Origin: Candidatus Bathyarchaeia archaeon | Lineage (GTDB): Archaea; Thermoproteota; Bathyarchaeia; TCS64 | Assembly (NCBI GenBank): GCA_050014495.1 | Contig: JBEKDF010000008.1 | Location: 25,587-89,586, forward strand | Length of the DNA stretch: 64,000 bases | Direction: 5' to 3' | Shown: positions 1-64,000 of the stretch, piece after piece | How positions within the stretch are numbered: the first letter of the stretch is position 1 | How the letters are laid out: every line of letters begins with the position of its first letter | Made by a program: the position numbers and the translations under genes | Notes under the pieces: generated by a model | What the model was told of the DNA's origin: nothing | The model's database searches: none | Seen by the model: only the letters and a program-made list of their open reading frames with translations

Positions 1-678
1 GGTAAGACCCTCCTAGCAAGAGCCGTCGCCACGGAATCGGAGGCAAACTTCATCAGCATAAGGGGCCCCGAGATATTCAGTAAGTGGGTAGGGGAATCTG
101 AGAAGGCGATAAGGGAGACATTCAGAAAGGCACGCATGGCGGCGCCCAGCATAATCTTCTTCGACGAGTTCGATGCCATCGTCCCATCGAGGGGAGGCGG
201 TGGAGACAACCGCGTCACCGAACGCGTAATCAGCCAGATCCTAACAGAGCTAGATGGGCTCCTAAGCCTCCAAAACATTGTTGTCATTGCGGCGACAAAC
301 CGCCCCGACATGATCGACCCCGCAATTCTACGCCCTGGGAGATTTGATAGACGCGTATACGTTCCGCCCCCAGATTATGAAGCCCGGCTCAAGATTCTCC
401 AAATAAAGACGAAGGATATGCCTCTCGATAAAGTGAAGGTGGAGGAATTAGCGAAGAAGATGCAGGGTTACAGTGGGGCCGACATCGACTCCATCTGCCG
501 CGAAGCCGCAATCAACGCTCTCCGTAAGGACCCTGAGACTAAGAAGGTAACCGCAGCAGACTTCGACAAGGTCATGGTTGAAATAGTTCCCTCGATAACC
601 CCTGATACGGAGAAGTGGTACCAGGATACGAATAAACGAATCCGGGACCAACTTAAACCTCCGATGGACATAGCTTAG
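1..678 (+). CDS. cdc48: Cdc48/VCP-family AAA+ ATPase, C-terminal part (5' truncated by window)
   Basis: Frame open from base 1: [17 protein letters not shown] (Walker A), IIFFDEFD (Walker B), [19 protein letters not shown] (SRH). Confidence 0.95.
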
Positions 679-686
679 GTGATTAG

Positions 687-896
687 ATGGACGCGAAGCT
701 CATACCGTCGACGATCGTTGAGGCTCTCGGGAAGAGTGGAGCGCAGGAGTTTGACGATCTCCTAAAGCAGGTGCAAAAGTACCAAAGTGGCATTAATGAA
801 ACGGAATTAGGCAAGATCCTGATGGAGATGGAGATTCAAGGCCTCGTCAGGGTCACAAAGATGGCCAAGGGTAAGAGGCGTATAGAGCTCGCGTAG
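687..896 (+). CDS. Small winged-helix protein
   Basis: 69 aa, GGTGAT SD upstream; helix ELGKILMEMEIQGLVRV then a wing hairpin; lies between cdc48 and fen. Confidence 0.75.
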   Translation: MDAKLIPSTIVEALGKSGAQEFDDLLKQVQKYQSGINETELGKILMEMEIQGLVRVTKMAKGKRRIELA

Positions 897-908
897 GGGG
901 TCAATTAA

Positions 909-1946
909 TTGGGCGTCCAATTTGGCGACCTCGTGGAGCCCCGGAAGATCTCTCTTGACGAGTTGAAAGGGAGGTCAGTAGCATTTGACGGACACAACGT
1001 CATCTATCAGTTCCTAGCCATCATCCGTGGCCAGGGAGGAGAACCCCTCAAGGACGCGCAAGGCAACATAACTAGTCACCTCAGCGGTCTCATCTATAGG
1101 AATAGCAACCTAATGGAGGCAGGGGTAAGGGTGGTCTACTGCTTCGACGGTAAACCTCATGAGTTTAAGAGGAAAACCCTAGAGGCTCGCCACGAGGTCC
1201 GCGTAAAAGCGCGGCAGAGGTACACTAAGGCTATCGAGGAGGGAGATAAGGAGGGTGCTCGACGCTGGGGACAGCAGAGCGTCATTGCAACAACAGATAT
1301 CATCGGGGACGCGAAGAGGCTGCTCACACTCATGGGCATCCCCTGGATACAGGCCCCAGGAGAAGGCGAGGCCCAAGCCGCCTATATGGCAATCAAGGGT
1401 TCAGTATGGGCTTCATCCAGCCAAGACTTCGACTCTATGCTCTTCGGTGCGCCACGTCTCGTCCGTAACCTCTCCATAACCGGTCGAAGGAAGCTCCCCC
1501 GGAAGAATGTCTACATTAAAGTCGAGCCTGAGATGTACGAGTACCAGAAACTGCTGACTGAGCTCGACCTCACAAGGGAGCAGCTCATTGATGTTGGGAT
1601 TCTCATAGGGACCGACTATAACCCCGATGGCATAAGGGGGATAGGGCCGAAGACCGCTATCAAACTCATAAAGAAGCATGGTAACATCGAGGGGGCATTA
1701 TCCGAGCTACCGAAGGCGGAGTTTCCACACCCCATCGACGATATTCGATCCCTATTCCTCAAGCCAGACACCACAGACGACTACAGACTCGAGTGGGGTA
1801 AACCCGACACCGCCGGGATTCTAACATACCTCTGTGGAGAGCATAACTTCAGTAGGGAAAAGGTCCTAGCAGCCATCGAGAAGATGGATAAGGGGTTCAG
1901 CAACGCCACGAAAGGCGCGGCTAGACTCGACAAATGGTTCAGTTGA
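909..1946 (+). CDS. fen: Flap endonuclease 1
   Basis: MGVQFGDL, AFDGHN..YQFL, APGEGEAQAA, SQDFDSMLFGAP, GTDYNPDG.RGIGPKTA, C-terminal LDKWF. Confidence 0.97.
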   Translation: MGVQFGDLVEPRKISLDELKGRSVAFDGHNVIYQFLAIIRGQGGEPLKDAQGNITSHLSGLIYRNSNLMEAGVRVVYCFDGKPHEFKRKTLEARHEVRVKARQRYTKAIEEGDKEGARRWGQQSVIATTDIIGDAKRLLTLMGIPWIQAPGEGEAQAAYMAIKGSVWASSSQDFDSMLFGAPRLVRNLSITGRRKLPRKNVYIKVEPEMYEYQKLLTELDLTREQLIDVGILIGTDYNPDGIRGIGPKTAIKLIKKHGNIEGALSELPKAEFPHPIDDIRSLFLKPDTTDDYRLEWGKPDTAGILTYLCGEHNFSREKVLAAIEKMDKGFSNATKGAARLDKWFS

Positions 1947-1980
1947 CATGCTTTTAGGCTACACCTTACTCTATTGAGCC

Positions 1981-3252
1981 ATGGATCTCGACACCTTTTT
2001 CAGTAACGAGGTCAAGCCCGCACTCGGTTGTACAGAACCAGGAGCTGTGGCTCTCGCAACCTCCACCGGAGCGAAGTACATCGGGGGTAAACCTGATCGG
2101 ATAAGCCTCAAGCTTTCCGCGAACATCTATAAGAACGGTGTCAACGTGGGGGTCCCCAATACTGGCGGCCTCAAGGGGAATAGCCTCGCGGCTGCGCTGG
2201 GAGCGATCGCTGGCGACCCTTCAAAGGGATTACAGTCCCTCGCCAAAGTGAAAACAAATGATATGCGAGAGGCGGAGCGCCTAGTCTCTGCGGGAGCGGT
2301 CACAGTCGAAATAGTAGATGACGTGCCAAACGTATACATCGAGGCTACCTTAAACCAGGGCAACCAAGTGGCAGCGGTTATCATTTCTGAGAGACATGAT
2401 AATATCGTGGAAATCAGGGTAAATGGTGCATCAGTGTTGAGGGTGGAACAAGTTCACTCGTCATCGAGTCCAGACCTCGATTACGAAAAAGAGCTGCTGA
2501 GCTACAACATGGAGAGCCTATGGAGGATTGCAGGGGATCTTACACATGCCCAGGAGCTGCTGATGCTCGAAGGCGCTGATATGAATATGTCTGCCGCTTT
2601 GGAAGGTGTGAAAACTCCGTGGGGGTGTGGCGTAGGGTATCACTTTGGGCGATTATTCGCCGAGGATGATATACTAGGGAGGGTCAAGACGATGGCTGGG
2701 GCTGCTACTGATTTCAGAATGGGTGGTGGCCCGAGGCCCATCATGAGTAGCTCGGGTAGCGGAAACCACGGCATCACGGCAATCCTCCCAGTTGTTGTGG
2801 TATCAAAGAGCCTTGGAAAAAACGATAGAGAGCTTGCTGAGGCTCTGGCACTCAGCCACATCGTAACCAGGTACATTAAGGCCTACACAGGGATAATCAC
2901 ACCAACTTGCGGCTGCTCCATAGCTGCTGGCGCTGGCGCCACAGCTGCCATCGTCCGCCTCATGGGGGGTACTCCAAAGCAGGCTGAGGTCGCTGTAGCG
3001 AGTCTCATCGCATCAGTGATGGGGATGGTCTGCGACGGAGGCAAGGGGAGCTGCGCGCTCAAGGTTTCAACTGCCGCCGGAGAGGCTTACACTAGCGCCC
3101 TTCTAGCAATCTCCGGTGGAGGTGTAACCGACACACAGGGATTAATTAAACCAGACCTCAAGAACATCGCAGAAACGCTGGGGATCTTAAACAAAGAGGG
3201 ATTCAGAAACCTCGACACCCTCATCCTAGATGTTATGAGACGACAAAACTGA
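1981..3252 (+). CDS. Serine dehydratase alpha-like / L-cysteine desulfidase (CyuA/YhaM family)
   Basis: PALGCTEP, NIYKNG..VGVP, SSGSGNHG, CGC, GMVCDGGKGSCALK. Confidence 0.88.
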   Translation: MDLDTFFSNEVKPALGCTEPGAVALATSTGAKYIGGKPDRISLKLSANIYKNGVNVGVPNTGGLKGNSLAAALGAIAGDPSKGLQSLAKVKTNDMREAERLVSAGAVTVEIVDDVPNVYIEATLNQGNQVAAVIISERHDNIVEIRVNGASVLRVEQVHSSSSPDLDYEKELLSYNMESLWRIAGDLTHAQELLMLEGADMNMSAALEGVKTPWGCGVGYHFGRLFAEDDILGRVKTMAGAATDFRMGGGPRPIMSSSGSGNHGITAILPVVVVSKSLGKNDRELAEALALSHIVTRYIKAYTGIITPTCGCSIAAGAGATAAIVRLMGGTPKQAEVAVASLIASVMGMVCDGGKGSCALKVSTAAGEAYTSALLAISGGGVTDTQGLIKPDLKNIAETLGILNKEGFRNLDTLILDVMRRQN

Positions 3253-3375
3253 ATACTAGTACAAAATTCGAAAACCACTGTTGTCAAAAAATGTGTTTGA
3301 CTGAATGCAGCACCACGCAATTATTTAATCTACCAATCTTCCCAAACTAATCCATTGGTTCTTGAGGTCAGTGAC

Positions 3376-5106
3376 ATGGAGGAGATTAGAGTTGAGGGTG
3401 CAGCTGAGGGCTACGTTGAGATTCTCCACCGATATGGGGTGGACTACATCTTCAGTTCACCCGGAACGGAGTTCGTCCCGATCTGGGAGTTCCTTGCTAA
3501 GTACAACGAGGCGGGAAAAAAGCCTCTATACATGAACACGAGGCATGAGGGACTATCAGTCTCCCTCGCTAAAGGTTACTATATGGTGACTGGTAGGCCT
3601 CAGGTTCTGATGGCACACGTCCTCACGGGGATGTTGCACGGAGCGATGGAGCTTAAGGCAGCATACACTGACCAGATTCCCCTCATGCTGCTCGTAGGAG
3701 AGGCCAGAACACACGACGAGGAGGTATATGGTGGGACGCCTGGTCCTCATTACCTCTCCTTCACAGAAGTGGGGGGGCAGCAGAGGCTCGTCCAACCCTA
3801 CATGAAGTGGGTGGACACACCGGAGTCTAACGATAACATCCTCTCAACGATTGTGAGGGGCCTCGACATCGCTTCCACGGATATTAAGGGACCCGTGATG
3901 CTCTCTCTCTCACGAGAGCTACTCTTTGATAGGCGGGAGAAGATGAGGGTGCCTTACCCGAACCCAAGGCCATCGCAGGTTCAAGCAGACACTGAGGCAC
4001 TGAAGAAGTTAGCGGGGATGCTAGCCAAGGCTGAGAATCCTCTCCTCTACACTCGATACCTCGGAAGGAATCATGATGCAGTAATATCTCTGGTTGAATT
4101 GGCGCAGCTCGTTGGGGCACCGGTCTTCGAGACACCAGGTTACTCGAACTTTCCTACCAACAATCCATTGCATATGGGTGCCACTATGGATAATTACCTC
4201 GCGGATGCCGACCTCGTATTAGTGATAGACGCGAATGGTTGGCCCCCGTGGTATCCTCCCAATAGTATCAGCGAGAGAAGCAAGGCAAAAATCGTCTTCA
4301 TGGACCTTGATCCCCTGCAAGTGAAATATCCAGTTTACGGATATCCTGCTGACCTCCTAATAGCTGCTGATTCAAGACTCGCCCTCCCAGCACTAATAAC
4401 CGAGGTTCTAAGGGTAAGGGGCCTCGGTAAAGAGGTGGAGGATCGTCAGTTACGTTGGGAGAAGGAGCACAAACGTCTCCGGGAGAAATGGAGGAATGTG
4501 GCTATATCCACAAAGGATCAGTGTCCGATAAACCCGACTTGGCTCAGCCACTGCATAAATGAGATCGTAGACAAGGAGTTCATCCTAGTCCATGAAACGA
4601 TAAGCCATAGCACTATGATATTCGAGCATATTGAGCGACACCGGGTTGTGCCTGGGTCTCAGCTTGAGGCCACAGGCCCCGTTGCTCACACAGGGTTGGG
4701 TCAGGGTCTCGGCGTCGCCCTCGGTGCAAAGCTCGCCGCACCGGATAAGACCGTCATCGCCCTAGAGGGAGACGGAAGCTTCAACTACAATCCAGTTCAC
4801 GCATGCCTAGGCCTCGCCCAGGAGTACACTATTCCCATCTTAACTGTGATATACGATAACCAGGGCTATGCTGCTATGAAACACCACCCACGATACTACC
4901 CGAAAGGACATGCTTTGCAAAGCGGGAGGATCTACGGCGTCTACGCGAAGCCAAAGCCCAATTACGCTAAACTATCAGAATCCTTTGGTGGCTACGGGGA
5001 AGAGGTAACGGATCCATCCGACGTCAAACCCGCATTACTCCGGGCTCTACGACAGATAAAGAAGGGCAGACACGCGTTACTCGACATGGTACTGCCCGGG
5101 TGCTAA
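3376..5106 (+). CDS. Thiamine-diphosphate-dependent enzyme (acetolactate synthase / decarboxylase-like)
   Basis: YIFSSPGTEF, RHE, GDGSF...N ThDP-binding motif; ATG 3376 follows GAGGT (ORF track starts at 3355). Confidence 0.9.
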   Translation: MEEIRVEGAAEGYVEILHRYGVDYIFSSPGTEFVPIWEFLAKYNEAGKKPLYMNTRHEGLSVSLAKGYYMVTGRPQVLMAHVLTGMLHGAMELKAAYTDQIPLMLLVGEARTHDEEVYGGTPGPHYLSFTEVGGQQRLVQPYMKWVDTPESNDNILSTIVRGLDIASTDIKGPVMLSLSRELLFDRREKMRVPYPNPRPSQVQADTEALKKLAGMLAKAENPLLYTRYLGRNHDAVISLVELAQLVGAPVFETPGYSNFPTNNPLHMGATMDNYLADADLVLVIDANGWPPWYPPNSISERSKAKIVFMDLDPLQVKYPVYGYPADLLIAADSRLALPALITEVLRVRGLGKEVEDRQLRWEKEHKRLREKWRNVAISTKDQCPINPTWLSHCINEIVDKEFILVHETISHSTMIFEHIERHRVVPGSQLEATGPVAHTGLGQGLGVALGAKLAAPDKTVIALEGDGSFNYNPVHACLGLAQEYTIPILTVIYDNQGYAAMKHHPRYYPKGHALQSGRIYGVYAKPKPNYAKLSESFGGYGEEVTDPSDVKPALLRALRQIKKGRHALLDMVLPGC

Positions 5107-5178
5107 ACTCCTGAGGATACTTTAGCCAAAGGCACACCTTACTTATTGAGGAACTTCTTACTCAAGTAGGAGGATAAG

Positions 5179-5478
5179 ATGTTGACTGAGGAACATCTAA
5201 TCGAAAAGGTTGATACATCTACAACTAGAGGTCAAGGCTACAGGACGTTCCTTGATAAGATCGATGTTCATGAGAAGTGCGAAAAGTGTGGAGGCTTGCC
5301 CTACGACATCGTCTTCAACCATGATGGCGTGTTATTCAAGTTCTGCCTATACAAAATAGAAAAAGATGGGAAAATATTAGCTGAGACTGACTATGAGAAA
5401 CTCTACGCGTATACTAAAAAGGATGGAACCATGATGAGCCTTAGGAAGAAGAAATCGGGGAGCCACAGCACCAGTTAA
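5179..5478 (+). CDS. Hypothetical protein with CxxC
   Basis: AGGAGG SD; 99 aa; CEKC. Confidence 0.65.
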   Translation: MLTEEHLIEKVDTSTTRGQGYRTFLDKIDVHEKCEKCGGLPYDIVFNHDGVLFKFCLYKIEKDGKILAETDYEKLYAYTKKDGTMMSLRKKKSGSHSTS

Positions 5479-5554
5479 TATGAAGTGACCAACATTGAAG
5501 CCAATACCGTTACCCGAACATTTAAATGCGGATTAAAAATATTGAAAATTATGA

Positions 5555-5971
5555 CTATTTTTCAGTTGTTTTGCCGTCGTAGTGCTCCTCTTTTGCCAAT
5601 GCCTCAGCTTTAATGTGCCTTACAACCTTATCCTGGTGCTCAGGTGGAGAATAAATGGTATACAGTTTCAGTTCCTTATTCTTGGAGGTGTTAACAACAT
5701 TATGCTTAGCGCCAGCTGGTACGACTACCCCCATACCATCCTTAACTAAGTGCTCGACACCGTCTATGACGACCTTACCCTCCCCCTCCTCAAACCTAAA
5801 GAACTGATCAACGTCGTTGTGGGTCTCCATGCCTATCTCTTCTCCAGGTTTTAGGCACATTAGCACGAGCTGACTGTGTTTTCCAGTGTAGAGGACTCTA
5901 CGAAAATCCACATTCTTCTTCGTCTCACTTTCTAAAGAAGCCACATAACCCTTCACTTTAATCACTACCAA
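5555..5971 (-). CDS. Cupin-domain protein
   Basis: FRRVLYTGKHSQLVLM, GEEIG.ETH..DQFF, PAGAKHNV.N, YSPPEH. Confidence 0.92.
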   Translation of the reverse strand: MVVIKVKGYVASLESETKKNVDFRRVLYTGKHSQLVLMCLKPGEEIGMETHNDVDQFFRFEEGEGKVVIDGVEHLVKDGMGVVVPAGAKHNVVNTSKNKELKLYTIYSPPEHQDKVVRHIKAEALAKEEHYDGKTTEK

Positions 5972-6033
5972 ATAATTGGTTCATTCTTCGTCTATATTTA
6001 CCATTCGCACGCGCGAATAAGCTAGATTAGAAG

Positions 6034-6552
6034 TTATATTTTGTATAAATTAAATATTCCATAAACACTTAGAGCTAATCCTATTAAAAAAATAATAAGC
6101 ATAGCTTGATTAATTGTTACTTCTAACAGTTGATCTACTCCCCCCATAAAACCAATTAGGATCAGAATTAGCCCGACTGAACTGCTTAGCATACTTCTAT
6201 AGATTATCTCAGAATTCTCACTTTTCAATATAAACTTCCATCCAAGTTGTTTTTGTCTAAGCAGCAAATTTGTAAACGATGTTTGCATAGCTGGTTCCTC
6301 ATTTAGAGGTGAAATTGATGATGTTGATACTGCCCCATATAATATAAGAGATAACCCGGCTAATATCGACAAAGCCATACCAATTAAATACTCTAAGGCT
6401 TGATTGTAGTATTGCTGTAGCAGAGGATTTATTGCACCACCTAATTGTCCGATTGTAAAGGTTACTTGTTGATAATTTGGGAAGTAAATTATTAACCCCA
6501 TTACCCCGATGAGGACCAGAGTTAAGCCACCAAGCAATCCATCGCTTCTCAT
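6034..6552 (-). CDS. Hypothetical membrane protein
   Basis: About four hydrophobic segments; visibly AT-rich. Confidence 0.6.
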   Translation of the reverse strand: MRSDGLLGGLTLVLIGVMGLIIYFPNYQQVTFTIGQLGGAINPLLQQYYNQALEYLIGMALSILAGLSLILYGAVSTSSISPLNEEPAMQTSFTNLLLRQKQLGWKFILKSENSEIIYRSMLSSSVGLILILIGFMGGVDQLLEVTINQAMLIIFLIGLALSVYGIFNLYKI

Positions 6553-6692
6553 TGGGTAAGAATTGATTAAGATTAGAAATAAGTTTATTCGTGACTTGTT
6601 TCATTAAAGAACAATCGAATATTTATAAAAAATAAAGTAATTTGGGTCGGGTACATATGAAATGAATTCTATTTGAAACTTAGATTAAGAGG

Positions 6693-6719
6693 AAATCCGT
6701 CTCGCGTAGAGGCGGATTT
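6693..6719. terminator. Hairpin at the 3' end of the wHTH gene
   Basis: AAATCCGTCTC-GCGTA-GAGGCGGATTT, 11-bp stem with one imperfect pair. Confidence 0.4.
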
Positions 6720-7090
6720 TATCCAATTTCTTTTATTGCATCCTTTGTCTCTTTGGGGAAATTCTCCATTAGACTATTGATCATTTTTTGCACTATGTAT
6801 GTCCTGAATCCTGCTTCATCCATTTCAGGATAATAGACCCAATGATGACCACCTTTCCCCGTTTCTTCCTCACCCTTAAGGACTCCCCTCTCTCGCTGCG
6901 CCTCGAGGAAATTAATGACGCTGGCTCGGCTTATGGTTTCACCCTCCATCGCCTGGTTTACCTTTGTCCAAGCAATTCTGCTATTCACACCCTTAGGGCT
7001 ATTCCATACGACCTGCATCACCTTGAGTTGCCAGTTTCTTAGCACGGCATTGAAGCCCACTTGGTCAGTTTCGTATTCGATTCCTTTCAT
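6719..7090 (-). CDS. Winged-helix regulator (BlaI/MecI/CopY-like)
   Basis: QLKVMQVVW, ISRASVINFLE..RERGVL, GKGGHHWVYYP. Confidence 0.75.
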   Translation of the reverse strand: MKGIEYETDQVGFNAVLRNWQLKVMQVVWNSPKGVNSRIAWTKVNQAMEGETISRASVINFLEAQRERGVLKGEEETGKGGHHWVYYPEMDEAGFRTYIVQKMINSLMENFPKETKDAIKEIG

Positions 7091-7290
7091 TCCATTCAGG
7101 CGTGTCCTCTTCTATCTTTTAACTTTTTTTCCAAATTTCATCATAATATTGTGACTTTTCAAAGAATTAGTCTTTATTTCTAGAGAAGAAGTGAATGAAC
7201 TCATTTACACACACTTGGGTCAAGCGCTCTCGCGCGCTATGATTGTAAGAGCCCGCGCGCGCCTCGATATGTGGACACGCTGTATGAGGC

Positions 7291-9390
7291 TTAAGAGGGA
7301 CGAGAAACGGCTAGGTAGTCCTCGAGGCGGCTCTCCCTGACACCTCGTTCCTTCAGCGTATCTTCAATTAGGAAGGGGCTTAGGAGACTCATCACAGTCC
7401 TTCTGGCCACCTCGACGTACTTCTTGCGATCGTACATCCCATCAGCGTCTCCTAACATGAAGGAGGGCTTAACTCGGAGGAAGGGGTTACTGCTCTCCGA
7501 GTTCACGTAGATGTAACGGGAATTCCCCTCCTCCTCGGCTCCTAATAGGGCCGCGACGACATGAGCCTGTAGGCTGCGGTATTGGGTTAGCTCCCGTAAG
7601 AGTCTCTTGGAGATCACTAACTCACTCGCGTCCACCCGACCGCGGCGCAGGTCTTCGAAGGACCTGTTTGCGATGGCGAGGGCCCGTGATAGGCCGCTCC
7701 TCAAGACGCCCTCGGAGTCGTCGGCGTCGAAGAGGGTCACCATGACTCGCTCCTGTAGGCGGTTCATGTAAGGTGGTGTGTCGTGTTTGCGGAGCTCTAT
7801 CCCGCGATAGAAGAGGCTGCCATCGGTGAGCTTGCCGTAGTACCTGTTTGAGGCGCCTTGGAGGGGGTCGGTGGTCTTGCCGAGGAGGACGAGGAACCTG
7901 AAGTGTTTGTCGAGTTTGATGGGGAGTCCAGCGGCTTCAGCGATCTCTGATGCGAGCTCCTCGTAGTCAGCCTCTGTGGCGTCTCGTTTCTTGGTATATA
8001 GGGCGTCGGTGTTGCCGTAGACGATCTCGAACCCCCTGGCTAGGGCGATGTTGAGGGCCTTGACGAGGGCTTGCCGGGCCTGCCTATTTATCTCCTGAAA
8101 GACCTGGACGTTAGCGAACCTGTTGGCGTAGCAGCCGCTGTAACCATAGATGACGACTAGCATGAGTTTGAGGCTCGCCTGTCTCTGCTCGCACCAGGTC
8201 CACTCTTTGAAGCTAGGTTGGAGCAGTTTCCTCATGTGTTTGAATCTGAATCGGCGCTCGAGGGTTGGGCCGGTGAATTGGCCCATGAAGCCGGGTCGGG
8301 TCTGGTCGACGCCGTCCTCGGTGACGGTCTCGTAGCTCACGTTGTATCGGCTGATTATGCTGGGAAACATGGATTCGAAGTCGATGCAGCCGACGTTCTC
8401 GTGTAGGCCGACCAGGGGGGTGAAGAGCATGCCTCCCCTGTCGCGCTTCACCATATCCCAGGCGTTCATTGAGGAGACGTAGCCGCCTTTCATCTCGGGG
8501 ACTAGTACCTTCTGCCGGTGGGCCTCGTAGCATTGGCGGCTGTCGATGGTTTTCCCCGCCTCCCAGTCACTGCTCACTCCCATGGGAGCGAGGGTAAATA
8601 GGGAGCGTTCCTGGAGACCAGCAAGACCCATGTCAGTCCAGCTGTGGTAGCCAAGGATTATCCGACCGTGTGTGAGCTCATGTTCTCTGCCGAAGCCTAG
8701 ACTGAGGCCGTGCTGGGTAGCCTTCTGAATGACCCAACGTATCGAGTTGGTGTCGTCGAGGACTACGACGTCGGGGTCCTCACTCTCGAGTAGATTTTTC
8801 AGCTCCGTGAGGACGGATTCCTCGGTTCCCCTGAGGCTACTCAGGGGCATTTCGTCGGCGTCGTAGACGTCGACGGGGGTGATCGCTCCGGCGTCTGGGA
8901 GTTTTATTAGCATCGTCTTAAATGGGGGTGGTTCAACCCCATCGTCTTTGAGGGCTCTGATGCTCTTCAGGGTCCCGTTCTGTGTCTCGAACTCGCAGAG
9001 ACCGGTCGGTGCCACACCCCTCTCTATGAGGTACCACTGTATGGGGGATAGGCCGATGTCGAAGACCTCCTTAACTTCGCGGAGGCTCCTCGCATACGCG
9101 ATGACTTTGTCGAGGGACTGGGCGGAGTCGACCCTGACCTCCGCTACGGGCTCTAGTCGCTCCATGGAAAGTGAGGCGTATCTCTCGACGGGTTCGGCGG
9201 AGTGAACCATCTTATGCTCCTCGAGCCGGTAACAGAGGTCCTCGATGGCGAGACCGGGGGTTGGTTGGGCTACGAATCGGGGGCGGTGCCTCTCGGTGAG
9301 GTGTAGTGTCTCGCCTTCGACTGTTTTGAACCAGAGGTGGGCGTCTTTTCCCCGGATGTATGGGTCAAGCAGCCAGCCTCTGTGGGTCAA
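7291..9390 (-). CDS. polB2: Family B DNA polymerase, PolB2 (Dpo2-type)
   Basis: DFESMFPSII (motif A), KLMLVVIYGYSG (B), YGNTDAL (C), NRYYG, RGIELRKHDTP; degenerate exonuclease region. Confidence 0.9.
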   Translation of the reverse strand: MTHRGWLLDPYIRGKDAHLWFKTVEGETLHLTERHRPRFVAQPTPGLAIEDLCYRLEEHKMVHSAEPVERYASLSMERLEPVAEVRVDSAQSLDKVIAYARSLREVKEVFDIGLSPIQWYLIERGVAPTGLCEFETQNGTLKSIRALKDDGVEPPPFKTMLIKLPDAGAITPVDVYDADEMPLSSLRGTEESVLTELKNLLESEDPDVVVLDDTNSIRWVIQKATQHGLSLGFGREHELTHGRIILGYHSWTDMGLAGLQERSLFTLAPMGVSSDWEAGKTIDSRQCYEAHRQKVLVPEMKGGYVSSMNAWDMVKRDRGGMLFTPLVGLHENVGCIDFESMFPSIISRYNVSYETVTEDGVDQTRPGFMGQFTGPTLERRFRFKHMRKLLQPSFKEWTWCEQRQASLKLMLVVIYGYSGCYANRFANVQVFQEINRQARQALVKALNIALARGFEIVYGNTDALYTKKRDATEADYEELASEIAEAAGLPIKLDKHFRFLVLLGKTTDPLQGASNRYYGKLTDGSLFYRGIELRKHDTPPYMNRLQERVMVTLFDADDSEGVLRSGLSRALAIANRSFEDLRRGRVDASELVISKRLLRELTQYRSLQAHVVAALLGAEEEGNSRYIYVNSESSNPFLRVKPSFMLGDADGMYDRKKYVEVARRTVMSLLSPFLIEDTLKERGVRESRLEDYLAVSRPS

Positions 9391-9396
9391 GGCTCT

Positions 9397-10425
9397 TCAC
9401 TTCTGTTCGAGTCGGTTGAGGCGCCTCTCGATCTCGACTAGGTGAGTGCTGAGCTCCTCGGAGACTCGGCGGTCGTCTACGAGGCCGGTGAGGAGAATGA
9501 GGTCCATGAGGCTTAGGGACTCGGCGTAGCTTATGGCGCCGAGTTCGGCGCTCCACGCCTCGACTAGTCTGTCAAATGCCTCTCTCCTGCCCTGTTTGAC
9601 GAGGGCTTCCCGGTACTCGCTTCGGAGCCTCGCTAGGAGGTCTTCGAAGCTCATCCTTATGGGTGGCGTTGTTCTCCCCATGGTTGATTCATCCTCGTAT
9701 GTGTACTCCTTCGCGCGCTGGGTGGTGAGGGGTGACTTGAGAACGTAGGCGCGGTTGTAGATTGCCCCTCTCTCCCTTTTTCGGAGGTAGATGATGACGC
9801 CGGCGATGTGGTCGAGGTAGCTGCTCGCCTCGGGGACGGGGACAGGGCCGCTGTGGCTCTCCCTGGCGGAGGCGACGAGTGGGACCCCGGCCTCGGCGCA
9901 GATCCTCTTCATGGAGGCTATACTGCGCTGGACCTCCTCGTGTACGCGATCCCTGTTCCTCTTCCGAGCGTCGTCTCTACCGAGCTTGTATATCCCCTTC
10001 ACAAGGACAAGGCGTGTGTTATCACTGGATCTGATGACCCGTTCTAGCTCCGCTGTGAGGTTCGCCTGTTGGTCGGCGGATGAGGCGACTAGGACTCGGA
10101 CCCGTTTCAGGGCGTCCTCCGGCAGCTGGCCGGTGTCCTCGATTAGTTGGATTAGCGGTTCGGTGTCCATTATGATGTGTTCGACGCGGTAGTTGCCGCA
10201 GATGACGTAGACGGCTTCGGGTTTGGGATAATGGTCGGTGGGCTTGAGGCCGTTGGCGAGGAGGTGGGTGAAGAGGGTGTCCGTGAGCTCTTCCTCGCCG
10301 TAGAATAGGTAGAGGGTCTCGGCTTTGATGCCGCCGGTGAGTTCATCGAGCTGTAGACTGCTAGTGGGTATGTTTATTGCTTGTTGGCTGGATGCTAGCC
10401 GCTGGGCGTCGATGAACAGGGTCAT
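9397..10425 (-). CDS. Inactive RadA-like protein fused to PolB2-associated small helical protein (arCOG07300-like)
   Basis: LDELTGGI..ETLYLFYG with no GKT; C-terminal MGRTTPPIR...REAL....REAFDRL; ATG 10425 lies about 30 bp from TTTTAAA. Confidence 0.75.
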   Translation of the reverse strand: MTLFIDAQRLASSQQAINIPTSSLQLDELTGGIKAETLYLFYGEEELTDTLFTHLLANGLKPTDHYPKPEAVYVICGNYRVEHIIMDTEPLIQLIEDTGQLPEDALKRVRVLVASSADQQANLTAELERVIRSSDNTRLVLVKGIYKLGRDDARKRNRDRVHEEVQRSIASMKRICAEAGVPLVASARESHSGPVPVPEASSYLDHIAGVIIYLRKRERGAIYNRAYVLKSPLTTQRAKEYTYEDESTMGRTTPPIRMSFEDLLARLRSEYREALVKQGRREAFDRLVEAWSAELGAISYAESLSLMDLILLTGLVDDRRVSEELSTHLVEIERRLNRLEQK

Positions 10426-10454
10426 GAAGCAAGGAAGCCACACGGACCCGGCGA

Positions 10455-10461
10455 TTTAAAA
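10455..10461 (-). promoter_or_regulatory. Putative TATA box of the radA-like/polB2 operon
   Basis: TTTTAAA on the minus strand about 30 bp before ATG 10425. Confidence 0.5.
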
Positions 10462-10598
10462 CGAACTCACCTCGTGATGGGTGGGGGGTACTCGAAGGTA
10501 GACGATATGGAGCATATCCCTCAGATATGCGTGCGACATGCGCTGTTGGCCTGCGGCAAGGATAGTTAATCCAAGGTTGATTTTACCGTGTGCGCGCA

Positions 10599-10985
10599 CT
10601 ATGCACGTTTTGGCTGGATCATAGCGATTGGGTTTCCCTCTGGGTCTCTGATCGAAGCCGTATATCCGACTCCGGGGACTTCCTGTCTACCCATAATCAC
10701 CTCTCCTCCCAGCTTAACAACATCGATAAGGGCTTTGTCTATGTCTTCAACTGCTACATAGTTGACCGGGATGTTTGCATCACTTTGCTTCTTGTACATG
10801 CCACCGTTTACTCCGGGTCGAGTGAGCATTCCCTTGTCATTGGTTGGAACAGTTTCGATGGTCCAGTACTCCATGAAGTCACTTGGCGTCTTCACTATCT
10901 TCCATCCAAAGAGTTTCTCGTAGAAGGATTTGAGTTTGGTAACATTTTTCGCGGGTATTTCGAAGTGAACTATTGTTTGACTTAT
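10599..10985 (-). CDS. VOC/glyoxalase family protein, apparent ATA start
   Basis: Frame extends upstream of 10895 as (I)SQTIVHFEIPA...FYEKLFGW; GVNGGM, YVAVEDID, DPEGN. Confidence 0.85.
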   Translation of the reverse strand: MSQTIVHFEIPAKNVTKLKSFYEKLFGWKIVKTPSDFMEYWTIETVPTNDKGMLTRPGVNGGMYKKQSDANIPVNYVAVEDIDKALIDVVKLGGEVIMGRQEVPGVGYTASIRDPEGNPIAMIQPKRA

Positions 10986-11057
10986 TTCACACCATTTGAT
11001 TTCAACATACCTTTGAATTTAAACTATATAGACACATGCGCTTGCGGAGTTAGTTAG

Positions 11058-11972
11058 TCATAGCCATTCTTCGTTTTCATCGTTATCGGTATCCATGATC
11101 TCTAGGTAGTGCCTGACCTCAGTTAGGGCCCTCTCAGCTTCGCGTCTCTTTTTCCATCTACAGTTGAGGTGTTCAGGTTCTCCTACAAATAGCTCCAAGA
11201 ATTTCTTTCCCTCCTCAGCTGGGACTAGTCCGATCTCCATGAGGTATCCGAGGTAGTCCTCGAATCTCCAGTCGGGTGATGGTGTATCCTCAGACCCTAG
11301 CTCCTTGGAGTATGCTCCGGTTAGGTCCTCTATTAGTGATCTAATTGCTTCTCTAGTGAGAAGGTAGGACGTTAGGTATTCACCTGCTTGAAATCTACTC
11401 TGTGCGAGGTCGAGGAGTAGTTTGGGTGCGTCCAGGTTCTTTGGGGCTATGTGGATCTCTATTACCTCGCTAAATGCCTCTCTGAGGTCTTTATTGAAGT
11501 TTAAGCCTAGGATCTCAGCTGAGTCCAGTATCCTAAGCATCTGAGCGGCCATTTCTGGGTCTAGTTTTGTCGCGAAGCGTGCCGCTTCCTCCACCCTTGG
11601 CATGAATTCCTCGATTATGTTTCTCGTGTACTGGGTTTCATCTATGTGTAGTAGCACGGGTTCTATGATCTTGCTTAGCTGGCTTGCGTACGATGTAATC
11701 TTCCTTAGTCTTGTTTTAGTTCCTTCTTTGTAGGCGAGTGTTTTTCCTTGGGCTGCTTCGTTTCTATCAATTATCCTTTTTGAAGCTTCGAGGATTATTT
11801 TCCTCGCCCATTTCCGGGTTTCACCGTCGTTGCGTTGAATCATATCGTAGTTGTTTATGGTCTTTAAGAGTGTACTGAGGGTAAGATTTGTTCTGGCTGA
11901 TGTGCTCGCTTTTTCGAGTATAGCTTCCATTTTATTGATCCATTCGTTATCGATGCTGCGCTCTGAGGCCAT
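11058..11972 (-). CDS. Hypothetical all-helical protein, C-terminus HEPN-like
   Basis: 304-aa ORF; LDLAQSRFQAGEYLTSYLLTREAIRSLI helix pattern. Confidence 0.6.
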   Translation of the reverse strand: MASERSIDNEWINKMEAILEKASTSARTNLTLSTLLKTINNYDMIQRNDGETRKWARKIILEASKRIIDRNEAAQGKTLAYKEGTKTRLRKITSYASQLSKIIEPVLLHIDETQYTRNIIEEFMPRVEEAARFATKLDPEMAAQMLRILDSAEILGLNFNKDLREAFSEVIEIHIAPKNLDAPKLLLDLAQSRFQAGEYLTSYLLTREAIRSLIEDLTGAYSKELGSEDTPSPDWRFEDYLGYLMEIGLVPAEEGKKFLELFVGEPEHLNCRWKKRREAERALTEVRHYLEIMDTDNDENEEWL

Positions 11973-12418
11973 GGTGAACTATGGGGTGTTCAGATTAATC
12001 ATAGGTTATTTTCATGAAATGCGAAATATGAGGGTTGAATCTTGTACCAAGTGCATCTATTCAATCAGCAACGTCTTTGTTTTATGTTAAATGCCATTTA
12101 TTGGGTATGGTTGTTTTCACCTCTTTACGTATAGTAGTTGTTTTATACATCGTTTTGTGCGTCGTGAGGAAACTAGTAATCAATCCTTTTTTTGGATCTA
12201 ATTGATCTAAAATAAATCTTAAGACTTAACTGATATATGCAAACTAATGCATAATTATTAGATGAAATTGACGAATATATGTTCATGGTTGTCTTTGTTA
12301 ACCTATGAATATACATTTAATTGAACGAGAATTGGCTGATAAGGGCGGTTAAGAGGAATATCACATTCCCTTGAGTAGGGAAGGATAATAGGGTGGGCCA
12401 CATAGGTTCAAGCATCCC

Positions 12419-12844
12419 TTGAATCAGCGGGGAATAAAATTAGGTGGATTTCGATTTATGTTGTTGAAGGTTGAGGGTCTCAGGGACATCGAGCGAGAGA
12501 TGAATCTACTTGTCACGGGTGAGCATCTCTGGGTACGCGGAATAGGAAATTTCCTCATCTATGTCGGCAAGCTTGGTGAAGCGAGCTACAGAATGTGTTT
12601 CTGCTCGGTTGAGAGGATGACGATGCGCTTCTCGGTGAAGAGGTTTGGAGTGGACGGGAGGATGAGTAAGGCAGAGGCTTTCCGGCTCGTGGAGAAGCTT
12701 GGGGCTAGGCCATGCAGAGTCGTGAATAACAAACTCGTCGACGAACTGGTTACTATTAGTGAAACCAGCGGTGGAGAGCTTGGTTACCAGGATTTCGTGA
12801 ACTCTGTAAAAGGCATGGGTCTCCGAGTACAAGCAAACCCGTGA
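12419..12844 (+). CDS. Hypothetical protein
   Basis: 141-aa ORF after a long AT-rich divergent region; start uncertain. Confidence 0.55.
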   Translation: MNQRGIKLGGFRFMLLKVEGLRDIEREMNLLVTGEHLWVRGIGNFLIYVGKLGEASYRMCFCSVERMTMRFSVKRFGVDGRMSKAEAFRLVEKLGARPCRVVNNKLVDELVTISETSGGELGYQDFVNSVKGMGLRVQANP

Positions 12845-12988
12845 ACAAATGACTAGCTAATCAGTAGAGTAATTTTTCTGTACATCATCTGAATCTGGAA
12901 TGTGTTCGATACACGTTTCAGCCATACAAAAACAAAGCAGTCTGAGTAAGAGATATATTGATTATTTCAACACACTTAATCGAGGATT

Positions 12989-13318
12989 ATGAGCATCGTA
13001 AACGATTTGATCAGTACTCTGGGGGGAACGATCGGAGGAATACCTACTATAGTGGTACTTGCGGTTCCATTCGTCGTAGGTTTGGTAATTGGATTCCTGA
13101 TTAAGAAGCTGCTTAAGATCGGAATAATCTTAGGATTAGTCGCACTAGTCGCGGTGTACTTTGGTTTTTTAAATTTGGATACTATTTCAAAGACTCTGAG
13201 CGACCTAGTCAATAAGTATGGATCCGTTTTCATGTCTTACGTCGCGGTCTTTTTCGGGATAATACCACTAGGTTTGGGCCTGATTTTAGGGGTAGCCCTG
13301 GGATTCATCTTCGGATGA
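12989..13318 (+). CDS. FUN14-like small membrane protein
   Basis: PFVVGLVIGFLIKKLLKIGIILG, terminal GLILGVALGF. Confidence 0.7.
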   Translation: MSIVNDLISTLGGTIGGIPTIVVLAVPFVVGLVIGFLIKKLLKIGIILGLVALVAVYFGFLNLDTISKTLSDLVNKYGSVFMSYVAVFFGIIPLGLGLILGVALGFIFG

Positions 13319-13388
13319 ACTCGAAGGATCATTCCTAAAAATCGATTCCCCGTTCGCACTAATCATTGAATCCGCTTTTAGATTCTAC

Positions 13389-13841
13389 TCAATTCAGATA
13401 GCTCTTGCAGAGCTTTATCACGTCTATAAAGATCTGAGCCAACCATTCCTGCCCGTTGGGCTCCCCCGCAATGACATCGTGGAGCTTAGGCTTTGTCTCC
13501 TTAATCCTATCCATCCACCATGGCATGGATTTCCTAATCACGCCCTCAGGCGTATCGAGTTGGCTCTGGAATCTTGTAAGTAGGAAGCGCACACTTGAGT
13601 GACTGAAGACTCCATCGATCCTCTCCTTGTACTCTGGTTTATCGGCGTAGGCTCCTAGGGTATCGCCTCTCTTGATCATGTTTGAGACCTGCTGCTCGAG
13701 GGAGACATTCTCTTTCTTTGCAACGCCCTCGATCATGGGGAACACGACGGTGTTTAGGTAGAGTTTTGCTGATGTCTTTTTTACGTAGCCGAATATGCCG
13801 CCAGTTTCCGTGCTCTGTGTAGCATCTGACATCATTATCAA
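13389..13841 (-). CDS. Hypothetical protein
   Basis: 150-aa ORF with coding-like composition; TTTATAA upstream. Confidence 0.65.
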   Translation of the reverse strand: MIMMSDATQSTETGGIFGYVKKTSAKLYLNTVVFPMIEGVAKKENVSLEQQVSNMIKRGDTLGAYADKPEYKERIDGVFSHSSVRFLLTRFQSQLDTPEGVIRKSMPWWMDRIKETKPKLHDVIAGEPNGQEWLAQIFIDVIKLCKSYLN

Positions 13842-13967
13842 AAGACTCTTTGAGATGTCATGTTATAAACTTATTAAAAAATATTAAAAATGAAATGGGG
13901 CCTCTCACCGTTTATTTGTGGCTTAAGTACATTGATTTGATCAGTTTTTCAATAATTTTGGTTGAAA

Positions 13968-14046
13968 CGATATGATCATCTTTAATATATAGGACATTAA
14001 GATAATAATTTAATTGTCTCATATATTTGGAATTATCTTAATTACT
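13968..14046 (+). repeat. 79-bp imperfect direct repeat, copy 1
   Basis: Ungapped 61/79 match (hand count) to 15149-15227, identical core AATAATTTAATTGTCTCA. Confidence 0.85.
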
Positions 14047-14122
14047 CCCTGCTAGGTGCTTGTAAGTTTCTGTTAACAGACGACCTTTTACCTTTTGGCG
14101 AAGTAGTTAGATTAATGGATAA

Positions 14123-15136
14123 ATGAATAGCCGCGATCGGGTGATTAAGGCCGTGGAATATGGCAGCCCTGATCGTGTACCCAATGGTTGTTACGCGTTA
14201 CCAGCGAGCTACAATAAACACCACGGCAAGTTGGAGAAAATCTTCCACCGTTATCCTAGCGACTTCCATCAATTCGTGACCAGTTGGACAACAGTGGCAA
14301 GTGATAGTATACCCTATAGGGCAGGCATCAATACGGACCCATGGGGTGTGACCTGGAGAAACCTTAACCCCGGGATCTTTGGACATGTGGTCGAGCACCC
14401 GTTGGCGGATCTTGAAAGGCTTGAAGGCTATGAGCCACCGGATCCATCCCAGCTCGTGGACTTCGGGGAGGTCGAGAGAAGCATCCGTCTGAACAACCAT
14501 GATCACTATGTGCTTGGCGACTCAGAGAATTTCTTTGAGCGTCTCCACTTCCTGCATGGCTTCGAGGACACCTTAATCGACCTCGTGAGAGGCAAAAAGG
14601 AGCTTCTTAGACTCATCGACCTACTCTTCGACATCAAGATGAGGTTTATAGAACGGTGGCTCGAGTTGGACATCGACGGCATATATTTCCTGGACGACTG
14701 GGGGACAATGCAGGGGCTGATGATCAACCCGGTTCTGTGGCGTCGGGTATTCAAGCCACTATACAAGGAGATGTTTGACAAGGTACACAGATCTGGGAGG
14801 CACGTATTCTTACACAGCGACGGATACGTCCTGGACATCATCCCCGACCTCATAGAAATCGGTGTAGATGCCCTAAACATCCAAGTTAAGCTCATGGGCA
14901 TCGAATTGTTGGGGGAAAGGTTCGCGGGCAAACTCTGTATCCTCGCCGACATTGACCGGCAACATATCTTACCGTTTGGCTCAATGGGGGAAGTCGAAGA
15001 ACACGTGAGACACATTATTCAGGCACTAGGTTCCAGCAGCGGTGGACTCATATCCTGGGGAGAGGTAGGCCCAGACGTACCGCTGCTGAACGTGGATGCA
15101 ATGTTTAGCGCATTTGAGAGGTATGGAAAATATTAA
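14123..15136 (+). CDS. Uroporphyrinogen decarboxylase / MtaA-CmuA methyltransferase family protein
   Basis: MNSRDRV, PDRVP, DPWGV.W, DDWGT, HSDG, IDRQ..LP.G. Confidence 0.9.
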   Translation: MNSRDRVIKAVEYGSPDRVPNGCYALPASYNKHHGKLEKIFHRYPSDFHQFVTSWTTVASDSIPYRAGINTDPWGVTWRNLNPGIFGHVVEHPLADLERLEGYEPPDPSQLVDFGEVERSIRLNNHDHYVLGDSENFFERLHFLHGFEDTLIDLVRGKKELLRLIDLLFDIKMRFIERWLELDIDGIYFLDDWGTMQGLMINPVLWRRVFKPLYKEMFDKVHRSGRHVFLHSDGYVLDIIPDLIEIGVDALNIQVKLMGIELLGERFAGKLCILADIDRQHILPFGSMGEVEEHVRHIIQALGSSSGGLISWGEVGPDVPLLNVDAMFSAFERYGKY

Positions 15137-15148
15137 GGAAGGAGCGCG

Positions 15149-15227
15149 CGACGTGATCACCATTAACAGATCGGATATTCAGAAAATAATTTAATTGTCT
15201 CAAATATTCAGGATTATCGCCATAACT
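15149..15227 (+). repeat. 79-bp imperfect direct repeat, copy 2
   Basis: Matches 13968-14046; begins inside GCGCGCG at 15144-15150. Confidence 0.85.
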
Positions 15228-15280
15228 ATTTGAGCCTTCGAATTTAACTTCGAATAAAATATCATGAGTTCAGCGTATGA

Positions 15281-17329
15281 TCATTCGCTTCCCAGTGATT
15301 TTAGGGCATCCTTAACATCAGTCATCGGTAGGCTACAAACTCGATTTCTGCATATGTAGATGGCGGGCTTACCATTAATGCCCTGCATTGCTGCGGTATA
15401 GTCTAGGAGTGAATCGAGGCGAGGCGTTTTAAGCATGAGGAACTCGTGGGGGATATATGATCCTTGTAGAGTACCGATAATTTTAGACGTATCCGCCTGG
15501 TTTTGACCCCCTGCTATTACAACCTCATAGCTTGGCCCGATTTTGTAGTCGAGAGCGCATAAGAGAAATGTAAATGAAGTCGGGTTGGCTTCAACGAGGG
15601 GGGCAACTGCATTTAGAAGCTTCTCCGCTTTCTCCTCGAGACCCCCCTCGAGGATTCTACCGAGGCGTAAAAAATTCAGTGCCATCACTGAGTTACCCGA
15701 AGGTTTTGCTCCGTCGTGTGTATCCTTAACTCTCGGTAGTGAGCCCTCGGATGAGCGGCTCAAATAAAAGCCACCGAGATCGGGATCCCAGAATAGTTTG
15801 ACTGTATCTTCGGTTAGATGATTAGCCTCTTGCAAATATTTTACGTCGAAGGTTGCTTCGTATAGCTCTATGAGTCCCCATACGAGGTAGGCGTAGTCGT
15901 CAAGAAAGGCTGGGATCGCTGCTTCTTTTTGTCTATAGCGGTGGAGGAGTGTGTTATCATTCATCTTCGTTAGGATGAAGTTTGTGGCGTCCTCGGCTGC
16001 CTTCACGTAGTTCCTCTCACCAACTACTGCTCCAGCCTTCGAGAGTGCAGCTATCATTAAGCCATTCCAATCGGTCAAGATCTTATCGTCGAGGAAGGGT
16101 CGGACTCTTTTGCTTCTCGCTTCGAGTAATTTGCATCGAATCGACATTAACCTCTTTTTAAAAGAGTCTAAATCGAGTCCGAGTTCAGCTGAGAGAATTT
16201 CATCTGAGGATGTTCGGTGTAAAACGTTAGCACCAGGTCCTTCTTTGCTGTTGCCTGCCTCAGACACGCCATAGATGTGGGCAGCGATCGCTGCCTCTTC
16301 TTCACCCAATTCCTCTTTAAGCTCTCCTAAGGTCCATGTATAGAATTTTCCCTCTACTCCTTCGCTGTCTGCATCCTCGGCTGAGTAGAATGCCCCTTCG
16401 GGAGAGGTCAGGTACCTCATTGTATAATCTGCGATGTCTCGAGCCGTAATTGCGTAATTTGGGTCATGGGTGGCTTGGTATGCCTCGGTGTAGGCGAGTA
16501 GGAGTGTTGCCTGGTCGTAGAGCATCTTCTCGAAGTGTGGGATTAGCCACAGGTTATCTGTGGAGTAGCGGTGAAAGCCACCTCCGATTTGGTCGTGGAT
16601 TCCACCCCTCATCATCGCGTCGAGGGTGGCTTTGACCATGCCAAGTGAGTGAGGGTTATTTGTTCTTCGCCAGTATCTTAACAGGTATAATATGTTGTGA
16701 GGTGAGGGAAATTTCGGGGCGACCCCGAAGCCATAGTGCTGGTTGTCGTATTGTGAATCAAGTTGATTGTATGCGTCATCAAGTGTATTATTGTCTATGA
16801 TCGATTTTTCTGTGATTTGGGGTATCTGTGATAGAGCGTCTACTATTGATGTTGCGTCTGAGACTATCTTGAATCGATCGCTTGTCCAGAGTTGGCGGAC
16901 TCGAGGAATAAGGTCCATTAAGCCGAGCATGCCGTCGTGGCTCGTCTTTGGTAGGTAGGTTCCGGCCCAGAATGGCTCCTTCTCGGGGGTCATTATGATA
17001 GTTAGAGGCCAGCCTCCTCCGCCAGTTAGGATCTGACATGCGGTCATGTATGTAGCATCGAGGTCTGGCCGCTCCTCTCTGTCGACTTTAACGCATACGA
17101 AAGCGGTGTTGAGGGCGTGTGCCGCATCCTCGTCCTCGAAACTTTCTCGCTCCATTACATGGCACCAGTGACAGGTTGAGTAGCCTATGCTTAGGAAGAC
17201 TGGGATTTCGCGTTTCCGTGCCTCCATAAAGGCCTCTTCTCCCCATGGGTGCCAGTCAACAGGATTATGTGCGTGCTGCTGGAGGTATGGGCTCTTCTCA
17301 TGGATTAGGCGGTTGGGACTCTTGGCCAT
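15281..17329 (-). CDS. YyaL/SPATA20-family thioredoxin-domain protein
   Basis: [44 protein letters not shown]. Confidence 0.95.
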
Positions 17330-17547
17330 TGCTTGAGTTTCCCCTGTTTGATTTTTGCTTCGCCGTTATTAGCTGATTTGCTAGGGAGTTAACAGTGAAT
17401 GCGGTATATCGTATTAATTATTAGCTACAGAGAAGTCAGGATGAAATTTTACGATCCTACTCGTTGATCTTGGTACTAGTTTTTAATGTGGTCTCCTAGT
17501 TGTACACGCGTAGTAAACCCAAAGGCTTTCTCAAACCTAGAGCTTAA

Positions 17548-18375
17548 TTGTATTATCATATGAACATAGTTAATCTCCCAGAAACGGTCACCGAATTAAC
17601 TCATCTCAGCGCATTCGAGCGCTTCGCAGATGGCCGACCGAGGGTACCAGACGATCTGATTGAGAGAATGAGGCTTGTTACGACCGAGGAGGCGTGGGGA
17701 GTGTTGCACGCGAAAGGATACGAGAATCAATTCGAGGGTAACTGGATCTGCACAAACCCCGATCGAATTCTCGTGGGCAGGGCGGTTACTGCATGGATGG
17801 TTCCCAGCAGACCCGACTTAAACGAGACAATTGAGAGAATCGGGAAAGCGGAGGGTAGGATAGGTGGCCAGAATTCGTGGGTCATAGATACTCTGCGTAA
17901 GGGTGATGTGATGGTCGTTGACTGCTTTGGTAAGATAAAGGAGGGGACCTTCATCGGAGACAATCTCGCAACCTCCCTTATTTCGAAGACGGGGGCAGGT
18001 GCCGTGATTGACGGGGGGATCCGCGACTATCAAGGGGTGTCAAAGCTTGAAGATGTCACAATTTTCTGCCGTGGATTGCACCCAACAGCCATCGCCGACA
18101 TGACGTTGGTAGGTGTCAACACACCGATCCGCATAGGGGGCGCTACCGTATTGCCGGGGGATGTCGTCCTCGGCACAGCAACAGGCGTGATCTTCATTCC
18201 CCCGCATATGGCGAAGGAGGTCGTTGAGAGATCCGAGGATATTCGCATGCATGATCAATTTGGCAAGCTGAGACTAAGTGAGGGACGATACACCTCGGGA
18301 GAGATTGACCGAGCCTGGACGTCGCAGATTGAGGAAGATTACAAAGATTGGTTGAGGAAACTCAGGGGGAATTAA
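17548..18375 (+). CDS. RraA/HMG-aldolase family protein
   Basis: GRAVT, IGDNLA, GAVIDGGIRD, IGGATVLPGDVVLG...GVIFIP. Confidence 0.88.
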   Translation: MYYHMNIVNLPETVTELTHLSAFERFADGRPRVPDDLIERMRLVTTEEAWGVLHAKGYENQFEGNWICTNPDRILVGRAVTAWMVPSRPDLNETIERIGKAEGRIGGQNSWVIDTLRKGDVMVVDCFGKIKEGTFIGDNLATSLISKTGAGAVIDGGIRDYQGVSKLEDVTIFCRGLHPTAIADMTLVGVNTPIRIGGATVLPGDVVLGTATGVIFIPPHMAKEVVERSEDIRMHDQFGKLRLSEGRYTSGEIDRAWTSQIEEDYKDWLRKLRGN

Positions 18376-18379
18376 GGGA

Positions 18380-19375
18380 ATGGTTAAGATGAGATTCTCC
18401 GAGATTTTTGGTGACTGCTACTCCACCAGAAGCCTGAGACTCTTGAAGCAGCTCGGATGCACCGATGTGATCGGTCATGGACCAGTTGATGGTGGCGAGG
18501 TTTGGGAGTATAAGGATCTAATTGAGTTGAAGAGCCGGGTCGAAGGTTTCGGTCTGAGGCTGGATGTGTTTGAGGATGGGCCGAAGATCGACAAGATCAT
18601 GTTGGGGCTTCCGGGTCGGGATGAGCAGCTTGAGAATTTCTGTAAGTCCCTAGAGAACCTGGGTAGAGCCGGAATCGGGACAATAAAGCCTCAGCATATG
18701 CCACCGGGTTGGGAAGAGGTCATGACGGTATCCAATTCACCGACTAGGGGAGGTGCAGAGTCGAGAGTCTTCGACTATAAGCTAGTTGAAAACTTGCCTC
18801 CTACAGAGTTTGGGATTGTGAGCGAGGAGCAGGCCTGGGACAACCTCAGTTATTTCTTGGAGGGTGTTTTGCCCACAGCTGAGGATGCGGGGGTCCGAGT
18901 TTCCCTCCACCCAGATGACCCTCCAATTTCGCCGATACGGGGCTTCGCAAGGATCCTACGGAGCGTTAAGGCCTTCGATCGTATGCTCGAAATTTACCCC
19001 AGTGAGAATATAGGGCTACTCTTCTGCCAGGGCTGCTTTGCTGAGATGGGTGTAGATGTACCGGCGACGATCCGCCACTTTGGAAGGAGGAAAAAAATCT
19101 TTTTCGCCCACTTCAGGGATGTCTTTGGGAGTGTGCCCAAGTTCCAGGAGAGCTTTCACGGGGAGGGTCCGACTGATATGTTCGAGGCAACGAAGGCTTA
19201 CTATGATGTTGGGTTTGAGGGTCCGATTAGGCCAGATCACGCCCCGAAGATGGAGGGAGATGAGCTATTCACTGATGGTAAGCCGGGCTACTACCTACTA
19301 GGTAAGATCTTCGCCCTAGGCTACATGAGAGGCCTCGCGGAGAGCATCGAAAAAACACACACAAACATTGCTTAA
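18380..19375 (+). CDS. uxuA: Mannonate dehydratase family
   Basis: HPDDPP, FCQG, HFRDV, RPDHAP, LGYMRGL. Confidence 0.9.
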   Translation: MVKMRFSEIFGDCYSTRSLRLLKQLGCTDVIGHGPVDGGEVWEYKDLIELKSRVEGFGLRLDVFEDGPKIDKIMLGLPGRDEQLENFCKSLENLGRAGIGTIKPQHMPPGWEEVMTVSNSPTRGGAESRVFDYKLVENLPPTEFGIVSEEQAWDNLSYFLEGVLPTAEDAGVRVSLHPDDPPISPIRGFARILRSVKAFDRMLEIYPSENIGLLFCQGCFAEMGVDVPATIRHFGRRKKIFFAHFRDVFGSVPKFQESFHGEGPTDMFEATKAYYDVGFEGPIRPDHAPKMEGDELFTDGKPGYYLLGKIFALGYMRGLAESIEKTHTNIA

Positions 19376-19480
19376 GATAATCTTTAAGAAAAATGGATAT
19401 GTTACAATTTTAAACCGCGCGAGAGCCAATCGCTAGACCTCAGATGGATATGGTGCACGATCAACTATTTTCTTATATAA

Positions 19481-19870
19481 GTGGACACTCCATCAGTGTC
19501 CGATATGGCTCAAGATCAACCTCTCCTCCTAGTGGAGAATAATGAAAAAGAGGCTAGCCTGTTGAAAACTGTGTTGGAAGGCGAGGGGTTCAGCGTCGAC
19601 ACCGCTTACAGTGGCTGGGCTGCTGTTGAGAAGATCAAGGATAAGAAATACGCTACAGCCATCGTGGATTTCGCGCTGCCCGATATGAAGGGAGATGAGT
19701 TAGCTGAGAGATTCAGGATGGAGGACCCTAAGATGGGTATAATTCTATTAACGGGTTTCAAGCCGATGATTGATCCTAGTAGATTGAGGGGTTTCGATTA
19801 CATATTTGAAAAACCTGTTAGCCCAAAGAATATTCTCGATGCCTTGAAACTAGCACGTATTCCTAAATGA
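19481..19870 (+). CDS. Stand-alone response regulator receiver
   Basis: LLLVEN, IVDFALPDMKG, LLTG, FEKP. Confidence 0.88.
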   Translation: MDTPSVSDMAQDQPLLLVENNEKEASLLKTVLEGEGFSVDTAYSGWAAVEKIKDKKYATAIVDFALPDMKGDELAERFRMEDPKMGIILLTGFKPMIDPSRLRGFDYIFEKPVSPKNILDALKLARIPK

Positions 19871-20088
19871 GACTCTCGCCTTAGAACCTAAATTCTAGAA
19901 TCTCCTTTGTAAGTGCTCTACGATTAGATTTCCTTTCAATCTATGCACATGCAATCTATGTGGTAGATTTGGATAGCTCGTGCGTTTCTACTTTGAGGTC
20001 TGAGGTGGCACAGTTCCTATAGCCATCATTCGCGCGCGCGTCTATACACACAAACAAAATAACAAAAAGGGCTAATGGGCTGTCGATA

Positions 20089-20754
20089 TTATACGAGTTT
20101 GTTTCCACACTCGCCGCAGAACTTTGTCCCAGCTGCATTTTGCGCCCCGCATCTGGGACACTTAAGCAGGCTTAGTGGTGCTCCGCAATTATTACAGAAT
20201 TTTCCTTCGCCCGCTGGCTTACCGCATTGTGGGCATATTGTTTGTCTTTTATTGATCTCGCCTGTAAAGACCTGGGTGGTATCGGCCTTACTCTTTATGT
20301 CTTCGACCATCTTCGCTGATCTGGCTGCGGCGACTTCGATGTTTTCGCGTGGGGCATCATCTGTGCAGAGGCCGACCTGCTCGTTCCAATCATTCTCACA
20401 CACATATTTGTGACATTTTGGGCATCTCTGGAAGTGTCCCTTTGCCTCATTCTGGGCTACACCAAAAGCTTCCTCATGCTCCTTATGCCACTCGGGTGTC
20501 ATTCCTTGGAACCTCTCACTGAGTATATCGGAGCTCTGATTCATCGTATTTCCGACACTGTAGTGACCGGTCAAGTCTGCACCTATCGATGCTACTTTCC
20601 CGACATTTCTCCAGAATCCAGCCTTTTTATACGTCTTGGATGCTATAAACTCCGTCTTATAGCCATCGTTGCAGATGTCACAGTGGAATGTGAATTGAAA
20701 ACCAGCATCTGTGCTGTTATCATCAAAATTCCTGGTGAACGGTTGAAGTGGCAT
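20089..20754 (-). CDS. Zinc-ribbon (double zinc ribbon) protein
   Basis: GFQFTFHCDIC, several CxxC pairs, KFCNNCG, KFCGECG; ATG 20754 preferred. Confidence 0.85.
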   Translation of the reverse strand: MPLQPFTRNFDDNSTDAGFQFTFHCDICNDGYKTEFIASKTYKKAGFWRNVGKVASIGADLTGHYSVGNTMNQSSDILSERFQGMTPEWHKEHEEAFGVAQNEAKGHFQRCPKCHKYVCENDWNEQVGLCTDDAPRENIEVAAARSAKMVEDIKSKADTTQVFTGEINKRQTICPQCGKPAGEGKFCNNCGAPLSLLKCPRCGAQNAAGTKFCGECGNKLV

Positions 20755-20759
20755 TTTTC

Positions 20760-21098
20760 TTACCTCAATGAGTTCAACGGCTTCCCGCACTTAATACATT
20801 TTTCACTAATCGGGGGCTGTTCGGTTCGGCATTTCTTATTCGGGCAAATTATGGTCAACCTTTCCCCACAGTTTTTACAATAATCCCCGAAGAATGTAGT
20901 TTTTTTGCAGTAGGGGCAGTTGACCTCGAGTAATTGACCGCAGCTACTGCAGCTCTTCTGCCCTTCTTCGATAGGGTTCTTACATTTTGGGCATCGCAGA
21001 GGTCCCACAGGATTAACTTTTCCACAGAATGGACACACGTTGTCATCGGCTGACACGAGCTTACCGCAGTACCGACACGGATGCTTGTATCCAGGCAA
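20760..21098 (-). CDS. Tandem zinc-ribbon protein
   Basis: Eight Cys pairs (seven CxxC, one CxxxxC) in 112 aa; AGGAGTGAGG SD. Confidence 0.85.
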   Translation of the reverse strand: MPGYKHPCRYCGKLVSADDNVCPFCGKVNPVGPLRCPKCKNPIEEGQKSCSSCGQLLEVNCPYCKKTTFFGDYCKNCGERLTIICPNKKCRTEQPPISEKCIKCGKPLNSLR

Positions 21099-21210
21099 CT
21101 AATCCTCACTCCTACCTTGTTGTTTTATTACACATTTAACGATTTGAACTTAAAGATTGGTAATTGTTCAATAGAATTTTGAAAACCCTCGAACGCGCGA
21201 TCATTTAATA

Positions 21211-22539
21211 TCATTCAGCTTTCTTCGCGTATCTAGCGTCGTCATTCTTCTCTTCTGTATTGAATCTAAGTAACGCAGTCACATCGCTCTTCCATTGATC
21301 CATGTTATAATGTATGACTCGCCCTATGAAGAGATCTCTGAGCTTCTGGAGGCTAGGAATCTCTTGAACCGCAAACTTATAGTGGATGTACTTTGGATCG
21401 CTCAACTGTTCATCCGTTAGGTAGATTGGTTCTCTCCTGAAGTTGATCTCGATCATGCATCTGTTGAGCATCTTCAGGAAAACGTCGTATTCGCTGTTCA
21501 GTTTTGAGAGATCTTTTTTAGTCGCATAATCTCCACGACTTAGTATTCGAAAGAAGTATGTGGCCCTGCCTTCGTCGACGCCGGTTGTAGCCTCGAGGGC
21601 GACCGCGTTGCCGGGCACTGAAGGGTCTTCGCTGTAAATTGGGATGAGGAACCATACATAATCCTCGACTTCGCTCTGTGTGAGGCTGCGCTTCACTCCA
21701 AGACTGATCTTGTCGTTGCGTGATAGTTCCTTTAGGAAATCATATGATTCGCTTAGACCCATTGCTCTGGCCTTTAATTCGAGTTGGGCCCAGAACTCGG
21801 GTGTAACTTTATCTATCTCGGCCTTCTCCGCAGCTCTGCCTTCTTTCAGTAGATCTGCAAGTCTTCTCTTCTTAATTGTGTCAATTTGTGGTTGTATTTC
21901 CCCGATTATCTTCTGGGTTCTCGTCGTAAGTTCGTTAATGGCTTCGGATAGGCTTCGTCTCAGATAGTCACGTTTCTCACCCATCTGAGTGAATGTTAGT
22001 CTCTCCTCTGACTCGGTTTCGACTATAAATGAATAGTCCTCCACTCTTGCATCATAGATGTAGCAGTAGGGCACCCTCAGGGGTTTATGTTTCCGTGGCA
22101 ATATGAGCAAAGCGGAGTCATAAAGACGCACCTCGCAGAGGTCATTAAACACGTCTTGACCCTTGGAGGCGTAAGTTAAATTTGCCTCGATTTGTGCCAC
22201 TCTTAGACCTTCATTCATTAGTAAATATTTTATGAAGAGTTCGTTTTTCATCCGGTATAGGGTTGTTAGGAAGTTCTCGTATTCGTAGCCGATCTGATTT
22301 AGAGTCACCATATGATTTGATGATAGAATCAGTTTGATGATGTAATTCTCATCAGAGATGCCCACGATATCGGTGTAAGCGATTGCAAAGTTCTCTCTAC
22401 TCATCTGCTCAATTATTAGGGATGTGTCGTCAAGAGTTGCTTTGGCTTGACCCCCTGAAACTGCCTTTCCACCCTCATCGCTTAAAGTGTAGGTGACGTC
22501 GCAGCTCATCGCTTCTTTGTTATCTGGGGAATCCTGCAT
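21211..22539 (-). CDS. Hypothetical protein, two PH-like beta modules followed by a helical region
   Basis: Repeated pattern L.D..L.I...IxY..I......Y; C-terminal INFRREPIYL, FIGRVIH. Confidence 0.7.
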   Translation of the reverse strand: MQDSPDNKEAMSCDVTYTLSDEGGKAVSGGQAKATLDDTSLIIEQMSRENFAIAYTDIVGISDENYIIKLILSSNHMVTLNQIGYEYENFLTTLYRMKNELFIKYLLMNEGLRVAQIEANLTYASKGQDVFNDLCEVRLYDSALLILPRKHKPLRVPYCYIYDARVEDYSFIVETESEERLTFTQMGEKRDYLRRSLSEAINELTTRTQKIIGEIQPQIDTIKKRRLADLLKEGRAAEKAEIDKVTPEFWAQLELKARAMGLSESYDFLKELSRNDKISLGVKRSLTQSEVEDYVWFLIPIYSEDPSVPGNAVALEATTGVDEGRATYFFRILSRGDYATKKDLSKLNSEYDVFLKMLNRCMIEINFRREPIYLTDEQLSDPKYIHYKFAVQEIPSLQKLRDLFIGRVIHYNMDQWKSDVTALLRFNTEEKNDDARYAKKAE

Positions 22540-22696
22540 GGGAAAATATTATTCAGTTCAGCTTAAATCACCTGCGAGTGCACGCGGATGCCAGTTTCGA
22601 GTCACTCGAGGATGACTCTCAAGAGGCTGTGACCCTCGAACAATCAAGGGAGTGTTTGGTTGGGAATGATTGCACGTGCACATGTTTCAGCTGCTG

Positions 22697-23926
22697 TTAG
22701 AGCAGATACATCAACAAACCAGCCGCTAGTGGCATAAGCAAATTATCGTCGATGGGCAGGGGGAGAGCCTCAATCAAAATACCCGCTGCTGCCCCAATTA
22801 TTGCGGTAATTGGATCTACAAATAACAATGCGCCAAGGAAAGCGAATACCAGGCCAATTATTGAACCCTCTACACTCTTCCCACGATTAAACGGGATCTT
22901 AGTTTTCCCAAACCTTTTGCCAAATATCGACGCAGAGCTGTCGCCGAGAGTGAGCACAGCTATTGCAGCATATCCTATCCTAGCAGGAAATATGAGTAAG
23001 CATAGTATCAAACCTAGTGCATGGAATATTGGGGATGTGTTGAACTCATTAAGCTCTGATCTATCAGCAGCTAAAAGAGTGATCTTCGAGATTATGGGGA
23101 CATTGGTGCCGAGAATCCTAAGAAACTCGGCGGCAGAGTAAATGACCACCGCTATCGACAACAGTGTCGCCACTATGAGGTTATTGAACAGGTAAATACT
23201 TATGAAAGGAATTAGCAACCCACTGGTATGAATCAACTCTCGTATCAGATTACCATTTGATATTCGGTTATCATGATTCACATGACCGGTGAGTATACCC
23301 GTGATCTCTGAAAGATCTTCCTTTACTACGTAATCCGCACTTCTACTAATCACATAATCCGGGTTGAAGCCGATACTCAGCCCACAGACCTTCAGAAGCT
23401 GCAAGTTGTTATAGTCATCAGCTATGAGGGCGCAACTCTTCGAGGACAGCCCCTCATACTTTAAGATCTCATTCAGGGCCGTTATCTTACCATCCTCCTT
23501 AATCACGGACCCAGATATTTCGCCCGTGAAGACGCCATCTTTGATCTCAACTTGTATCCCCGAGGAGTAGTCTGCCCCAAGACGCTTCGCGAGATCAGCC
23601 ACTAAGGTATCAGGTAGCCCCGAGCTAATCAACGCGGTCTTAAACCCCAGAGTCTTTAACTCAACAAAGAGCTGCTCGGAGCCAGGCATAAGTGGGAGAC
23701 CCTTGAATACTTTTGATAATTCGTCCATCTTAGTTCCCTTAAGGTATCTGAAAATGGCTCTAAGGGAGCGCTCCAGTGAGAGCACCCCTAATGAGTATAG
23801 GAACCCGATTATAACGAATTTGATGAAAAACGTAGGGCCATGACTCTTGCTCGCCTCGAACAATAGGAAGCGCCTCTTTGGAATGAGTACTCCTTCAACA
23901 TCGAAGATTACTAATTTTATAGGCAA
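22697..23926 (-). CDS. HAD (phosphoserine phosphatase-like) fused to dolichol/phytol kinase-like domain
   Basis: LVIFDVEG, LISSG, FTGEI; RELIH, GDSSASIFGKRFG, KSVEGS, DDNL. Confidence 0.88.
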   Translation of the reverse strand: MPIKLVIFDVEGVLIPKRRFLLFEASKSHGPTFFIKFVIIGFLYSLGVLSLERSLRAIFRYLKGTKMDELSKVFKGLPLMPGSEQLFVELKTLGFKTALISSGLPDTLVADLAKRLGADYSSGIQVEIKDGVFTGEISGSVIKEDGKITALNEILKYEGLSSKSCALIADDYNNLQLLKVCGLSIGFNPDYVISRSADYVVKEDLSEITGILTGHVNHDNRISNGNLIRELIHTSGLLIPFISIYLFNNLIVATLLSIAVVIYSAAEFLRILGTNVPIISKITLLAADRSELNEFNTSPIFHALGLILCLLIFPARIGYAAIAVLTLGDSSASIFGKRFGKTKIPFNRGKSVEGSIIGLVFAFLGALLFVDPITAIIGAAAGILIEALPLPIDDNLLMPLAAGLLMYLL

Positions 23927-24188
23927 ACCCGACTCATCCTTGGTACGGTTATATCAAATCTTTAGACGTATATCATTAACACATCAAGAGGCAGTTATAA
24001 ATCGAACATTCGCGCAGGTAGTGAGTAAAAGAAGTTATAAGATCCCGTAGTCGGATGCAGGTCTGAGACAAATGCGCCAGCCTTCATTATTTAGATTTAA
24101 TTAGGAAAGTACGAGAGCCAGTGTCGATGGCGATAAAGTACCAAGGTTTAAAGTTGACAATAAATTAAGGATCAGAGACTGATTATTA

Positions 24189-25367
24189 ATGAGAACACAA
24201 GCAGCCCTGATAATCTGCTTGATCCCATTACTGCTAACAGTCTCCATAACACAAACGAATGCTCAAACGGGGACACATTGGGAGAACACTTACGGAGGAG
24301 CAAAAGATGACTATGGCCACTCCGCCCAACAGACCTCAGATGGTGGATTCATCATCGCTGGGCAGACAAATTCAATCGGAGCGGGTGGCTACGAGGTTTA
24401 TCTAATAAAAACTGATGCTTAGCGAAAGCTGCTGTGGCAGAAGACCTACGGGGGAGCATATGATGACACTGCCTGGTCCGTCCAATTAACAACAGATGGA
24501 GGATACATAATCACAGGCAGCACCTATTCATTCGGCGCAGGTGGTTCCGACATCTACCTCGTGAAGACAGATGCCCTCGGAAACCAGCTGTGGCAGAAGA
24601 CCTTCGGAGGAACAGGTAACGATGAAGGCTACTCCGTTCAACAGACCACTGATGGCGGATACATAATTGTTGGAGTTTCTACCCAAAAAGGATCAGGCGG
24701 TTATGAAATTTATATTATAAAGACGGACTCCTCGGGGAACCTAATTTGGGAGAGAATCTATGGGGGAACAAGCGAAGATGCCGGTGACTCGGTTCAGCAG
24801 ACTTCGGATGGTGGATACATAATCGCTGGATACACTAGCCCGCTCAAAGGTTATAGCACATTATCCGATGTAGGCTTTTCCGATATTTACCTGATAAAGA
24901 CTGACTCCTATGGGAAGCAGTTATGGCGGAGAACCTATGAAGGAAAAGGCAATGATAAGAGCTTCTCCGTCCAACAGACCACCGATGGAGGATATACCAG
25001 CTCATTCGGCGCAGGTAATTTAGATGTCTACCTCATAAGGACGGACTCATTGGGAAATCAACTATGGCAACAGACCTATGGGGGAGCAAATGGTGATACT
25101 GGTGCTTATGTTGAACAGACCTCAGACGGAGGATATATAATCGCTGGTAGCACAAATTCATTCGGTACAGGCAACTTTGATGTTTACCTCATTAAACTGG
25201 AGGGAAATTCTGCTCTAACTCTTCCATCTAATCCGACATCACCCTTATCATCATCCTGGATAATACTCGCATCAATAATTTTCGTATCAGCGATAGTTAC
25301 TGTCGTAGTTTATATATTTTCTAAAAACAAAGGCGCACATGAACCTTTAGCCAACTTATCTCTCTAA
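24189..25367 (+). pseudogene. Secreted/anchored beta-propeller repeat protein interrupted by in-frame TAG at 24420-24422
   Basis: Signal peptide, repeats W..TYGG...D...SVQQT.DGGYII.G, C-terminal TM; the two ORFs are in the same frame. Confidence 0.8.
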
Positions 25368-25396
25368 ATATTTTCCATTCACATATCAGTAAGTGG

Positions 25397-26575
25397 TCAG
25401 CGCTTATCGAGGCACGTGTAGATGGCTCGGCTTAACTCGGCGGCGCGGTCGTCACGGCCCAGAATCATTCGATTCATAACATATCCAACTGCTAGCCGCT
25501 TCTGTGGGTCAGCGAACCCAACTGACCCACCCATGCCCTGGTGTCCGAACGCAGATTCAGGGCGAGGATCGCCATTATCGGGATCCGACAGCATGAATCC
25601 GAGGCTTCGTCTGACTGGGATCCCCAAGATAGCATCCTTACCATGGAACTGCTCGTGACGTGCGCGTTCTACACCTTCCTCAGATAATAACCGAACACCA
25701 TCCGCTGAACCTCCCGAAGCAAAAGGAGCATACAGTCTAGCCAAACCACGTGCACTAGCGTGTCCATTCGAGGATGGGATCTCTGCTTCACGCCAGCGTT
25801 GTGTATTCGCAGCCCTCGGCGGCCGCGGCGGATTAAGGAACGCCCAAGCCCTCATCCTACTCCCAGTGCGGAGACTCGCGTGAAAGAAGAAGTACTCCAA
25901 GGCTCGTGGGGGAATCGTCTCCGCTGTACGGGCCTCCTCCTTAGGGGATAAACCGACAAACACATCCGCCCCGAGAGGACCTGCGATCTCCGAATGTAGA
26001 AACTTGCCAACCGACACTCCAGTGATCCGTCTTAGCACCTCACCATTAAGCCAACCGAAGGTTGCTGCATGATAGCCGCATCGTGTGCCAGGTTCCCAGA
26101 AAAGCGAGGACTGCTCCAGGTTCTCGATCATATATAACCAATCGTAGAGCGCCTTATCCGGTACCCTAACACTGGGCGCGGGTAGCCCTGCGGTGTGAGT
26201 CAGAATGTGTCTCACTAGAACACCTGACTTCCCATTCTTCCCAAACTCCGGCCAATAGCGAATCACTGGCGCATCGAAGTCGAGCAAACCCCGATCAGCT
26301 AACATGTGCATGGCGAGTGCGAGCCACCCCTTGGTGGTTGACCACACGTTTACGATGGTATCTGCCCCCCACGGTCGCAAACCCGCCGCATCCGCCGACC
26401 CACCCCACAGGTCCACGACAGACTCCCCATCAACCATCACATGAACAGCCGCGCCCACCTCGCCACGCTTCGCGAAGTTTGCCTCGAAGGCCTCACGAAC
26501 CGGCTCAAAGCCTAGAGCCACCTCTCCGGCAACGGGGAACTTCATTGTAGCCATTTGATCACTTTTTCTATTCAC
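25397..26575 (-). CDS. Serine hydrolase, beta-lactamase class C / esterase family
   Basis: STTK (SxxK), LTHTAG, YHAATFG, FGHQGMGGS. Confidence 0.93.
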   Translation of the reverse strand: MNRKSDQMATMKFPVAGEVALGFEPVREAFEANFAKRGEVGAAVHVMVDGESVVDLWGGSADAAGLRPWGADTIVNVWSTTKGWLALAMHMLADRGLLDFDAPVIRYWPEFGKNGKSGVLVRHILTHTAGLPAPSVRVPDKALYDWLYMIENLEQSSLFWEPGTRCGYHAATFGWLNGEVLRRITGVSVGKFLHSEIAGPLGADVFVGLSPKEEARTAETIPPRALEYFFFHASLRTGSRMRAWAFLNPPRPPRAANTQRWREAEIPSSNGHASARGLARLYAPFASGGSADGVRLLSEEGVERARHEQFHGKDAILGIPVRRSLGFMLSDPDNGDPRPESAFGHQGMGGSVGFADPQKRLAVGYVMNRMILGRDDRAAELSRAIYTCLDKR

Positions 26576-26714
26576 TGATACTTGAAGACTCGCACCTATA
26601 AACTCCTAATTGAAGCACAGGAGCATTAGCCTTCAGCGTCGAGATCAATGTTACTAATACCTTAAAGTTTGACGAGGGATCCGCGCGTCATCTCATCAAG
26701 TGTGTGGATGATTC

Positions 26715-27356
26715 TCAACAACTTTTGGACTTAGCGGTTCGTATAGCGGAGGTCAACTCTTCTACTGCTTTCCTCATATCCGGAGCGCAGACCACAGCCG
26801 AGACAACCGCAATCACGTCAGCTCCAGCAGATATTACCTCATCTATGTTTCCGAGGTTAATTCCACCAATCGCAACTATGGGGATATTCACCGACTCAGC
26901 AATCTCCTTAAGTCCATAAAGTCCTGTTGGAAGCGGTGTATCGGCCTTAGTCAGAGTAGCGAAGACAGGGGAAGCAGCGATGTAACTTGCACCGTCCTTT
27001 TCAGCTTTAATTGCTTCAGTAACGGTGGAGACTGAGGCGCCTACGATTTTGTTAGGACCCATTAGCCGTCGCGTCAATTCCACCGGCATGTCTTCTTGTC
27101 CCACGTGGACACCTTCTGCACCTAGAGCGAGGGCGATATCCACTCGGTTGTTCACAATAAAATCTATGCCAGCCTCCGCAGTTATGGATCTCAGAACTTT
27201 CCCAATGGTTATCATATCCCGATCTATCATCTGCTTCTCCCTGAATTGTACTACCTTGGTTCCTCCAGCTATGGCTGCTTTGACCTCATCGATATGTGTA
27301 CGTCCAGGGTAGAATCTACCATCAGTAACTAGGTAAAGATCCCAATCGGAGATCAT
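26715..27356 (-). CDS. thiE: Thiamine-phosphate synthase
   Basis: LYLVTD, QFREK, GVHVGQED, VF.T.TK, VAIGGI. Confidence 0.95.
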   Translation of the reverse strand: MISDWDLYLVTDGRFYPGRTHIDEVKAAIAGGTKVVQFREKQMIDRDMITIGKVLRSITAEAGIDFIVNNRVDIALALGAEGVHVGQEDMPVELTRRLMGPNKIVGASVSTVTEAIKAEKDGASYIAASPVFATLTKADTPLPTGLYGLKEIAESVNIPIVAIGGINLGNIDEVISAGADVIAVVSAVVCAPDMRKAVEELTSAIRTAKSKSC

Positions 27357-27368
27357 TTCATTCCTTCT

Positions 27369-28202
27369 CTATGGGCGTTCCAAGTATCGCACCTTGGCAC
27401 CCTTATGAATCTGCTCGGATGTCAGGTTGTAAAGGCTATCAAAAAGTGAGACCTTGAAGCTACCCGGTCCCACCGCCTTCGGGGCAGCGAGTTCAGCTGC
27501 CAACCCAAAACATGTTAGTCCAGCTGTAGCAGCTAGAACATAATCACTCTCAACGGCGGCGAAGGCAGCAATAACAGTAGTCGACATGCATCCAGTGCCC
27601 GTCAAGGTTTTAAGCATTAGATGTTTGTTGTCGACCGCAGATACTCGCTTTCCATCAGATATGAAGTCCCGCGCCCCAGTTATGACGGCTGTCAGTCCGT
27701 ATCTGTTGGCTAAGGTTTTGGTGGCGATTGCTGGATCTCCCACCTCTTTCACGCTATCTACGCCTTTGACTACTCCCCCCAGACCCGTAAGTGCACCAAT
27801 CTCCCCAGAGTTACCTCTCACAATTGCGATGTGTAGCTCCCTGAGGAGTCGGAGGCTACTATCGGTGCGAAGTTTAGTAGCTCCCGCTCCTACAGGGTCC
27901 AAAATAATTGGGATACCCAACTCGTTTGCTCTCCTGCCAGCGGAAAGCATTGACTCGACCAGCTCGGGAGTCAGTGTACCAATATTCAGAACCAAAGCCC
28001 CGGCTGCACTCACCATCTCAGCAACCTCTTCCTTAGCGTGAGACATTACTGGTTGGCCACCTATGTGTAGGGTAACATTGGCTGTATCATTCATAACAAC
28101 CATGTTTGTTATGTGATGAATGAGAGGCCTCCTGTTGCGTAGCCGCATCAATAGTTCTGAGGTGGTTTTAACGAGGTCCTCCGATCTATCTTCCAATGAC
28201 AT
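27369..28202 (-). CDS. thiM: Hydroxyethylthiazole kinase
   Basis: PLIHHITN.V, LNIGT, LDPVGAGAT, RGN.GEI, TGTGC, GPGSF. Confidence 0.95.
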   Translation of the reverse strand: MSLEDRSEDLVKTTSELLMRLRNRRPLIHHITNMVVMNDTANVTLHIGGQPVMSHAKEEVAEMVSAAGALVLNIGTLTPELVESMLSAGRRANELGIPIILDPVGAGATKLRTDSSLRLLRELHIAIVRGNSGEIGALTGLGGVVKGVDSVKEVGDPAIATKTLANRYGLTAVITGARDFISDGKRVSAVDNKHLMLKTLTGTGCMSTTVIAAFAAVESDYVLAATAGLTCFGLAAELAAPKAVGPGSFKVSLFDSLYNLTSEQIHKGAKVRYLERP

Positions 28203-28342
28203 CCACTTGAAATAAGGCGCCTGCATTTTAAGTTTAATCACACACACCACGCCGCTAAGCGCGTGAAGTGTTTGTCAAGAGGTCACCGAGGAGAAACCCA
28301 ACCCCTAGAGTACAGCCCTTCTATAGTCGAGCCCAAGCTCAG

Positions 28343-29602
28343 CTAGAGCTTCTCCAATATCTTCTTCTGCCACTCGACCATCGCATCTATTTCCTCTTCG
28401 GTGTTGTAGAAGTGAGGGCTGACGCGTATGCCACCATAACCTCCCTGCATCTTGAGGGTCGGCCCTTGGATGGCTCGCTGCTTCCGGTTCCTCATCTCTG
28501 CTACGCTTCGTTGGTCACGTTCGTAACTGCCCGTTGTGTACATGGTAAGGGCGTGTCGCTTAGAATTGAGGACCCCATCCTCTTCCTCCCGGGGCGTTCT
28601 TATGGTGCACCCGATGTCCTCTAACCCGTCTGAGATGTAGTTCCCTAGGTGCATTAGTCTCTCCTCTATGTTATTTCGCCCAAGCTCATTCAGGTATTTT
28701 AACGCGGCATGCCACCCCCAGATCTGGTCAGTCGCCGTCGTTCCCATGTCGAAGCGCTGAGCCGTCTTAGGTGGGGGAAGATCATAGCTATCAACAGGGT
28801 CGTGGTCACGCGCACCAAAGGGAAACTTGGCGAAGCCGTCCACTCCGGGACCCCGATCTATGTTTATATAACTGAAGTAACTTGACTCGAGTTTCTCACA
28901 GTGCTCCTTCTTTGCATAGAAGAGCCCAGCCTCGAGGGGCCCACATTGCCACTTATAGCTGCCGCTGACGAGGAAATCGACAGTATCCTTGTGAACATTG
29001 ATTACCTTAGCTCCCACGGTCTGTATGGCGTCGTCTACAACTAGGGCGCCGTGCGGATGCGCTATTTCACAGACCTGCATAATGTCGTATGTAGCGCCGG
29101 AGCCGACGCTCGTCCGGTTAATGCAAACGAGCTTCGTGTGGTCGTCCACCGCATTCTCCATCTCGCTGCGGAGAATACGCCCGTTCACATTCCTGATCTT
29201 ATGTATCTCGACACCCTTCTTGCGTAGACTAAGCCAAGTATGGCCGCTACTCGGGTACTCCTGGTCAGTGATTACGACATTATCCCCGCGGCTCCATCCG
29301 ATGCTATAGTCGATGATGTCCTTGACGGTGTTGAGCCCCTGGACGACTCGGCTGATATGACAGACCTCGTCAGGATCTGCGCCGATGAGCTTCGCGGCTT
29401 CCCGGTTGGCAAGGACAGCTTTCTCGCTGAACCATGCATGGTCAACGCCGCCCAACGTCGAAGCATAACGGCGTCTACTCCAGTATTCGATTATGGCATC
29501 GTAAACTACGAGGCTAAAGGCACCCGCTCCAGCAGCTCCTAAGTAGATCACCTCATCGAGGTGGGGAAAATTGCGCCTTACCTTCTCAACGTTGATGCCC
29601 AT
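28343..29602 (-). CDS. Class V PLP-dependent enzyme
   Basis: DQEYPS, VDDAIQ, SYKWQCGP, RVSPHFYN. Confidence 0.88.
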   Translation of the reverse strand: MGINVEKVRRNFPHLDEVIYLGAAGAGAFSLVVYDAIIEYWSRRRYASTLGGVDHAWFSEKAVLANREAAKLIGADPDEVCHISRVVQGLNTVKDIIDYSIGWSRGDNVVITDQEYPSSGHTWLSLRKKGVEIHKIRNVNGRILRSEMENAVDDHTKLVCINRTSVGSGATYDIMQVCEIAHPHGALVVDDAIQTVGAKVINVHKDTVDFLVSGSYKWQCGPLEAGLFYAKKEHCEKLESSYFSYINIDRGPGVDGFAKFPFGARDHDPVDSYDLPPPKTAQRFDMGTTATDQIWGWHAALKYLNELGRNNIEERLMHLGNYISDGLEDIGCTIRTPREEEDGVLNSKRHALTMYTTGSYERDQRSVAEMRNRKQRAIQGPTLKMQGGYGGIRVSPHFYNTEEEIDAMVEWQKKILEKL

Positions 29603-29625
29603 GTTATCATCTTAAACTTCGTGAT

Positions 29626-30825
29626 TTAAGAGTGAGACGCTATTCTTCGGAGTGTTACCTCGATCCGCTCGATATCCGAATCCCTATTCCAGAATCCAAC
29701 ACTAATTCGGACGCAGTGCGGCAGAGTGGCTTCGATGACACGTGTGAAGATCAGTTCGTCGCGGAGTTTCTCGACCACGGTCTTCGGTTCGATGCCGTTT
29801 ACTGTAAAGCTGAGGAGACTCCGCTGGTTACGGCCGGATAAGACCTGGACGCCTGAGATGCCTGAGACGCGGTCCCAGAGGTCCTGATATAACTCTAGAG
29901 TGTGGCGAAGTATGAAGAGGAGGCCAACATCATCCATTATCCAGTTGACTGCAGCGGTCCCGCCCTCGATGACAGGGAGAGGCCGGGTGCTCACCTCATA
30001 ACGCTGCGCTGTCGGTGACAACGCGATCTTCTCGCTCGCACCATGGTCAGCGCTACTAAATACTCCGCTGTAGGTGGGTTTCACGTGCTCCATTGCCTCT
30101 TTCCGTACGTATAAGGCGCCTCCTCCGTCGGGGCCACAAAGGAACTTATGGCGGCTCATAGCGTAGCCATCGACACCTAGACTATGTACGTCCACTTGAC
30201 TTGTGCCGACGGCCTGGATTCCATCAGCGAGGAGGAGGGCACCTGTATCGTGGGCCGCTCGGCTGATGGTGGAGAGGTCTACGCGTCCGCCGGTGGCGAA
30301 GTTAACGTCGCTGATGAGGAGCATACGCGTTCTCGGGTTCACCGCTTCGCAGAAATGTTTAGTGGGGTCGTGCTCACCGTAATGCTGGTCGATGACATTG
30401 AGCTTGACTCCGTGACGCTCGCAGAGGATCTTCATAGGGATTGATGCAGCGGGGTTCTCGAGGCTTCCTGTGAGGATCTCATCACCAGGCTTCCAGTCGA
30501 TCCCCCACATAAATATGTTCATGGCGGTAGTACTGGAATCGCATAGTGCGACCTCCTCGGGCTGACAGGAGAGAAACCTGCCGAGAACCTTCTTAGCGTC
30601 CTTAACCACGGAGTCATATCTTCCGAGGCCTCCCATGGTCTTCATTAATTCAGGGTCGTCACCGCGACTCGCTGCCTCCTCCAGGTAGCCCTTTGAGATG
30701 GCTCTCCTCGCTGCTTCGCATAGGGGTCCCCAACTCCCCGCGTTCACCGCGATCAGTTCGTTCCTCAGGTGAAGCTGCTTACGGATCTTTTCGAGATCGC
30801 TCATTGAACCAGAGCTCAAATACAA
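29626..30825 (-). CDS. Class V PLP-dependent enzyme
   Basis: NAGSWGP, DGIQAVG, HKFLCGP, VRIS...WN. Confidence 0.88.
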   Translation of the reverse strand: MYLSSGSMSDLEKIRKQLHLRNELIAVNAGSWGPLCEAARRAISKGYLEEAASRGDDPELMKTMGGLGRYDSVVKDAKKVLGRFLSCQPEEVALCDSSTTAMNIFMWGIDWKPGDEILTGSLENPAASIPMKILCERHGVKLNVIDQHYGEHDPTKHFCEAVNPRTRMLLISDVNFATGGRVDLSTISRAAHDTGALLLADGIQAVGTSQVDVHSLGVDGYAMSRHKFLCGPDGGGALYVRKEAMEHVKPTYSGVFSSADHGASEKIALSPTAQRYEVSTRPLPVIEGGTAAVNWIMDDVGLLFILRHTLELYQDLWDRVSGISGVQVLSGRNQRSLLSFTVNGIEPKTVVEKLRDELIFTRVIEATLPHCVRISVGFWNRDSDIERIEVTLRRIASHS

Positions 30826-31128
30826 CTGCTTAACACTTCCTAAGATACGCGAGCACTTTGAGTACTATGCTATATCTACTAAGGATGAACCATTTGGGGA
30901 GCAGCTCTTAGCTCCGCAAACTATTTGTAACATTAATATCTGGGATTAACGTCGAAAATTTTATATCCCAAACCAAGGAGACTACAACCGCTTCAGAAAG
31001 CCCTCATCAAAATCACGTACGTTCTAGAATTAATTACTGAATGCAATAATTACATGTGCGAAATATTCAATTGTATTAGTTTTAACTTAGCACATAATCT
31101 ATATGAATAAAGGATCATCTTACTAAGC

Positions 31129-31392
31129 ATGAACGACATCGACGAGAACAAGAAAAAGGCTCTTCAAGTTTTAAAGTCTCATGAGTATGAAATCGATGAG
31201 TTTGAGGAAACCATTTTAGGGAGTAAGTATTGCGAGAGAGACAAGGGAGGAGTGATGTGCCTTTTAATAGAAGTGACTCCACTTTATAATGAGATTAGAG
31301 TGTGGGGTGAGTATGCGTCGTATCATATCGACAGTAATCTTAGTAAACTAATCAGCGCTTTAAATAAAGATCTAATTGAGTTAATCAGTTGA
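31129..31392 (+). CDS. Hypothetical protein
   Basis: 87-aa ORF with TATA-like TATATGAA upstream. Confidence 0.5.
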   Translation: MNDIDENKKKALQVLKSHEYEIDEFEETILGSKYCERDKGGVMCLLIEVTPLYNEIRVWGEYASYHIDSNLSKLISALNKDLIELIS

Positions 31393-31424
31393 GCGCATGA
31401 TTTAAAGGCGACGCATACGCGCGC

Positions 31425-31562
31425 GAGCTCTGTGAAGGCAAAGGGAGTCGGGAGGAGCATCCTTTATTCAGTAAGCGTACCGTGGAGGCATATAGTGACA
31501 CAATCGATTTCAAATACAAGAAAGAGTCTTGGACGACCTTCATCATAAAGCTGGGCTCGTGA
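31425..31562 (+). pseudogene. Degenerate C-terminal fragment of a histidine kinase HATPase domain
   Basis: ELCEGKGS...KRTVEAYSDTIDFKYKKESWTTFIIKLGS*, resembling KAAEVHGGTIEVESEVGKGTTFKVRL of the kinase at 63135. Confidence 0.45.
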
Positions 31563-31787
31563 CTCGTAAATCTAAAAAGTGACTATGAATTGGTATAGTA
31601 AACGCATAGTTTACCAAATTATATTGAGCATGGGGGCCATAGGCCCCATTGTCCTCTGGTTGCTGATGCGGCATCCAGTTGTTTCCTGTGGCCAGCTCTA
31701 CCAAGCTGGTTGAATCAGGTGTTGACTAAATAATATTTAAGGTATATCGATTACCAACTCATAAATCAGATCGAGGAGCTTGCACGA

Positions 31788-32897
31788 CTAAGCTAGGCGA
31801 TTGTATTTCTTCAAAGCGGATCGAAGTCGGTCATGTGGAATAGCATACACCTTGTTGCCATTTATCCCTACCATAGTCTCAGCTGCTACTAGCGCGTTCA
31901 CGATCGCCTCCTCAGTCGCTTGAACAGTTGCAAGGAAGAGGTCACTCATCAACTCATTGGGGAGCATCCTTACATCCTTGACCTCGGTATCACTGTAGAC
32001 GCGTGGATTCGACGTCGAGAATGCGATGAATATGTCACCTGACCCGTTTCCACCCACACCACCGACCCTGGCCACACCCATTGAGGCCCGCCTCGCCAAC
32101 CGCTTAAGCTGGTGGGGAAGTAGAGGCGCATCCGTAGCAATCACTACGATTATCGAGCCTTGCTCGTTAGGCGCCTGGGTGATATGTTCCTCGGGCATGA
32201 GGTCTGGGATCTCCTGACCCACGGGTACACCAGTTATCGTTAGGAGCGACCTGAGTCCATAGTTAGCTTGGACCAAAACCCCAACAACATACTCGTGTAA
32301 GCCTATAGTTGATACTCTCGAAGATGTACCGATTCCGCCCTTAAATTGGTGGCAAATCATTCCAGTGCCACCGCCGACATTTCCCTCCGCAATGAGACCA
32401 GTAGACGAGGTCTCAATCGCTTCAAAGGCGTGCTCCTTCTTCACATGGAAGCCATTGATGTCGTTCAACAGACCATCGTACGTCTCAGCAACGACTGGAA
32501 GCGACCACGGATCCCCCAACGATGAACCCTTCTTTCTCTGCATCCACTCGATCACAGCATCGTGGACGACACCAACGCTGTGAGTGTTGGTAATCATAAT
32601 TGGCCCGGAGAGGAATCCGGACTCATCCACCCAGGTAGTTCCAGTCATCTCCCCGTTCCCGTTTAGGCAGGCCCACCCTGCGAATACAGGGTCATTCGCC
32701 TCGCCTCGGTGAAGAACAGCGGTGACACCGGTCCTCACCATGTTAACGCTAACATTGAGCCCACCATCCCCCTCGATGATGGTTGAGTGCCCGACAGTAA
32801 CACCCTCCACATCGGTGATCGCGTTACACCTACCTGTTACTCCCAGGAAGGGAACTCCGAGATCCCTGGCTCTCGGCTTAACCCTTGAAGAACTCAT
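31788..32897 (-). CDS. DmpA / P1 family aminopeptidase
   Basis: RARDLG, NAITDV.GV.VGH, EGNVGGGTGM, GSIIVVIATDAP, SGD. Confidence 0.93.
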   Translation of the reverse strand: MSSSRVKPRARDLGVPFLGVTGRCNAITDVEGVTVGHSTIIEGDGGLNVSVNMVRTGVTAVLHRGEANDPVFAGWACLNGNGEMTGTTWVDESGFLSGPIMITNTHSVGVVHDAVIEWMQRKKGSSLGDPWSLPVVAETYDGLLNDINGFHVKKEHAFEAIETSSTGLIAEGNVGGGTGMICHQFKGGIGTSSRVSTIGLHEYVVGVLVQANYGLRSLLTITGVPVGQEIPDLMPEEHITQAPNEQGSIIVVIATDAPLLPHQLKRLARRASMGVARVGGVGGNGSGDIFIAFSTSNPRVYSDTEVKDVRMLPNELMSDLFLATVQATEEAIVNALVAAETMVGINGNKVYAIPHDRLRSALKKYNRLA

Positions 32898-33017
32898 AGA
32901 GGAAAAATGAATTCGACAGAATAAAAAACCTTGAACTGAGTTACAATCGTGCATGATGTTACTCGAACAGCTTAATATCCGAGGGAATATGCTTCAAGAT
33001 CACATAAGGGAAGATGA

Positions 33018-33182
33018 TTGTCCCGAAAGATAACCGCCGTGCCAATCGGTGAAAAATGGTGCAGAAGATGTATCAACTCTAGAAAGCCCTGCCATAAGGC
33101 CGAGGGAAATTGGTGCTACAGATTCGACCCGACAAGTCCTTTGGCTAGAAAGCATCTCAGGGAACGTTCGGGTTTAGAGTGA
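33018..33182 (+). CDS. Small Cys-rich protein (54 aa), not in ORF track
   Basis: TTG start; MSRKITAVPIGEKWCRRCINSRKPCHKAEGNWCYRFDPTSPLARKHLRERSGLE. Confidence 0.5.
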   Translation: MSRKITAVPIGEKWCRRCINSRKPCHKAEGNWCYRFDPTSPLARKHLRERSGLE

Positions 33183-33247
33183 GTAGCGCAACTAATATTC
33201 GCGCGTTCAACAGAGTAATTAGATAAAAAAACAAGTGTGCATTTTAG

Positions 33248-34225
33248 TTGGTGATTGAATTGGTGCTATCACCGATACATTTTGCTCCATCGATCGCTGC
33301 TGCCATATTAACCATAATCTTGGTCTTCACCAAGCGCGACAGGGGTCACAAGACCCTAGCCTATGGAATGGTGTTCTTCGCAGCGATTGGGTTCGCGGGA
33401 TTCATTTTCGGTGACTGGACCCAACTCCTCGGATTTAGCTTTCACTCGTTACACGCGTGGGTAGGATTACTTACTCTCTCGACCTCTGTGACCGCTTTTC
33501 TTCTCAAAACCGTGCATAGGGGACCTCACTGTCTAATTGGAAGAATTGCTGGAATACTAGCTCTGATCTCGTTGGTTATGGGATTAGTGATTCTGCTAGG
33601 TTTAGTACCTGGGACTTTGGCTAGCCAATTGACTCTCCAAGTATCAGCCTCAAGCCACCTCCCGGAAGTTGAGGCGCACCAATTCATGAACACGACACTC
33701 GTACCCATCTCAAGCCAGGGTAATAACGCGATAATTGGAACTCAATACATTGATCAAGACAATTACACACTAGTGGTCGATGGCCTAGTTGACAAACAAC
33801 TCACGCTATCATACAACGACTTACTAAACCTCCCAGCCTACTCGGAGGTCGCCTATATGCCATGCGTAGAAGGCTGGGGCTTCAACGCGAAGTGGACCGG
33901 CTTCCGAGTCATCGACATACTAGACCAAGCAGGGATCTCCATTGCAGGTAACTACGCGGTTTTCTACTGCAAAGACGGTTACTCAACGGGCCTCCCACTC
34001 ACATACCTACGGGACAACCACATCCTTCTCGCCTACGGGCTAAACGACGTCACGCTCCCCGCGGATAGAGGATTCCCGCTTCAACTCGTCGCTGAGAGCA
34101 AGTACGGCTACAAATGGGCAAAGTGGATCGTCAGAATCGAGGTCGTGAGAGGCGAGTATTTAGGATATTGGGAGACCCGCGGCTATACTGACTCTGCGGA
34201 TGTGGGAACCTTCCCCTATGGCTAG
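33248..34225 (+). CDS. Membrane-anchored sulfite-oxidase-family molybdopterin oxidoreductase
   Basis: N-terminal TM helices; L.VDGLV, PCVEGW, WTG, GFPLQLV, YGYKWAKW, GYWE.RGY. Confidence 0.92.
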   Translation: MVIELVLSPIHFAPSIAAAILTIILVFTKRDRGHKTLAYGMVFFAAIGFAGFIFGDWTQLLGFSFHSLHAWVGLLTLSTSVTAFLLKTVHRGPHCLIGRIAGILALISLVMGLVILLGLVPGTLASQLTLQVSASSHLPEVEAHQFMNTTLVPISSQGNNAIIGTQYIDQDNYTLVVDGLVDKQLTLSYNDLLNLPAYSEVAYMPCVEGWGFNAKWTGFRVIDILDQAGISIAGNYAVFYCKDGYSTGLPLTYLRDNHILLAYGLNDVTLPADRGFPLQLVAESKYGYKWAKWIVRIEVVRGEYLGYWETRGYTDSADVGTFPYG

Positions 34226-34375
34226 ATATGACGCAGCGTGCAAGAATCCATCATGCCAAAAAGTGTGCGCGCGACTCCTGCTAACTCACTAGCTAAGAAT
34301 CTCATCTGTACTATTTTGATGTGGAAATGGAGAAAGGGATACTCGTATGGGAGAAAATGTAAGGAGATAAATTGC

Positions 34376-35458
34376 TCAGCTTTGTGGTTCACAGTCCCTA
34401 TTTAGTGAGCCTGCAGCGCAATGAACCGAGCCACTGTTCCTCGGACCAACTAGGCTCGGTATATCGACCTCAACAACCTCCACGCCCATACTCTCAAGCC
34501 ACTTAGTCGCCTTTGGCTCACCGACTGGGACAAGGATCTTCATCGGCTCGAGAACGACCCCCGTCTCAGGCCCAACTGGCATACCTTGATCCACCCTGCA
34601 GAGATCATCGGGTGGAACCACGAACCTCCAATCCATCTCGCTTCTGAGCCAATCAAGCGTGTACTTGTCCAGCCACTTCGGATTAGCAACCGAAGTGTGC
34701 CTGTCGATCATGCAATAATGTGTAAGCTGTGGTCGGGGACCATACCCTGGGAGGATCCTCACATCCACCTCAGGGTCCTGCATGTGGATGATTCGCTTGA
34801 GTTGTTCATGGCCCCAATCATTCGCCCTCCAGACCCCGGGTTTCCTGGTGTTTGCCCTCGGGTAGTGAACCGCGGCGAAGAGGTGCTTCTCGTCAAGCCA
34901 CCCGATGTTTCCACCCTCAGCCATCCCCCTGCCCGTGATCATGCCAGTGACTGGACACCCAACACTTGCTAGGGTCTGATAGGTCGGGAGCTCCTCACCC
35001 CTCCTAATGTTGTCGTACATCCTCAGTATTATTTGGCCGTAGACCGCTGGGTGGCAGACATCGTCGGTATATATCGCTTTGACCTGGTAGGGTGGATCAT
35101 TAGGGTCAGGCTTCCTCTCAACGACCTCGACCCCTTCATCCCTGTACACCTTCACGAGCCTCTCATAATCCCTTGTCAGTTCGGTGAGGTCCTCTGGCTT
35201 GTAGCTCATCCTCCAACTTGAGAGACTTGAGTCGTGTGGTGCCCACGGCGTGGGTTTCCCAACGCTCAGAAACTCCTTCCCCGGTCTATGCAGAAGCACA
35301 GTGCGAAGCTTCCCAATAGTCGTGTTCGCCTTCCACTTCCTCCCCCAGACCCTTGGCATCTCCTCCTCGAATTCTGAGAGTATCTGCGGGTGATACTTCA
35401 TGTATTGCTCATGTAGCGTCATACCAGTTTTTTCCCTGAATTCATCTATCTCATCCAT
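34376..35458 (-). CDS. Amidinotransferase / arginine deiminase-superfamily protein
   Basis: GKLRTVLLHRPG, YTDD, EGG, GSVHC. Confidence 0.85.
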   Translation of the reverse strand: MDEIDEFREKTGMTLHEQYMKYHPQILSEFEEEMPRVWGRKWKANTTIGKLRTVLLHRPGKEFLSVGKPTPWAPHDSSLSSWRMSYKPEDLTELTRDYERLVKVYRDEGVEVVERKPDPNDPPYQVKAIYTDDVCHPAVYGQIILRMYDNIRRGEELPTYQTLASVGCPVTGMITGRGMAEGGNIGWLDEKHLFAAVHYPRANTRKPGVWRANDWGHEQLKRIIHMQDPEVDVRILPGYGPRPQLTHYCMIDRHTSVANPKWLDKYTLDWLRSEMDWRFVVPPDDLCRVDQGMPVGPETGVVLEPMKILVPVGEPKATKWLESMGVEVVEVDIPSLVGPRNSGSVHCAAGSLNRDCEPQS

Positions 35459-35632
35459 GAATTAGACCAAATAAACAGGTGTTAGTTAGATTATAAATTA
35501 CCTGAGTCACAGCGTGATATTCCCGAAAAACTATGACATGATTTAGAAAAGGATACAAGCCAAAGGGGACAGAGTACCAATTTCACTGTGAGAAAACATA
35601 TCTGGACTTGAAAACAATAAAGTGGGATCACC

Positions 35633-36448
35633 ATGCCCTGGGTCGACTCGAACGGAGCGAATATCTGGTATAAAGTAAAGGGAAAAGGGACGCCACTCCT
35701 TCTCTGCAACGGTTGGGGAGGTAGCAGTGACAGTTGGAGCTCCGACATGGTCAGTCTCCTCGCAGAAAAGCATATGGTGGTGTTATTAGACAACCGAGGC
35801 ACTGGGAGAAGTGACAAGCCGAATAATCCCTACACCATGGAGATTATGGTAGAGGACTCTAACCAAGTGCTAACCAAGCTGAACTTGGGACTCGCTCACG
35901 TGCTCGGCTTCAGCATGGGTGGCATGATCGCTCAGGCACTCGCCATATACCACCCCGAAAGCGTCAGAAGCCTAATCCTATGTGCTACGAGCCCCGGCGC
36001 TGCAAACAGTATACCCATCACACGAGAGGCGTCACATGAACTCGCCAGAGTGAGTGACGAGAGGATACCCAAGCACGACCAAGTTAAAGCCCTCATTTAC
36101 CTCCTATACCCCAGAGAATACATCGAGCCACGCCTAGAGGAGCTGATCAATGAGGAGAGCTACGATACCAACCCTACGCCGGTGTATGCGCTAAAAAGCC
36201 AGAGCGCTGCGACAGCCACTTTTGACTCCTACGACAGGCTTCAAGAGTTAAAGATCCCTGCCCTCATTCTAACAGGGGGCAACGACCGACTCATCCCACC
36301 GGATAATAGCCGACTCCTCGCTGAGAGGATCCCCGGAGGTGAGCTTCATATCCTTCCGGGCCTCGGACACGGCTTCCTTAAGCAGGCGACCGCCCAAGTT
36401 GTGGATCTAATACTCGAATTCACATCGAGAGTTGACAAACAGCAGTAA
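35633..36448 (+). CDS. Alpha/beta hydrolase
   Basis: DNRGTGRS, GFSMGG, G.ND, GLGH. Confidence 0.93.
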   Translation: MPWVDSNGANIWYKVKGKGTPLLLCNGWGGSSDSWSSDMVSLLAEKHMVVLLDNRGTGRSDKPNNPYTMEIMVEDSNQVLTKLNLGLAHVLGFSMGGMIAQALAIYHPESVRSLILCATSPGAANSIPITREASHELARVSDERIPKHDQVKALIYLLYPREYIEPRLEELINEESYDTNPTPVYALKSQSAATATFDSYDRLQELKIPALILTGGNDRLIPPDNSRLLAERIPGGELHILPGLGHGFLKQATAQVVDLILEFTSRVDKQQ

Positions 36449-36550
36449 TTAACAACAGTACCCACACGCGCGCCGTACGCGTTGCAAGCTCGCCTTGTTT
36501 AGAAGATACTAAATATACCTCTTTTTAGGCACCGAGACAATGATTACACG

Positions 36551-39500
36551 ATGGAGCCTCCTAGAAAAAAACACCAACCCAACACAACAACGAAGATACT
36601 ATTTGGCACAAGTGGTTGGAGGGGAAAAATAGACAAAGACTTCACATTACCCAACGTTCAACGCGCTGCACAAGGCGTCTCCGAATACTACAACAAGAAA
36701 ATCAAGAAAGGCAAGATACTGATAGGATACGACCCCAGAGGATCCAATCAAGACTTCGCAAAAGAAACAGCCTCAATCCTAGCAGCAAACCACGTCCCGG
36801 TAGACATAATCCTAGAGGAACCCACACCCACACCGGTTCTAGCATATTTGGCGAACTCAAGTGAAGAAATCACCGGTGTAATAAACCTCACAGCCTCTCA
36901 CAACAAATTCACAGACGATGGCTTCAAATTCTCACCCCACCACGGAGGCGCTGCAGACAAGGAGACGACAGACCTCATCTCCCAATACGCTAACGAATCC
37001 ACAAAAGTCCGAAGAGAAACATATGAAAACGCAAAGTCGACGGGCATAATCAGAGAAATCCAACTACAAGAAATCCTAGAAAAATATGTAGACGAATACA
37101 TCATCCCCACATTAAAGAGAATCAATGCCTGGGAAGCAATAATAGCTCACGTGAAATCGGATCCAAAATTCAAACTTGTCCTAGACCCCATGCAGGGAAC
37201 AACAGCTAAGTACCTTGAGGCTCTCTATGGGAGAATCGAGATCGAAGCAGAGAGAACATTCATCAAAATTCTCCACACGAATAATAATGATCCACTATTC
37301 GCGGCAGTGAACGGAGCGCCAAACCCAACCGAACCAGATAACGTAAAAGAATTGATAACCATAGTATCAAAGGACATTGAGACACTCGGAATTGCAACCG
37401 ACGGAGATGGGGACAGGCTTGGCTTAATTGACTTCGGAGGAAAACCGATCCAAGGAAACGACGTAATAGCCATGCTGACCCACTTCCTCGCGAATAAGAA
37501 ACTCAGAGGAGTTGTGGGTAAAACCATAGCTACAAGCAACTTCGTAGAAGCTGTCGCAAAACACTCTGGGTTGGAGATTCTTGAGACCCCAGTTGGCTTC
37601 AAATGGTTTGTTGAAAAAGTAACAAAAGAAGGAATCAGTTTCCTGATAGCTGGAGAAGAATCAGCACACATAGGCACTGGGCCATTCATGACATCTTGGG
37701 ACGATGGCATAACAACAGGCGTACTATGTCTTTGGATGGTCGCGGAAACCGGTAAAAGCCTATCCCAATATAAGGAGGAGATCGAGGCAATAATAGGGAG
37801 ATGCTACCTCTACAACAGGGAAAACATCGAATTAACCAGCGATTTAAGGGATAAAGCAACTGAGCTTTTAAAAAGAGTCAAACTCGAACAGACCCGAGGA
37901 ACGTATATAGAGGAAATGTCAATTTACAAGTTCCTTGCATCTCTACATACCTCACAGAGAATAGAGTCGATACTCGCAATAGATGGCCTAAAGATCATAT
38001 TCGAGTCTGGTGACTGGCTATGTATAAGGCTCTCAGGAACGGAGAATGTAGCCAGAGTCTACACAGAAGTAACAGACCCTGATAGAAGGGAACTCATCCA
38101 ATTTATCAGCAAAGCTCTTTTAGGCATAAAACCCGAGGCGGAGCTATCAAACCTCATCCAGGCCTCAGAGAAAAGTAGGTCAGATATACCAGAAATTAAT
38201 TCATATAGAGAAATCGGATTCGAGGGTGATAGCCAACGCCTAGGTTGGGTCATCCCCCCAGCCTGGGAGAAAATCGAGGAGAGATTAAACAGCTTCAACG
38301 ATTTATACGCAGTCAGAGGGAAAAATAACTTTGTCTTCTCGGGTATGGGTGGCTCAATCAACACCATCAAAGCGATAGCTAAGATCCACAACAAACAAAC
38401 CAGTGCAAAAATTTATACAATCGACAGCCTCGACCCGGCGGCCCTGAAAGAACTATTATCACAAATTGATTCCTTATCAGAGACTCTAGTTATCGGAATC
38501 TCAAAATCAGGAACCACAAAAGAAACACAGGACATATTGAAGGCTCTGAGAGAAAAATTCGAATCACTAGGACTCGATCCACAAAACCACTTCCTATGGC
38601 TCACCGATCTCAGCCAAGGCAGAAAATCGATCGATAACAGTGGCTGGGAAAGCATACAAACCCTCCCAATTCAAATAGACGGCAAAACTGATATTGGTGG
38701 CAGATTCACAGCACCACATACAGCTATCTTTCTAATCCCGTTATACCTAGTTCTCAACAAGGACCTTACAAAATTAAACATCATCTGGAATGAATACCTC
38801 CGACTCAGAGAAGCACTCCTCGAATCCGCAGCGAAGAAAGCTTACTCTCTAGTCAAGAAAGAAGCACAGTACTTTGCTATAATACTCGACGAACAAATCA
38901 CTCAAGCCCTCGAAACCTGGATAACACAGCTAATCCAGGAATCCCTGGGCTCAAAAATCTCCAACTATAACCCAAAAACGATCGTATTGACAAGAGGAAA
39001 GGAGATCCCCCCTGAATTCGAACCAGTGAGCTTCGATTTCGACACAACAAACGTTGATGTGAAAACCATGCTGAGCATGCATCTGCCACAAGTCTTCACA
39101 GCTATCTTCGCCTTCGAGAAGGGAATAAACTTCGTTACACAGCCAGACGTGGAAATTTACAAGAGGGAAATGAACCTCATCGACCCACAGAAACTACCCA
39201 ATAACGAACAGGTTACATACACCGAACTCTTGGCAGAGGTAAGTAATCACCTTAAAAATAAGCCAAAAAAAAGATTCCTCGAAGTAGTTTGTTACTGGCA
39301 TCTTAGAAACGAATTTAAAAATCTACTGAGTAATCAATTGAAAAACGCCTTCCCAGAACTGGAAACCCTCGTATTCACCGGAAGCGATTGGAACCACCAC
39401 TCGTATCAAGCGGCGAGCAGAAACGAGGACACCCTATTCATAATCCTAACCAAAAATAAATACGAGCCCCATGTAGAAGGAGTCTCAGATTCTACCCTCA

Positions 39501-39616
39501 CAAACAACATTAACAGTATCCAGAAAATAGCTTACGCAACATATCAGACACTACAGGACAAGGCGCTTCTTCTCAAGATTAATGAGTATGATTTCATCCC
39601 TGAAAATCAAATCTAA
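36551..39616 (+). CDS. Phosphoglucomutase/phosphomannomutase fused to glucose-6-phosphate isomerase
   Basis: FGTSGWRG, TASHN, DGDGDR, GEES, RLSGTE; then GMGGS, SKSGTT.ET, GGRF, QLIQESLG, QPDVE..K. Confidence 0.88.
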   Translation: MEPPRKKHQPNTTTKILFGTSGWRGKIDKDFTLPNVQRAAQGVSEYYNKKIKKGKILIGYDPRGSNQDFAKETASILAANHVPVDIILEEPTPTPVLAYLANSSEEITGVINLTASHNKFTDDGFKFSPHHGGAADKETTDLISQYANESTKVRRETYENAKSTGIIREIQLQEILEKYVDEYIIPTLKRINAWEAIIAHVKSDPKFKLVLDPMQGTTAKYLEALYGRIEIEAERTFIKILHTNNNDPLFAAVNGAPNPTEPDNVKELITIVSKDIETLGIATDGDGDRLGLIDFGGKPIQGNDVIAMLTHFLANKKLRGVVGKTIATSNFVEAVAKHSGLEILETPVGFKWFVEKVTKEGISFLIAGEESAHIGTGPFMTSWDDGITTGVLCLWMVAETGKSLSQYKEEIEAIIGRCYLYNRENIELTSDLRDKATELLKRVKLEQTRGTYIEEMSIYKFLASLHTSQRIESILAIDGLKIIFESGDWLCIRLSGTENVARVYTEVTDPDRRELIQFISKALLGIKPEAELSNLIQASEKSRSDIPEINSYREIGFEGDSQRLGWVIPPAWEKIEERLNSFNDLYAVRGKNNFVFSGMGGSINTIKAIAKIHNKQTSAKIYTIDSLDPAALKELLSQIDSLSETLVIGISKSGTTKETQDILKALREKFESLGLDPQNHFLWLTDLSQGRKSIDNSGWESIQTLPIQIDGKTDIGGRFTAPHTAIFLIPLYLVLNKDLTKLNIIWNEYLRLREALLESAAKKAYSLVKKEAQYFAIILDEQITQALETWITQLIQESLGSKISNYNPKTIVLTRGKEIPPEFEPVSFDFDTTNVDVKTMLSMHLPQVFTAIFAFEKGINFVTQPDVEIYKREMNLIDPQKLPNNEQVTYTELLAEVSNHLKNKPKKRFLEVVCYWHLRNEFKNLLSNQLKNAFPELETLVFTGSDWNHHSYQAASRNEDTLFIILTKNKYEPHVEGVSDSTLTNNINSIQKIAYATYQTLQDKALLLKINEYDFIPENQI

Positions 39617-39696
39617 ATCCAAAAATTACTCCATATGAGACTGGGTCGTTGGCCAAAACCTTTACAGTTAAATAGACAAAAACTGTTCAATTATAC

Positions 39697-40056
39697 ATGC
39701 GTAAACCAACTAGAGAAGAGTCAGCTCAAATTTTAAAAGAACAACCCCCAGAGAGAGCCTTCTACTTCAACAATGATGTGGGAGCACCCACGGGCATATC
39801 TGCAAAAAGTCTAGCCGGATTCGTAGACTCCATAAAAACAATAGATACAGCTTCCCTCGAATTCCACATGAGTAGAGGAGACTTTGAGAAATGGGTAGCA
39901 ATGCTCGGAGACGAGACTCTATCACAACAGATCGTAAATCTCCGAAGAGACGCATTCCATGGTGATAAGATGCGGAAACGCCTACTACAAATATCGAGAC
40001 TCAGACTCGGATACCTAAAAAAACTCGCGGAAGCCTCAGAAACCAAACCCGCCTAA
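39697..40056 (+). CDS. DUF5752-like protein
   Basis: AFYF..G..A.SL..F..I......LEFH..RGDFEKWV..LGD..L; similar to the C-terminus of the GH57 at 46491. Confidence 0.8.
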   Translation: MRKPTREESAQILKEQPPERAFYFNNDVGAPTGISAKSLAGFVDSIKTIDTASLEFHMSRGDFEKWVAMLGDETLSQQIVNLRRDAFHGDKMRKRLLQISRLRLGYLKKLAEASETKPA

Positions 40057-40110
40057 TACAAAGTTCCATTTACATAACTTAATTAGTCAAACACCACAAA
40101 CTACCAATCA

Positions 40111-40365
40111 ATGAGCGGAAGAGAGCATACACCACACCAAATCTTACTGATTGCGCTTCATAACTCCGGTGCAATAATTGGTAAACCTGGGAAAACAATC
40201 GACGAACTGATAAAACTAACAAACATAAACAAAGAGGAACTAGAAACAATCATTTCCAATCAGATTATCTCAGGCTACCTAGAATGTACAACAGACCAAA
40301 CAGGGATAAAACACTACAACTTAACAGGTCGAGGCATAATCCGAGTCTCTTCCCTATACACGTGA
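40111..40365 (+). CDS. Small winged-helix protein
   Basis: TIDELIKLTNINKEEL...SGYL...YNLTGRG. Confidence 0.7.
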   Translation: MSGREHTPHQILLIALHNSGAIIGKPGKTIDELIKLTNINKEELETIISNQIISGYLECTTDQTGIKHYNLTGRGIIRVSSLYT

Positions 40366-40374
40366 GGAAAGAGA

Positions 40375-41007
40375 TTGAAGATTATTACCCCAGTTATACT
40401 ATCCTGGGAATATCCTCCAAGAATTATAGGCGATATGGCGCGTCACGTTGAGAGCCTTGCATTAGGACTCAATAAGGCCAATATACAAACAAAAGTAGTC
40501 ACATGCCATAACTCCTCATACAAATACGAGAGACGATCAAATCTCCTCGAGTTATACTGGGCATCAAATCCAGTCGAGCCACAAATCTCCGTAATCACTT
40601 GGTGCTTAACACTAAACTCGGAGATAGAACGATTAGTCTCAGACATATATTATGATAGAAAGGGAGATGTCGACCTCTTAGATGTCCACGACTGGCATTT
40701 CGTATCAGCAGGCACAAACCTGAAGAGAGCCCTTGGTATCCCATTCGTCTTCACAATACACAGCCTCGAAGATCAGAGATCTCCCGATCCCTCATCACCC
40801 CTAAGTTCATGCATCAAAGGCCTAGAGAGGATGGGGGCCAACGAATCTGATCTAGTGATCACAAAATCGGATTCGATGAAAAAAGAGATCATGAAGATAC
40901 ATGAGATATCACAAAATAAAATAATCGTTGTCTCCCCAACCGAAAAAGAATGGATCAAAAAAATCATAATGTCGTATAGGAAAATAATACCAGACGAGCG
41001 AGGGTAA
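40375..41007 (+). CDS. GT4 glycosyltransferase N-terminal domain only
   Basis: WEYPPRIIG, HDW, TIHSLE; no C-terminal EPFG...EA domain. Confidence 0.8.
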   Translation: MKIITPVILSWEYPPRIIGDMARHVESLALGLNKANIQTKVVTCHNSSYKYERRSNLLELYWASNPVEPQISVITWCLTLNSEIERLVSDIYYDRKGDVDLLDVHDWHFVSAGTNLKRALGIPFVFTIHSLEDQRSPDPSSPLSSCIKGLERMGANESDLVITKSDSMKKEIMKIHEISQNKIIVVSPTEKEWIKKIIMSYRKIIPDERG

Positions 41008-41011
41008 AGAC

Positions 41012-42202
41012 TTGCTAACCCCCAACGTTCTGATGTTAGCTTGGGAGTATCCTCCCAGAATTATTGGGGGTCTTGCACCACATGTATACGAATTATCAAG
41101 AGCCCTTGTAAAGAAGAAGATCGAGGTCCATGTAGCCACCTGTGACTTCCCAGGAGCAAAATCATACGAAGAGGTAGACGGAGTAATCGTACACCGAATC
41201 GACTCCTACAGTAGCCCCACACCCGATTTTGCAACATGGGTCGCGATGATGAACGTCAATCTCCAGAGGGAAATAGCCAGGATAATCACCTCAAACGACA
41301 TCAACTTACTTCATGCGCATGACTGGCTTGTAGCGAGCGCCTCAATTGGTCTTAAACACATGTTCCGCATACCACTCGTCGCAACCATCCACTCCACTGA
41401 GTACGGAAGAAGAAATGGTGTCCATAATGACTACCAGAGGATGATAAGTTCAACAGAGGGTTGGCTAACTAGAGAGGCTTGGCGAATAATCTGCTGCAGT
41501 AGGTACATGGCCAATGAAATCCACTCAATACTAACCATTCCTGAGACAAGGATCGATATTATCCCCAATGGAATCAACACGGCGTTATACAAGACACCTA
41601 TCAACCTCGAGGAGTTGAGATCAGGATTCGCTCAGCCCTACGAGAAACTAGTCCTATTCGTCGGTAGACTCGTCCAAGAGAAAGGAGTATCAACAATTGT
41701 AGAGGCTGCACCACTCCTTCAAGGACTAAACATAAAGATAATCATCGTAGGTGAAGGCTACCTTAAAGAGGAGTTGATAAGACGCGTGAACGAACTCGGC
41801 TTATCGGATAAGGTGTTTGTGACAGGTTTCCTCGATGGAGAAACAATCAGAGGACTATTCAGAGTAGCTGATGTCTGTCTCATCCCATCCATCTACGAGC
41901 CCTTCGGAATAGTGGCATTAGAGGCTATGGCTGGTGGTTCACCTATTGTAACCTCAGGATCAGGAGGACTGGGAGAGATTCTTGACCATGACCGAACTGC
42001 TATATTTGTATATACAAATCCAGAGTCATTAGCCTGGGGAATAAGGAAGATGTTGACCGACCAGAAATACGCTGATAATCTAAGAAAAGAGGCTTCTAAA
42101 CGAGTCAAATCATATGAATGGGGTGCCATAGCGACAAGTACAATAGGCACCTACATGAGAACGATGCTCGAGTACAATGAGGGTAAATGGAAACCATTTT
42201 AA
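41012..42202 (+). CDS. GT4 glycosyltransferase (glycogen synthase-like)
   Basis: WEYPP...GGL, HAHDW, FVGRL..EKG, PSIYEPFGIVALEAM. Confidence 0.93.
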   Translation: MLTPNVLMLAWEYPPRIIGGLAPHVYELSRALVKKKIEVHVATCDFPGAKSYEEVDGVIVHRIDSYSSPTPDFATWVAMMNVNLQREIARIITSNDINLLHAHDWLVASASIGLKHMFRIPLVATIHSTEYGRRNGVHNDYQRMISSTEGWLTREAWRIICCSRYMANEIHSILTIPETRIDIIPNGINTALYKTPINLEELRSGFAQPYEKLVLFVGRLVQEKGVSTIVEAAPLLQGLNIKIIIVGEGYLKEELIRRVNELGLSDKVFVTGFLDGETIRGLFRVADVCLIPSIYEPFGIVALEAMAGGSPIVTSGSGGLGEILDHDRTAIFVYTNPESLAWGIRKMLTDQKYADNLRKEASKRVKSYEWGAIATSTIGTYMRTMLEYNEGKWKPF

Positions 42203-42270
42203 CCCTTGAGATATCTATCCAACAGAAACGGACAACATAAAATAACGAAATAACTAGTTTTGGTGATGAA

Positions 42271-43512
42271 ATGAGGATCGCTTTATTCGTTTGGGAATAC
42301 CCTCCAACCATTGCAGGTGGCCTAGGAACCTATGCCCAGTACATGGCCCCAGGCCTTGTGAAGAAAGGACACGAAGTATCTGTCTTTACATTAAATAGGG
42401 GAAGGCTTCCAACCCATGAGATTATCGACGGAGTTGACGTCAATCGACCCCTGATCTCGGATACTAGCAACGTCTTATCATTAATCGCTGACCACAGCCT
42501 CAGAAGGTGGGGGTCTGGGCTCAGGTTCTTCAGCGACATCATGATGTACAACACACTTTCAGCCTCAAAGCTACTCAACGAACTCATCATCGAGCAGGGA
42601 TGCAAATTCGACATGGTTTCATTCCACGACTGGTTAAGCGGCATCGCCGGCCTTATGGTAAAGCAGAACTCGGATCTACCCTGCGTCTTCCATGTACACT
42701 CTACAGAGTGGGGCAGAACCAACGGTAGAGGTTCAGAGGTAGTCTCCAGCATCGAGAAAGCATCCTCAGATAACGCTGACCAAGTTGTGACTGTGAGCAA
42801 TGCGATGAAGCACGATCTGATTACGCATGGGTGGAATGGGGATAAGATCAACGTTATCTGGAATGGGGTTGACCCATCAAAATACGATCCATCCAGATTT
42901 ACCAAGAAAGATGCTCAGACAATTCGAAGAAAATACCAAATAAATGAAGACGAAAGCATGGTGCTATTCGTCGGTAGACTAACCCAAATAAAAGGAGCCA
43001 TGGAGCTCATCAATTCGATGGTAGAGGTCCAGAAAAGGTCACCGAAAGCCAAACTAGTGATACTGGGCATCGGTGAGCAGGAGAACGAGATCCAGTACCA
43101 AGTCAACAACCTTGGCTTGACTAACAATGTAAAACTCCAATTCGAGTTCTTATCAGAAGAAGAGAGGATACAACACTACGCAGCATCCGACGTCTGCGTC
43201 TTCCCATCAACATATGAGCCATTCGGAATCGTGAGCCTCGAGGCGATGGCCATGGCTAAACCAGTGGTCGTCGGAGCACGAGGCGTGGTTGGATTCGCCG
43301 AACAAGTCTTACCGAACGGTCCGGAAAAATGTGGCATCCACGTCAACGGGGGAGACCCAATAGACATCGCATGGGGAATAAATGAGGTTCTCAGTGACAA
43401 AGAAGAAGCAAAAGTGTGGGGACAGAATGGTAGGAGGAGAGTTCTCGAATGTTTCACATGGGACAGAGCTGTCTCAGAAACGCTAAAGATCTATCAGAAC
43501 GTTATACACTAA
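42271..43512 (+). CDS. GT4 glycosyltransferase (glycogen synthase-like)
   Basis: WEYPP...GGL, HDW, FVGRL...KG, PSTYEPFGIVSLEAM. Confidence 0.93.
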   Translation: MRIALFVWEYPPTIAGGLGTYAQYMAPGLVKKGHEVSVFTLNRGRLPTHEIIDGVDVNRPLISDTSNVLSLIADHSLRRWGSGLRFFSDIMMYNTLSASKLLNELIIEQGCKFDMVSFHDWLSGIAGLMVKQNSDLPCVFHVHSTEWGRTNGRGSEVVSSIEKASSDNADQVVTVSNAMKHDLITHGWNGDKINVIWNGVDPSKYDPSRFTKKDAQTIRRKYQINEDESMVLFVGRLTQIKGAMELINSMVEVQKRSPKAKLVILGIGEQENEIQYQVNNLGLTNNVKLQFEFLSEEERIQHYAASDVCVFPSTYEPFGIVSLEAMAMAKPVVVGARGVVGFAEQVLPNGPEKCGIHVNGGDPIDIAWGINEVLSDKEEAKVWGQNGRRRVLECFTWDRAVSETLKIYQNVIH

Positions 43513-44548
43513 CAACCGATCTAATCTTAAAGGCCACATCCTCTGGCCTCGTTTCAACCACCACCTCGTCGTGAAGCCTCTCCATAAACCCTGTATCAGC
43601 TGTATAGATTGGCTTAACATCGGGTCTTGAGATCATTCTTAAGTGGACACTGAAATCTCGTAGCTGAGAGTCAAGTGGCCCGGAGAACAGGGACAGATTG
43701 AAACCCTGCACACCGAGGGCGCTGTAACCCCGCAGTAAGGCCGACAAACCCTCCGATAAGTCTCCAAGCATAGCCTCACTCATATCAAAAACGTTGGGGG
43801 CATCCACGACGCCTGTCACATCATTATTCCCAAGTCCACAGAAGCTCGTGTACCAATTGGAGACGCCAAACTTCGCAATGAAACGCTCCGCCTTCTCTTC
43901 CTCAACCTCAACAATATCACGCCAGTAACTTATGCCATGCTTATCGTGGAAAATTCTAGATGCCTCCAATTCATCGTACACGTAACGAGTAGGCTCCTCG
44001 TCAGCGATCACTTGGAGGTGTGGGTGTAGCATGCTGGCTGCAGCCGTTGGAAGATGGTTCCAGTTTATGGAGCAGAACTTGACCCGTGGGTACTTCACCC
44101 TCACTGCTCTGACGTACCTGATCGACGCCTCAAGCCCGTTTTTAATATGCAATGCATCGAACTTTTCAAGTGGGAGGAAATGCTCCGCAGTTAACACGAC
44201 CACCGCATGATGTTGGGCGAATGCGAAGAGATTCGGGAAAGCAACGGCTTCACCGACCCTCAACCTGCCTCCCAGGATAAGGCTCTCAGGAAACATGGGG
44301 GTATTTGCCTCCAAGTGATCAGGGCAAAAAGGACAACTCTTCCGAGAAGACTCAACTAGCTCTAAAACCGATGAGTCACCAGCCCTAACTTTAGGCCTAT
44401 TAGCCCTCTCGCTATTGATCCTACACCACCTATCAAGAAGCGTGTCCTTCCTACGCTCAACCAGCTGAACCTGTGGCTTGAACCCCGTGGAGGGGGTCAG
44501 AATCGTTGTTTCCTTTATGCTGCTCTCAAATCTCACATAGTGTTTCAT
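43502..44548 (-). CDS. GalT-like nucleotidyltransferase (HIT family)
   Basis: RANRP, CPFCP, FPNLF, AASMLHPHLQ. Confidence 0.85.
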   Translation of the reverse strand: MKHYVRFESSIKETTILTPSTGFKPQVQLVERRKDTLLDRWCRINSERANRPKVRAGDSSVLELVESSRKSCPFCPDHLEANTPMFPESLILGGRLRVGEAVAFPNLFAFAQHHAVVVLTAEHFLPLEKFDALHIKNGLEASIRYVRAVRVKYPRVKFCSINWNHLPTAAASMLHPHLQVIADEEPTRYVYDELEASRIFHDKHGISYWRDIVEVEEEKAERFIAKFGVSNWYTSFCGLGNNDVTGVVDAPNVFDMSEAMLGDLSEGLSALLRGYSALGVQGFNLSLFSGPLDSQLRDFSVHLRMISRPDVKPIYTADTGFMERLHDEVVVETRPEDVAFKIRSVVSV

Positions 44549-46494
44549 GCCGCGTATGCCTCTTTAGCCACATTTAAATCCTCAGAAATGACCCTCAGGA
44601 GCTCCCCGACGCTCCAAGCCTGGGTGATGCAGCCACGCGGACGATGTGGGGCATCGCCGTCGAAGACCTCAGATACATTACCTAGACCAGCCTCGCTTAG
44701 ATGCTGATCAAAGGCGTGCAAGATATGGCGAATCATCACCGAATTAGGACTCCAACCCAGCTTCACGTAAGCCGATATGAAGGGTCCAACTAGCCAGGCC
44801 CAGACTGTGCCATTATGGTACGCAGTATCACGGTCGCTCGAGCTTCCTGAGCAGACCCCACAGTATCTGGGATCACTGGGTGACAGACTCCTCAACCCAT
44901 AAAGCGTCAGAAGATTTCTCTCAACATTTTTGAAGACACTACCCCACCTTTCGCGCCATAGAACGGGGAAAGGGAGGCTTATGGCAAAGATCTGGTTTGG
45001 CCTAATCGAAGGGTCTCCCCTTTCATCATCGACACAGTCGTAGAGGTAGCTACAATCATTATACCAGAACACCTCGTTGAAGCTGCTCTGAATGTTTGAC
45101 GCCAATGCACTGTAGGGTTCAGGTTCCTCACCGAGCCTTTTTGATAGCTCTTCGACGGATCTGAGTGCATTATACCAGAGAGCGTTCACCTCAACGCATT
45201 TATCCCTCCTTGGGGTAACTGGGGCACCGTCTACTCTAGCATCCATCCAAGTTAGGCAGTGCTCACCTGATTTTGCCTCCAGTAAGAAGTCTTCAGCCAT
45301 CTTGCTATAATCGGTTCCGCGTCGATACCACTCTATGATTTCCACGAGCTTCGGGTAAATCTCTCTGAGGAATCGTAGATCAGAGGTGTATTCGAAATAC
45401 TTGTAAGCGGAGTAGATTAGCCAGAGCGATGTATCTATCGACGCATAGTGAGCGCTCTCATTTTCAAAGTATACTGGGACAAGGCCATTCTTCGATTTGT
45501 TCAAAAATCTCCTAATAACGTTCTTAGCCTCATCGAATCTCCCAGTTGTTAACAATAAACCGGGTAAGGCGATAGCTGCGTCTCTCCCCCACTCACCGAA
45601 CCAATGATAGCCAGCAATAATCGTGCTCGTTCCATCAGGTAGCTTCACGGTGAACTGATCCGAAGAATGGATCAGCCAATCAAGTAGGTGATTGCCACTC
45701 GATTGAATTAGCTTAGTTTTAGAGGCTTCATCCAAAGCCGCTTCATTAGTGAGATTAGGGATATCGAATGAGGCCACTATGCTGAAAATATTTTTGTCCC
45801 TTAGGGTTGTTTTGAAGATGCCTGGGCTGAAGTGGTCGTCTCGATCAGGAAGGCCTCTCTCAGTTTCTAGGTCATAAACCATATTTCTGTACCAATTCTC
45901 TGAGGACTCATACTCGCCACTACTTATCAGGTAAAGACTCCTCGTATCGAAGTTGGACGCTAAACAGACTCCACCCGAAACCGGATTTTGTGAGAAGGTT
46001 AGTCCTGTATTCTCTCTTGTTCTTGAGTGAAAGTCTCTGCAATTGACGAGGGGACGAACCGTAAGGTTGACACTGCAAAGCGCGTCGGACTTGTATGAGA
46101 TGATCGATGTGTTCCGCCCAGCTAGCATACTAATCGTCTTCTCTAGGGTGACTTCACCAATCCGGTAAATGTACCTCGGCGAGGGATCTAGGCGGAACTC
46201 AACGATGTACTTGTTTCCATCAGGGTATATTGTATTAGGATACTTGTTCACTGAAAGAGAGTAACTCTTCCCCTCGATGCTGATCGACTCCTCAAGTTTG
46301 GAGAGGACAAGTAGTCGTCGAAGGTTTGGGGGAAGACTTGCCACCAATAACCCATGATAACCTCGAGTGTTAGCCCCAATGATTGTTGAGGAGGCATAAC
46401 CACCCAAACCATTCGTAATTATCCACTCCTTATCCATCGCCTTAGAGTAATTAGCGATAAAATCACGCCCGAAGACAATGGGCTCGGTGCTCAT
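44545..46494 (-). CDS. Glycogen debranching enzyme (amylo-alpha-1,6-glucosidase)
   Basis: EWIITNGLGGYAS, IAGYHWF.EWGRD, TWMDA, RPNQ, YHNGTVW, QAWSV. Confidence 0.95.
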   Translation of the reverse strand: MSTEPIVFGRDFIANYSKAMDKEWIITNGLGGYASSTIIGANTRGYHGLLVASLPPNLRRLLVLSKLEESISIEGKSYSLSVNKYPNTIYPDGNKYIVEFRLDPSPRYIYRIGEVTLEKTISMLAGRNTSIISYKSDALCSVNLTVRPLVNCRDFHSRTRENTGLTFSQNPVSGGVCLASNFDTRSLYLISSGEYESSENWYRNMVYDLETERGLPDRDDHFSPGIFKTTLRDKNIFSIVASFDIPNLTNEAALDEASKTKLIQSSGNHLLDWLIHSSDQFTVKLPDGTSTIIAGYHWFGEWGRDAAIALPGLLLTTGRFDEAKNVIRRFLNKSKNGLVPVYFENESAHYASIDTSLWLIYSAYKYFEYTSDLRFLREIYPKLVEIIEWYRRGTDYSKMAEDFLLEAKSGEHCLTWMDARVDGAPVTPRRDKCVEVNALWYNALRSVEELSKRLGEEPEPYSALASNIQSSFNEVFWYNDCSYLYDCVDDERGDPSIRPNQIFAISLPFPVLWRERWGSVFKNVERNLLTLYGLRSLSPSDPRYCGVCSGSSSDRDTAYHNGTVWAWLVGPFISAYVKLGWSPNSVMIRHILHAFDQHLSEAGLGNVSEVFDGDAPHRPRGCITQAWSVGELLRVISEDLNVAKEAYAA

Positions 46495-48032
46495 GAATAT
46501 CCCATTTTCCTGAGGCTCATTTTCTGGAACGTTATATGACTCTGAATAACCTTTCTAAGCTCGAGCACGTGTGCCTTACCCTCTAGGTCTGATTCGTTAA
46601 CTTTCCTTACCTTATCAGCCAGCACCTTATCCCGGAGACTCAGCTCAAACCAATTTTCAAAATCGCCCCTACTGCGATGAAACTCGATGCTCCCCTGAGG
46701 CACCTTCGCCAGGAGATTATGGAAGCCTACTAAGCTCAGCACACTTAACCCAGTACTCCCACTTTTCCCCTCAAAAGTCTGGAACTCAAATTGCTCGTTT
46801 GCTGCAAAGGTCTCGATCTTCAACCTGTTCTCGAAGTCCATAAGAATGGCTATAGAGGTTAAAAACGAGTCAATCGGCTTCGCGTAGGGGCTGAAGTAGG
46901 AGTGTACAACCCCCGGTCCTCCCCCAGCAGTGAACATGTAATAGAGGTGATCACTAATCTGCAAGTACCTCCAAATATCTGTGAACTTTTTATCATCGGC
47001 CTCTCTAACCAACATCTCAATATCTCTAACCCCCTCGAAAAAGGCCCATTGCATATCGTTACCAATCCAGCTGTCAGTTGATCGCTCAATATCCGCCCAA
47101 GATACTGTCTTCGATTCAGGGACGTCTAATAAACCAACAGGCTTATGATCTTCTACAACCCTCGAAGGCGTAGACATCCTTAGATTCCCCTTTTTGAGAA
47201 TCTCTCCGGGGAGCCTTCTGAGGAAATCATGTATCCCCGTCTCGGGCCAATGATGCTCGCCGAAGGTCTCGTAGTCTAGGAAAATGCACACGTACTGACC
47301 GTCAGCTGATGCAAGCCAACCCGCATACTTTTCAGCGGTTAGTGGCCATTCGCTCCATGTCTTAGTCGAGAACCTGAAGCCAACGTCGTCTGTTAGCTTA
47401 TAATTACGCAGTATCACTCGGAGCTCTTTACAACCGTTTGCGCTGAGAAGTCGATTTGGGGAGCTAGAACCAATGATCCGGTCAGCGCCTTCTGTGCATA
47501 TACCGTTGAACCCCAATTGCTCAACTAACTTTGCTACCTCATTATTGTAGATTAGCTCAGTGTTTTCGAAAACTTTTGGAGAGTGCCCGAGTAATTCATT
47601 CACTGTATTCCTGTGCTTGTTAACCTGAGCGATGAACTCATCCTTTCTTGGGTAAAGACTCGAAAGAGAATGGTAATATGTCTGTCCTAGGAACTCTACC
47701 CTCCCTGTTTCGGAGAGTTGCTTGAAACTATCCAGGACATCCTTATTGAACCTCTCACATTGCTCAAGAAAGACACCAGATATGCTGAAGGCGACTTTAA
47801 CTTCTTTTTTCTCGTGCTTGAACTGGTCAATTTGCTCTAAAAGTATGGAATTCGACGGTAAGTAGCATTTAGCGCTGGCCCGCTTGAAAATCTCCCCATC
47901 CGTAAAATGATCAAAGTAATATTCGAATAGTTCATCATCAGAGCGTTTTTGAAATTCCCGTTTGCCCCAGAAAAAATCTCGCTTAAATCTATAGGGCTGA
48001 TGCACCTCAAACAATAGCAGGATGTCAACCAA
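46491..48032 (-). CDS. GH57 alpha-amylase-like with C-terminal DUF5752-like domain
   Basis: FEVHQPYR, TYYHSL, NTELIY, DYETFGEH, QISDH.YYM, EFHRSRGDFENW. Confidence 0.93.
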   Translation of the reverse strand: MVDILLLFEVHQPYRFKRDFFWGKREFQKRSDDELFEYYFDHFTDGEIFKRASAKCYLPSNSILLEQIDQFKHEKKEVKVAFSISGVFLEQCERFNKDVLDSFKQLSETGRVEFLGQTYYHSLSSLYPRKDEFIAQVNKHRNTVNELLGHSPKVFENTELIYNNEVAKLVEQLGFNGICTEGADRIIGSSSPNRLLSANGCKELRVILRNYKLTDDVGFRFSTKTWSEWPLTAEKYAGWLASADGQYVCIFLDYETFGEHHWPETGIHDFLRRLPGEILKKGNLRMSTPSRVVEDHKPVGLLDVPESKTVSWADIERSTDSWIGNDMQWAFFEGVRDIEMLVREADDKKFTDIWRYLQISDHLYYMFTAGGGPGVVHSYFSPYAKPIDSFLTSIAILMDFENRLKIETFAANEQFEFQTFEGKSGSTGLSVLSLVGFHNLLAKVPQGSIEFHRSRGDFENWFELSLRDKVLADKVRKVNESDLEGKAHVLELRKVIQSHITFQKMSLRKMGYS

Positions 48033-48186
48033 GGAGCAACGTTACCTTCCCTATGTAGTGATTTAATTGGGTGTTGGTCGTGTATAAAATGGTACACGAA
48101 AAATCGCTGTTTGTATGCGCAAACAACATTTTCCAACTTCGTGCGCACGGCTGTGTCTCTGATAATGATAGTGTCTAGCTCAAGTC

Positions 48187-49146
48187 CTAGGAAGTCACTC
48201 TATCCATAAAGAGCCTGTTGAATCTTCTCCAGTCACAGTCTACAGTCAAGTCAGTATTCGGTTCCTTGGGCACAGTGTGCCTTACGGATAACCCATAAGC
48301 TACCGTCTGGCCAGCAGTCAATCGCCCCTGAGTCTCGACGTCGACAAAACATCTTCTACTCTTCATAATGCTGGGGTCGATGACCGCACCGACGGTAAGG
48401 GCGTCCCCCACCTGAAGGCCGCCGTTCCAATCAGTATGGAGGCTTACGAGATACTTGAACCATGGGTCGAAGTCTTTGAAGCAGTAACGGGTAGCTGGGT
48501 TCGCCTCCCTCACACGACCCCATTCCTCCCCCGAGAGCACGGGCTGGTAGTAGGTCTCGAGGCCAACCATCGTGATGTGCATGCCCGAGTTGAAGAAGAT
48601 CTTAGCGGCGAGGGGATCCCCCCAGATGTTGAACTCGGCGACTGGAGTAATATTACCTGGGACAAGGACAGCTCCACCCATCGTGTAGACATCCTTCACC
48701 TTCCTAGCTAACCCCGGCTCCCTGAGAAGCGCGGAGGCTACATTCGTCAGCGCCCCCAGAGTAACGAGGGTCACCTCACCGGGGTTCTCATTGATCGTCC
48801 TAATCATGAGGCTGGCGCCATCCTCCTTAACCGGACTGATCCCCGGTTTCCTTAAGGCTCTCGTGGAGCCCCTCCCCCCAGTCTTCCATATCTTCAGAAT
48901 GTTTCGCCTCTCCTCCGCTAGGTCCTGCGACATCGAGACTTTGAGCCCTTCTCCGACGGGAATATCCCCCCGGCCAAGAAGCTCAACCGCATTCAAGACA
49001 TCGTCAGTGGAGTCGCGTAGACTTCGTATACCACTAAGCGTCGTAATAGCTTCCACACTCAGATCCTTAGACTTCAGTGCAAGAACAAGGGCCATAAAGT
49101 CATCAAATTCACCGTCGGTGTCAACGAGAATCTTCTTCATGGACAT
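48187..49146 (-). CDS. Nucleoside hydrolase family
   Basis: LVDTD..FDD, LGALTNVA, MGG...GN.TPVAEFNI..DP.AA. Confidence 0.92.
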   Translation of the reverse strand: MSMKKILVDTDGEFDDFMALVLALKSKDLSVEAITTLSGIRSLRDSTDDVLNAVELLGRGDIPVGEGLKVSMSQDLAEERRNILKIWKTGGRGSTRALRKPGISPVKEDGASLMIRTINENPGEVTLVTLGALTNVASALLREPGLARKVKDVYTMGGAVLVPGNITPVAEFNIWGDPLAAKIFFNSGMHITMVGLETYYQPVLSGEEWGRVREANPATRYCFKDFDPWFKYLVSLHTDWNGGLQVGDALTVGAVIDPSIMKSRRCFVDVETQGRLTAGQTVAYGLSVRHTVPKEPNTDLTVDCDWRRFNRLFMDRVTS

Positions 49147-49307
49147 TAATACGTTCTTGACTTAATCGATTTTACGCCTCTAGACCTTACCTTCATTCCA
49201 AAACATCCTATATACAGTAAATTCGCGCATGTGAGCCTCTCAACGCAAACGTCCTCAAGTACTATGATCGTCGAATTGTTATACCAAATCAGCTGAGAAT
49301 TCTTCGA

Positions 49308-50141
49308 TTGAACATGAGTGTATGGCCAGACTCCAAGAGGATGGCTGTCGTCCTGAGCTTCGACCTCGACGCAGAGTCGTTATGGATCCCCCGCGACCCG
49401 AAAAACATCGAGAGACCCGTGACAATGTCGCAGGGAGAGTACGGCCCTAGGGTAGGTGTGCCAAGGATCCTAAAGCTCCTTAAGAGCTACGACATCATGG
49501 CCTCGTTCTTCGTGACGGGATGGGCCATGGAGCATTACCCAGAGACAGTGGAGGACATCGTAGCCCACGGACACGAGATCGGCCACCACGGATACTACCA
49601 TGAGTGGCCAGACACCCTCAACCTAGAGGAGGAGAAAACAATCCTAGCGAAGGGGACCTCCCTTATTAAAGAATTCGTACCCGAGGGCCCCGTAGGCTAC
49701 AGGTCACCTGCCTGGGAGTTCAGCCCCAACACCCTCAGACTCCTAGTCGAGAACCACTTCAAGTACACGAGCAACATGATGAACAGCGACCTCCCCTATC
49801 TACACAAGCTCGATGGGAGGGAGACAACCCTAGTCGAGGTCCCAGTCAGCTGGATAATGGACGACGCCCCATACTACCTCTACAGCACACGCCTCATTGG
49901 CAGGAACATAACTGACCCATCTAACGTCTACTCAATATGGGAGCAGGAGTACACAGGCTTTTACGAGGAGGGCCTCTGCTTCGTCCTCACAATGCACCCA
50001 CAGCTAACAGGTCGCCCCTCAAGGATCAAGGCGCTTGAGAGACTCATAAGGCGGATGCGGGAAGACCCTGGAGTCTGGTTAGCCACGGGTAGGGACGTAG
50101 CTGAACACTGGCTAAGAAAAACCCATAAGAATCCTGATTGA
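49308..50141 (+). CDS. Polysaccharide deacetylase family (PuuE-like)
   Basis: SFDLD, YGPRVGVPRIL, HEIGHHG..H, GYRSP, TMHP. Confidence 0.9.
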   Translation: MNMSVWPDSKRMAVVLSFDLDAESLWIPRDPKNIERPVTMSQGEYGPRVGVPRILKLLKSYDIMASFFVTGWAMEHYPETVEDIVAHGHEIGHHGYYHEWPDTLNLEEEKTILAKGTSLIKEFVPEGPVGYRSPAWEFSPNTLRLLVENHFKYTSNMMNSDLPYLHKLDGRETTLVEVPVSWIMDDAPYYLYSTRLIGRNITDPSNVYSIWEQEYTGFYEEGLCFVLTMHPQLTGRPSRIKALERLIRRMREDPGVWLATGRDVAEHWLRKTHKNPD

Positions 50142-50151
50142 GAAACTACTC

Positions 50152-50820
50152 TTACCAATTACCACCCTTAACTATTTTGGCTACCCTAGCCACCTTCTCA
50201 CCCAAGCCTTTGGCAGACCTCAACCCGAGCTCATCCTCCGCCACTGCGTCGAGGATCCGGCTCCTCTTCGGGTGGGTAACAGACCCACCACCATAGTAAC
50301 AGCCCGGTGTCTCCACAGGCCCAGAGCCCACAACAATCATGTCATGCACTAGGAAGTAGCAGTGAATCATCTGTATGGAGGTCTCCTGACCACCGTTCCT
50401 GTTATATCCGACTGATATCGCTCCACCCACCTTATTAGAAAGCCCCCCACCGTAACCCGTCCTAGCATACCTAACGAATGGCTCAGTTCTATCGAGCAGC
50501 GTCTTAAGCTGCCCACTGATCCCACCAAAATAAACTGGGCTCCCTATGATGATCCCATCACTCCTCGCTAGCCTCGGGTAGACCTCATCCATATCATCCT
50601 CGAAACTCGGGCAGGCGCGAGTCCCAGCCTTCTCATCGAAACACCTGAAACAGGCGATACATGGATGGATCTTGAGGTTAGCGATCTGTATCAACTCGGT
50701 CTCCACATTACCGACCTCCTCCGCCGACCTCAGGGCCTCACTAACCAGCAACTCAGTGTTCCCCTTACGTGGACTACCGACGATCCCGAGCACCTTGACA
50801 GGTTCCCTAGTTTCAACCAT
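50152..50820 (-). CDS. Iron-sulfur flavoprotein / flavodoxin family
   Basis: GSPRKGNT, CIACFRC...C...DDM, GSPVYFG, RNGGQE. Confidence 0.92.
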   Translation of the reverse strand: MVETREPVKVLGIVGSPRKGNTELLVSEALRSAEEVGNVETELIQIANLKIHPCIACFRCFDEKAGTRACPSFEDDMDEVYPRLARSDGIIIGSPVYFGGISGQLKTLLDRTEPFVRYARTGYGGGLSNKVGGAISVGYNRNGGQETSIQMIHCYFLVHDMIVVGSGPVETPGCYYGGGSVTHPKRSRILDAVAEDELGLRSAKGLGEKVARVAKIVKGGNW

Positions 50821-50894
50821 AACCGTAACCCCAATCAGCTTTAACGATGATATGCCGACTACATAATATAACACCAGTTGAGGTTAGCAGAAAC

Positions 50895-52088
50895 ATGGAT
50901 CGGACATCGCATCTAACAAGCTTCGTCAATGGCGCGTCAGCCTCTAACCTACTGAGGGACATGATCAGAGCTGCCAGCGTAAACCCCCCCGGCGGAGAGC
51001 GGGAATGCGCTGAGGTCGTCTACGAGAAGTTGAAGGAACTCGGCCTCGACGTGAAGCTAGTCGAGAAGACCCCTGGAAGAACCAATGTCGTCGCCACCCT
51101 CCACGGAAAAACTGGGACACCGAAGCTGCTATACAATGGCCACATAGACGTGGTTCCACCCGGCAACGGATGGAGCCACGACCCATTCAGAGCCGAGGTT
51201 ATCGACGGGAAGATGTATGGCAGAGGAGCCGCCGACATGAAATCAGGAGTCGCCTCGATGGTCGCGTCGATAGAGGCTATTGTCAACTCAGGCACCAATC
51301 TAAATGGTGACCTCATCATCACAGCTGTGGCAGACGAGGAAACCGGAAGCATCCACGGTACACGCCACCTCATCGAGAGTGGCCTTAAGGCAGACATGGC
51401 GGTAGTATCCGAGCCCACTAATCTGAGGGTAGAGATAGCGAACAAGGGCATATTGTGGGCTGAGATAACCACACACGGAAGCGGCGCCCACGCGTCGAGG
51501 CCCCACCTAGGTGTCAACGCGATCGATAAGATGCGCGACATTATGGAGGCACTGAGAGGCGTCAGACTCGAAGGCAGGAACGAGCTCTTCGATGTGCCCC
51601 AGCCCGTGCTCAGCGTCACCACAATAAGAGGGGGAACAAAGATCAACGTGATCCCCGACCAATGCAGCATCGAGATTGACAGACGACTCCTACCGGGTGA
51701 GTTGCCTGACCTTGCTCTACGAGACATAACCGACGCCATCGAAAAGGCGAAGTTCAAAGACCCTGAGCTCAAGACGAGTATCAAGGTGCTGGAAGAATGG
51801 CCACCCATGGAGACTTCACCCGATGAACGAATCGTAAAGAGCCTCGTTCAGGCCGTCCACTCCGTAACAGGGCTTAAGCCAGGACTCTACGGGAAGGCTG
51901 CAGGGACCGACGCATCCTGGCTCGTCCGCGACGCAAAGATACCGACCCCCCTATTCGGACCAGGTGACCCCCGACTATCTCATACCCCCGACGAAAACGT
52001 CAACCTCGAGAAAGTCACAATCGCTGCGAAGGTCTTCGCAACCCTAGCAGCACAGGTCCTTGGTGCGCGTGACGAGGAATCGAGTTAA
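50895..52088 (+). CDS. M20 metallopeptidase (ArgE/DapE-like)
   Basis: NGHIDVVP, GRGAADMK, DEE, SEPT, HAS, GTD, HTPDE. Confidence 0.93.
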   Translation: MDRTSHLTSFVNGASASNLLRDMIRAASVNPPGGERECAEVVYEKLKELGLDVKLVEKTPGRTNVVATLHGKTGTPKLLYNGHIDVVPPGNGWSHDPFRAEVIDGKMYGRGAADMKSGVASMVASIEAIVNSGTNLNGDLIITAVADEETGSIHGTRHLIESGLKADMAVVSEPTNLRVEIANKGILWAEITTHGSGAHASRPHLGVNAIDKMRDIMEALRGVRLEGRNELFDVPQPVLSVTTIRGGTKINVIPDQCSIEIDRRLLPGELPDLALRDITDAIEKAKFKDPELKTSIKVLEEWPPMETSPDERIVKSLVQAVHSVTGLKPGLYGKAAGTDASWLVRDAKIPTPLFGPGDPRLSHTPDENVNLEKVTIAAKVFATLAAQVLGARDEESS

Positions 52089-52115
52089 AACGAGCAGACA
52101 CACGTAGTATTAGAG

Positions 52116-52427
52116 GTGAAGACGATGTCTGAACATGATGTCAAGATTACGGTTCTGAAGAAGATCAGGACGGGTGAGATCCTCAAGGAGTACGGGGCCT
52201 CAACCGTTGAAGCCGAGTGCCCCGCAATGAAGGAGGGGACCGAGTTTATCTCAAAGGCAGGTAGGATCCCAGAGGGGTTCTGCGGTTGGGCCTGGGCGGA
52301 TATTCAGAGAGATATTTCTGTACTCGCCTTCGGCGGTGATTTCCCCTGGATCAAGAAGAAGGGCACAATGATCAGCTGCTGCACCGATGGGCTTCGCCCA
52401 GTTATCTTCAAACTGGAGCGAGTTTGA
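52116..52427 (+). CDS. TIGR04076-like small protein
   Basis: CP..KEG.EF, PEGFCGWAW, CCTDGLRPVIFKLER. Confidence 0.85.
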   Translation: MKTMSEHDVKITVLKKIRTGEILKEYGASTVEAECPAMKEGTEFISKAGRIPEGFCGWAWADIQRDISVLAFGGDFPWIKKKGTMISCCTDGLRPVIFKLERV

Positions 52428-52497
52428 TCAGATCATCCGAGTGCATTATTCATGCAAATTCATATGCTAAAAGCGCGAATCTTGAACAGGGAATAGT

Positions 52498-52935
52498 TTA
52501 CTTGTATTCTCCACTCATTGAGATGCCTACGAGGAAATGAGGCTCATCTACCTTCCTATAAGTGAATATGTGCTTCAGACCTCGTGGAATGTAGATGCCA
52601 GAAGTCTTATTTATTATGTGGATCTCCTCCTCGTCGCCCAGTTTAATTTCAATCTCGGCTCCGAGGTGTTGTATGTCGTGGGGGTTCGTCCCCATGAATA
52701 GTATAATCTCGTCGTGTGGGTGAGCATGGAACTTGAGCCAGGGGTTAGGGTCGGGGATGGTGTGTATCCCGGAGATGAAAACGTGCTGAGGCACTCCCTT
52801 GATCAATGAGTCCTCGATGTAGGTGTGGCTCATAGTCCTCCCCTTGACCCTCTGCCCCTCAGGTAGGACGCCGTTGGCGAGCCTCTGAACGTGTGGTGTA
52901 TCTATGATGTATTTCCCATACTTAGATTCAATCAT
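52498..52935 (-). CDS. Cupin-fold protein
   Basis: HAHPHDEIILF.G, LGAEIE, IYIPRGLKH. Confidence 0.75.
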   Translation of the reverse strand: MIESKYGKYIIDTPHVQRLANGVLPEGQRVKGRTMSHTYIEDSLIKGVPQHVFISGIHTIPDPNPWLKFHAHPHDEIILFMGTNPHDIQHLGAEIEIKLGDEEEIHIINKTSGIYIPRGLKHIFTYRKVDEPHFLVGISMSGEYK

Positions 52936-52954
52936 ATCTTCATCACACAAGAGC

Positions 52955-54025
52955 CTAGAGCCGATACTCACTGTACTCGTACTCGCATGGGTTTCCGCAT
53001 GTCGCGTACATTACCTTGTCCTCTGGAACCATTATCACGGATGAGACCGTCATCGATCTAGCGTACATCGGCATCTCCTCATTCTGGTGCCCACAGATGG
53101 AGTGAGGATAGTTGTTGTGATCAGACATGAGCTCCATCATCTTCTGCGGCGTGAGGTCCCCATGATACTTCTCAATGAGCCGGTTCAACCTCTGAACCCT
53201 CACATATGTACTCCCCCTGACCTCAGGGATCGCGTTGTCTCCCACCTTAAACCTCGCATCGACGTAGTGGTTACCGTGAACGAGAACATCATTGGTAGGT
53301 TGCTCGACGTTGAAGCTCGTGGGATGAGTCTCAATGCTGAAGATGTCACCCTCAGAGCTAGCAAGCATGTAGTGAAGCATACTCCGACCATGTGTACATA
53401 ACACACTCAGTGCGTCTCCCACCCTCTTCTGCCTCATTACCTTAGGCATCAAGCAGCAGCAGGGTACATCCAGACGCTGCTCAGTAGTCGGACTCAAGAC
53501 GACATTTAACACGATCCCCAACCCCGCAGAGGTCAACGTCAGCTCTCCTCCTCCCCAGAAGACGAGGGAGAGCTCCTTAGACCCGTCACTCCGCTTAACC
53601 CTAACCATATCCAGTGACACCCCTGGGAGGACATCGAAATTCTGCCCAACAATCGCCTTCCCATCTCGCGTAGCCTTACCAGTCACCGCGAAAGAGGTAC
53701 AGAGTGTAGTCAAATGCTTGTAGTAGAATCGTAGCTCGAACCAGCACCTCAGCGCGAACACCTCATCGAAGCTTACCCCCGCGCCGTCCGCTTGTCCCCT
53801 AAGCTGCTGGATCAACTCAGGGTCGAACTTCTCAACTACTGGGAGATATTTCCTCGTGTTCATGAGAAGTTCCTCCTTCGAAGCCCCATCACCCGCGGCT
53901 ACACGGGCCACGAGTGTCTCTATAGATCTAACGATGTTTCCCTTTGCCGACTCCCCGTACTGTTTGCCAATCTCGTAGGGGGTACCGCTGCACTCTATGA
54001 CTTCAAGCATCTGTACCTTCTTCAT
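52955..54025 (-). CDS. C45 autoproteolytic acyltransferase/hydrolase
   Basis: GTPYEIG.QYG, CTSFA, GQNFD, HGNHY, DH...P.SIC.H. Confidence 0.9.
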   Translation of the reverse strand: MKKVQMLEVIECSGTPYEIGKQYGESAKGNIVRSIETLVARVAAGDGASKEELLMNTRKYLPVVEKFDPELIQQLRGQADGAGVSFDEVFALRCWFELRFYYKHLTTLCTSFAVTGKATRDGKAIVGQNFDVLPGVSLDMVRVKRSDGSKELSLVFWGGGELTLTSAGLGIVLNVVLSPTTEQRLDVPCCCLMPKVMRQKRVGDALSVLCTHGRSMLHYMLASSEGDIFSIETHPTSFNVEQPTNDVLVHGNHYVDARFKVGDNAIPEVRGSTYVRVQRLNRLIEKYHGDLTPQKMMELMSDHNNYPHSICGHQNEEMPMYARSMTVSSVIMVPEDKVMYATCGNPCEYEYSEYRL

Positions 54026-54194
54026 TTATAGTCACCGGATGAATCAACCACTATTTTTCCAGTCTCTTTGGAGACCCATATAACACTTGTCGGAAACTGG
54101 CGACTCTTATTTAGTTGTAAATAAGTGGTTCAAATTTCCCTGATAATTTAAATACTGACAAGCCTCGACGCGCTCGCACTAGACGTATCAATGC

Positions 54195-54932
54195 TTATGC
54201 ATTAACATCCTCTGCCTTTGGTCGACCCTTTACGCCAAAGCCATCGAGCATCTTAATAAAGTCCTCCGAGAGGTTACCCAAGTCTAGTGAATTATCTACA
54301 GTTGCCTTTTTCGGTGTAAAGGTCGGCTCATAACCATAGGCGATCGCCTCAGTCGGTTGAGCTGTCCTCGTGGGTGCTTCCTTTAATGGAGGCTCGGGGA
54401 AAGCGTTGTCGAGGCTACTCTCGATCGTTCTCGATACCTCCTTCAGTATCGCGAGGCTCTCCGGGCTCGTGGCGCCGAATACCTCATCTAGGGCCGGTTC
54501 TTTGAAGCCGATGGTTGCCTGTTGGAGAGTATCTCCCGCTAACTTAGCAAGCTGCTCTAACCCCGAGGTAAACTCTGGGGAAATACCCTTGATGTCACTC
54601 ACAACCTCTCTTATGGCCTCTGAGACCGGGTCCATTTGAATGGCATTGTATAGGTCGAGTAGACTCTCCATCCTAATTGAGATACACTCCAGCGCCAACT
54701 GGCTCTGGGAAAAGACACGTTTTAAGTGGCGAACCCTAACCAACTCATTAGCATACATGTTGGCCCTCAAGGTGTCTTTCTTGTAGAGGGCGTTCCGAAT
54801 CATACCAAAGAGCTCTTTCTCACGCTCGCTTAGTTTACCGCATGACTGCTCAAATTTAATGTTCTGCTGTCGAAGTTCGCTGAGTGACTCCTGTGAGACG
54901 AGCAGAGTGTGGCGCGTGCTCATGTTATCCAA
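54195..54932 (-). CDS. ESCRT-III / CdvB-like (Snf7) protein, divergent
   Basis: REKELF....AL...D..RA.MYANEL.RVR....SQLALE.I..R; FPEPP. Confidence 0.8.
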   Translation of the reverse strand: MDNMSTRHTLLVSQESLSELRQQNIKFEQSCGKLSEREKELFGMIRNALYKKDTLRANMYANELVRVRHLKRVFSQSQLALECISIRMESLLDLYNAIQMDPVSEAIREVVSDIKGISPEFTSGLEQLAKLAGDTLQQATIGFKEPALDEVFGATSPESLAILKEVSRTIESSLDNAFPEPPLKEAPTRTAQPTEAIAYGYEPTFTPKKATVDNSLDLGNLSEDFIKMLDGFGVKGRPKAEDVNA

Positions 54933-54952
54933 AAAGTGTCATCTCCCTAGTG

Positions 54953-55600
54953 TTAAGGTTTTGAGTCTTCTCCCCTGACAGATTGGCCCGTCGTTTCACC
55001 TGGCAGTGGGGGGAAGCCATTACTTATCTTCGACTCAGCTACAAACTGGGCCTCACCGAGTATCTTCGATGCATCATCATTCACCGCCTCAAAGTTGATG
55101 GGACCCATAGTCACAACCCCAACGTTGGCTACCATTCCACTCAACAGATCACCTAGATCACCCATCCCCTTCTCCGTCTGAGGATTGATCGAGGCGATGC
55201 CCAACTTGAGGTCATTCATAGTTTCGACGACGGGCAGCAGCGACGCTGCGACATCCCCCAGCTCCGTCGATGTCCTCATCCGCAAAGCGATCTGTTCGAG
55301 AGCCAGCTTCGTCTGTAGGAGCATTCTCTCGATCTTCCGGATCTCTGCGACCTCGTTTGCATAGATGCTAGCTCTCTTGTCATCATGTACCTTGTAGGAT
55401 TCGACTGCCTTATCAAAAAGTGCCTTATCATGCTCCTGGAACCGAGAATATGCTTGGTCAAGGCGCTGATTCTCCAGCTCTATCCTTCTAATCGATTCCA
55501 TGAGCTTCGTTTTAAGAGGGTCCGATGGCTTGATTGTTCCCACCACTTTATCGTATGTAGATGGGTCGTCCTTCTTCCCCCACTTTTTAGCGAAACTCAT
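54953..55600 (-). CDS. ESCRT-III / CdvB-like (Snf7) protein
   Basis: F.KKW, PLK, RASIYANEVAEIRK...KLALEQIALR, LGDV...L.P, DA.KIL.EA, FPPLP. Confidence 0.88.
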   Translation of the reverse strand: MSFAKKWGKKDDPSTYDKVVGTIKPSDPLKTKLMESIRRIELENQRLDQAYSRFQEHDKALFDKAVESYKVHDDKRASIYANEVAEIRKIERMLLQTKLALEQIALRMRTSTELGDVAASLLPVVETMNDLKLGIASINPQTEKGMGDLGDLLSGMVANVGVVTMGPINFEAVNDDASKILGEAQFVAESKISNGFPPLPGETTGQSVRGEDSKP

Positions 55601-56021
55601 AGAATAACCCTTACCAAATTAAGAGCAAAATGAAGGGTATCAAAATGTTGATTCGCTTATGTAAATATCCGCGAAATTTTTGATTTTTTTTTACTTCAAC
55701 TTTGCATGTAGATGTCCTTAGACGTAAGTAGATATTTCATGAAAGCATCGAGAAGACATTATTATATGAACCAAATTTACATGTTTGTTAATCTTGTCCC
55801 ACGACCTTTTAATAAAGTGCCACTATTATTCATGCGAAACAATCGAGTACACGGTGATTTGCGCGCGAAATATAAGTTAAGATGTTAGCGCTAGGGTGAA
55901 TAAGGAAATAATACAAAATCGGATTAGTCTTATCATTTAATGAGACCACGGACACCACATTACGATGTGGAAAGCCAGTACCTTTTAAGGAAAAGTGGTG
56001 TAGCCTTCTTCAGGTGATTAT

Positions 56022-57203
56022 TTGGCGAAGGCGCTGTCAAACCTGAGGGTACTGGATCTATCACAGCATCTCGCTGGGCCATTTTGCACCATGCTTCTAG
56101 CGGACATGGGGGCTGAGGTTATAAAAGTAGAGCCACCATGGGGAGACGAGTCTAGGACTAGCGCTGGTTACGCAAAGCTGCAGGGTCAGAGCACCTACTT
56201 CATGTTTCCAAACAGAAATAAGAGGAGCATAGCTCTTGACCTCAAAAAGGAGAAAGGGGTGGAAGTTCTAAAAAGACTTACGAGGATCTCAGACGTCATC
56301 GTGGAAAACTTCAGACCAGGCGTGATGGATAGACTTGGCATAGGATACGACGCGCTATCCAAAGAGAACTCAGGCATAATCTATGCATCCATCTCCGGCT
56401 TCGGCCAGACTGGACCATATGCCTCTAGGCCCTCCTACGATATTGTGAGTCAAGCCGCGAGCAGCTGGATGTGGCTAAACAGCCGCGAACCCCGCGGTCT
56501 TGGCAGTAAAGCGTCACTCATACCTAGCTGCCTCGCCGGTAGCCCTGGAGACTCTATTCCGGGAACCTTCCTCGCCTTAGGTATCCTCGCCGCACTCAAT
56601 AATAAGAATATCACGGGTAAAGGTCAAAGGATCGACGTCGCACAAACAGACGCCCTAATGACCATTGCAGGGTTTGCGTTCACACAGTTCCTCCTAGCTG
56701 GAATTACCGCTGATGAGAGGTCTCAACAGCCATCAACATCCATCCACGGAGTCTATGAGGCCAAGGATGGATTCATTGTTGTCAGGGCTACAGCTGAAAA
56801 GGACCTGAAGGCACTGGCCGAAGTCGTTGGTATGGAATCTGATGAATTACTGCAATCACCCATAAAGTTAGCTGAATGGTTCAAGTTAAGAACAAGAGAC
56901 GAGATATCCAAGCTACTTAGTGAAAGGATCCCTTGCTCACCCGTCAGAACGGACGAAGAGGTCATAAGAGACCCATTTGTGAAGGAAAGGCGGATTATAA
57001 TAGAGAAACCTCACCCGTTAGGCTTCACCTATAGATCAGTTGCGACTGGGATCCAGTTCTCGGAAACCCCCGTGTCAGTCGAAACCCTTCCACCGCTTTT
57101 GGGTCAACACACAGCAGAGATTTTGAAACTAATCGGTTACAGAGAAGATGAGGTAGAACAGTTGATACACGAGAAAGTAGCATTCAGCCAAGACTTTGTC
57201 TGA
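56022..57203 (+). CDS. Family III CoA-transferase (CaiB/BaiF)
   Basis: RVLDLS..LAGPFC..LADMGAEVIKVE, NRNKRS, ENFRPG, SGFGQTGP, LGQHT. Confidence 0.95.
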   Translation: MAKALSNLRVLDLSQHLAGPFCTMLLADMGAEVIKVEPPWGDESRTSAGYAKLQGQSTYFMFPNRNKRSIALDLKKEKGVEVLKRLTRISDVIVENFRPGVMDRLGIGYDALSKENSGIIYASISGFGQTGPYASRPSYDIVSQAASSWMWLNSREPRGLGSKASLIPSCLAGSPGDSIPGTFLALGILAALNNKNITGKGQRIDVAQTDALMTIAGFAFTQFLLAGITADERSQQPSTSIHGVYEAKDGFIVVRATAEKDLKALAEVVGMESDELLQSPIKLAEWFKLRTRDEISKLLSERIPCSPVRTDEEVIRDPFVKERRIIIEKPHPLGFTYRSVATGIQFSETPVSVETLPPLLGQHTAEILKLIGYREDEVEQLIHEKVAFSQDFV

Positions 57204-57256
57204 TTCAACTAAAAGCCATTAAATCCTCATCACATCAACCATAGCAACGAAAAGGC

Positions 57257-58252
57257 ATGGTCGCGGCACATTACACAGACATGAGTAGGTTCGTCAGAAG
57301 GTCCTCAATGACGTTTCCCATTAATGTCTCCAGATTCACACAAAAGGCGTACACTAGAGGGGCTGACTGCTACGTCATGGACCTCGAGGACTCGGTCCCT
57401 GAAGCAGAAAAGGAATCTGCTCGAGCACTAATTAAAGACTCCATCCCCTTAGTTGGCAAGGGTGGCTCAGACGTATCAGTAAGGATTAATCGCCCCATCA
57501 GTCAGGCCGTGAAGGACCTTGAGGCCTCGATTTGGCCTGGCCTAACCTGTGTCTCACTCCCTAAGGTCGAATCAGCGGAGGAGGTCAAGGTAAGGGAGGA
57601 AGTGGTATTAGAGCTCGAGAAGCGCCGAGGCATACCCATTGGGAATATACAGATTGCCGTCACCGTCGAGAGTGCCTTAGGGGTGATAAAAGCTTACGAG
57701 ATAGCCTGCTCTAGCCCAAGGATAGTTACTCTAAGTGTAGGGGCTGAGGACCTAACCCGTGAAATGGGTATTCGCACAACAAGCGAAGGAATGGAGCTAT
57801 GGTTTGCAAATTCGAAGATTCTGATTGACGCCTACGCAGCTGGCATTCAACCAATGGGGCTCATCGGCGTCGAGCCCTTCAGCTGGGGTGAGCCGGATAA
57901 GATCTTTGAGGCCGCCGTCGCCTCAAGAAAATTGGGTTTTAGGGGAGCAGGAATAATCCATCCCGCACCAATCATCCAGCTTAACAAAGGCTACTCCATT
58001 CCAGAGGAAGAGTTGTCGTACATGAGAAGAGCCCTGAAGGCTTTCGAGGATGGAGTATCCAGAGGCACGGCATCGGTTGAACTCGAAGGCAGGATGATCG
58101 ACATCGCGACGGCTGAAAGATGCAAATCAATCATCGAGCGCGCAGAAGCAATAGCTGCGATGGATGAGAAAAAGAATGAGGCACTCAAAAAAACTGATGA
58201 ACTTGAAGAAGAGCTAAGGAACTCTATAAGAAAATCCGAAAAACAAAACTAA
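57257..58252 (+). CDS. CitE / malyl-CoA lyase-like aldolase
   Basis: RRS, DLEDSV, VRIN, LPKVES, ESA.G, GAED, IHP, GRMID. Confidence 0.9.
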   Translation: MVAAHYTDMSRFVRRSSMTFPINVSRFTQKAYTRGADCYVMDLEDSVPEAEKESARALIKDSIPLVGKGGSDVSVRINRPISQAVKDLEASIWPGLTCVSLPKVESAEEVKVREEVVLELEKRRGIPIGNIQIAVTVESALGVIKAYEIACSSPRIVTLSVGAEDLTREMGIRTTSEGMELWFANSKILIDAYAAGIQPMGLIGVEPFSWGEPDKIFEAAVASRKLGFRGAGIIHPAPIIQLNKGYSIPEEELSYMRRALKAFEDGVSRGTASVELEGRMIDIATAERCKSIIERAEAIAAMDEKKNEALKKTDELEEELRNSIRKSEKQN

Positions 58253-58332
58253 ACCTTCTTGCAGTTAAAATCTTACAAAGTAGAAAAATTTGGCTTTACG
58301 AATCTATACACACTGATTAGGAAGGGAGTAGT

Positions 58333-58425
58333 TCACTTAGCCAATTCTTTCTCTTTACGCTTCTTTCTTTTCTCCTCTCTCTCCTTCTTAGTCAATGGTT
58401 TCGACTTTGCGTTGTGCATACCCAA
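58333..58425 (-). CDS. Small basic protein (30 aa), not in ORF track
   Basis: MGMHNAKSKPLTKKEREEKRKKRKEKELAK; GGTGAT SD and AAAGGTTTTATC BRE/TATA upstream. Confidence 0.6.
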   Translation of the reverse strand: MGMHNAKSKPLTKKEREEKRKKRKEKELAK

Positions 58426-58546
58426 TTCAATCACCTGATATAACAATCGAAGGTTTGTAGATAAAACCTTTCAAGAGAGATTTTTTCATTGCACGAGCTG
58501 TCAAGATAAGGTTATTCTAGCTGTGGATGAATTTCGGGACAGGCCG

Positions 58547-58708
58547 GCGCGCATACTATCGTCCGCCATCAACAGGCGTGACGTGCTTCTCACCGAGGAC
58601 TCACTCATCCACGCCCTGACCACGGATGAGGTCTATGGGAGGCTGGTTGGGGAGATCAACCCCGAGTTCGTGGTCTCATCCCACAAGGCTCTGCCAGGCT
58701 TGATGTGA
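58547..58708 (+). pseudogene. C-terminal fragment of a PIN-domain (VapC-like) protein
   Basis: ILSSAINRRDVLLTEDSLI resembles the PIN C-terminal D..I.A.A....L.T.D..; no N-terminal DTN motif. Confidence 0.4.
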
Positions 58709-58828
58709 AGCATCTAGGCGATGCGAGTGGGACAACTATAGCCAGCACGGCTATGACTTCCTCGGCATAACAGACCATGCGCACTTGCATACGCCTATTA
58801 ATTCATCTCGCGAACGGCGTGTGTTTGT

Positions 58829-59251
58829 GTTAAGTGGATTTGTTAAGCGTGTAAGGTTGATTGGTGACTCTGTTAATGGATGTTAGTGGTGTTAGCGGTG
58901 TTGTCAAGTTTGTTAAGTGTGTAAAGTCGCGGTTTCGGAGATGTGGACATCTCCATAGGCTGGGACGTGTGGGGACGTGGGGTTCGGGGAGTTTAATGAA
59001 ACCTGTTTGACGCATGGGCAGGTCATGTTTTGGCTTAACATGTGTCGTCTAGGGGTCTGCGGGGCTTAACGGGTGGGTTACGAGGTTAACAGGCGGCTTC
59101 TGGGGTTCACAGGTCTCGTCTGTGGTTTACACCGGCTGTGGTGGGTTAACGTTGGCGGTGGTCGCTGCTTGTTGGGTTCACGATGTGGGATTGGTCTTCT
59201 CAGTGGGTGGTTCGGGTTAACGATGGTTTGTTACCTTCTATTTTGCTTAAC
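58829..59251 (+). repeat. G/T-skewed region with phased TGTTAA and GGTTAAC-like motifs
   Basis: GSTTHAC copies at 59033, 59064, 59084, 59104, 59124, 59144, 59175, 59215, 59245. Confidence 0.75.
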
Positions 59252-59307
59252 GGTGATTTTGTCAACGATTATATGGTTGAAGCGTCGAGGTTTTTCTTGA
59301 GCCGTGT

Positions 59308-61155
59308 ATGCCGCCCCTTGATAAGAGCAGAGTGCTTGGGATGCTGTTCAGGGGGTACTCCGCTCGGGAGGTGGCGAAGAAGTTTGGCGTAAGCAACGTC
59401 ACGGTCTCGAAGACGTTGAGGGATTTCGTCTCGGAGGCTGAGGGGGCTAACAGTGTTTTGGCTGCTGCTGAAAAGCATGGGATAGAGGAGCAGGTGAGGC
59501 AACTCATCGCGATCGGTGGGGTGGTGGAGGAGACTAAGGTCGACGCATCTAGGGCGGGTCTGGGGCTTAGAATCGTCAAGGCCGTTGAGGGGTTCGGCGT
59601 GGATCCTGATGGGGTCCCAGGCTTCATCGAGGCTGTGAACAAGGAGGCCTCTGATCAGCACCTCTCGGCGGAGACGTTCGTGAAGGTGGTGAAGGGAATT
59701 CACGGCATGAAGGTCGATGGGATGAGCGACTACGTCGCCTTCGAGAAGTCTGTCGAGGCTAAGCATGGTGAGTTCGAGAGGCTCGATGATCAGGTCTACG
59801 AGTACGAGGGGAAGGCCGAAGCGGCTAAGGCGCAGATGGATGAGGCGGTTAATAAGAAGAACACCACCTTGGAGGAACTCGATGATTATGTCGCCCTCAG
59901 GGACCGCCTGACGCCACATGGCCTCGACCTCCGCGATGTGGATAAGGCGGAGAAATGCCTCCTTAACATCAAGGAGCAGGGTAGTGATCCCGTCGCCGTG
60001 GTCGCAGTTTATTCGCGGGACGCTGAACTCTCGAAAAAGGTTAAGGATATGGAGCTGAGAGTCGGGTATCTGTCGAAGTCGGAGTTAATCGCGGGGAATA
60101 AGCTGAACGAGACGAACAAAGAACTGGAGTCGAAGACGGAGCTAGCTGAAAGGGTTAGGGAGGCGGAGGCCCTAGGTCTCAGGCCTTCCCAACTTGGCTT
60201 ATTTGTTGAGAAGGCCCGTGAGGTGGGGGCTAGACATGGCCTGGGGATGAAGGAGTCGATTAGTCGTCTCGAAGCGGATCTAAGGGAGAACTGGGAGCCG
60301 AAGCTGGGCTTCGAGAATAATAAAACGAAGCTGGTTGCTGAGCTGGATCAGTGGGATGAGAGGGTCGAGCTCGCCGAGGAGAGGGAGAGGGTTATTCTTG
60401 AGAAGGTCAGGGCTCGTGAGGGGTCGTTCAAGGAACTCGAGGAGCTTAGAAAGCATGTGAGTGCGAGTGAGCTCGTCGAGTTCAGGCGCGTCATCGTTGA
60501 CAGTGGACAGAATGTGCCATCGTTCCGAGGTGAGGTTGAGAGGCTAGGGAGCGTAACTGCTGCGGTTGATGCCGCGAGGCTGAGGAAGGAGGCAGATGTC
60601 GCTAAGCTTGAGACCAGGGTAAAGACTCTGGGTGCTCAGGTCGAGCAGCTGAATAATACGAAGACCCAGCTGGAGGCGAAGATCCTCACACTCAATTCGA
60701 ACGCCATCGAGGCCATCACCAAAGCCTCAAACACCATGGAGGATATGGCCAAGGGTTTGAAGGAGGACTTCGAGAACCCTGAAACGGGTTTCAGAGCGAC
60801 GATGCAGACCATAAAGACTTATGCTACGGCGGAGATGAACCAATCAATAGCTGTTCAGCGTGAGAGCTTCGAGCAGAGTATAAGCAAGTTCAAGAAATTC
60901 ATTGAACGTTCCACCGCTGAAGTAAAGCAGCTGAGAAATAGCAGCTGGAACACAGGAGAACTCATCGGCTACAACGTCCACCTTTTAACCCTCGCGAAGA
61001 TCGTAGCCGGCGAACCCGTGGAGAGGATGCAGACGTTAGTAACCATGCAGATGACGGTCAATGCCTTCGCGGATTACCTCGCCAAACTAGACTTGGCTAA
61101 ATACTGTCCAAGCTGTATGAAGTTTATTGATGAGCTTAGAGGCCAGATGGCTTGA
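59308..61155 (+). CDS. N-terminal HTH plus long coiled-coil protein
   Basis: GYSAREVAKKFGVSNVTVSKTL HTH; extensive E/K/L heptads; no Walker A seen. Confidence 0.85.
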   Translation: MPPLDKSRVLGMLFRGYSAREVAKKFGVSNVTVSKTLRDFVSEAEGANSVLAAAEKHGIEEQVRQLIAIGGVVEETKVDASRAGLGLRIVKAVEGFGVDPDGVPGFIEAVNKEASDQHLSAETFVKVVKGIHGMKVDGMSDYVAFEKSVEAKHGEFERLDDQVYEYEGKAEAAKAQMDEAVNKKNTTLEELDDYVALRDRLTPHGLDLRDVDKAEKCLLNIKEQGSDPVAVVAVYSRDAELSKKVKDMELRVGYLSKSELIAGNKLNETNKELESKTELAERVREAEALGLRPSQLGLFVEKAREVGARHGLGMKESISRLEADLRENWEPKLGFENNKTKLVAELDQWDERVELAEERERVILEKVRAREGSFKELEELRKHVSASELVEFRRVIVDSGQNVPSFRGEVERLGSVTAAVDAARLRKEADVAKLETRVKTLGAQVEQLNNTKTQLEAKILTLNSNAIEAITKASNTMEDMAKGLKEDFENPETGFRATMQTIKTYATAEMNQSIAVQRESFEQSISKFKKFIERSTAEVKQLRNSSWNTGELIGYNVHLLTLAKIVAGEPVERMQTLVTMQMTVNAFADYLAKLDLAKYCPSCMKFIDELRGQMA

Positions 61156-61673
61156 CTGAGTATAATCATAGACTTCGAGAGATGATACAGGTCAAGGAGT
61201 CACTGAATTCTATCGCGTCGAAGACCAAAGATGTATTTGATGCCAAGATGAGGGCGACGGTGAAGGGTCTACTCGACGACCACTACGCCCTGGAGGGTCT
61301 TACGGTCGAGGATGCTGAAGGGATGAGGGCTCATATGCGGGTCGTTGAGGTCAGTGGCCAAATCGCAGATAAGTTACTTGGCGTGGATGGGAGCAATTTC
61401 AGGCAAACACACAGGAGCAAGATGGATTGGGATTATGATAGGCCAAGAAGGGTCTTAGAATATGTCAAGAAGATAGCAGACATCATCCCCGCTGAATACC
61501 TCACTAAGCTAATAAGTGATTCTCAAAGACTCACTGCAGAGGAGCTCATAAGTCGCTATGAAGCTGTGAAAGGCGAGGCGAAGCAGAGCGACTACAGCGG
61601 CCAGCCAAGTGGAATCGACCCAAAAGCATTCAGAATCATAGCAAGAATACGTAGGAAACAAGGTAATAATTAG
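61152..61673 (+). CDS. Hypothetical helical protein
   Basis: TTGA start/stop overlap with the upstream gene. Confidence 0.75.
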   Translation: MTEYNHRLREMIQVKESLNSIASKTKDVFDAKMRATVKGLLDDHYALEGLTVEDAEGMRAHMRVVEVSGQIADKLLGVDGSNFRQTHRSKMDWDYDRPRRVLEYVKKIADIIPAEYLTKLISDSQRLTAEELISRYEAVKGEAKQSDYSGQPSGIDPKAFRIIARIRRKQGNN

Positions 61674-61677
61674 GTAG

Positions 61678-61842
61678 ATGCACGAGCAGGCGAGGAGGAC
61701 CCGGTCAATCAGGATCCAGACCTATGTCGAGAAACTCGCCGACATATTCCCCGCCGAGTACCTTACCCACCTGCTGATCACCAGCCAGACCCACAACACC
61801 GAGGAACTCATAAGGATCTATGAGGCCGATAAGGCGCGCGCG
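61678..61842 (+). pseudogene. Truncated paralog of the C-terminal part of the 61152 protein
   Basis: YVEKLADIFPAEYLTHL...EELIRIYEADK versus YVKKIADIIPAEYLTKL...EELISRYEAVK; similarity ends at CGCGCGCG 61835. Confidence 0.55.
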
Positions 61843-61969
61843 ATCAGGCTCATGATTGAGGCTTTGTCCTCCTCGGATACCTCTTTTGAGTTCCTTAACC
61901 GCTCCAACGCTGAAGCTATATCTGGTCGGTCTTGTAGATGTCATCCTTTCTCGTGTCTCCTACACCCAT
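61835..61969 (-). mobile_element. Remnant 5' end of an archaeal tyrosine integrase gene
   Basis: MGVGDTRKDDIYKTDQ /frameshift/ IASALERLRNSKEVSEEDKASIMSLI; starts 35 bp after the tRNA 3' end, same strand. Confidence 0.5.
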
Positions 61970-62003
61970 AAGAAAAATACTTGAGGGAATTGAACTCGGA
62001 GTT

Positions 62004-62082
62004 TGGTGCTCCCGCCGGGATTTGAACCCGGGATCTCGGACTCGAGAGGCCCATATCCTTGACCGGACTAGACGACAGGAGC
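62004..62082 (-). tRNA. tRNA-Glu (anticodon CTC), CCA encoded, no intron
   Basis: GCTCCTG/CGGGAGC acceptor stem, TGGGC-CTCTCGA-GTCCG, CCGGG-TTCAAAT-CCCGG, ACCA. Confidence 0.97.
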
Positions 62083-62107
62083 GCGCCAAATAGTCTAACT
62101 GGACCCC

Positions 62108-62116
62108 AATAAAAAC
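62108..62116 (-). promoter_or_regulatory. TATA box of tRNA-Glu
   Basis: GTTTTTATT 26-34 bp upstream of the tRNA 5' end. Confidence 0.6.
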
Positions 62117-62258
62117 GTTAACCCATTAAAAATTAAAGATCTAGGTGCTGTTCACATGCGTGCTTTCTGCTCCTTCCCCTCTCTCTAACACTATTATATA
62201 AAAAAAGCAAGCGAATTATGAAAAAATAAAGTCTGCCAAGCTATTATCGCGCGCGCAT

Positions 62259-62520
62259 ATGGACACCAAAATCACATACTTAATTGGTGTGATAGTAGGC
62301 GCTGGAATTGGGTTTCTTGTAATGAACTATCAGGTGACCGATTTAAGGGGGAAGCTATCTGATTCCCAAATGCAATATGTAACCCTACTATAACTACTGG
62401 GCCCTAAAAGGACAAACTATTACTAACTTTACTCTCTACAACATCAATACAACCAATGGTAGCTACAGTACAACGTTCACTGGCTCACTTAACGACATAA
62501 TTGCCTTCTTTGCTAGCTGA
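62259..62520 (+). pseudogene. Frameshifted small membrane-anchored protein
   Basis: MDTKITYLIGVIVGAGIGFLV... stops at 62393; another frame continues YNYWALKGQTITNFTLYNINTTNGSY...FFAS*. Confidence 0.4.
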
Positions 62521-62667
62521 TCAATTATAAATAGCATATACTATCATAAAAGTGGAATTGGGATATTTAAAAAATATATAGGATTAAAAGAAAAATATGA
62601 GACGATCTTAATAAAAGGGGATAATAATTAAGCACTAGAAAATAGACTACTCAATTATCATAATGGC

Positions 62668-63138
62668 TTAATCTTCATTAACTGAAGAAATTATTTGCTC
62701 GCAAAGATAACGATAATGTTTAGGATCAATGTCCTTCTGAACATAACCATTAGCTCCCGCGGCCCTGGCTAATTCCTCCACTTCCTCGCTACCTCGCCCC
62801 GTGTAGATGATGATCGGTACATCACTGAGCTCACGGACCCGACGGGTTAGTACTATTCCATCCATCTCCTCCATCTGGTAGTCGGAGACGACACAGTCAT
62901 AATTGTCCACTTTCAGGGCGCGAACTGCCTCCGAGGGGACGGAGACGGACTCAACCTTTATGTTCGGGTCACACTCTTCGAGGAAGAGCTTTGTGAATAT
63001 GAGTTGATTCAAGTCATCATCGACGTGAAGCACTCGGAGTTGGGTATGTCTTCGGTGGGATTGGATTCTTTGCTTCATCTTTGCCGCCCCCTTGAAATTA
63101 GTTCCAGTAGTTGCAGCATGTGGTTTGTCGCTGATCAT
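62668..63138 (-). CDS. Response regulator receiver
   Basis: VLHVDDD, VSDYQMEEMDG, IYTGRG, YVQK. Confidence 0.92.
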   Translation of the reverse strand: MISDKPHAATTGTNFKGAAKMKQRIQSHRRHTQLRVLHVDDDLNQLIFTKLFLEECDPNIKVESVSVPSEAVRALKVDNYDCVVSDYQMEEMDGIVLTRRVRELSDVPIIIYTGRGSEEVEELARAAGANGYVQKDIDPKHYRYLCEQIISSVNED

Positions 63139-64000
63139 TTCATCGACTCCGACGTATTCGATGATGTTCGATGAGGTAAACGGACCTTGAAGGTGGTGCC
63201 CTTCCCCACCTCAGACTCAACCTCTATCGTCCCACCGTGAACCTCAGCAGCCTTCTGACTGTATGCGAGACCGAGGCCGAGACCCTTTGACTTGGTCGTA
63301 TAGAAAGGTCTGAAGAGGTTAGGTAAGCGCTCCCGTGGTATCCCAACCCCAGTATCTGTTACGAGTATGGTGAAATAATTCCCATCATCCTTCGTTTCAA
63401 CGGTGAGTCGCCCGCCATTCGGCATCGCCTCGAGCGCGTTCCTCACCAGATTCTCCAGGATCCTCCTCACCTTCAGTGGATCAATCTCCACAATTTTGAG
63501 GGTGGGTTCGAGACGCATATCGACCGCCACGTTCTCATCCATAGGCGTCTGTTTGATTATATCGGTTATCATTCCGGGGAGATCCGTGGCTTCTAATTTG
63601 AGCGGTGTCTCTCTTGTTTGATGCCTGAGCTCCTCAAGCATGGCTAAGGCTCGGTCAACCGACGAATCGATGGAGTTTAGCATATCATCGGACCTTTCAG
63701 GCTGACGACGCATAAGGTAGGAAGCATTCTTTATTGATTGTAAGGGACTTCTAAGATCATGGCCAACCATACTCGCCATTCTCCCCGCAGCTGCGAACTG
63801 CTGTGCTTCGAGAAGCTCCTGAGTTCTATTCTCTACCTGCTGCTCTAGGTCAACCGTGTGTCTCTTTATCTGTTCCTGTGTCTCTTTTAGAGAAGTAACA
63901 TCCTTCTCAATGGCGAGTGACGCTGGCTTCCCCTCGAAATATATTCGTGATGCATCCACCTCAATGTCAATAGTTGAACCATCCCGTTTCAGAAGTTTAA
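63135..64000 (-). CDS. PAS-domain sensor histidine kinase (5' truncated by window)
   Basis: KRDGSTIDIEV (PAC), HDLRSPL, NLVRNALEA, DTGVGI, F.PFYTTK.KGLGLGL. Confidence 0.95.
   Translation of the reverse strand, partial: KLLKRDGSTIDIEVDASRIYFEGKPASLAIEKDVTSLKETQEQIKRHTVDLEQQVENRTQELLEAQQFAAAGRMASMVGHDLRSPLQSIKNASYLMRRQPERSDDMLNSIDSSVDRALAMLEELRHQTRETPLKLEATDLPGMITDIIKQTPMDENVAVDMRLEPTLKIVEIDPLKVRRILENLVRNALEAMPNGGRLTVETKDDGNYFTILVTDTGVGIPRERLPNLFRPFYTTKSKGLGLGLAYSQKAAEVHGGTIEVESEVGKGTTFKVRLPHRTSSNTSESMK

Follow-up and report, generated by a model that had tools for sequence, protein, structure and literature searches.

Alternating C/G tracts at rearrangement junctions of Bathyarchaeia genomes as likely filler DNA of end joining

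In eukaryotes, N-nucleotides, filler DNA and telomerase-written interstitial repeats are bases of non-parental origin that seal a junction and persist as a scar, the junction fillers being random, copies of neighbouring DNA or written from an RNA template. Very short, hugely over-represented palindromes or motifs that serve as targets of mobile elements are also known, namely cyanobacterial HIP1, REP and DNA-uptake sequences; HIP1 is common in coding DNA, and its occurrence is linked to a methylase. Among archaea, Sulfolobus PriSL has been described to perform terminal transfer and to anneal ends via 2-4 C:G pairs, five or more pairs being extended poorly (PMC3333859, in the part available), and PriSL has been implicated in break repair in vivo in Sulfolobales (PMC12019639, likewise in part). 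Self-amplifying repeats are made by purified polymerases without template (PMC13061963, in the excerpt available).

The window, a stretch of 64,000 nucleotides of a Bathyarchaeia genome (G000), was analysed after a sequence-only reading had proposed that CGCGCG and related tracts mark most of its module borders, as junction scars or core sites of a cassette-like process. The host is described as a peat archaeon, and GCGCGCGC runs lie between its genes. Searches of open-access literature showed no description of such tracts in Bathyarchaeia, nor of alternating filler in prokaryotic end joining.

Tracts in the window, the genome and the class

All 14 exact intergenic CGCGCG positions of the sequence-only reading, and its two positions within ORFs (9712 and 61835), were found in the sequence, and its observation that the tracts are real is confirmed. 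Sequence check and tract scan both gave 6-bp (CG)n tracts in spacers at 6010..6015 and 19416..19421, tracts of 7 and 9 bp in the spacer downstream of polB2 (7231..7237 and 7254..7262), one within the RadA-like ORF 9397-10443 (9712..9718), one at the left end of the glycogen cluster (36467..36473) and a degenerate palindromic tract upstream of the polB2-radA-like pair (10590..10599). The sequence check placed a full-length 10-bp (CG)5 at 20031..20040 and 6-bp (CG)n spacer tracts at 21194..21199 and 26682..26687. The scan placed (GC)n tracts of 7 bp in a convergent spacer (15144..15150), upstream of two CdvB-like (ESCRT-III) genes (55861..55867) and, with 9 bp, within a small ORF (61834..61842), and a 9-bp (CG)n tract in the spacer beside tRNA-Glu (62248..62256).

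The window spacers (8435 bp in total, 41% G+C) hold 16 alternating C/G tracts of at least 6 bp, counting one next to an IS end (58547) and one where tRNA-Glu ends (62081), whereas 1000 base shuffles averaged 0.93 and never exceeded 4. Exact tracts of at least 6 bp occur in 14 of the 38 spacers of at least 50 bp, so that the claim of most module borders stands only if degenerate tracts are counted; the degenerate sites at 24011, 28259, 30847, 49224, 52473 and 54169 are cores of just 4-5 bp, each of which alone could be chance. By the ORF call of this analysis, GCGCGC additionally lies inside ORFs at 3053, 10592 and 58138. The tracts are not an assembly artefact: window 17001-37000, the part used for strain comparison, is matched without change of order, tracts included, by one 39.6-kb contig from an independent run of 2025.

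The intergenic enrichment extends genome-wide, CGCGCG and GCGCGC being the top intergenic 6-mers of G000, about 20-fold over expectation (870 observed against 45, and 1032 against 47, under a first-order Markov model). CGCGCG is 16 times as dense in spacers as in ORFs. Tract length has a sharp ceiling, with 111 tracts of 10 bp and 5 of 11 bp, in GC-start and CG-start registers alike.

By raw counts uncorrected for G+C, 30 of 261 Bathyarchaeia genomes are tract-rich, with a patchy spread. Stretches sampled from 12 of these genomes have 35-59% G+C, and most of them show an intergenic excess, which was absent in the G093 and G262 samples and in single stretches of G151 and G123; chance may account for part of the tract richness of G003 and G006, whose sampled loci have 58-64% G+C. 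G074, a genome of another family assembled as contigs joined by N runs, carries 527 tracts in 1.22 Mb, 389 of them intergenic against 15 expected, and none of its 404 contig ends showed a repeated element end. Some tract-rich Bathyarchaeia also carry (AGCT)n, which in G074 stands at junctions and reaches 14-18 bp; mixed (GC|TA)n strings occur there as well. Numbers fall off after 14 bp for (AGCT)n and after 10 bp for (GC)n, that is at -17.4 and -19.9 kcal/mol by nearest-neighbour values, so the two caps correspond to similar duplex stability.

Tracts at breakpoints

Comparison with relatives supports the proposal that the tracts are junction scars located at synteny breakpoints. Of the 76 spacers in which gene order is broken, 25 contain a tract, vs 0 of 36 with conserved order. 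DNA alignments to relatives (~78% identity) were too loose for base-exact break placement. In relative G012, 14 kb between two neighbouring genes are missing; in the window they are bracketed by the tracts at 34267 and 48141, a (GC)n tract at the left edge (34267..34273) and a degenerate one at the right (48140..48149). The (CG)n tract at 33200..33205 lies between two segments that are ~17 kb apart in the same relative.

Tracts are also found at paralog breakpoints, where the parents are paralogs of 82-99% identity and not true ancestors. Across 102 non-IS breakpoints, of which 74 were ends not required to be true breaks and just 26 carry a tract, (CG)3 was counted 26 times vs 7.7 expected, (AT)3 6 vs 6.7 and (CA)3 3 vs 7.0. 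The suggested purine-pyrimidine signal is thus confined to (CG)n and its transition variants, and does not extend to alternation in general. Among the 26 tract-bearing events, which are unbiased, the tract is in one copy alone in 23 and in both in 3; C25:23488/30758 is a further junction with the tract in both copies.

In two-sided comparisons the tract is missing from both parents in 11 of 22 cases, and no case is a pure 4-bp duplication. The other 11 share the tract or an IS end, which counts against newly written DNA. Strict one-sided flanks share 0-3 bases with the tract in 20 of 24, and 14 of those 20 have at least one base in common with it, where 25% would be expected (p = 3e-5); these 1-3 shared bases are the short G/C microhomology that pp-MMEJ, the primase-promoted (PriSL) microhomology end joining of Sulfolobales, expects. 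In G074 just 25 tract flanks have a paralog, several of them ambiguous, which again weakens the filler reading.

Individual events illustrate the range. A (CG)5 seals a 455-bp deletion within an IS copy whose two sides are both known (C33:31598), a cdc48 paralog shows a 7-for-7 in-place replacement with the tract in neither parent (C9:85303), and some segments have a tract at each end and none in the paralog, for example a 908-bp TBP gene piece (C51:7553-8460). Genes and IS copies are themselves interrupted by breaks, and no defined cassettes were found, contrary to the proposed cassette-like gain and loss.

In the independent strain of run X10, one contig is without 224 bp of the window (19530..19753, forward strand, within the response-regulator ORF 19481-19870) and has a new GCGCGCGC at the joint; in the window, neither of the two break positions carries a tract. 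This event is a single contig of depth ~5 and the same joint was not seen in three other runs, which limits its weight for a filler. The strain of run X11 has 9 extra bases at the right end of the (CG)4 tract 31418..31425, and therefore a small later deletion abuts that tract. A metagenome scan gave two loci, of which one is nearly the same as the window and the other only distantly similar, and it revealed no further filler events.

Origin of the tracts and candidate enzymes

Junction position, absence from parents, parent overlap of 0-3 bp, the 10-bp ceiling and the second filler (AGCT)n are observations. Since the tracts stand at rearrangement junctions and are missing from parents, they are likely filler DNA newly written in end joining, as self-complementary repeats that pair broken ends. 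A polymerase would extend both broken 3' ends with the repeat, here (GC)n, perhaps by mutual copying of the ends primed by a terminal G or C or by 1-2 untemplated bases. The tails would grow until stable pairing, with growth probably halting once the stacking energy is about -18 to -20 kcal/mol, and ligation would follow. Any two ends could then be joined, giving deletions, in-place replacements and capture of pieces with a tract on each side. The scars decay through C-to-T and G-to-A changes and are targeted afterwards by IS5-like and IS110 elements; they survive mainly between genes, probably because they are usually harmful inside them. Sulfolobus repair insertions count against this scheme, as they are mostly 1-2 bp and not alternating runs (PMC12019639, in the part available).

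Target duplications or excision footprints of CGCG-inserting IS5/IS1182-like elements, plus IS-driven deletion junctions, are an improbable origin, which is kept alive by ~70 IS ends in G000, counted by eye, that abut GCGC or a close variant. Complete IS5-like copies whose flanks are intact all have CGCG on either side (5 of 5); a sixth complete copy is interrupted by IS110. For the IS5/IS1182-like elements and IS110, NCBIfam NF033542 scored over its cut-off and the IS5 and IS1182 models below theirs. An isolated end of the IS5-like element followed by its GCGCGC target, additional to the sequence-only reading, lies at 58503..58552 (forward strand, start approximate). Counted for the same origin is CTAGCTAG, a sequence that classical IS5 would also leave behind on duplicating its CTAG target. 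A duplicated target consists of bases of the parent, yet the parents mostly lack CGCG at the break; moreover, otherwise identical IS ends have differing flanks, and therefore the tract is the target and not the element. Within incomplete assemblies, PF01609 (DDE_Tnp_1) was found in 12 of 20 tract-rich genomes, in favour of an IS origin, but also in 4 of 10 tract-poor ones; it was not found in 8 of the 20 tract-rich, including G074, G123 and G262, nor was DUF772 in 4 of 5. As detected in these assemblies, IS5-type transposases do not track tract richness, though the genomes may have had IS activity in the past. Tracts do act secondarily as IS targets, and now and then as recombination points. 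One tyrosine recombinase was seen beside an IS.

It is similarly doubtful that the filler derives, by copying or by ligation, from a short palindromic template of fixed sequence, either RNA or an oligonucleotide made by primase (for example AT(GC)nAT or TA(GC)nTA), which would be entered via 0-3 paired bases, like telomerase insertions at breaks. The sharp 10-bp ceiling would fit, and so would the lineage-specific outer bases, which are AT in G000 and TA in G074, G199, G223 and G231/G197, the outer A of G074 being frequently absent from the parent. The base preceding G-start tracts also differs by lineage (T in 60% in G000, A in 78% in G074); a fixed template would explain this equally, and it counts against untemplated filler as well. 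One template would, however, not be expected to yield the ceiling in both registers, nor the mixed (GC|TA)n and 14-18 bp (AGCT)n of G074, and no PF00078 reverse transcriptase was found in G000, which also removes that enzyme as a candidate.

Somewhat less probable still is that the tracts pre-exist as recombinase core sites, CGCG nuclease cut sites or Z-DNA hot spots at which rearrangement happens, as the sequence-only reading had supposed. The events with the tract in both copies speak for it, as does an IS110 target that includes GCGCGCG-CT. These mechanisms need the tract or CGCG in the parent, where it is mostly missing, as the strict flanks, the two-sided cases and the 23 of 26 one-copy events indicate, and are therefore unsupported as origin. 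The new tract of the X10 deletion, the lack of (CA)n and (AT)n enrichment at breaks and the failure to find C5 methyltransferase PF00145 in 4 of 4 tract-rich genomes (G000, G074, G151, G231) point the same way. Pre-existing sites are thus largely refuted as the origin, a secondary role remaining, and the earlier interpretation as a whole is partly supported. Chromatin, promoter or terminator signals under selection are very improbable, for although the tracts are biased to spacers, and are somewhat more frequent where convergent spacers are short and in the first 40 bp past a stop codon, they occur in 0 of 36 conserved-order spacers and 1 of 38 spacers syntenic with G074, keep no fixed distance to start or stop codons, and also interrupt genes and IS copies.

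If the tracts are written as filler, the replicative primase PriSL is a candidate writer, proposed tentatively and as a guess, being the one candidate among those examined that occurs throughout. PriS was found in 19 of 20 tract-rich genomes and in 10 of 10 tract-poor ones, so its presence is not discriminating. No residue separated the two groups in the PriS alignment, as read by eye, or in the recovered PriL stretches, where the best difference was 0.51. G000 also has a full Pol-Ku-Lig/PE operon (C3:63436-67464; closest solved relative 5DMU). Ku/LigD seemed a convincing cause when 31 near relatives were compared, but the link did not survive the class survey: outside the genus, 2 of the 19 tract-rich genomes yielded Ku, and the 71 Ku-bearing genomes comprise 12 that are tract-rich and 59 that are not. 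A Gly in the Pol motif, shared by tract-rich members, was dropped as a marker, many tracts occurring also at the Glu loci L125 and L128.

Several other proteins were rejected. PolX was not found in 9 of 20 tract-rich genomes and was found in 7 of 10 tract-poor ones; PolY was not found in G000, G074 or G151. Cas1, considered for integration or casposase scars, gave 6 matches in G000 and none in G074, G151 or G199. The occurrence of a second PriS-like protein (contig C20) does not match the trait. The window PolB2 has close homologues in the tract-free G001, G010, G022 and G024, and none was found in the tract-bearing G005, G008 and G009. Intersecting G000 with 62% of G074 left ~600 shared genes, a list too long to be reduced further unless a tract-free genome is added. 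A more far-reaching version, to which only modest credence is given, is a dedicated Ku-independent pathway in several Bathyarchaeia lineages, whose polymerase would write (GC)n or (AGCT)n linkers on any end. It would amount to universal natural cloning, with homology-free capture of foreign DNA, a source of large mosaic accessory genomes and a datable scar per event, the scars being colonised by IS5-like and bridge-RNA IS110 elements evolved to target them.

Comparison with known systems

If the filler reading is true, it would bear on break repair and foreign DNA uptake in archaea lacking cultured models and provide an end-joining signature readable from sequence, in a class that is among the most abundant archaea of sediments; each tract would be a past break, and the history of rearrangement and gene gain could be counted from a single genome. 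The differing filler units and ceilings of the two lineages lead to sharp biochemical predictions, and an enzyme able to make arbitrary ends fit each other would have practical use.

Unlike integron or site-specific cassettes, the tracts have flanks that are featureless past the second base, with no conserved recombination site with arms, and breaks fall inside genes, with no whole-gene cassettes. They differ from HIP1 in that they avoid ORFs (16-fold lower density), vary in length, lack conserved positions and arise at junctions. IS5/IS1182-like elements, with 4-bp palindromic targets, and IS110 do sit in G000 tracts, with CGCG on both sides, but they cannot write bases missing in the parent, and 8 of the 20 tract-rich genomes, as assembled, gave no match to them. 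Ku-LigD NHEJ joins unrelated ends by short microhomology, can add bases and is encoded in G000, but its distribution, given above, does not follow the tracts. The pp-MMEJ/PADT of PriSL in Sulfolobales is alike in being archaeal and Ku-independent, with terminal transfer, few C:G pairs and G/C-biased insertions, and is unlike in that the available parts of its descriptions contain no 6-10 bp alternating filler and no genome-wide scar family (PMC12019639, PMC3333859). Compared with the eukaryotic fillers, the tracts described here stand apart in being self-complementary repeats whose unit depends on the lineage and whose length is capped.

Abundance and form of the alternating C/G tracts

The tracts considered here are alternating C/G runs, (CG)n or (GC)n, of at least 6 bp, and they are real and far beyond chance. 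Every exact CGCGCG site reported by the sequence-only reading was found in the sequence, and the excess holds against composition, the window spacers containing 16 tracts of at least 6 bp compared with a shuffle mean of 0.93. The window occupies C8:25587-89586 of G000, an assembly of 3.1 Mb in 92 contigs. Across this whole assembly, the top two over-represented intergenic 6-mers are GCGCGC (1032 vs. 47 expected) and CGCGCG (870 vs. 45 expected). This genome has 1126 tracts of at least 6 bp, and 672 lie between called ORFs. Lengths of 6, 7, 8, 9 and 10 bp were counted 481, 186, 192, 144 and 111 times, and the next lengths 5, 4, 1, 1 and 1 times. The density varies from 0 to 16 tracts per 10 kb depending on contig; in G000 the distance to start or stop codons is not fixed, nor do the flanks show any feature past two bases. 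The 10-mer tracts with one changed base carry mostly C-to-T and G-to-A substitutions, which reads as decay.

Such tracts are not described in any account found by literature search. The main texts of a survey of archaeal IS elements (PMC13343696) and of a Z-DNA survey (bioRxiv 10.64898/2025.12.30.697008) leave Bathyarchaeia unmentioned.

Tracts at rearrangement junctions and IS ends

The tracts had been proposed as junction scars or as recombination or cut sites. When G000 was compared with itself, 101 of 483 repeat ends were located within 10 bp of a tract, vs. 2% at shifted positions. After removal of IS ends, (CG)3 was present in 26 of 102 breakpoint events, with 7.7 expected, and in both copies in only 3; (AT)3, (CA)3, (GA)3, GGCCGG and G6 were not above expectation at the same events. 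The anticipated coincidence with breaks in gene order was borne out using fetched stretches of four same-genus genomes, with a tract in 25 of 76 broken-order spacers vs. 0 of 36 conserved-order ones (Fisher p = 2e-5), where 'broken' also covers genes merely missing from the fetched stretch, and where conserved-order spacers total 4.0 kb vs. 16.9 kb for broken-order spacers.

Paralogs or strain sequences stand in for the state before the junction and are here called parents. Of the 22 tracts that have a paralog to the left and to the right, 11 are missing from both parents; deletions occur among these, as do joints between two unrelated places and, within a cdc48 paralog, an in-place replacement of 7 bases by 7. 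In the remaining 11, the tract is common to the parent or an IS end adjoins. Strict one-sided flanks have at most three bases in common with the tract in 20 of 24 cases, and at least one base in 14 of those 20. An IS copy on contig C33 has lost 455 bp and carries (CG)5 instead, which is missing from intact copies. A strain contig from an independent sequencing run (X10), one of four runs compared over window 17001-37000, omits 19530-19753 and joins the two sides by GCGCGCGC, with at least 255 bases aligned on each side; neither break holds a tract in the window. Together with the flanking native C and G, GCGCGCGC again forms a 10-bp run. Some segments, for example a 908-bp piece of a TBP gene, have a tract at each end and none in the paralog, as would be expected of captured DNA.

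IS elements are closely associated with the tracts. In G000, GCGC or a close variant comes directly after approximately 70 ends, counted by eye, of two IS5/IS1182-like groups; one of these ends lies in the window, at 58547. These groups match Pfam DDE_Tnp_1 and DUF772 and fall below NCBIfam cut-offs. CGCG is found on each side in five complete IS copies, and flanks vary among identical IS ends, indicating that the tract is the target of the IS. The IS elements use the tracts, but target duplication is unable to supply bases that the parent does not have. Two IS110 copies (G000:C17:57467-58773 and C48:5783-7089) are inserted precisely between a (GC)n tract, GCGCGCG-CT, and an IS5-like end, with CT at both sides; IS110, a bridge-RNA element, may target the joint of scar and IS.

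Other features were noted in G000. Six Cas1 matches (C80, C18, C46, C6, C79 and C24), several of them fragments and two interrupted by IS ends near contig ends, are possibly casposon remains. A 21-base motif has 171 copies on 49 contigs, none in the window, often in tandem at a spacing of about 600 bp; it appears to precede a gene family of about 180 aa and is possibly a separate cassette array.

Genomic setting and distribution in Bathyarchaeia

Peat metagenomes make up the majority of sequencing runs containing window DNA. In the relatives G009, G011 and G016, tRNA-Glu (62004-62082) comes directly after the TPP-enzyme gene (3355-5106), which makes about 56 kb of the window (5500-62000) accessory DNA and fits the earlier remark that the cdc48-fen block is free of tracts. 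Another relative, G012, lacks 14 kb whose two edges in the window carry tracts (34267 and 48141). The same genome has a second, partial copy of tRNA-Glu, typical of an integration site. Beside tRNA-Glu, 58600-61971 comprises a low-complexity GT-rich stretch and three familyless ORFs (615, 173 and 97 aa), the largest with a weak HTH, and may be what is left of an integrated element. At 24279-25196 lies a degenerate repeat of roughly 156-bp period whose structure differs among strains.

Among 31 near relatives the trait appeared genus-specific. This impression was overturned by a class survey, in which 30 of 261 genomes were tract-rich (at least 20 (GC)5 plus (CG)5); of these, 19 come from beyond the genus, spread over six families. 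Sampled genomes of 35-50% G+C carry short intergenic tracts of the same kind. In the 1.22 Mb (62%) examined of one other genome, G074, 527 tracts were found, mostly of 8 and 10 bp, 389 being intergenic vs. 15 expected. No 18-mer was common to more than two of the 404 ends of its contigs, which means that no collapsed IS family adjoins them.

G074 also contains a second self-complementary repeat, CTAGCTAG (192 vs. 6 expected), not seen in G000. Of 50 genomes, six have 354, 146, 88, 28, 23 and 15 copies of AGCTAGCTAG, and none of the remaining 44 has more than 6. This (AGCT)n type occurs mixed with (GC)n and at paralog breaks too, where it is missing from the parent in 3 of the 6 flanks listed. 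Intergenic (AGCT)n runs number 11 and 6 at 13-14 bp, and a single one reaches 15 bp. At their ceilings, (AGCT)n and (GC)n have stacking sums of -17.4 and -19.9 kcal/mol, respectively, by nearest-neighbour parameters. In G087 (family f26), 10-mers of (AGCT)n (23) and of the reversed pattern (GATC)n (28) are both raised, hinting at a putative third filler unit.

Candidate enzymes and mechanism

All enzyme comparisons below come from incomplete assemblies of related, non-independent genomes, in which 'not found' does not equal absence. PolY, Cas1, C5 methylase, an extra PriS-like protein and PolB2 do not follow the trait in the genomes searched; for PolX and DDE_Tnp_1, no match was found in 9 of 20 and 8 of 20 tract-rich genomes, respectively. 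Ku-LigD end joining is represented in G000 by a complete LigD-Pol, Ku, ligase/phosphoesterase (Pol-Ku-Lig/PE) operon with a fourth gene (G000:C3:63436-67464; L052:7437-11464). It was rejected as the cause: beyond the genus, Ku was found in just 2 of the 19 tract-rich genomes, and of the 71 genomes with Ku, 59 are not tract-rich. The presence of Ku in 71 of 261 Bathyarchaeia genomes contrasts with the very few archaea credited with it in PMC12019639. At L113 (G017:C159:5468-5965), one 166-codon frame joins the Ku start to the ligase end; here an NHEJ operon has been lost through internal deletion. PriS turned up in 29 of 30 genomes regardless of whether they were rich or poor in tracts, and no residue separating the two sets was seen. 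Besides the replicative primase, G000 has two PriS-like proteins (C20:26047-27366, 439 aa; C53:7058-7864, 268 aa).

The best explanation, and a fairly probable one, is that the tracts are filler of self-complementary sequence laid down where breaks were joined, and that IS elements colonised them later. The data agree with an end-joining process that adds a self-complementary tail to each of the two ends, which then pair. Priming would start from a terminal G or C, or from one or two untemplated bases, and each end would be copied on the other across the break. Growth would halt once the duplex stops melting, fill-in and ligation would finish the joint, and most intragenic scars would be lost through purifying selection. 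Outer bases are lineage-specific, with T at 60% in G000 and A at 67-84% across G074 and a further four samples; a fixed template could instead lie behind them. For filler synthesis, relevant activities are described in earlier work: Sulfolobus PriSL performs terminal transfer and pairs ends via two to four C:G pairs, longer pairings being extended poorly (PMC3333859). Its implicated role in break repair goes with G/C-biased insertions of small size (PMC12019639). Polymerases in vitro produce self-amplifying repeats without a template (PMC13061963). Ku-LigD NHEJ, integron and IS footprint each failed a defining test as the class for these tracts, which behave as filler or N-addition end joining.

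Follow-up and report, generated by a model that had tools for sequence, protein, structure and literature searches.

To our knowledge, there are very few cases in archaea where it is known how plasmids and integrating elements are inherited. Among the described systems that come closest to the locus presented here, KfrA (IncU plasmid RA3; IncP-1) consists of an N-terminal HTH on a long α-helical tail, and in RA3 the stability of the plasmid requires that KfrA binds to five 9-bp repeats which lie over the kfrA promoter, according to the available parts of the report (PMC7783346). The operator OK holds these short repeats in both orientations, and the system has an α-helical partner, KfrC, and no NTPase of its own. 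StbA, according to the accessible text, binds repeats that stand in two groups of five ahead of its operon, and it segregates R388 without an NTPase (10.1101/2022.04.29.490116). Moreover, pSK1 Par, RocS and RacA have in common a DNA-binding head, a central coiled coil and segregation by a single protein, as outlined in the available part of PMC11500499. A different kind of repeat site is found in the origins of SaPIs, where penta- or hexanucleotide iterons stand in opposed orientation round a 102-bp AT-rich core (10.64898/2026.10.17.759575, part of the text).

The locus described here lies in a stretch of 64,000 nucleotides from a Candidatus Bathyarchaeia archaeon (contig JBEKDF010000008.1, positions 25,587 to 89,586), called the window in the following, and comprises two repeat arrays in front of a gene for a 615-aa protein and its 173-aa partner (Table 1). 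In its proposed working this cassette appears to resemble KfrA, StbA and pSK1 Par, yet it belongs to none of them. Similar to KfrA, a predicted N-terminal HTH sits on a long helical tail, an α-helical partner is present, an own NTPase is lacking, and the position of the arrays, with short repeats in both orientations, would fit a repeat operator over the own promoter. However, the archaeal protein has no KfrA_N match in Pfam (E<=0.1; 25 families shown for 61 members), there are about 20 short words in two arrays instead of the five 9-mers given for OK, the rod is broken by repeated helical modules, and heads are swapped within the family. In addition, the neighbours are chromosomal, no homologue was found in PLSDB or in IMG/VR (searched with close alignment), and ParA-like or ParB-N genes lie near only 2 of the 29 fetched loci. 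With StbA and stbS the cassette shares two direct-repeat sets upstream of an operon and an HTH-type N-terminal domain, which is predicted here, as well as autoregulation and NTPase-free segregation, which are proposed here. In contrast to the 9-mers of stbDR with their 2-bp spacers and 11-bp steps, as given in the accessible text, the words here are 6- to 7-mers with steps of 9 or 12 and 20 bp; furthermore, the protein has 615 aa, no conjugation genes were seen, and there is no positive sequence link. Single-protein segregation as by pSK1 Par, RocS and RacA is likewise proposed here, but the family has no DUF536 match. pSK1 Par and RocS have an amphipathic membrane helix at the C-terminus; in 19 family members the C-terminal helix has a hydrophobic moment of 0.30-0.63, which is moderate, and a net charge of -2 to +3, which is not basic, so that it is at most a putative membrane anchor. 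From partition systems of types I-III the cassette differs by the lack of an NTPase gene and by an all-helical partner that belongs to no family.

No description of the coiled-coil protein family was found in the literature, with most subscription papers lying outside the search, and the available parts of two surveys of archaeal mobile elements (PMC6563490, PMC4158269) contain no passage on it, although members may be listed there as hypothetical proteins. The array system is real, conserved and larger than first reported, and it is most likely the docking site of the adjacent protein in an undescribed archaeal mobile cassette.

The two arrays and the proteins beside them

Table 1. Features of the cassette and its borders (window coordinates)
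Feature	Position	Strand	Description
Solo insertion sequence end and GCGCGC run	58498..58553	.	scrambled left boundary, outside the module
Array A	58828..58926	+	nine TGT(T/A/C)A(A/G) copies (TGTTAAG), gaps mostly 9 and 12 bp
Central spacer	58927..59032	.	106 bp, 46% A+T, not AT-rich
Array B	59033..59251	+	nine words with the core (G/C)TT(A/C/T)AC; cores spaced by 20 bp; period of 10.08 bp
Predicted promoter region	59260..59276	+	half-turn-offset word TGTCAAC at 59260, then abutting TATA-like box TTATATGG at 59269-59276 (from sequence)
615-aa protein gene	59308..61155	+	all-helical; predicted HTH at about residues 6-47; 3-4 small helical modules joined by long helices; helical C-terminal part
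173-aa partner gene	61152..61673	+	helical; 4-base overlap with 615-aa gene; no known family or fold
Partial duplicate of partner gene	61678..61971	+	partner residues 97-143, 55% identical
tRNA-Glu(CTC)	62004..62082	-	3' end faces cassette

A sequence-only reading of this locus had reported nine heptamers upstream of the 615-aa gene, and copies and spacings proved to be exact: they start at 59033, 59064, 59084, 59104, 59124, 59144, 59175, 59215 and 59245, all on the + strand, with gaps of 31, 20, 20, 20, 20, 31, 40 and 30 bp, and between the last copy and the ATG at 59308 there are 56 bases, given before as about 55. These heptamers, array B, form half of the structure, as a second array lies 106 bp upstream; this array A, the extra TGTCAAC at 59260 and the coupled second gene had not been part of that reading. 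In the whole 3.1-Mb genome array B is the sole cluster with more than six such words per 220 bp, and the runner-up, with six copies on contig C6, is a coding repeat. Dinucleotide shuffles of positions 58991-59300 contained 0.31 copies on average and four at most (2000 shuffles), and if the word is chosen post hoc in the shuffles as well, as the best 7-mer with one mismatch, nine copies were reached in 7 of 500. The best period is 10.08 bp (R = 0.985); when layouts were drawn at random, 0 of 20000 and 1 of 20000 did as well, so that the phasing, whose significance the earlier reading had left to be checked, is significant at no more than 1 in 20000. Both copy number and spacing of array B are far beyond chance.

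B-DNA has a helical repeat of 10.5 bp per turn, and at this period R is only 0.19, so that the earlier idea of all sites lying on one helical face fails for relaxed B-DNA. Since the period is 10.1 and not 10.5 bp, the sites would spiral on straight B-DNA and not share a face. At 10.5 bp per turn a 20-bp step rotates the site by about 34 degrees, and the DNA would therefore be wrapped or overwound on the protein, or the protein would wind round the DNA.

An assembly artefact was ruled out by the contig of a separate run (X4, not marked as a possible source), which spans 58775-61227 with 0 differences. CRISPR and TIGR are known types of guide arrays; such an array or another non-coding RNA was rejected, as there is no Rfam match with E<=1 in 58250-59400, the folding z is 0.27, and the spacers have 13 nt. 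A coding repeat was dismissed as well, because the 20-bp steps break the frame and the short ORFs across the arrays have neither a Pfam match nor a paralogue; for array A, whose gaps are mostly multiples of 3, there is a small residual chance of a coding relic. The sequencing runs that contain the locus best are labelled peat or wetland metagenome, and no RNA dataset is among the run matches listed.

The A+T content of the central spacer is 46-55% in eight other copies, which is about the genome average, and 37% in L167. A perfect 8-bp inverted repeat, GGAGATGT-GG-ACATCTCC, is located in it at 58939-58956 and is partly kept in L018 and L044. Array A reads TGTTAAG on the + strand and array B mostly TGTTAA(C/G) on the - strand, with the base A next after the core of the word in 26 of 43 copies; the orientation of the arrays is weakly defined because GTTAAC is palindromic. 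Word and TATA-like box at 59260..59276 are predicted to form the promoter of the two-gene operon, and a comparable layout is found in L017, L018 and L023. To the left of array A only scraps are present, namely the insertion sequence end, which recurs in at least 15 other genomic places (73-93% identical) and borders a transposase-like ORF on contigs C5, C17 and C43, and pieces bounded by GC runs. The sequence GCGCGCGC occurs 512 times in the genome versus about 42 times expected from base composition, and positions 58573-58712 are found again in other contexts between GC runs.

The 615-aa protein matches Pfam HTH_23 with an E of 6e-4, which is under the cut-off. Its AF2 model (pLDDT 64, pTM 0.24) places helices at residues 6-14, 19-26 and 30-47 of the predicted head, for which Foldseek gave weak matches to GerE/LuxR-type HTHs (E about 2). 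In the tail, helices of 44-74 residues are broken up by repeated modules of about 40 residues, for which the hhalign probability is 93-97% for three and 14-53% for a fourth. Since these internal modules are homologous, the rod is segmented, and the plain long coiled coil assumed before gives way to a rod interrupted by 3-4 repeats of a small helical module. The term 'ATPase-free' can be kept, as none of the 61 family members has a Walker A motif. Also in close homologues the 173-aa partner gene comes after the 615-aa gene; the AF2 model of the partner has a pLDDT of 83, and its best VIA Z is 5.6 over 50 residues. Fold searches with both proteins gave nothing clear, all Atlas matches being under 0.9, and neither NCBIfam nor PADLOC has a family for them, with generic coiled-coil matches only in PADLOC. 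The partial duplicate behind the partner gene is probably a decayed scrap of it. Two tandem Snf7/ESCRT-III-like genes (Pfam PF03357, under the cut-off) are located at 54195-55600(-) of the window.

Array words and N-terminal heads in relatives

Homologues are present in 8 of 61 related genomes, seven of them of the own genus (own genome included), and their neighbours differ; the cassette gene is patchy and non-syntenic. With 249 cluster representatives at E<=1e-10, the family extends to 25 of 401 genomes of the class and 57 of 401 of the phylum and amounts to hundreds of clusters at 50% identity, which are without annotation. The sequence-only reading had suggested to look for arrays upstream of homologues, and indeed all five intact close homologues that have the HTH head, and for which DNA ahead of the gene is available, carry both arrays there. 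The five array-bearing HTH-headed members, i.e., the window, L017, L018, L023 and L170, are all from Bathyarchaeia, and their proteins are 49-65% identical to that of the window. In close homologues array B opens with a gap of 30-31 bp followed by 20-bp steps (31-20-20-20), and in the five gene-linked copies 18 of 35 array B gaps are exactly 20 bp, with array A gaps of 9 bp in 18 and of 12 bp in 10 of 41 cases. When the copies are compared in register, identity amounts to 83% at the word positions and to 43% in the spacers, of which the low spacer value alone is informative, as the word positions were picked by motif. The best periods of the five copies range from 10.04 to 10.32 bp.

Furthermore, members that differ in the N-terminal head also differ in the array word; the earlier reading had named co-variation with the recognition helix as a check. 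When TTAAC is counted on the sense strand in front of 28 HTH-headed members, the five members of a single clade (support 100/100) have 3-7 copies, and none of the other 23 has more than one. Word and clade coincide, and the co-variation may therefore be due to shared descent. The family body is also found with other N-termini. At the loci with a second head, which has no solved relative (L019, L022, L026), TTAAC is missing upstream and rows of GG(G/A)AAA are present instead, with only 30 bases compared for L019 and with steps of about 20 bp in the GGGAAA row of L022. L022 (6764-7582, -) and L026 (8910-9605, -) also have a divergent gene for a zinc-finger-like and coiled-coil protein, which HTH-headed cassettes do not have. 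Many distant HTH members have an own word shortly before the start, namely TGAAC in L203, L213, L214, L215 and L226, TGA(C/T)G in L199 and L251, TGAGA in L184 and a 12-bp tandem in L253; these words were picked by eye and after the fact, and related members are not independent. A fixed score was used that counts chains of identical 5-mers at on-phase distances within 300 bp. Of 26 HTH members, 7 have a chain of at least four and 15 a chain of at least three, so that 11 have no on-phase chain of three; the corresponding numbers are 1 and 3 for 24 head-less homologues, and 12 and 208 for 2664 ORFs of this genome, which is the one genome used as control. Outside the own genus, chains of at least four precede 5 of 17 HTH members after merging three near-duplicate pairs. 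L167 does not fit a simple one-head-one-word rule, since it combines an HTH head with a long TGTYAA row and a GTGC(A/G)G block, and this block is likewise present upstream of two homologues whose N-terminus is of a third type.

As the arrays are kept in close homologues and their word changes with the head, the HTH likely binds the array. Judged from these sequence comparisons, the two arrays make up one conserved site, with array B as the half next to the predicted promoter, and this site is probably bound directly by the adjacent protein with its predicted HTH and coiled coil. The natural pairs of head and word, with at least three heads on one body and a different array for each, offer a direct test of recognition.

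Other rows with steps of about 10 bp occur in the own genome at C1:139591-140317(-), C47:17809-18361(+), C24:32004(+) and C14:17763(-), with the words GAAATG, GGGATC, GTTCC and GTGAC; the rows on C1 and C47 precede HTH-type genes unrelated to the family.

Mobile context and copies without the gene

Among 29 distinct loci with wide flanks, at least three have a tyrosine integrase, at least one an MCM helicase, at least one a ParA-like gene, at least one ParB-N plus AAA genes and at least three Abi- or TIR-type genes, all of which are lower bounds from a partial Pfam scan that covered 75 proteins (64 from 131 listed) and then 22 of 118. L248 sits in a tRNA-Ile element with tyrosine integrase, MCM helicase and methylase, integrases lie beside L204 and L249, the ParA-like gene is in L249, the ParB-N and AAA genes are in L166, and the Abi- or TIR-type genes are near L198, L208 and L210. 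tRNA genes were found near 4 of 12 close loci, one of which is the window's own sequence, and near 0 of 6, 1 of 16 and 2 of 9 loci in further sets; many family loci are without any mobile mark.

In the window, tRNA-Glu(CTC) is likely a former integration site. An intact integrated element is not present, as the window contains no repeat of the tRNA-Glu 3' end and four runs gave no joint across the cassette. Since integrase and replication genes are gone from the window, the cassette is likely an orphan. About 80 bases past the 3' end of this tRNA gene (61922-62003) resemble the DNA past tRNA-Glu(TTC) on contig C11, with 80% identity over 165 nt including the tRNA.

Arrays were also searched independently of the gene, using the 20-bp chain and a profile of array A made from nine copies, seven of which are among the 13 copies found. 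These 13 are distributed over 6 of 71 family genomes, all of the own genus, and four have the gene (one broken), but nine lack it within the 1.5-kb flanks fetched. Two genomes (G007 and G015, 88% and 92% complete) have arrays and no detected intact gene. Several gene-less copies keep exact 20-bp gaps, and L044, L266 and L278 are cut at GCGCGC runs. L281 and the gene-bearing L273 share 90.5% identity over 2 kb, but in L281 the gene behind the array breaks off after about 15 codons and continues into the C-terminal remnant of an integrase-like gene (46% over 26 aa, E 8e-5), which is followed by tRNA-Arg; the second-head locus L022 sits in the same tRNA-Arg slot. The nine gene-less copies look like deletion relics of tRNA-integrating elements. 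It is also possible that they work in trans or for another binder; two orthologous gene-less copies are 96% identical and thus too close to discriminate. Frameshifts in G015 and G016 may be sequencing errors, and neither the gaps of L281 (30, 18, 20, 18) nor the gene decay in L167 were counted as evidence. L039 and L043 were discarded as single chance matches. L257 and L258, from two other genera, were left out of the counts, as they have unrelated palindromic TTAAC-NNN-GTTAA sites, which in L258 are set between a cysteine-synthase-like gene and a small HTH regulator (names assigned by eye).

Possible roles of the arrays

As the best reading we tentatively propose, by analogy, an autoregulated, KfrA- and StbA-like maintenance cassette of integrating elements that would work without an NTPase and would be orphaned here. 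The HTH head of the 615-aa protein would read the array word, the heads of rod-shaped oligomers would fill about 20 half-sites over 450 bp in both arrays, and the resulting long nucleoprotein complex would support an NTPase-free inheritance of the mobile element that carries the cassette. Through the last word, next to the TATA-like box, the two-gene operon would be autorepressed, the 173-aa protein could serve as an adaptor, and the parent elements would be tRNA-integrating islands from which the cassette of the window was orphaned. The 10.1-bp period gives a clear structural prediction with two alternatives: the protein would wrap or overwind the DNA, or a helix of bound proteins would wind slowly round it. 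Site size and mobile context together suggest a centromere-like role, as for KfrA (PMC7783346) and StbA (10.1101/2022.04.29.490116). Partition or condensation, as put forward in the sequence-only reading, is plausible; the cassette in the window has no replicon to partition. We regard a maintenance role for the mobile element, on top of direct binding, as possible, with a chance slightly short of even.

A wider version appears somewhat unlikely when taken as a whole. It would see in the cassette a widespread and so far undescribed family of archaeal NTPase-free segregation systems for integrating elements, in which a modular rod carries swappable heads that are each matched to an own phased centromere word, with the array wrapped at about 10.1 bp per turn and the excised element tethered via the small partner. 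Head swaps would then create new incompatibility groups, and in two further families of archaea a head-less relative would have turned into a core gene with one copy per genome.

It is rather unlikely that the arrays are only an enlarged autoregulatory operator, with array A looped to array B, and that rod and partner serve another purpose, such as defence or host manipulation. As this needs the same binding, it differs from the maintenance cassette in function alone. The last word abuts the TATA-like box, short rows of 4-7 words end less than 60 bp from the start codon in many distant members (L184, L203, L213, L215), and phased rows also stand before two HTH-type genes elsewhere in this genome that are unrelated (C1:139591-140317, C47:17809), all of which would suit an operator; however, some 20 sites spread across 450 bp, of which half are 380-480 bp away from the start, and base-exact gaps would seem to exceed what repression needs, and two repeats are enough for repression in KfrA, according to the available part of PMC7783346. 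For defence speak the Abi- or TIR-type genes near the three loci mentioned, but PADLOC contains no family beyond generic coiled-coil matches. Moreover, most family loci are chromosomal and without a replicon, which fits an operator as well. Even if the arrays were an operator only, the cassette would still represent a new class of archaeal regulators with a readable recognition code.

An origin of the SaPI/P4 type with a self-loading helicase, which was lost or acts in trans, and with the HTH gene as merely the next gene, is less likely than the maintenance cassette and altogether quite doubtful. With short iterons in opposed orientation on either side of an approximately 105-bp core, and with 9-bp steps in array A, the layout matches that of SaPI origins as far as the available text describes them (10.64898/2026.10.17.759575), but the core here, with 46-55% A+T, is about as AT-rich as the average of the genome, there is no rep gene beside it, and the word tracks the head of the downstream HTH protein. 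The persistence of arrays without the gene would agree with an origin, but no helicase or primase gene lies beside any of the 13 copies of the genus (flanks of 1.5 kb or more where the contig allows). Opposed TGTTAAG rows with gaps of 9 and 12 bp are also found at the 3' end of primase-helicase genes on phage contigs (L052, L060, L063, L075, L091, L114), but these matches came from the array A pattern, and most of the 80 listed are single chance matches. The autoregulated origin offered in the earlier reading thus finds neither an AT-rich core nor a helicase beside the copies examined. That the arrays position archaeal histones, with TTAA steps per 10 or 20 bp between G-rich spacers fixing the wrap over the promoter and no specific binder, is very improbable, for although DNA wrapped on histones has a period of about 10.0-10.3 bp, as the array has in five copies, and the genome encodes two histones, the words in this position differ among relatives, the period is 12 bp in L253 and 20-21 bp in L214, and the array A model matches one genus only (6 of 71 genomes).

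The head-less and array-less distant relative (L216-L241; families f46 and f51) is present as a single copy in 17 of 17 genomes of one and 23 of 24 of the other family and ends in a zinc-finger-like tail. It is mostly located beside SSB-like and lysyl-tRNA-synthetase-like genes (names assigned by eye) and is possibly a domesticated core form.

Follow-up and report, generated by a model that had tools for sequence, protein, structure and literature searches.

A remnant of an integrase gene and the open reading frame facing it (ORF B) both end at one short alternating tract, GCGCGCGCG, which lies immediately downstream of tRNA-Glu(CTC), where a decayed island has its right end. The question is how these two ends came to meet, and where the bases between them come from. 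The window, i.e. the whole stretch of 64,000 nucleotides that was analyzed, is G000:C8:25587-89586, in which G000 denotes the genome under study. The host is an archaeon of peat; the metagenome runs containing DNA of the window are mostly from peat, and those homologs of a paralogous integrase that carry names belong to Bathyarchaeia. In the island, the remnant of an IS end (58498-58546) is followed by ORF C, ORF A and ORF B. The features are as follows, with the basis of each in parentheses.

58498..58552, minus strand: IS5/IS1182-like remnant end (58498-58546) with GCGCGC at 58547-58552, the left border of the island (sequence)
59308..61155, plus strand: ORF C, 615 aa, cargo of the decayed island (all Pfam matches under cut-off)
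61152..61673, plus strand: ORF A, 173 aa (no Pfam family at cut-off)
61678..61834, plus strand: ORF B, truncated short paralog of ORF A (match to ORF A)
61834..61842, no strand: junction scar GCGCGCGCG (tract scan, X17 contig, ORF-family homologs)
61841..61916, minus strand: integrase stub, frame 2 (A-S-A-L-E-R-L ... S-L-I), the last parental bases being 61841-61842 (profile match)
61916..61917, minus strand: frame-shifting loss of one base (extra G in X17 contig; G005 stub one base longer)
61917..62003, minus strand: integrase stub, frame 1, last residues K-D-D-I-Y-K-T-D-Q (homologous stubs G000:C11 and G005:C15)
62004..62082, minus strand: tRNA-Glu(CTC), the integration target (ARAGORN)
62248..62256, no strand: second GC scar, on the opposite side of tRNA-Glu (tract scan)

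ORF C has an HTH-like N-terminal part and then a long coiled-coil-like part, and ORF A is located after it in four relatives. The stretch upstream of ORF C (window 58830-59260) shows a strong G/T bias and repeated GTTAA words, without a long ORF.

An integrase remnant and a facing gene that end at one GC tract

The maximal alternating tract, GCGCGCGCG, occupies 61834-61842 and includes the 8-mer (61835-61842) at which an earlier note on this DNA had seen the integrase stub and the paralog similarity of the facing ORF stop together. Both indeed end there. The ORF at 61678-61971 matches that at 61152-61673 in 26 of 47 residues (E 3e-13) up to residue 55, which is the position of the tract; its reading on to 61971 is chimeric, being antisense of the integrase stub.

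The other side of the tract could be identified by a profile. The DIY and ALERL...EEDK..I parts of the stub lie in two different minus-strand frames, one base being absent near 61916, behind which a related X17 contig has an extra G. Direct searches with the 40-aa stub piece gave no match in Pfam, in 61 genomes or in the protein database because the piece is too short, whereas the profile route succeeded: an N-terminal profile made from 120 tyrosine integrases (PF00589), relatives of a paralog on contig C44, matched 61821-61940 of the minus strand with E 1.7e-7, the next best among 2497 six-frame pieces of the window having 0.5, and the match finishes at S-L-I-A-R, at the GC tract. The earlier assignment to a tyrosine integrase is thereby borne out, and by homology the stub is identified as the start of a tRNA-Glu-linked tyrosine integrase split by a one-base loss. 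Its homology is to the N-terminal region, as the note had proposed, but its first residue is probably not the true N-terminus of the protein, because frame 1 is open upstream through the T-arm of the tRNA (G-F-K-S), which is also the case in int(C) halves, and because two homologous stubs (G000:C11 and G005:C15) have AAG and AAT in place of the ATG at 61969. The frame is likewise open at C11 and C44, and 6 of the 120 called homologs show this T-arm read-through. The catalytic domain, present in the C44 paralog, is deleted in the window. Taken alone, the stub represents a decayed integrase of an ordinary kind. The C44 paralog itself (G000:C44:18776-19868), an integrase at tRNA-Leu, is nearly complete; a 10-base GC run and an IS end interrupt it near the C-terminus.

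SSV-type integrases carry the att site inside the integrase gene (PMC7253208, PMC8371274). The integrase considered here resembles such suicidal archaeal enzymes, e.g. Int pT26-2, in having a tRNA 3' end as att site, in an att that apparently lies inside the reading frame and in a tRNA-side piece that looks like an int(C) half. Unlike SSV-type integrases, its homologs carry PF00589, PF16795 being in none of the precomputed domains of the 120 listed homologs, and the intact C44 paralog has H-x-x-R (H-L-L-R) in place of the K-x-x-R of the R...KxxR...Y signature. No int(N) half was found at the other border, and a search for the 30-mer of the tRNA-Glu 3' end that allowed up to 4 mismatches matched tRNA genes and nothing else; that border is possibly deleted. 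By analogy, the enzyme, of which no free element was seen, would fit an SSV-like way of working; we say this and not that it is a member of the SSV, pTN3 or pT26-2 families because the signature residues and the Pfam domain differ and no int(N) was found. In G012 (G012:C2:143437-145283; L012 and L022), the tRNA-Glu region is partially matched a second time ~1.7 kb from the first match, a possible att duplication.

The origin of the tract can be followed most closely on the integrase side. An intact integrase, 95% identical, is present in X17 record 8 (1278 bases), in which 61841-61963 align with five differences and one gap (the extra G); beyond the alignment the record continues for 1154 bases, its first loose letters on the minus strand being L-I-D-H-M-L-A-K-G. 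At the position of the tract it reads A-T-C-G-A-C-C-A-C (I-D-H) and has only the final CG in common with it, so that seven of the nine tract bases (61834-61840) do not come from the integrase. On the other side, the ORF-family homologs have G-E-A or N-E-A at this position in 7 of 7 distinct genes (in a K-G-E-A context), whereas ORF B reads A-R-A; its parent could give the first G of the tract or, had a G been lost, perhaps as many as three bases. Since no intact ORF B was recovered, the count of filler bases on this side comes from paralogs at 29-57% identity. With this qualification, we infer that about six bases (61835-61840) derive from neither parent. The site shows a deletion join with non-parental GC bases on the integrase side, a pattern repeated at many joins, and offers a clean case, in which an intact parent is available and a shared recombination site is excluded.

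Breaks beside GC runs in other strains and across the genome

Other strains were compared through their contigs, which demonstrate the presence of an arrangement but not its frequency; metagenome runs sharing few words with the window were left out. In X17 record 9 the same integrase is broken at 61927 beside CGCGCGCG, where the intact sequence has one CG, and in X13 and X12 a break at 61681 lies beside GCGCGCG, where the window has one GC. Four bases past the point at 62248 where the window breaks, X13 has a further break, with a different right flank and a GCGCGCGC of its own; it has neither the IS end nor the run at 58547-58552, one C being in common. X17 record 7, a copy of the ORF family, has a 10-base run shortly before its aligned part. 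In the homologous tRNA-Glu stubs G000:C11 and G005:C15 the end falls at other codons, again at alternating runs, which are GC-rich but shorter. Breakpoints in this DNA lie elsewhere in other strains, and each has a GC run of its own.

Such runs are abundant in the genome under study. CGCGCGCG occurs 367 times in G000 versus 28-31 expected under Markov models of order 2-3, and thus not by chance. GCGCGCGC is the most over-represented 8-mer (512 observed vs 29-30 expected, 17-fold). Other dinucleotide repeats show mild enrichment at most. Maximal runs of 8, 9, 10 and 11 bases number 192, 144, 111 and 5, a sharp cap at 10, and 393 of 459 runs of at least 8 bases lie outside ORFs of at least 110 aa, a part that makes up 17% of the DNA. 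The cap is less sharp in G021 (25 runs of 10 and 8 of 11).

We then asked how often homology breaks at the runs, using 874 tract flanks and 1580 control flanks of G000 and counting those in which a homolog reaches the tract. Sixty-three of 65 such flanks break there, compared with 20 of 155 controls; the bases in common between tract and break partner are 0, 1 and 2 in 22, 21 and 9 of the 63. The same test in G021 (2.0 of its 2.3 Mb) gave breaks at 14 of 21 tract flanks vs 6 of 42 controls, seven of the 21 being colinear. There are also fragments of ~160-590 bases bracketed by runs and internal deletions sealed by runs, a few of the underlying matches being to loci of G000 itself; the counts given are those of the flank test. 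Together with the intact X17 parent, these counts uphold the earlier proposal that CG tracts are deletion or rearrangement joins, of which G000 has hundreds. The tract of the window is accordingly best described, from sequence comparison, as filler written at a deletion join, because the intact integrase and the ORF homologs are without the run, the breaks are strain-specific and homology breaks at tracts genome-wide.

Candidate writers of the runs

Our main reading, to which we give a probability of about 0.5, is that a deletion joined the tRNA-Glu integrase remnant to the gene facing it, that the GC repeat was likely added by a dedicated, template-guided end-joining polymerase belonging to this archaeal lineage and that the IS5/IS1182-like clade is a passenger. 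A double-strand break would be followed by trimming of the ends; a polymerase would then put a short (GC)n tail on each 3' end, primed by 0-2 matching bases. Since (GC)n is self-complementary, any two ends could anneal through their tails, and fill-in and ligation would leave 6-10 alternating bases, with loss of the intervening DNA, here at least ~1.15 kb of integrase and the end of ORF B. We infer this sequence of tail addition to both ends, annealing, fill-in and ligation from the scars. The cap at 10, which would reflect a short template, and the self-complementary filler both fit such a template; purging of runs longer than 10 as Z-DNA is another possible cause of the cap. The members of the clade would insert into GCGCGC runs. 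Somewhat more tentative is the wider proposal that this archaeal family has an undescribed repair route, in which a polymerase would copy a short template (possibly its own RNA, in telomerase-like fashion) onto broken ends, the self-complementary GC tails would allow homology-free deletion, fusion and capture, and an IS clade would have become specialised in the scars as landing sites.

Alternatively, the clade itself might write the scars, its ends carrying or creating a GC run on insertion, adjacent deletions fusing distant DNA and excision leaving the run behind. This explanation, which we consider unlikely though worth serious attention, accounts directly for the runs with the same cap at IS ends, also in scar-poor genomes: alternating runs of 5-10 bases, capped alike, precede 43 of 47 IS ends in G000, and IS ends in the scar-poor G001, G025 and G027 carry runs of 8. 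The GC flank is the same in clade members that are 29-47% identical and differ in their inner repeats; at 5 of 6 IS-end flanks that could be mapped, only 0-1 run bases are in common with the parent; the number of scars per Mb is correlated with that of IS matches (rho 0.50 across 37 family genomes, which as kin are not independent); and an IS end borders the island in the window. However, the clade has no match in G013 (334 nine-mers), G015 (117; 20 contigs), G003 (60), G028 (37) and G017 (26), drafts that are 84-95% complete, while G030 has nine clade matches yet three nine-mers. G000 has ~460 solo runs vs 47 IS ends. Furthermore, no simple insertion is seen among the 16 IS ends with a mappable flank (a sample of low power), no two IS ends map side by side in a parent, the flanks of intact IS copies are unrelated sequences where mappable, and the missing tail of the IS-cut C44 integrase is absent from the G000 assembly. 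We therefore read the IS as inserting into scars, given the five scar-bearing drafts without a match, its frequency in scar-poor G030 and the lack of simple insertions. Even if the IS were the writer, a transposon writing new sequence at its ends would be unusual.

The remaining explanations have lower standing than the polymerase proposed above. End joining by Ku and LigD, with repeated slippage of its polymerase writing the runs, is suggested by the presence side by side in G000 of genes for Ku, LigD polymerase and a ligase-like protein (G000:C3:64298-67463, L123). It is nevertheless improbable and largely refuted, since the presence of these genes across genomes does not follow the scars: Ku and LigD are present in G001 (0 nine-mers), G010 (1) and G018 (6), whereas they were not found in G021 (one contig, 182 nine-mers), G029 (123), G032 (89), G033 (82) and G022 (82). 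Recombination or slippage between CG tracts already in both parents, as the earlier note had supposed for this join, would agree with the fact that tracts do mark breaks and with the 11 of 63 break partners that have at least four tract bases in common; but 52 of the 63 share two at most, the intact integrase has two of the nine tract bases and the seven ORF homologs have no run. For this join it is refuted on the integrase side, and in general we regard it as very improbable. An assembly or library artefact, which might be suspected because draft contigs often end at IS copies beside runs, is hardly credible. The join is spanned without differences by one 2291-base contig of run X5, although this gives weak independent support, X5 being possibly the source of this DNA; different strains have different joins with their own runs; and the excess follows lineage, nine-mer counts ranging from 0 to 429 within the family and not exceeding 17 among 24 genomes outside it. 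Of note, the cluster of Ku, LigD and ligase-like genes is found in most of the genus and in only one other genus of the family.

As to the nature of the IS clade, six members scored best with IS1182 (73-176 bits, cut-off 270) and IS5_4 (44-105, cut-off 140), all under every NCBIfam cut-off, and terminal inverted repeats are present. The IS ends may resemble ISH1, which a literature search did not confirm. The flanks of intact copies allow a GC target duplication of 4-6 bases (two copies allow at most 4), no empty site having been found; an 8-base target duplication was rejected, since about half of the IS ends differ in the two outermost bases, whereas the inner bases are constant. What we take, by motif, to be an IS110-like transposase lies exactly between a GC run and an IS5/IS1182-like end at L094:2568-3876 and in G000 at C17 57461-58774 and C48 5777-7090; the non-coding end of this element has a conserved GCGCGCG, a possible target guide of a bridge RNA. 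With the IS5/IS1182 families, including IS1272 as described in the accessible part of PMC5678879, the clade shares a DDE transposase (PF01609 and PF05598), terminal inverted repeats and palindromic surroundings. According to the same part of that paper, IS1272 replaces inverted-repeat targets without duplication and, unlike the present clade if it were the writer, is not reported there as adding new bases (PMC5678879).

Known relatives of the filler and the search for its polymerase

The scars can be compared with three known phenomena. N-nucleotides of NHEJ and templated inserts of Pol theta are filler DNA at end-joining junctions, and the present joins resemble them in having new bases between the ends, 0-2 shared bases, deletions and captured fragments; they differ in that the filler is one fixed, self-complementary repeat of capped length, neither random nor copied from the flanks, and does not track Ku/LigD. 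Repeat addition of the telomerase type at internal breaks puts a fixed short repeat on broken ends, as would be the case here, and the cap is compatible with a short template; but here the repeat joins ends instead of capping them, and no reverse transcriptase match, template RNA or matching primase was found. HIP1 of cyanobacteria is a highly over-represented GC-rich palindrome of eight bases, whereas the present runs are of variable length and phase, most of them are located outside ORFs, and intact parents do not have them.

Little is understood of how broken DNA is rejoined and accessory genes are shuffled in archaea that have no clear end-joining pathway, and a literature search, with few subscription papers within reach, found no description of such scars or of such a repair route. 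If joins are made with a fixed self-complementary filler, arbitrary ends would become compatible in a new way, each scar marking a past deletion or capture event in the genome. The new evidence presented here consists of a near-identical intact parent, independent breaks at strain level, a break test run with controls on two genomes and the exclusion of Ku/LigD.

The search for a polymerase that could write the runs covered several families. Reverse transcriptase (PF00078), Prim-Pol (PF09250) and AEP-TOTE (PF22548) had no match in G000. In G021, PF01896 and two primase profiles returned the housekeeping primase only, although a more divergent family could escape them. Two extra genes with a primase fold are present in G000, of 268 aa (mobile) and 439 aa, neither of which was found in G021. 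The former (C53) was rejected as writer since it is mobile and mostly in fragments, its conserved upstream piece is without a GC run and it was not found in G021, G011 and G008; the latter (C20) was rejected for having no conserved GC run nearby and for its absence from the G021 matches. The 439-aa protein (G000:C20:26047-27366) is a second PriS-like protein, encoded next to an oligosaccharyltransferase-like gene and conserved in four relatives within the genus.

A template RNA was sought by DNA match, tract position beside orthologs, fold energy and intergenic match between G000 and 2.0 of the 2.3 Mb of G021, with none among the matches listed, which comprised coding matches, known RNAs and one pseudogene remnant at C63; neither was a conserved GC run found outside coding sequence when G000 was compared with 87% (2.0 of 2.3 Mb) of G021. 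A possible RNA is a non-coding, GC-rich sequence of ~187 bases (G000:C2:107375-107560 and L278:16244-16422) that is 79% identical across two genera. Finally, a conserved repeat of ~33 bases, one frame of which has the core E-S-G-G-S-E-D-K-A-I-E, recurs every 0.6-1.5 kb near tyrosine integrases and the 268-aa primase on G000 contigs C50, C53, C74, C75, C77, C84, C86, C90, C24, C16, C40 and C44, in an array that looks like one of gene cassettes.
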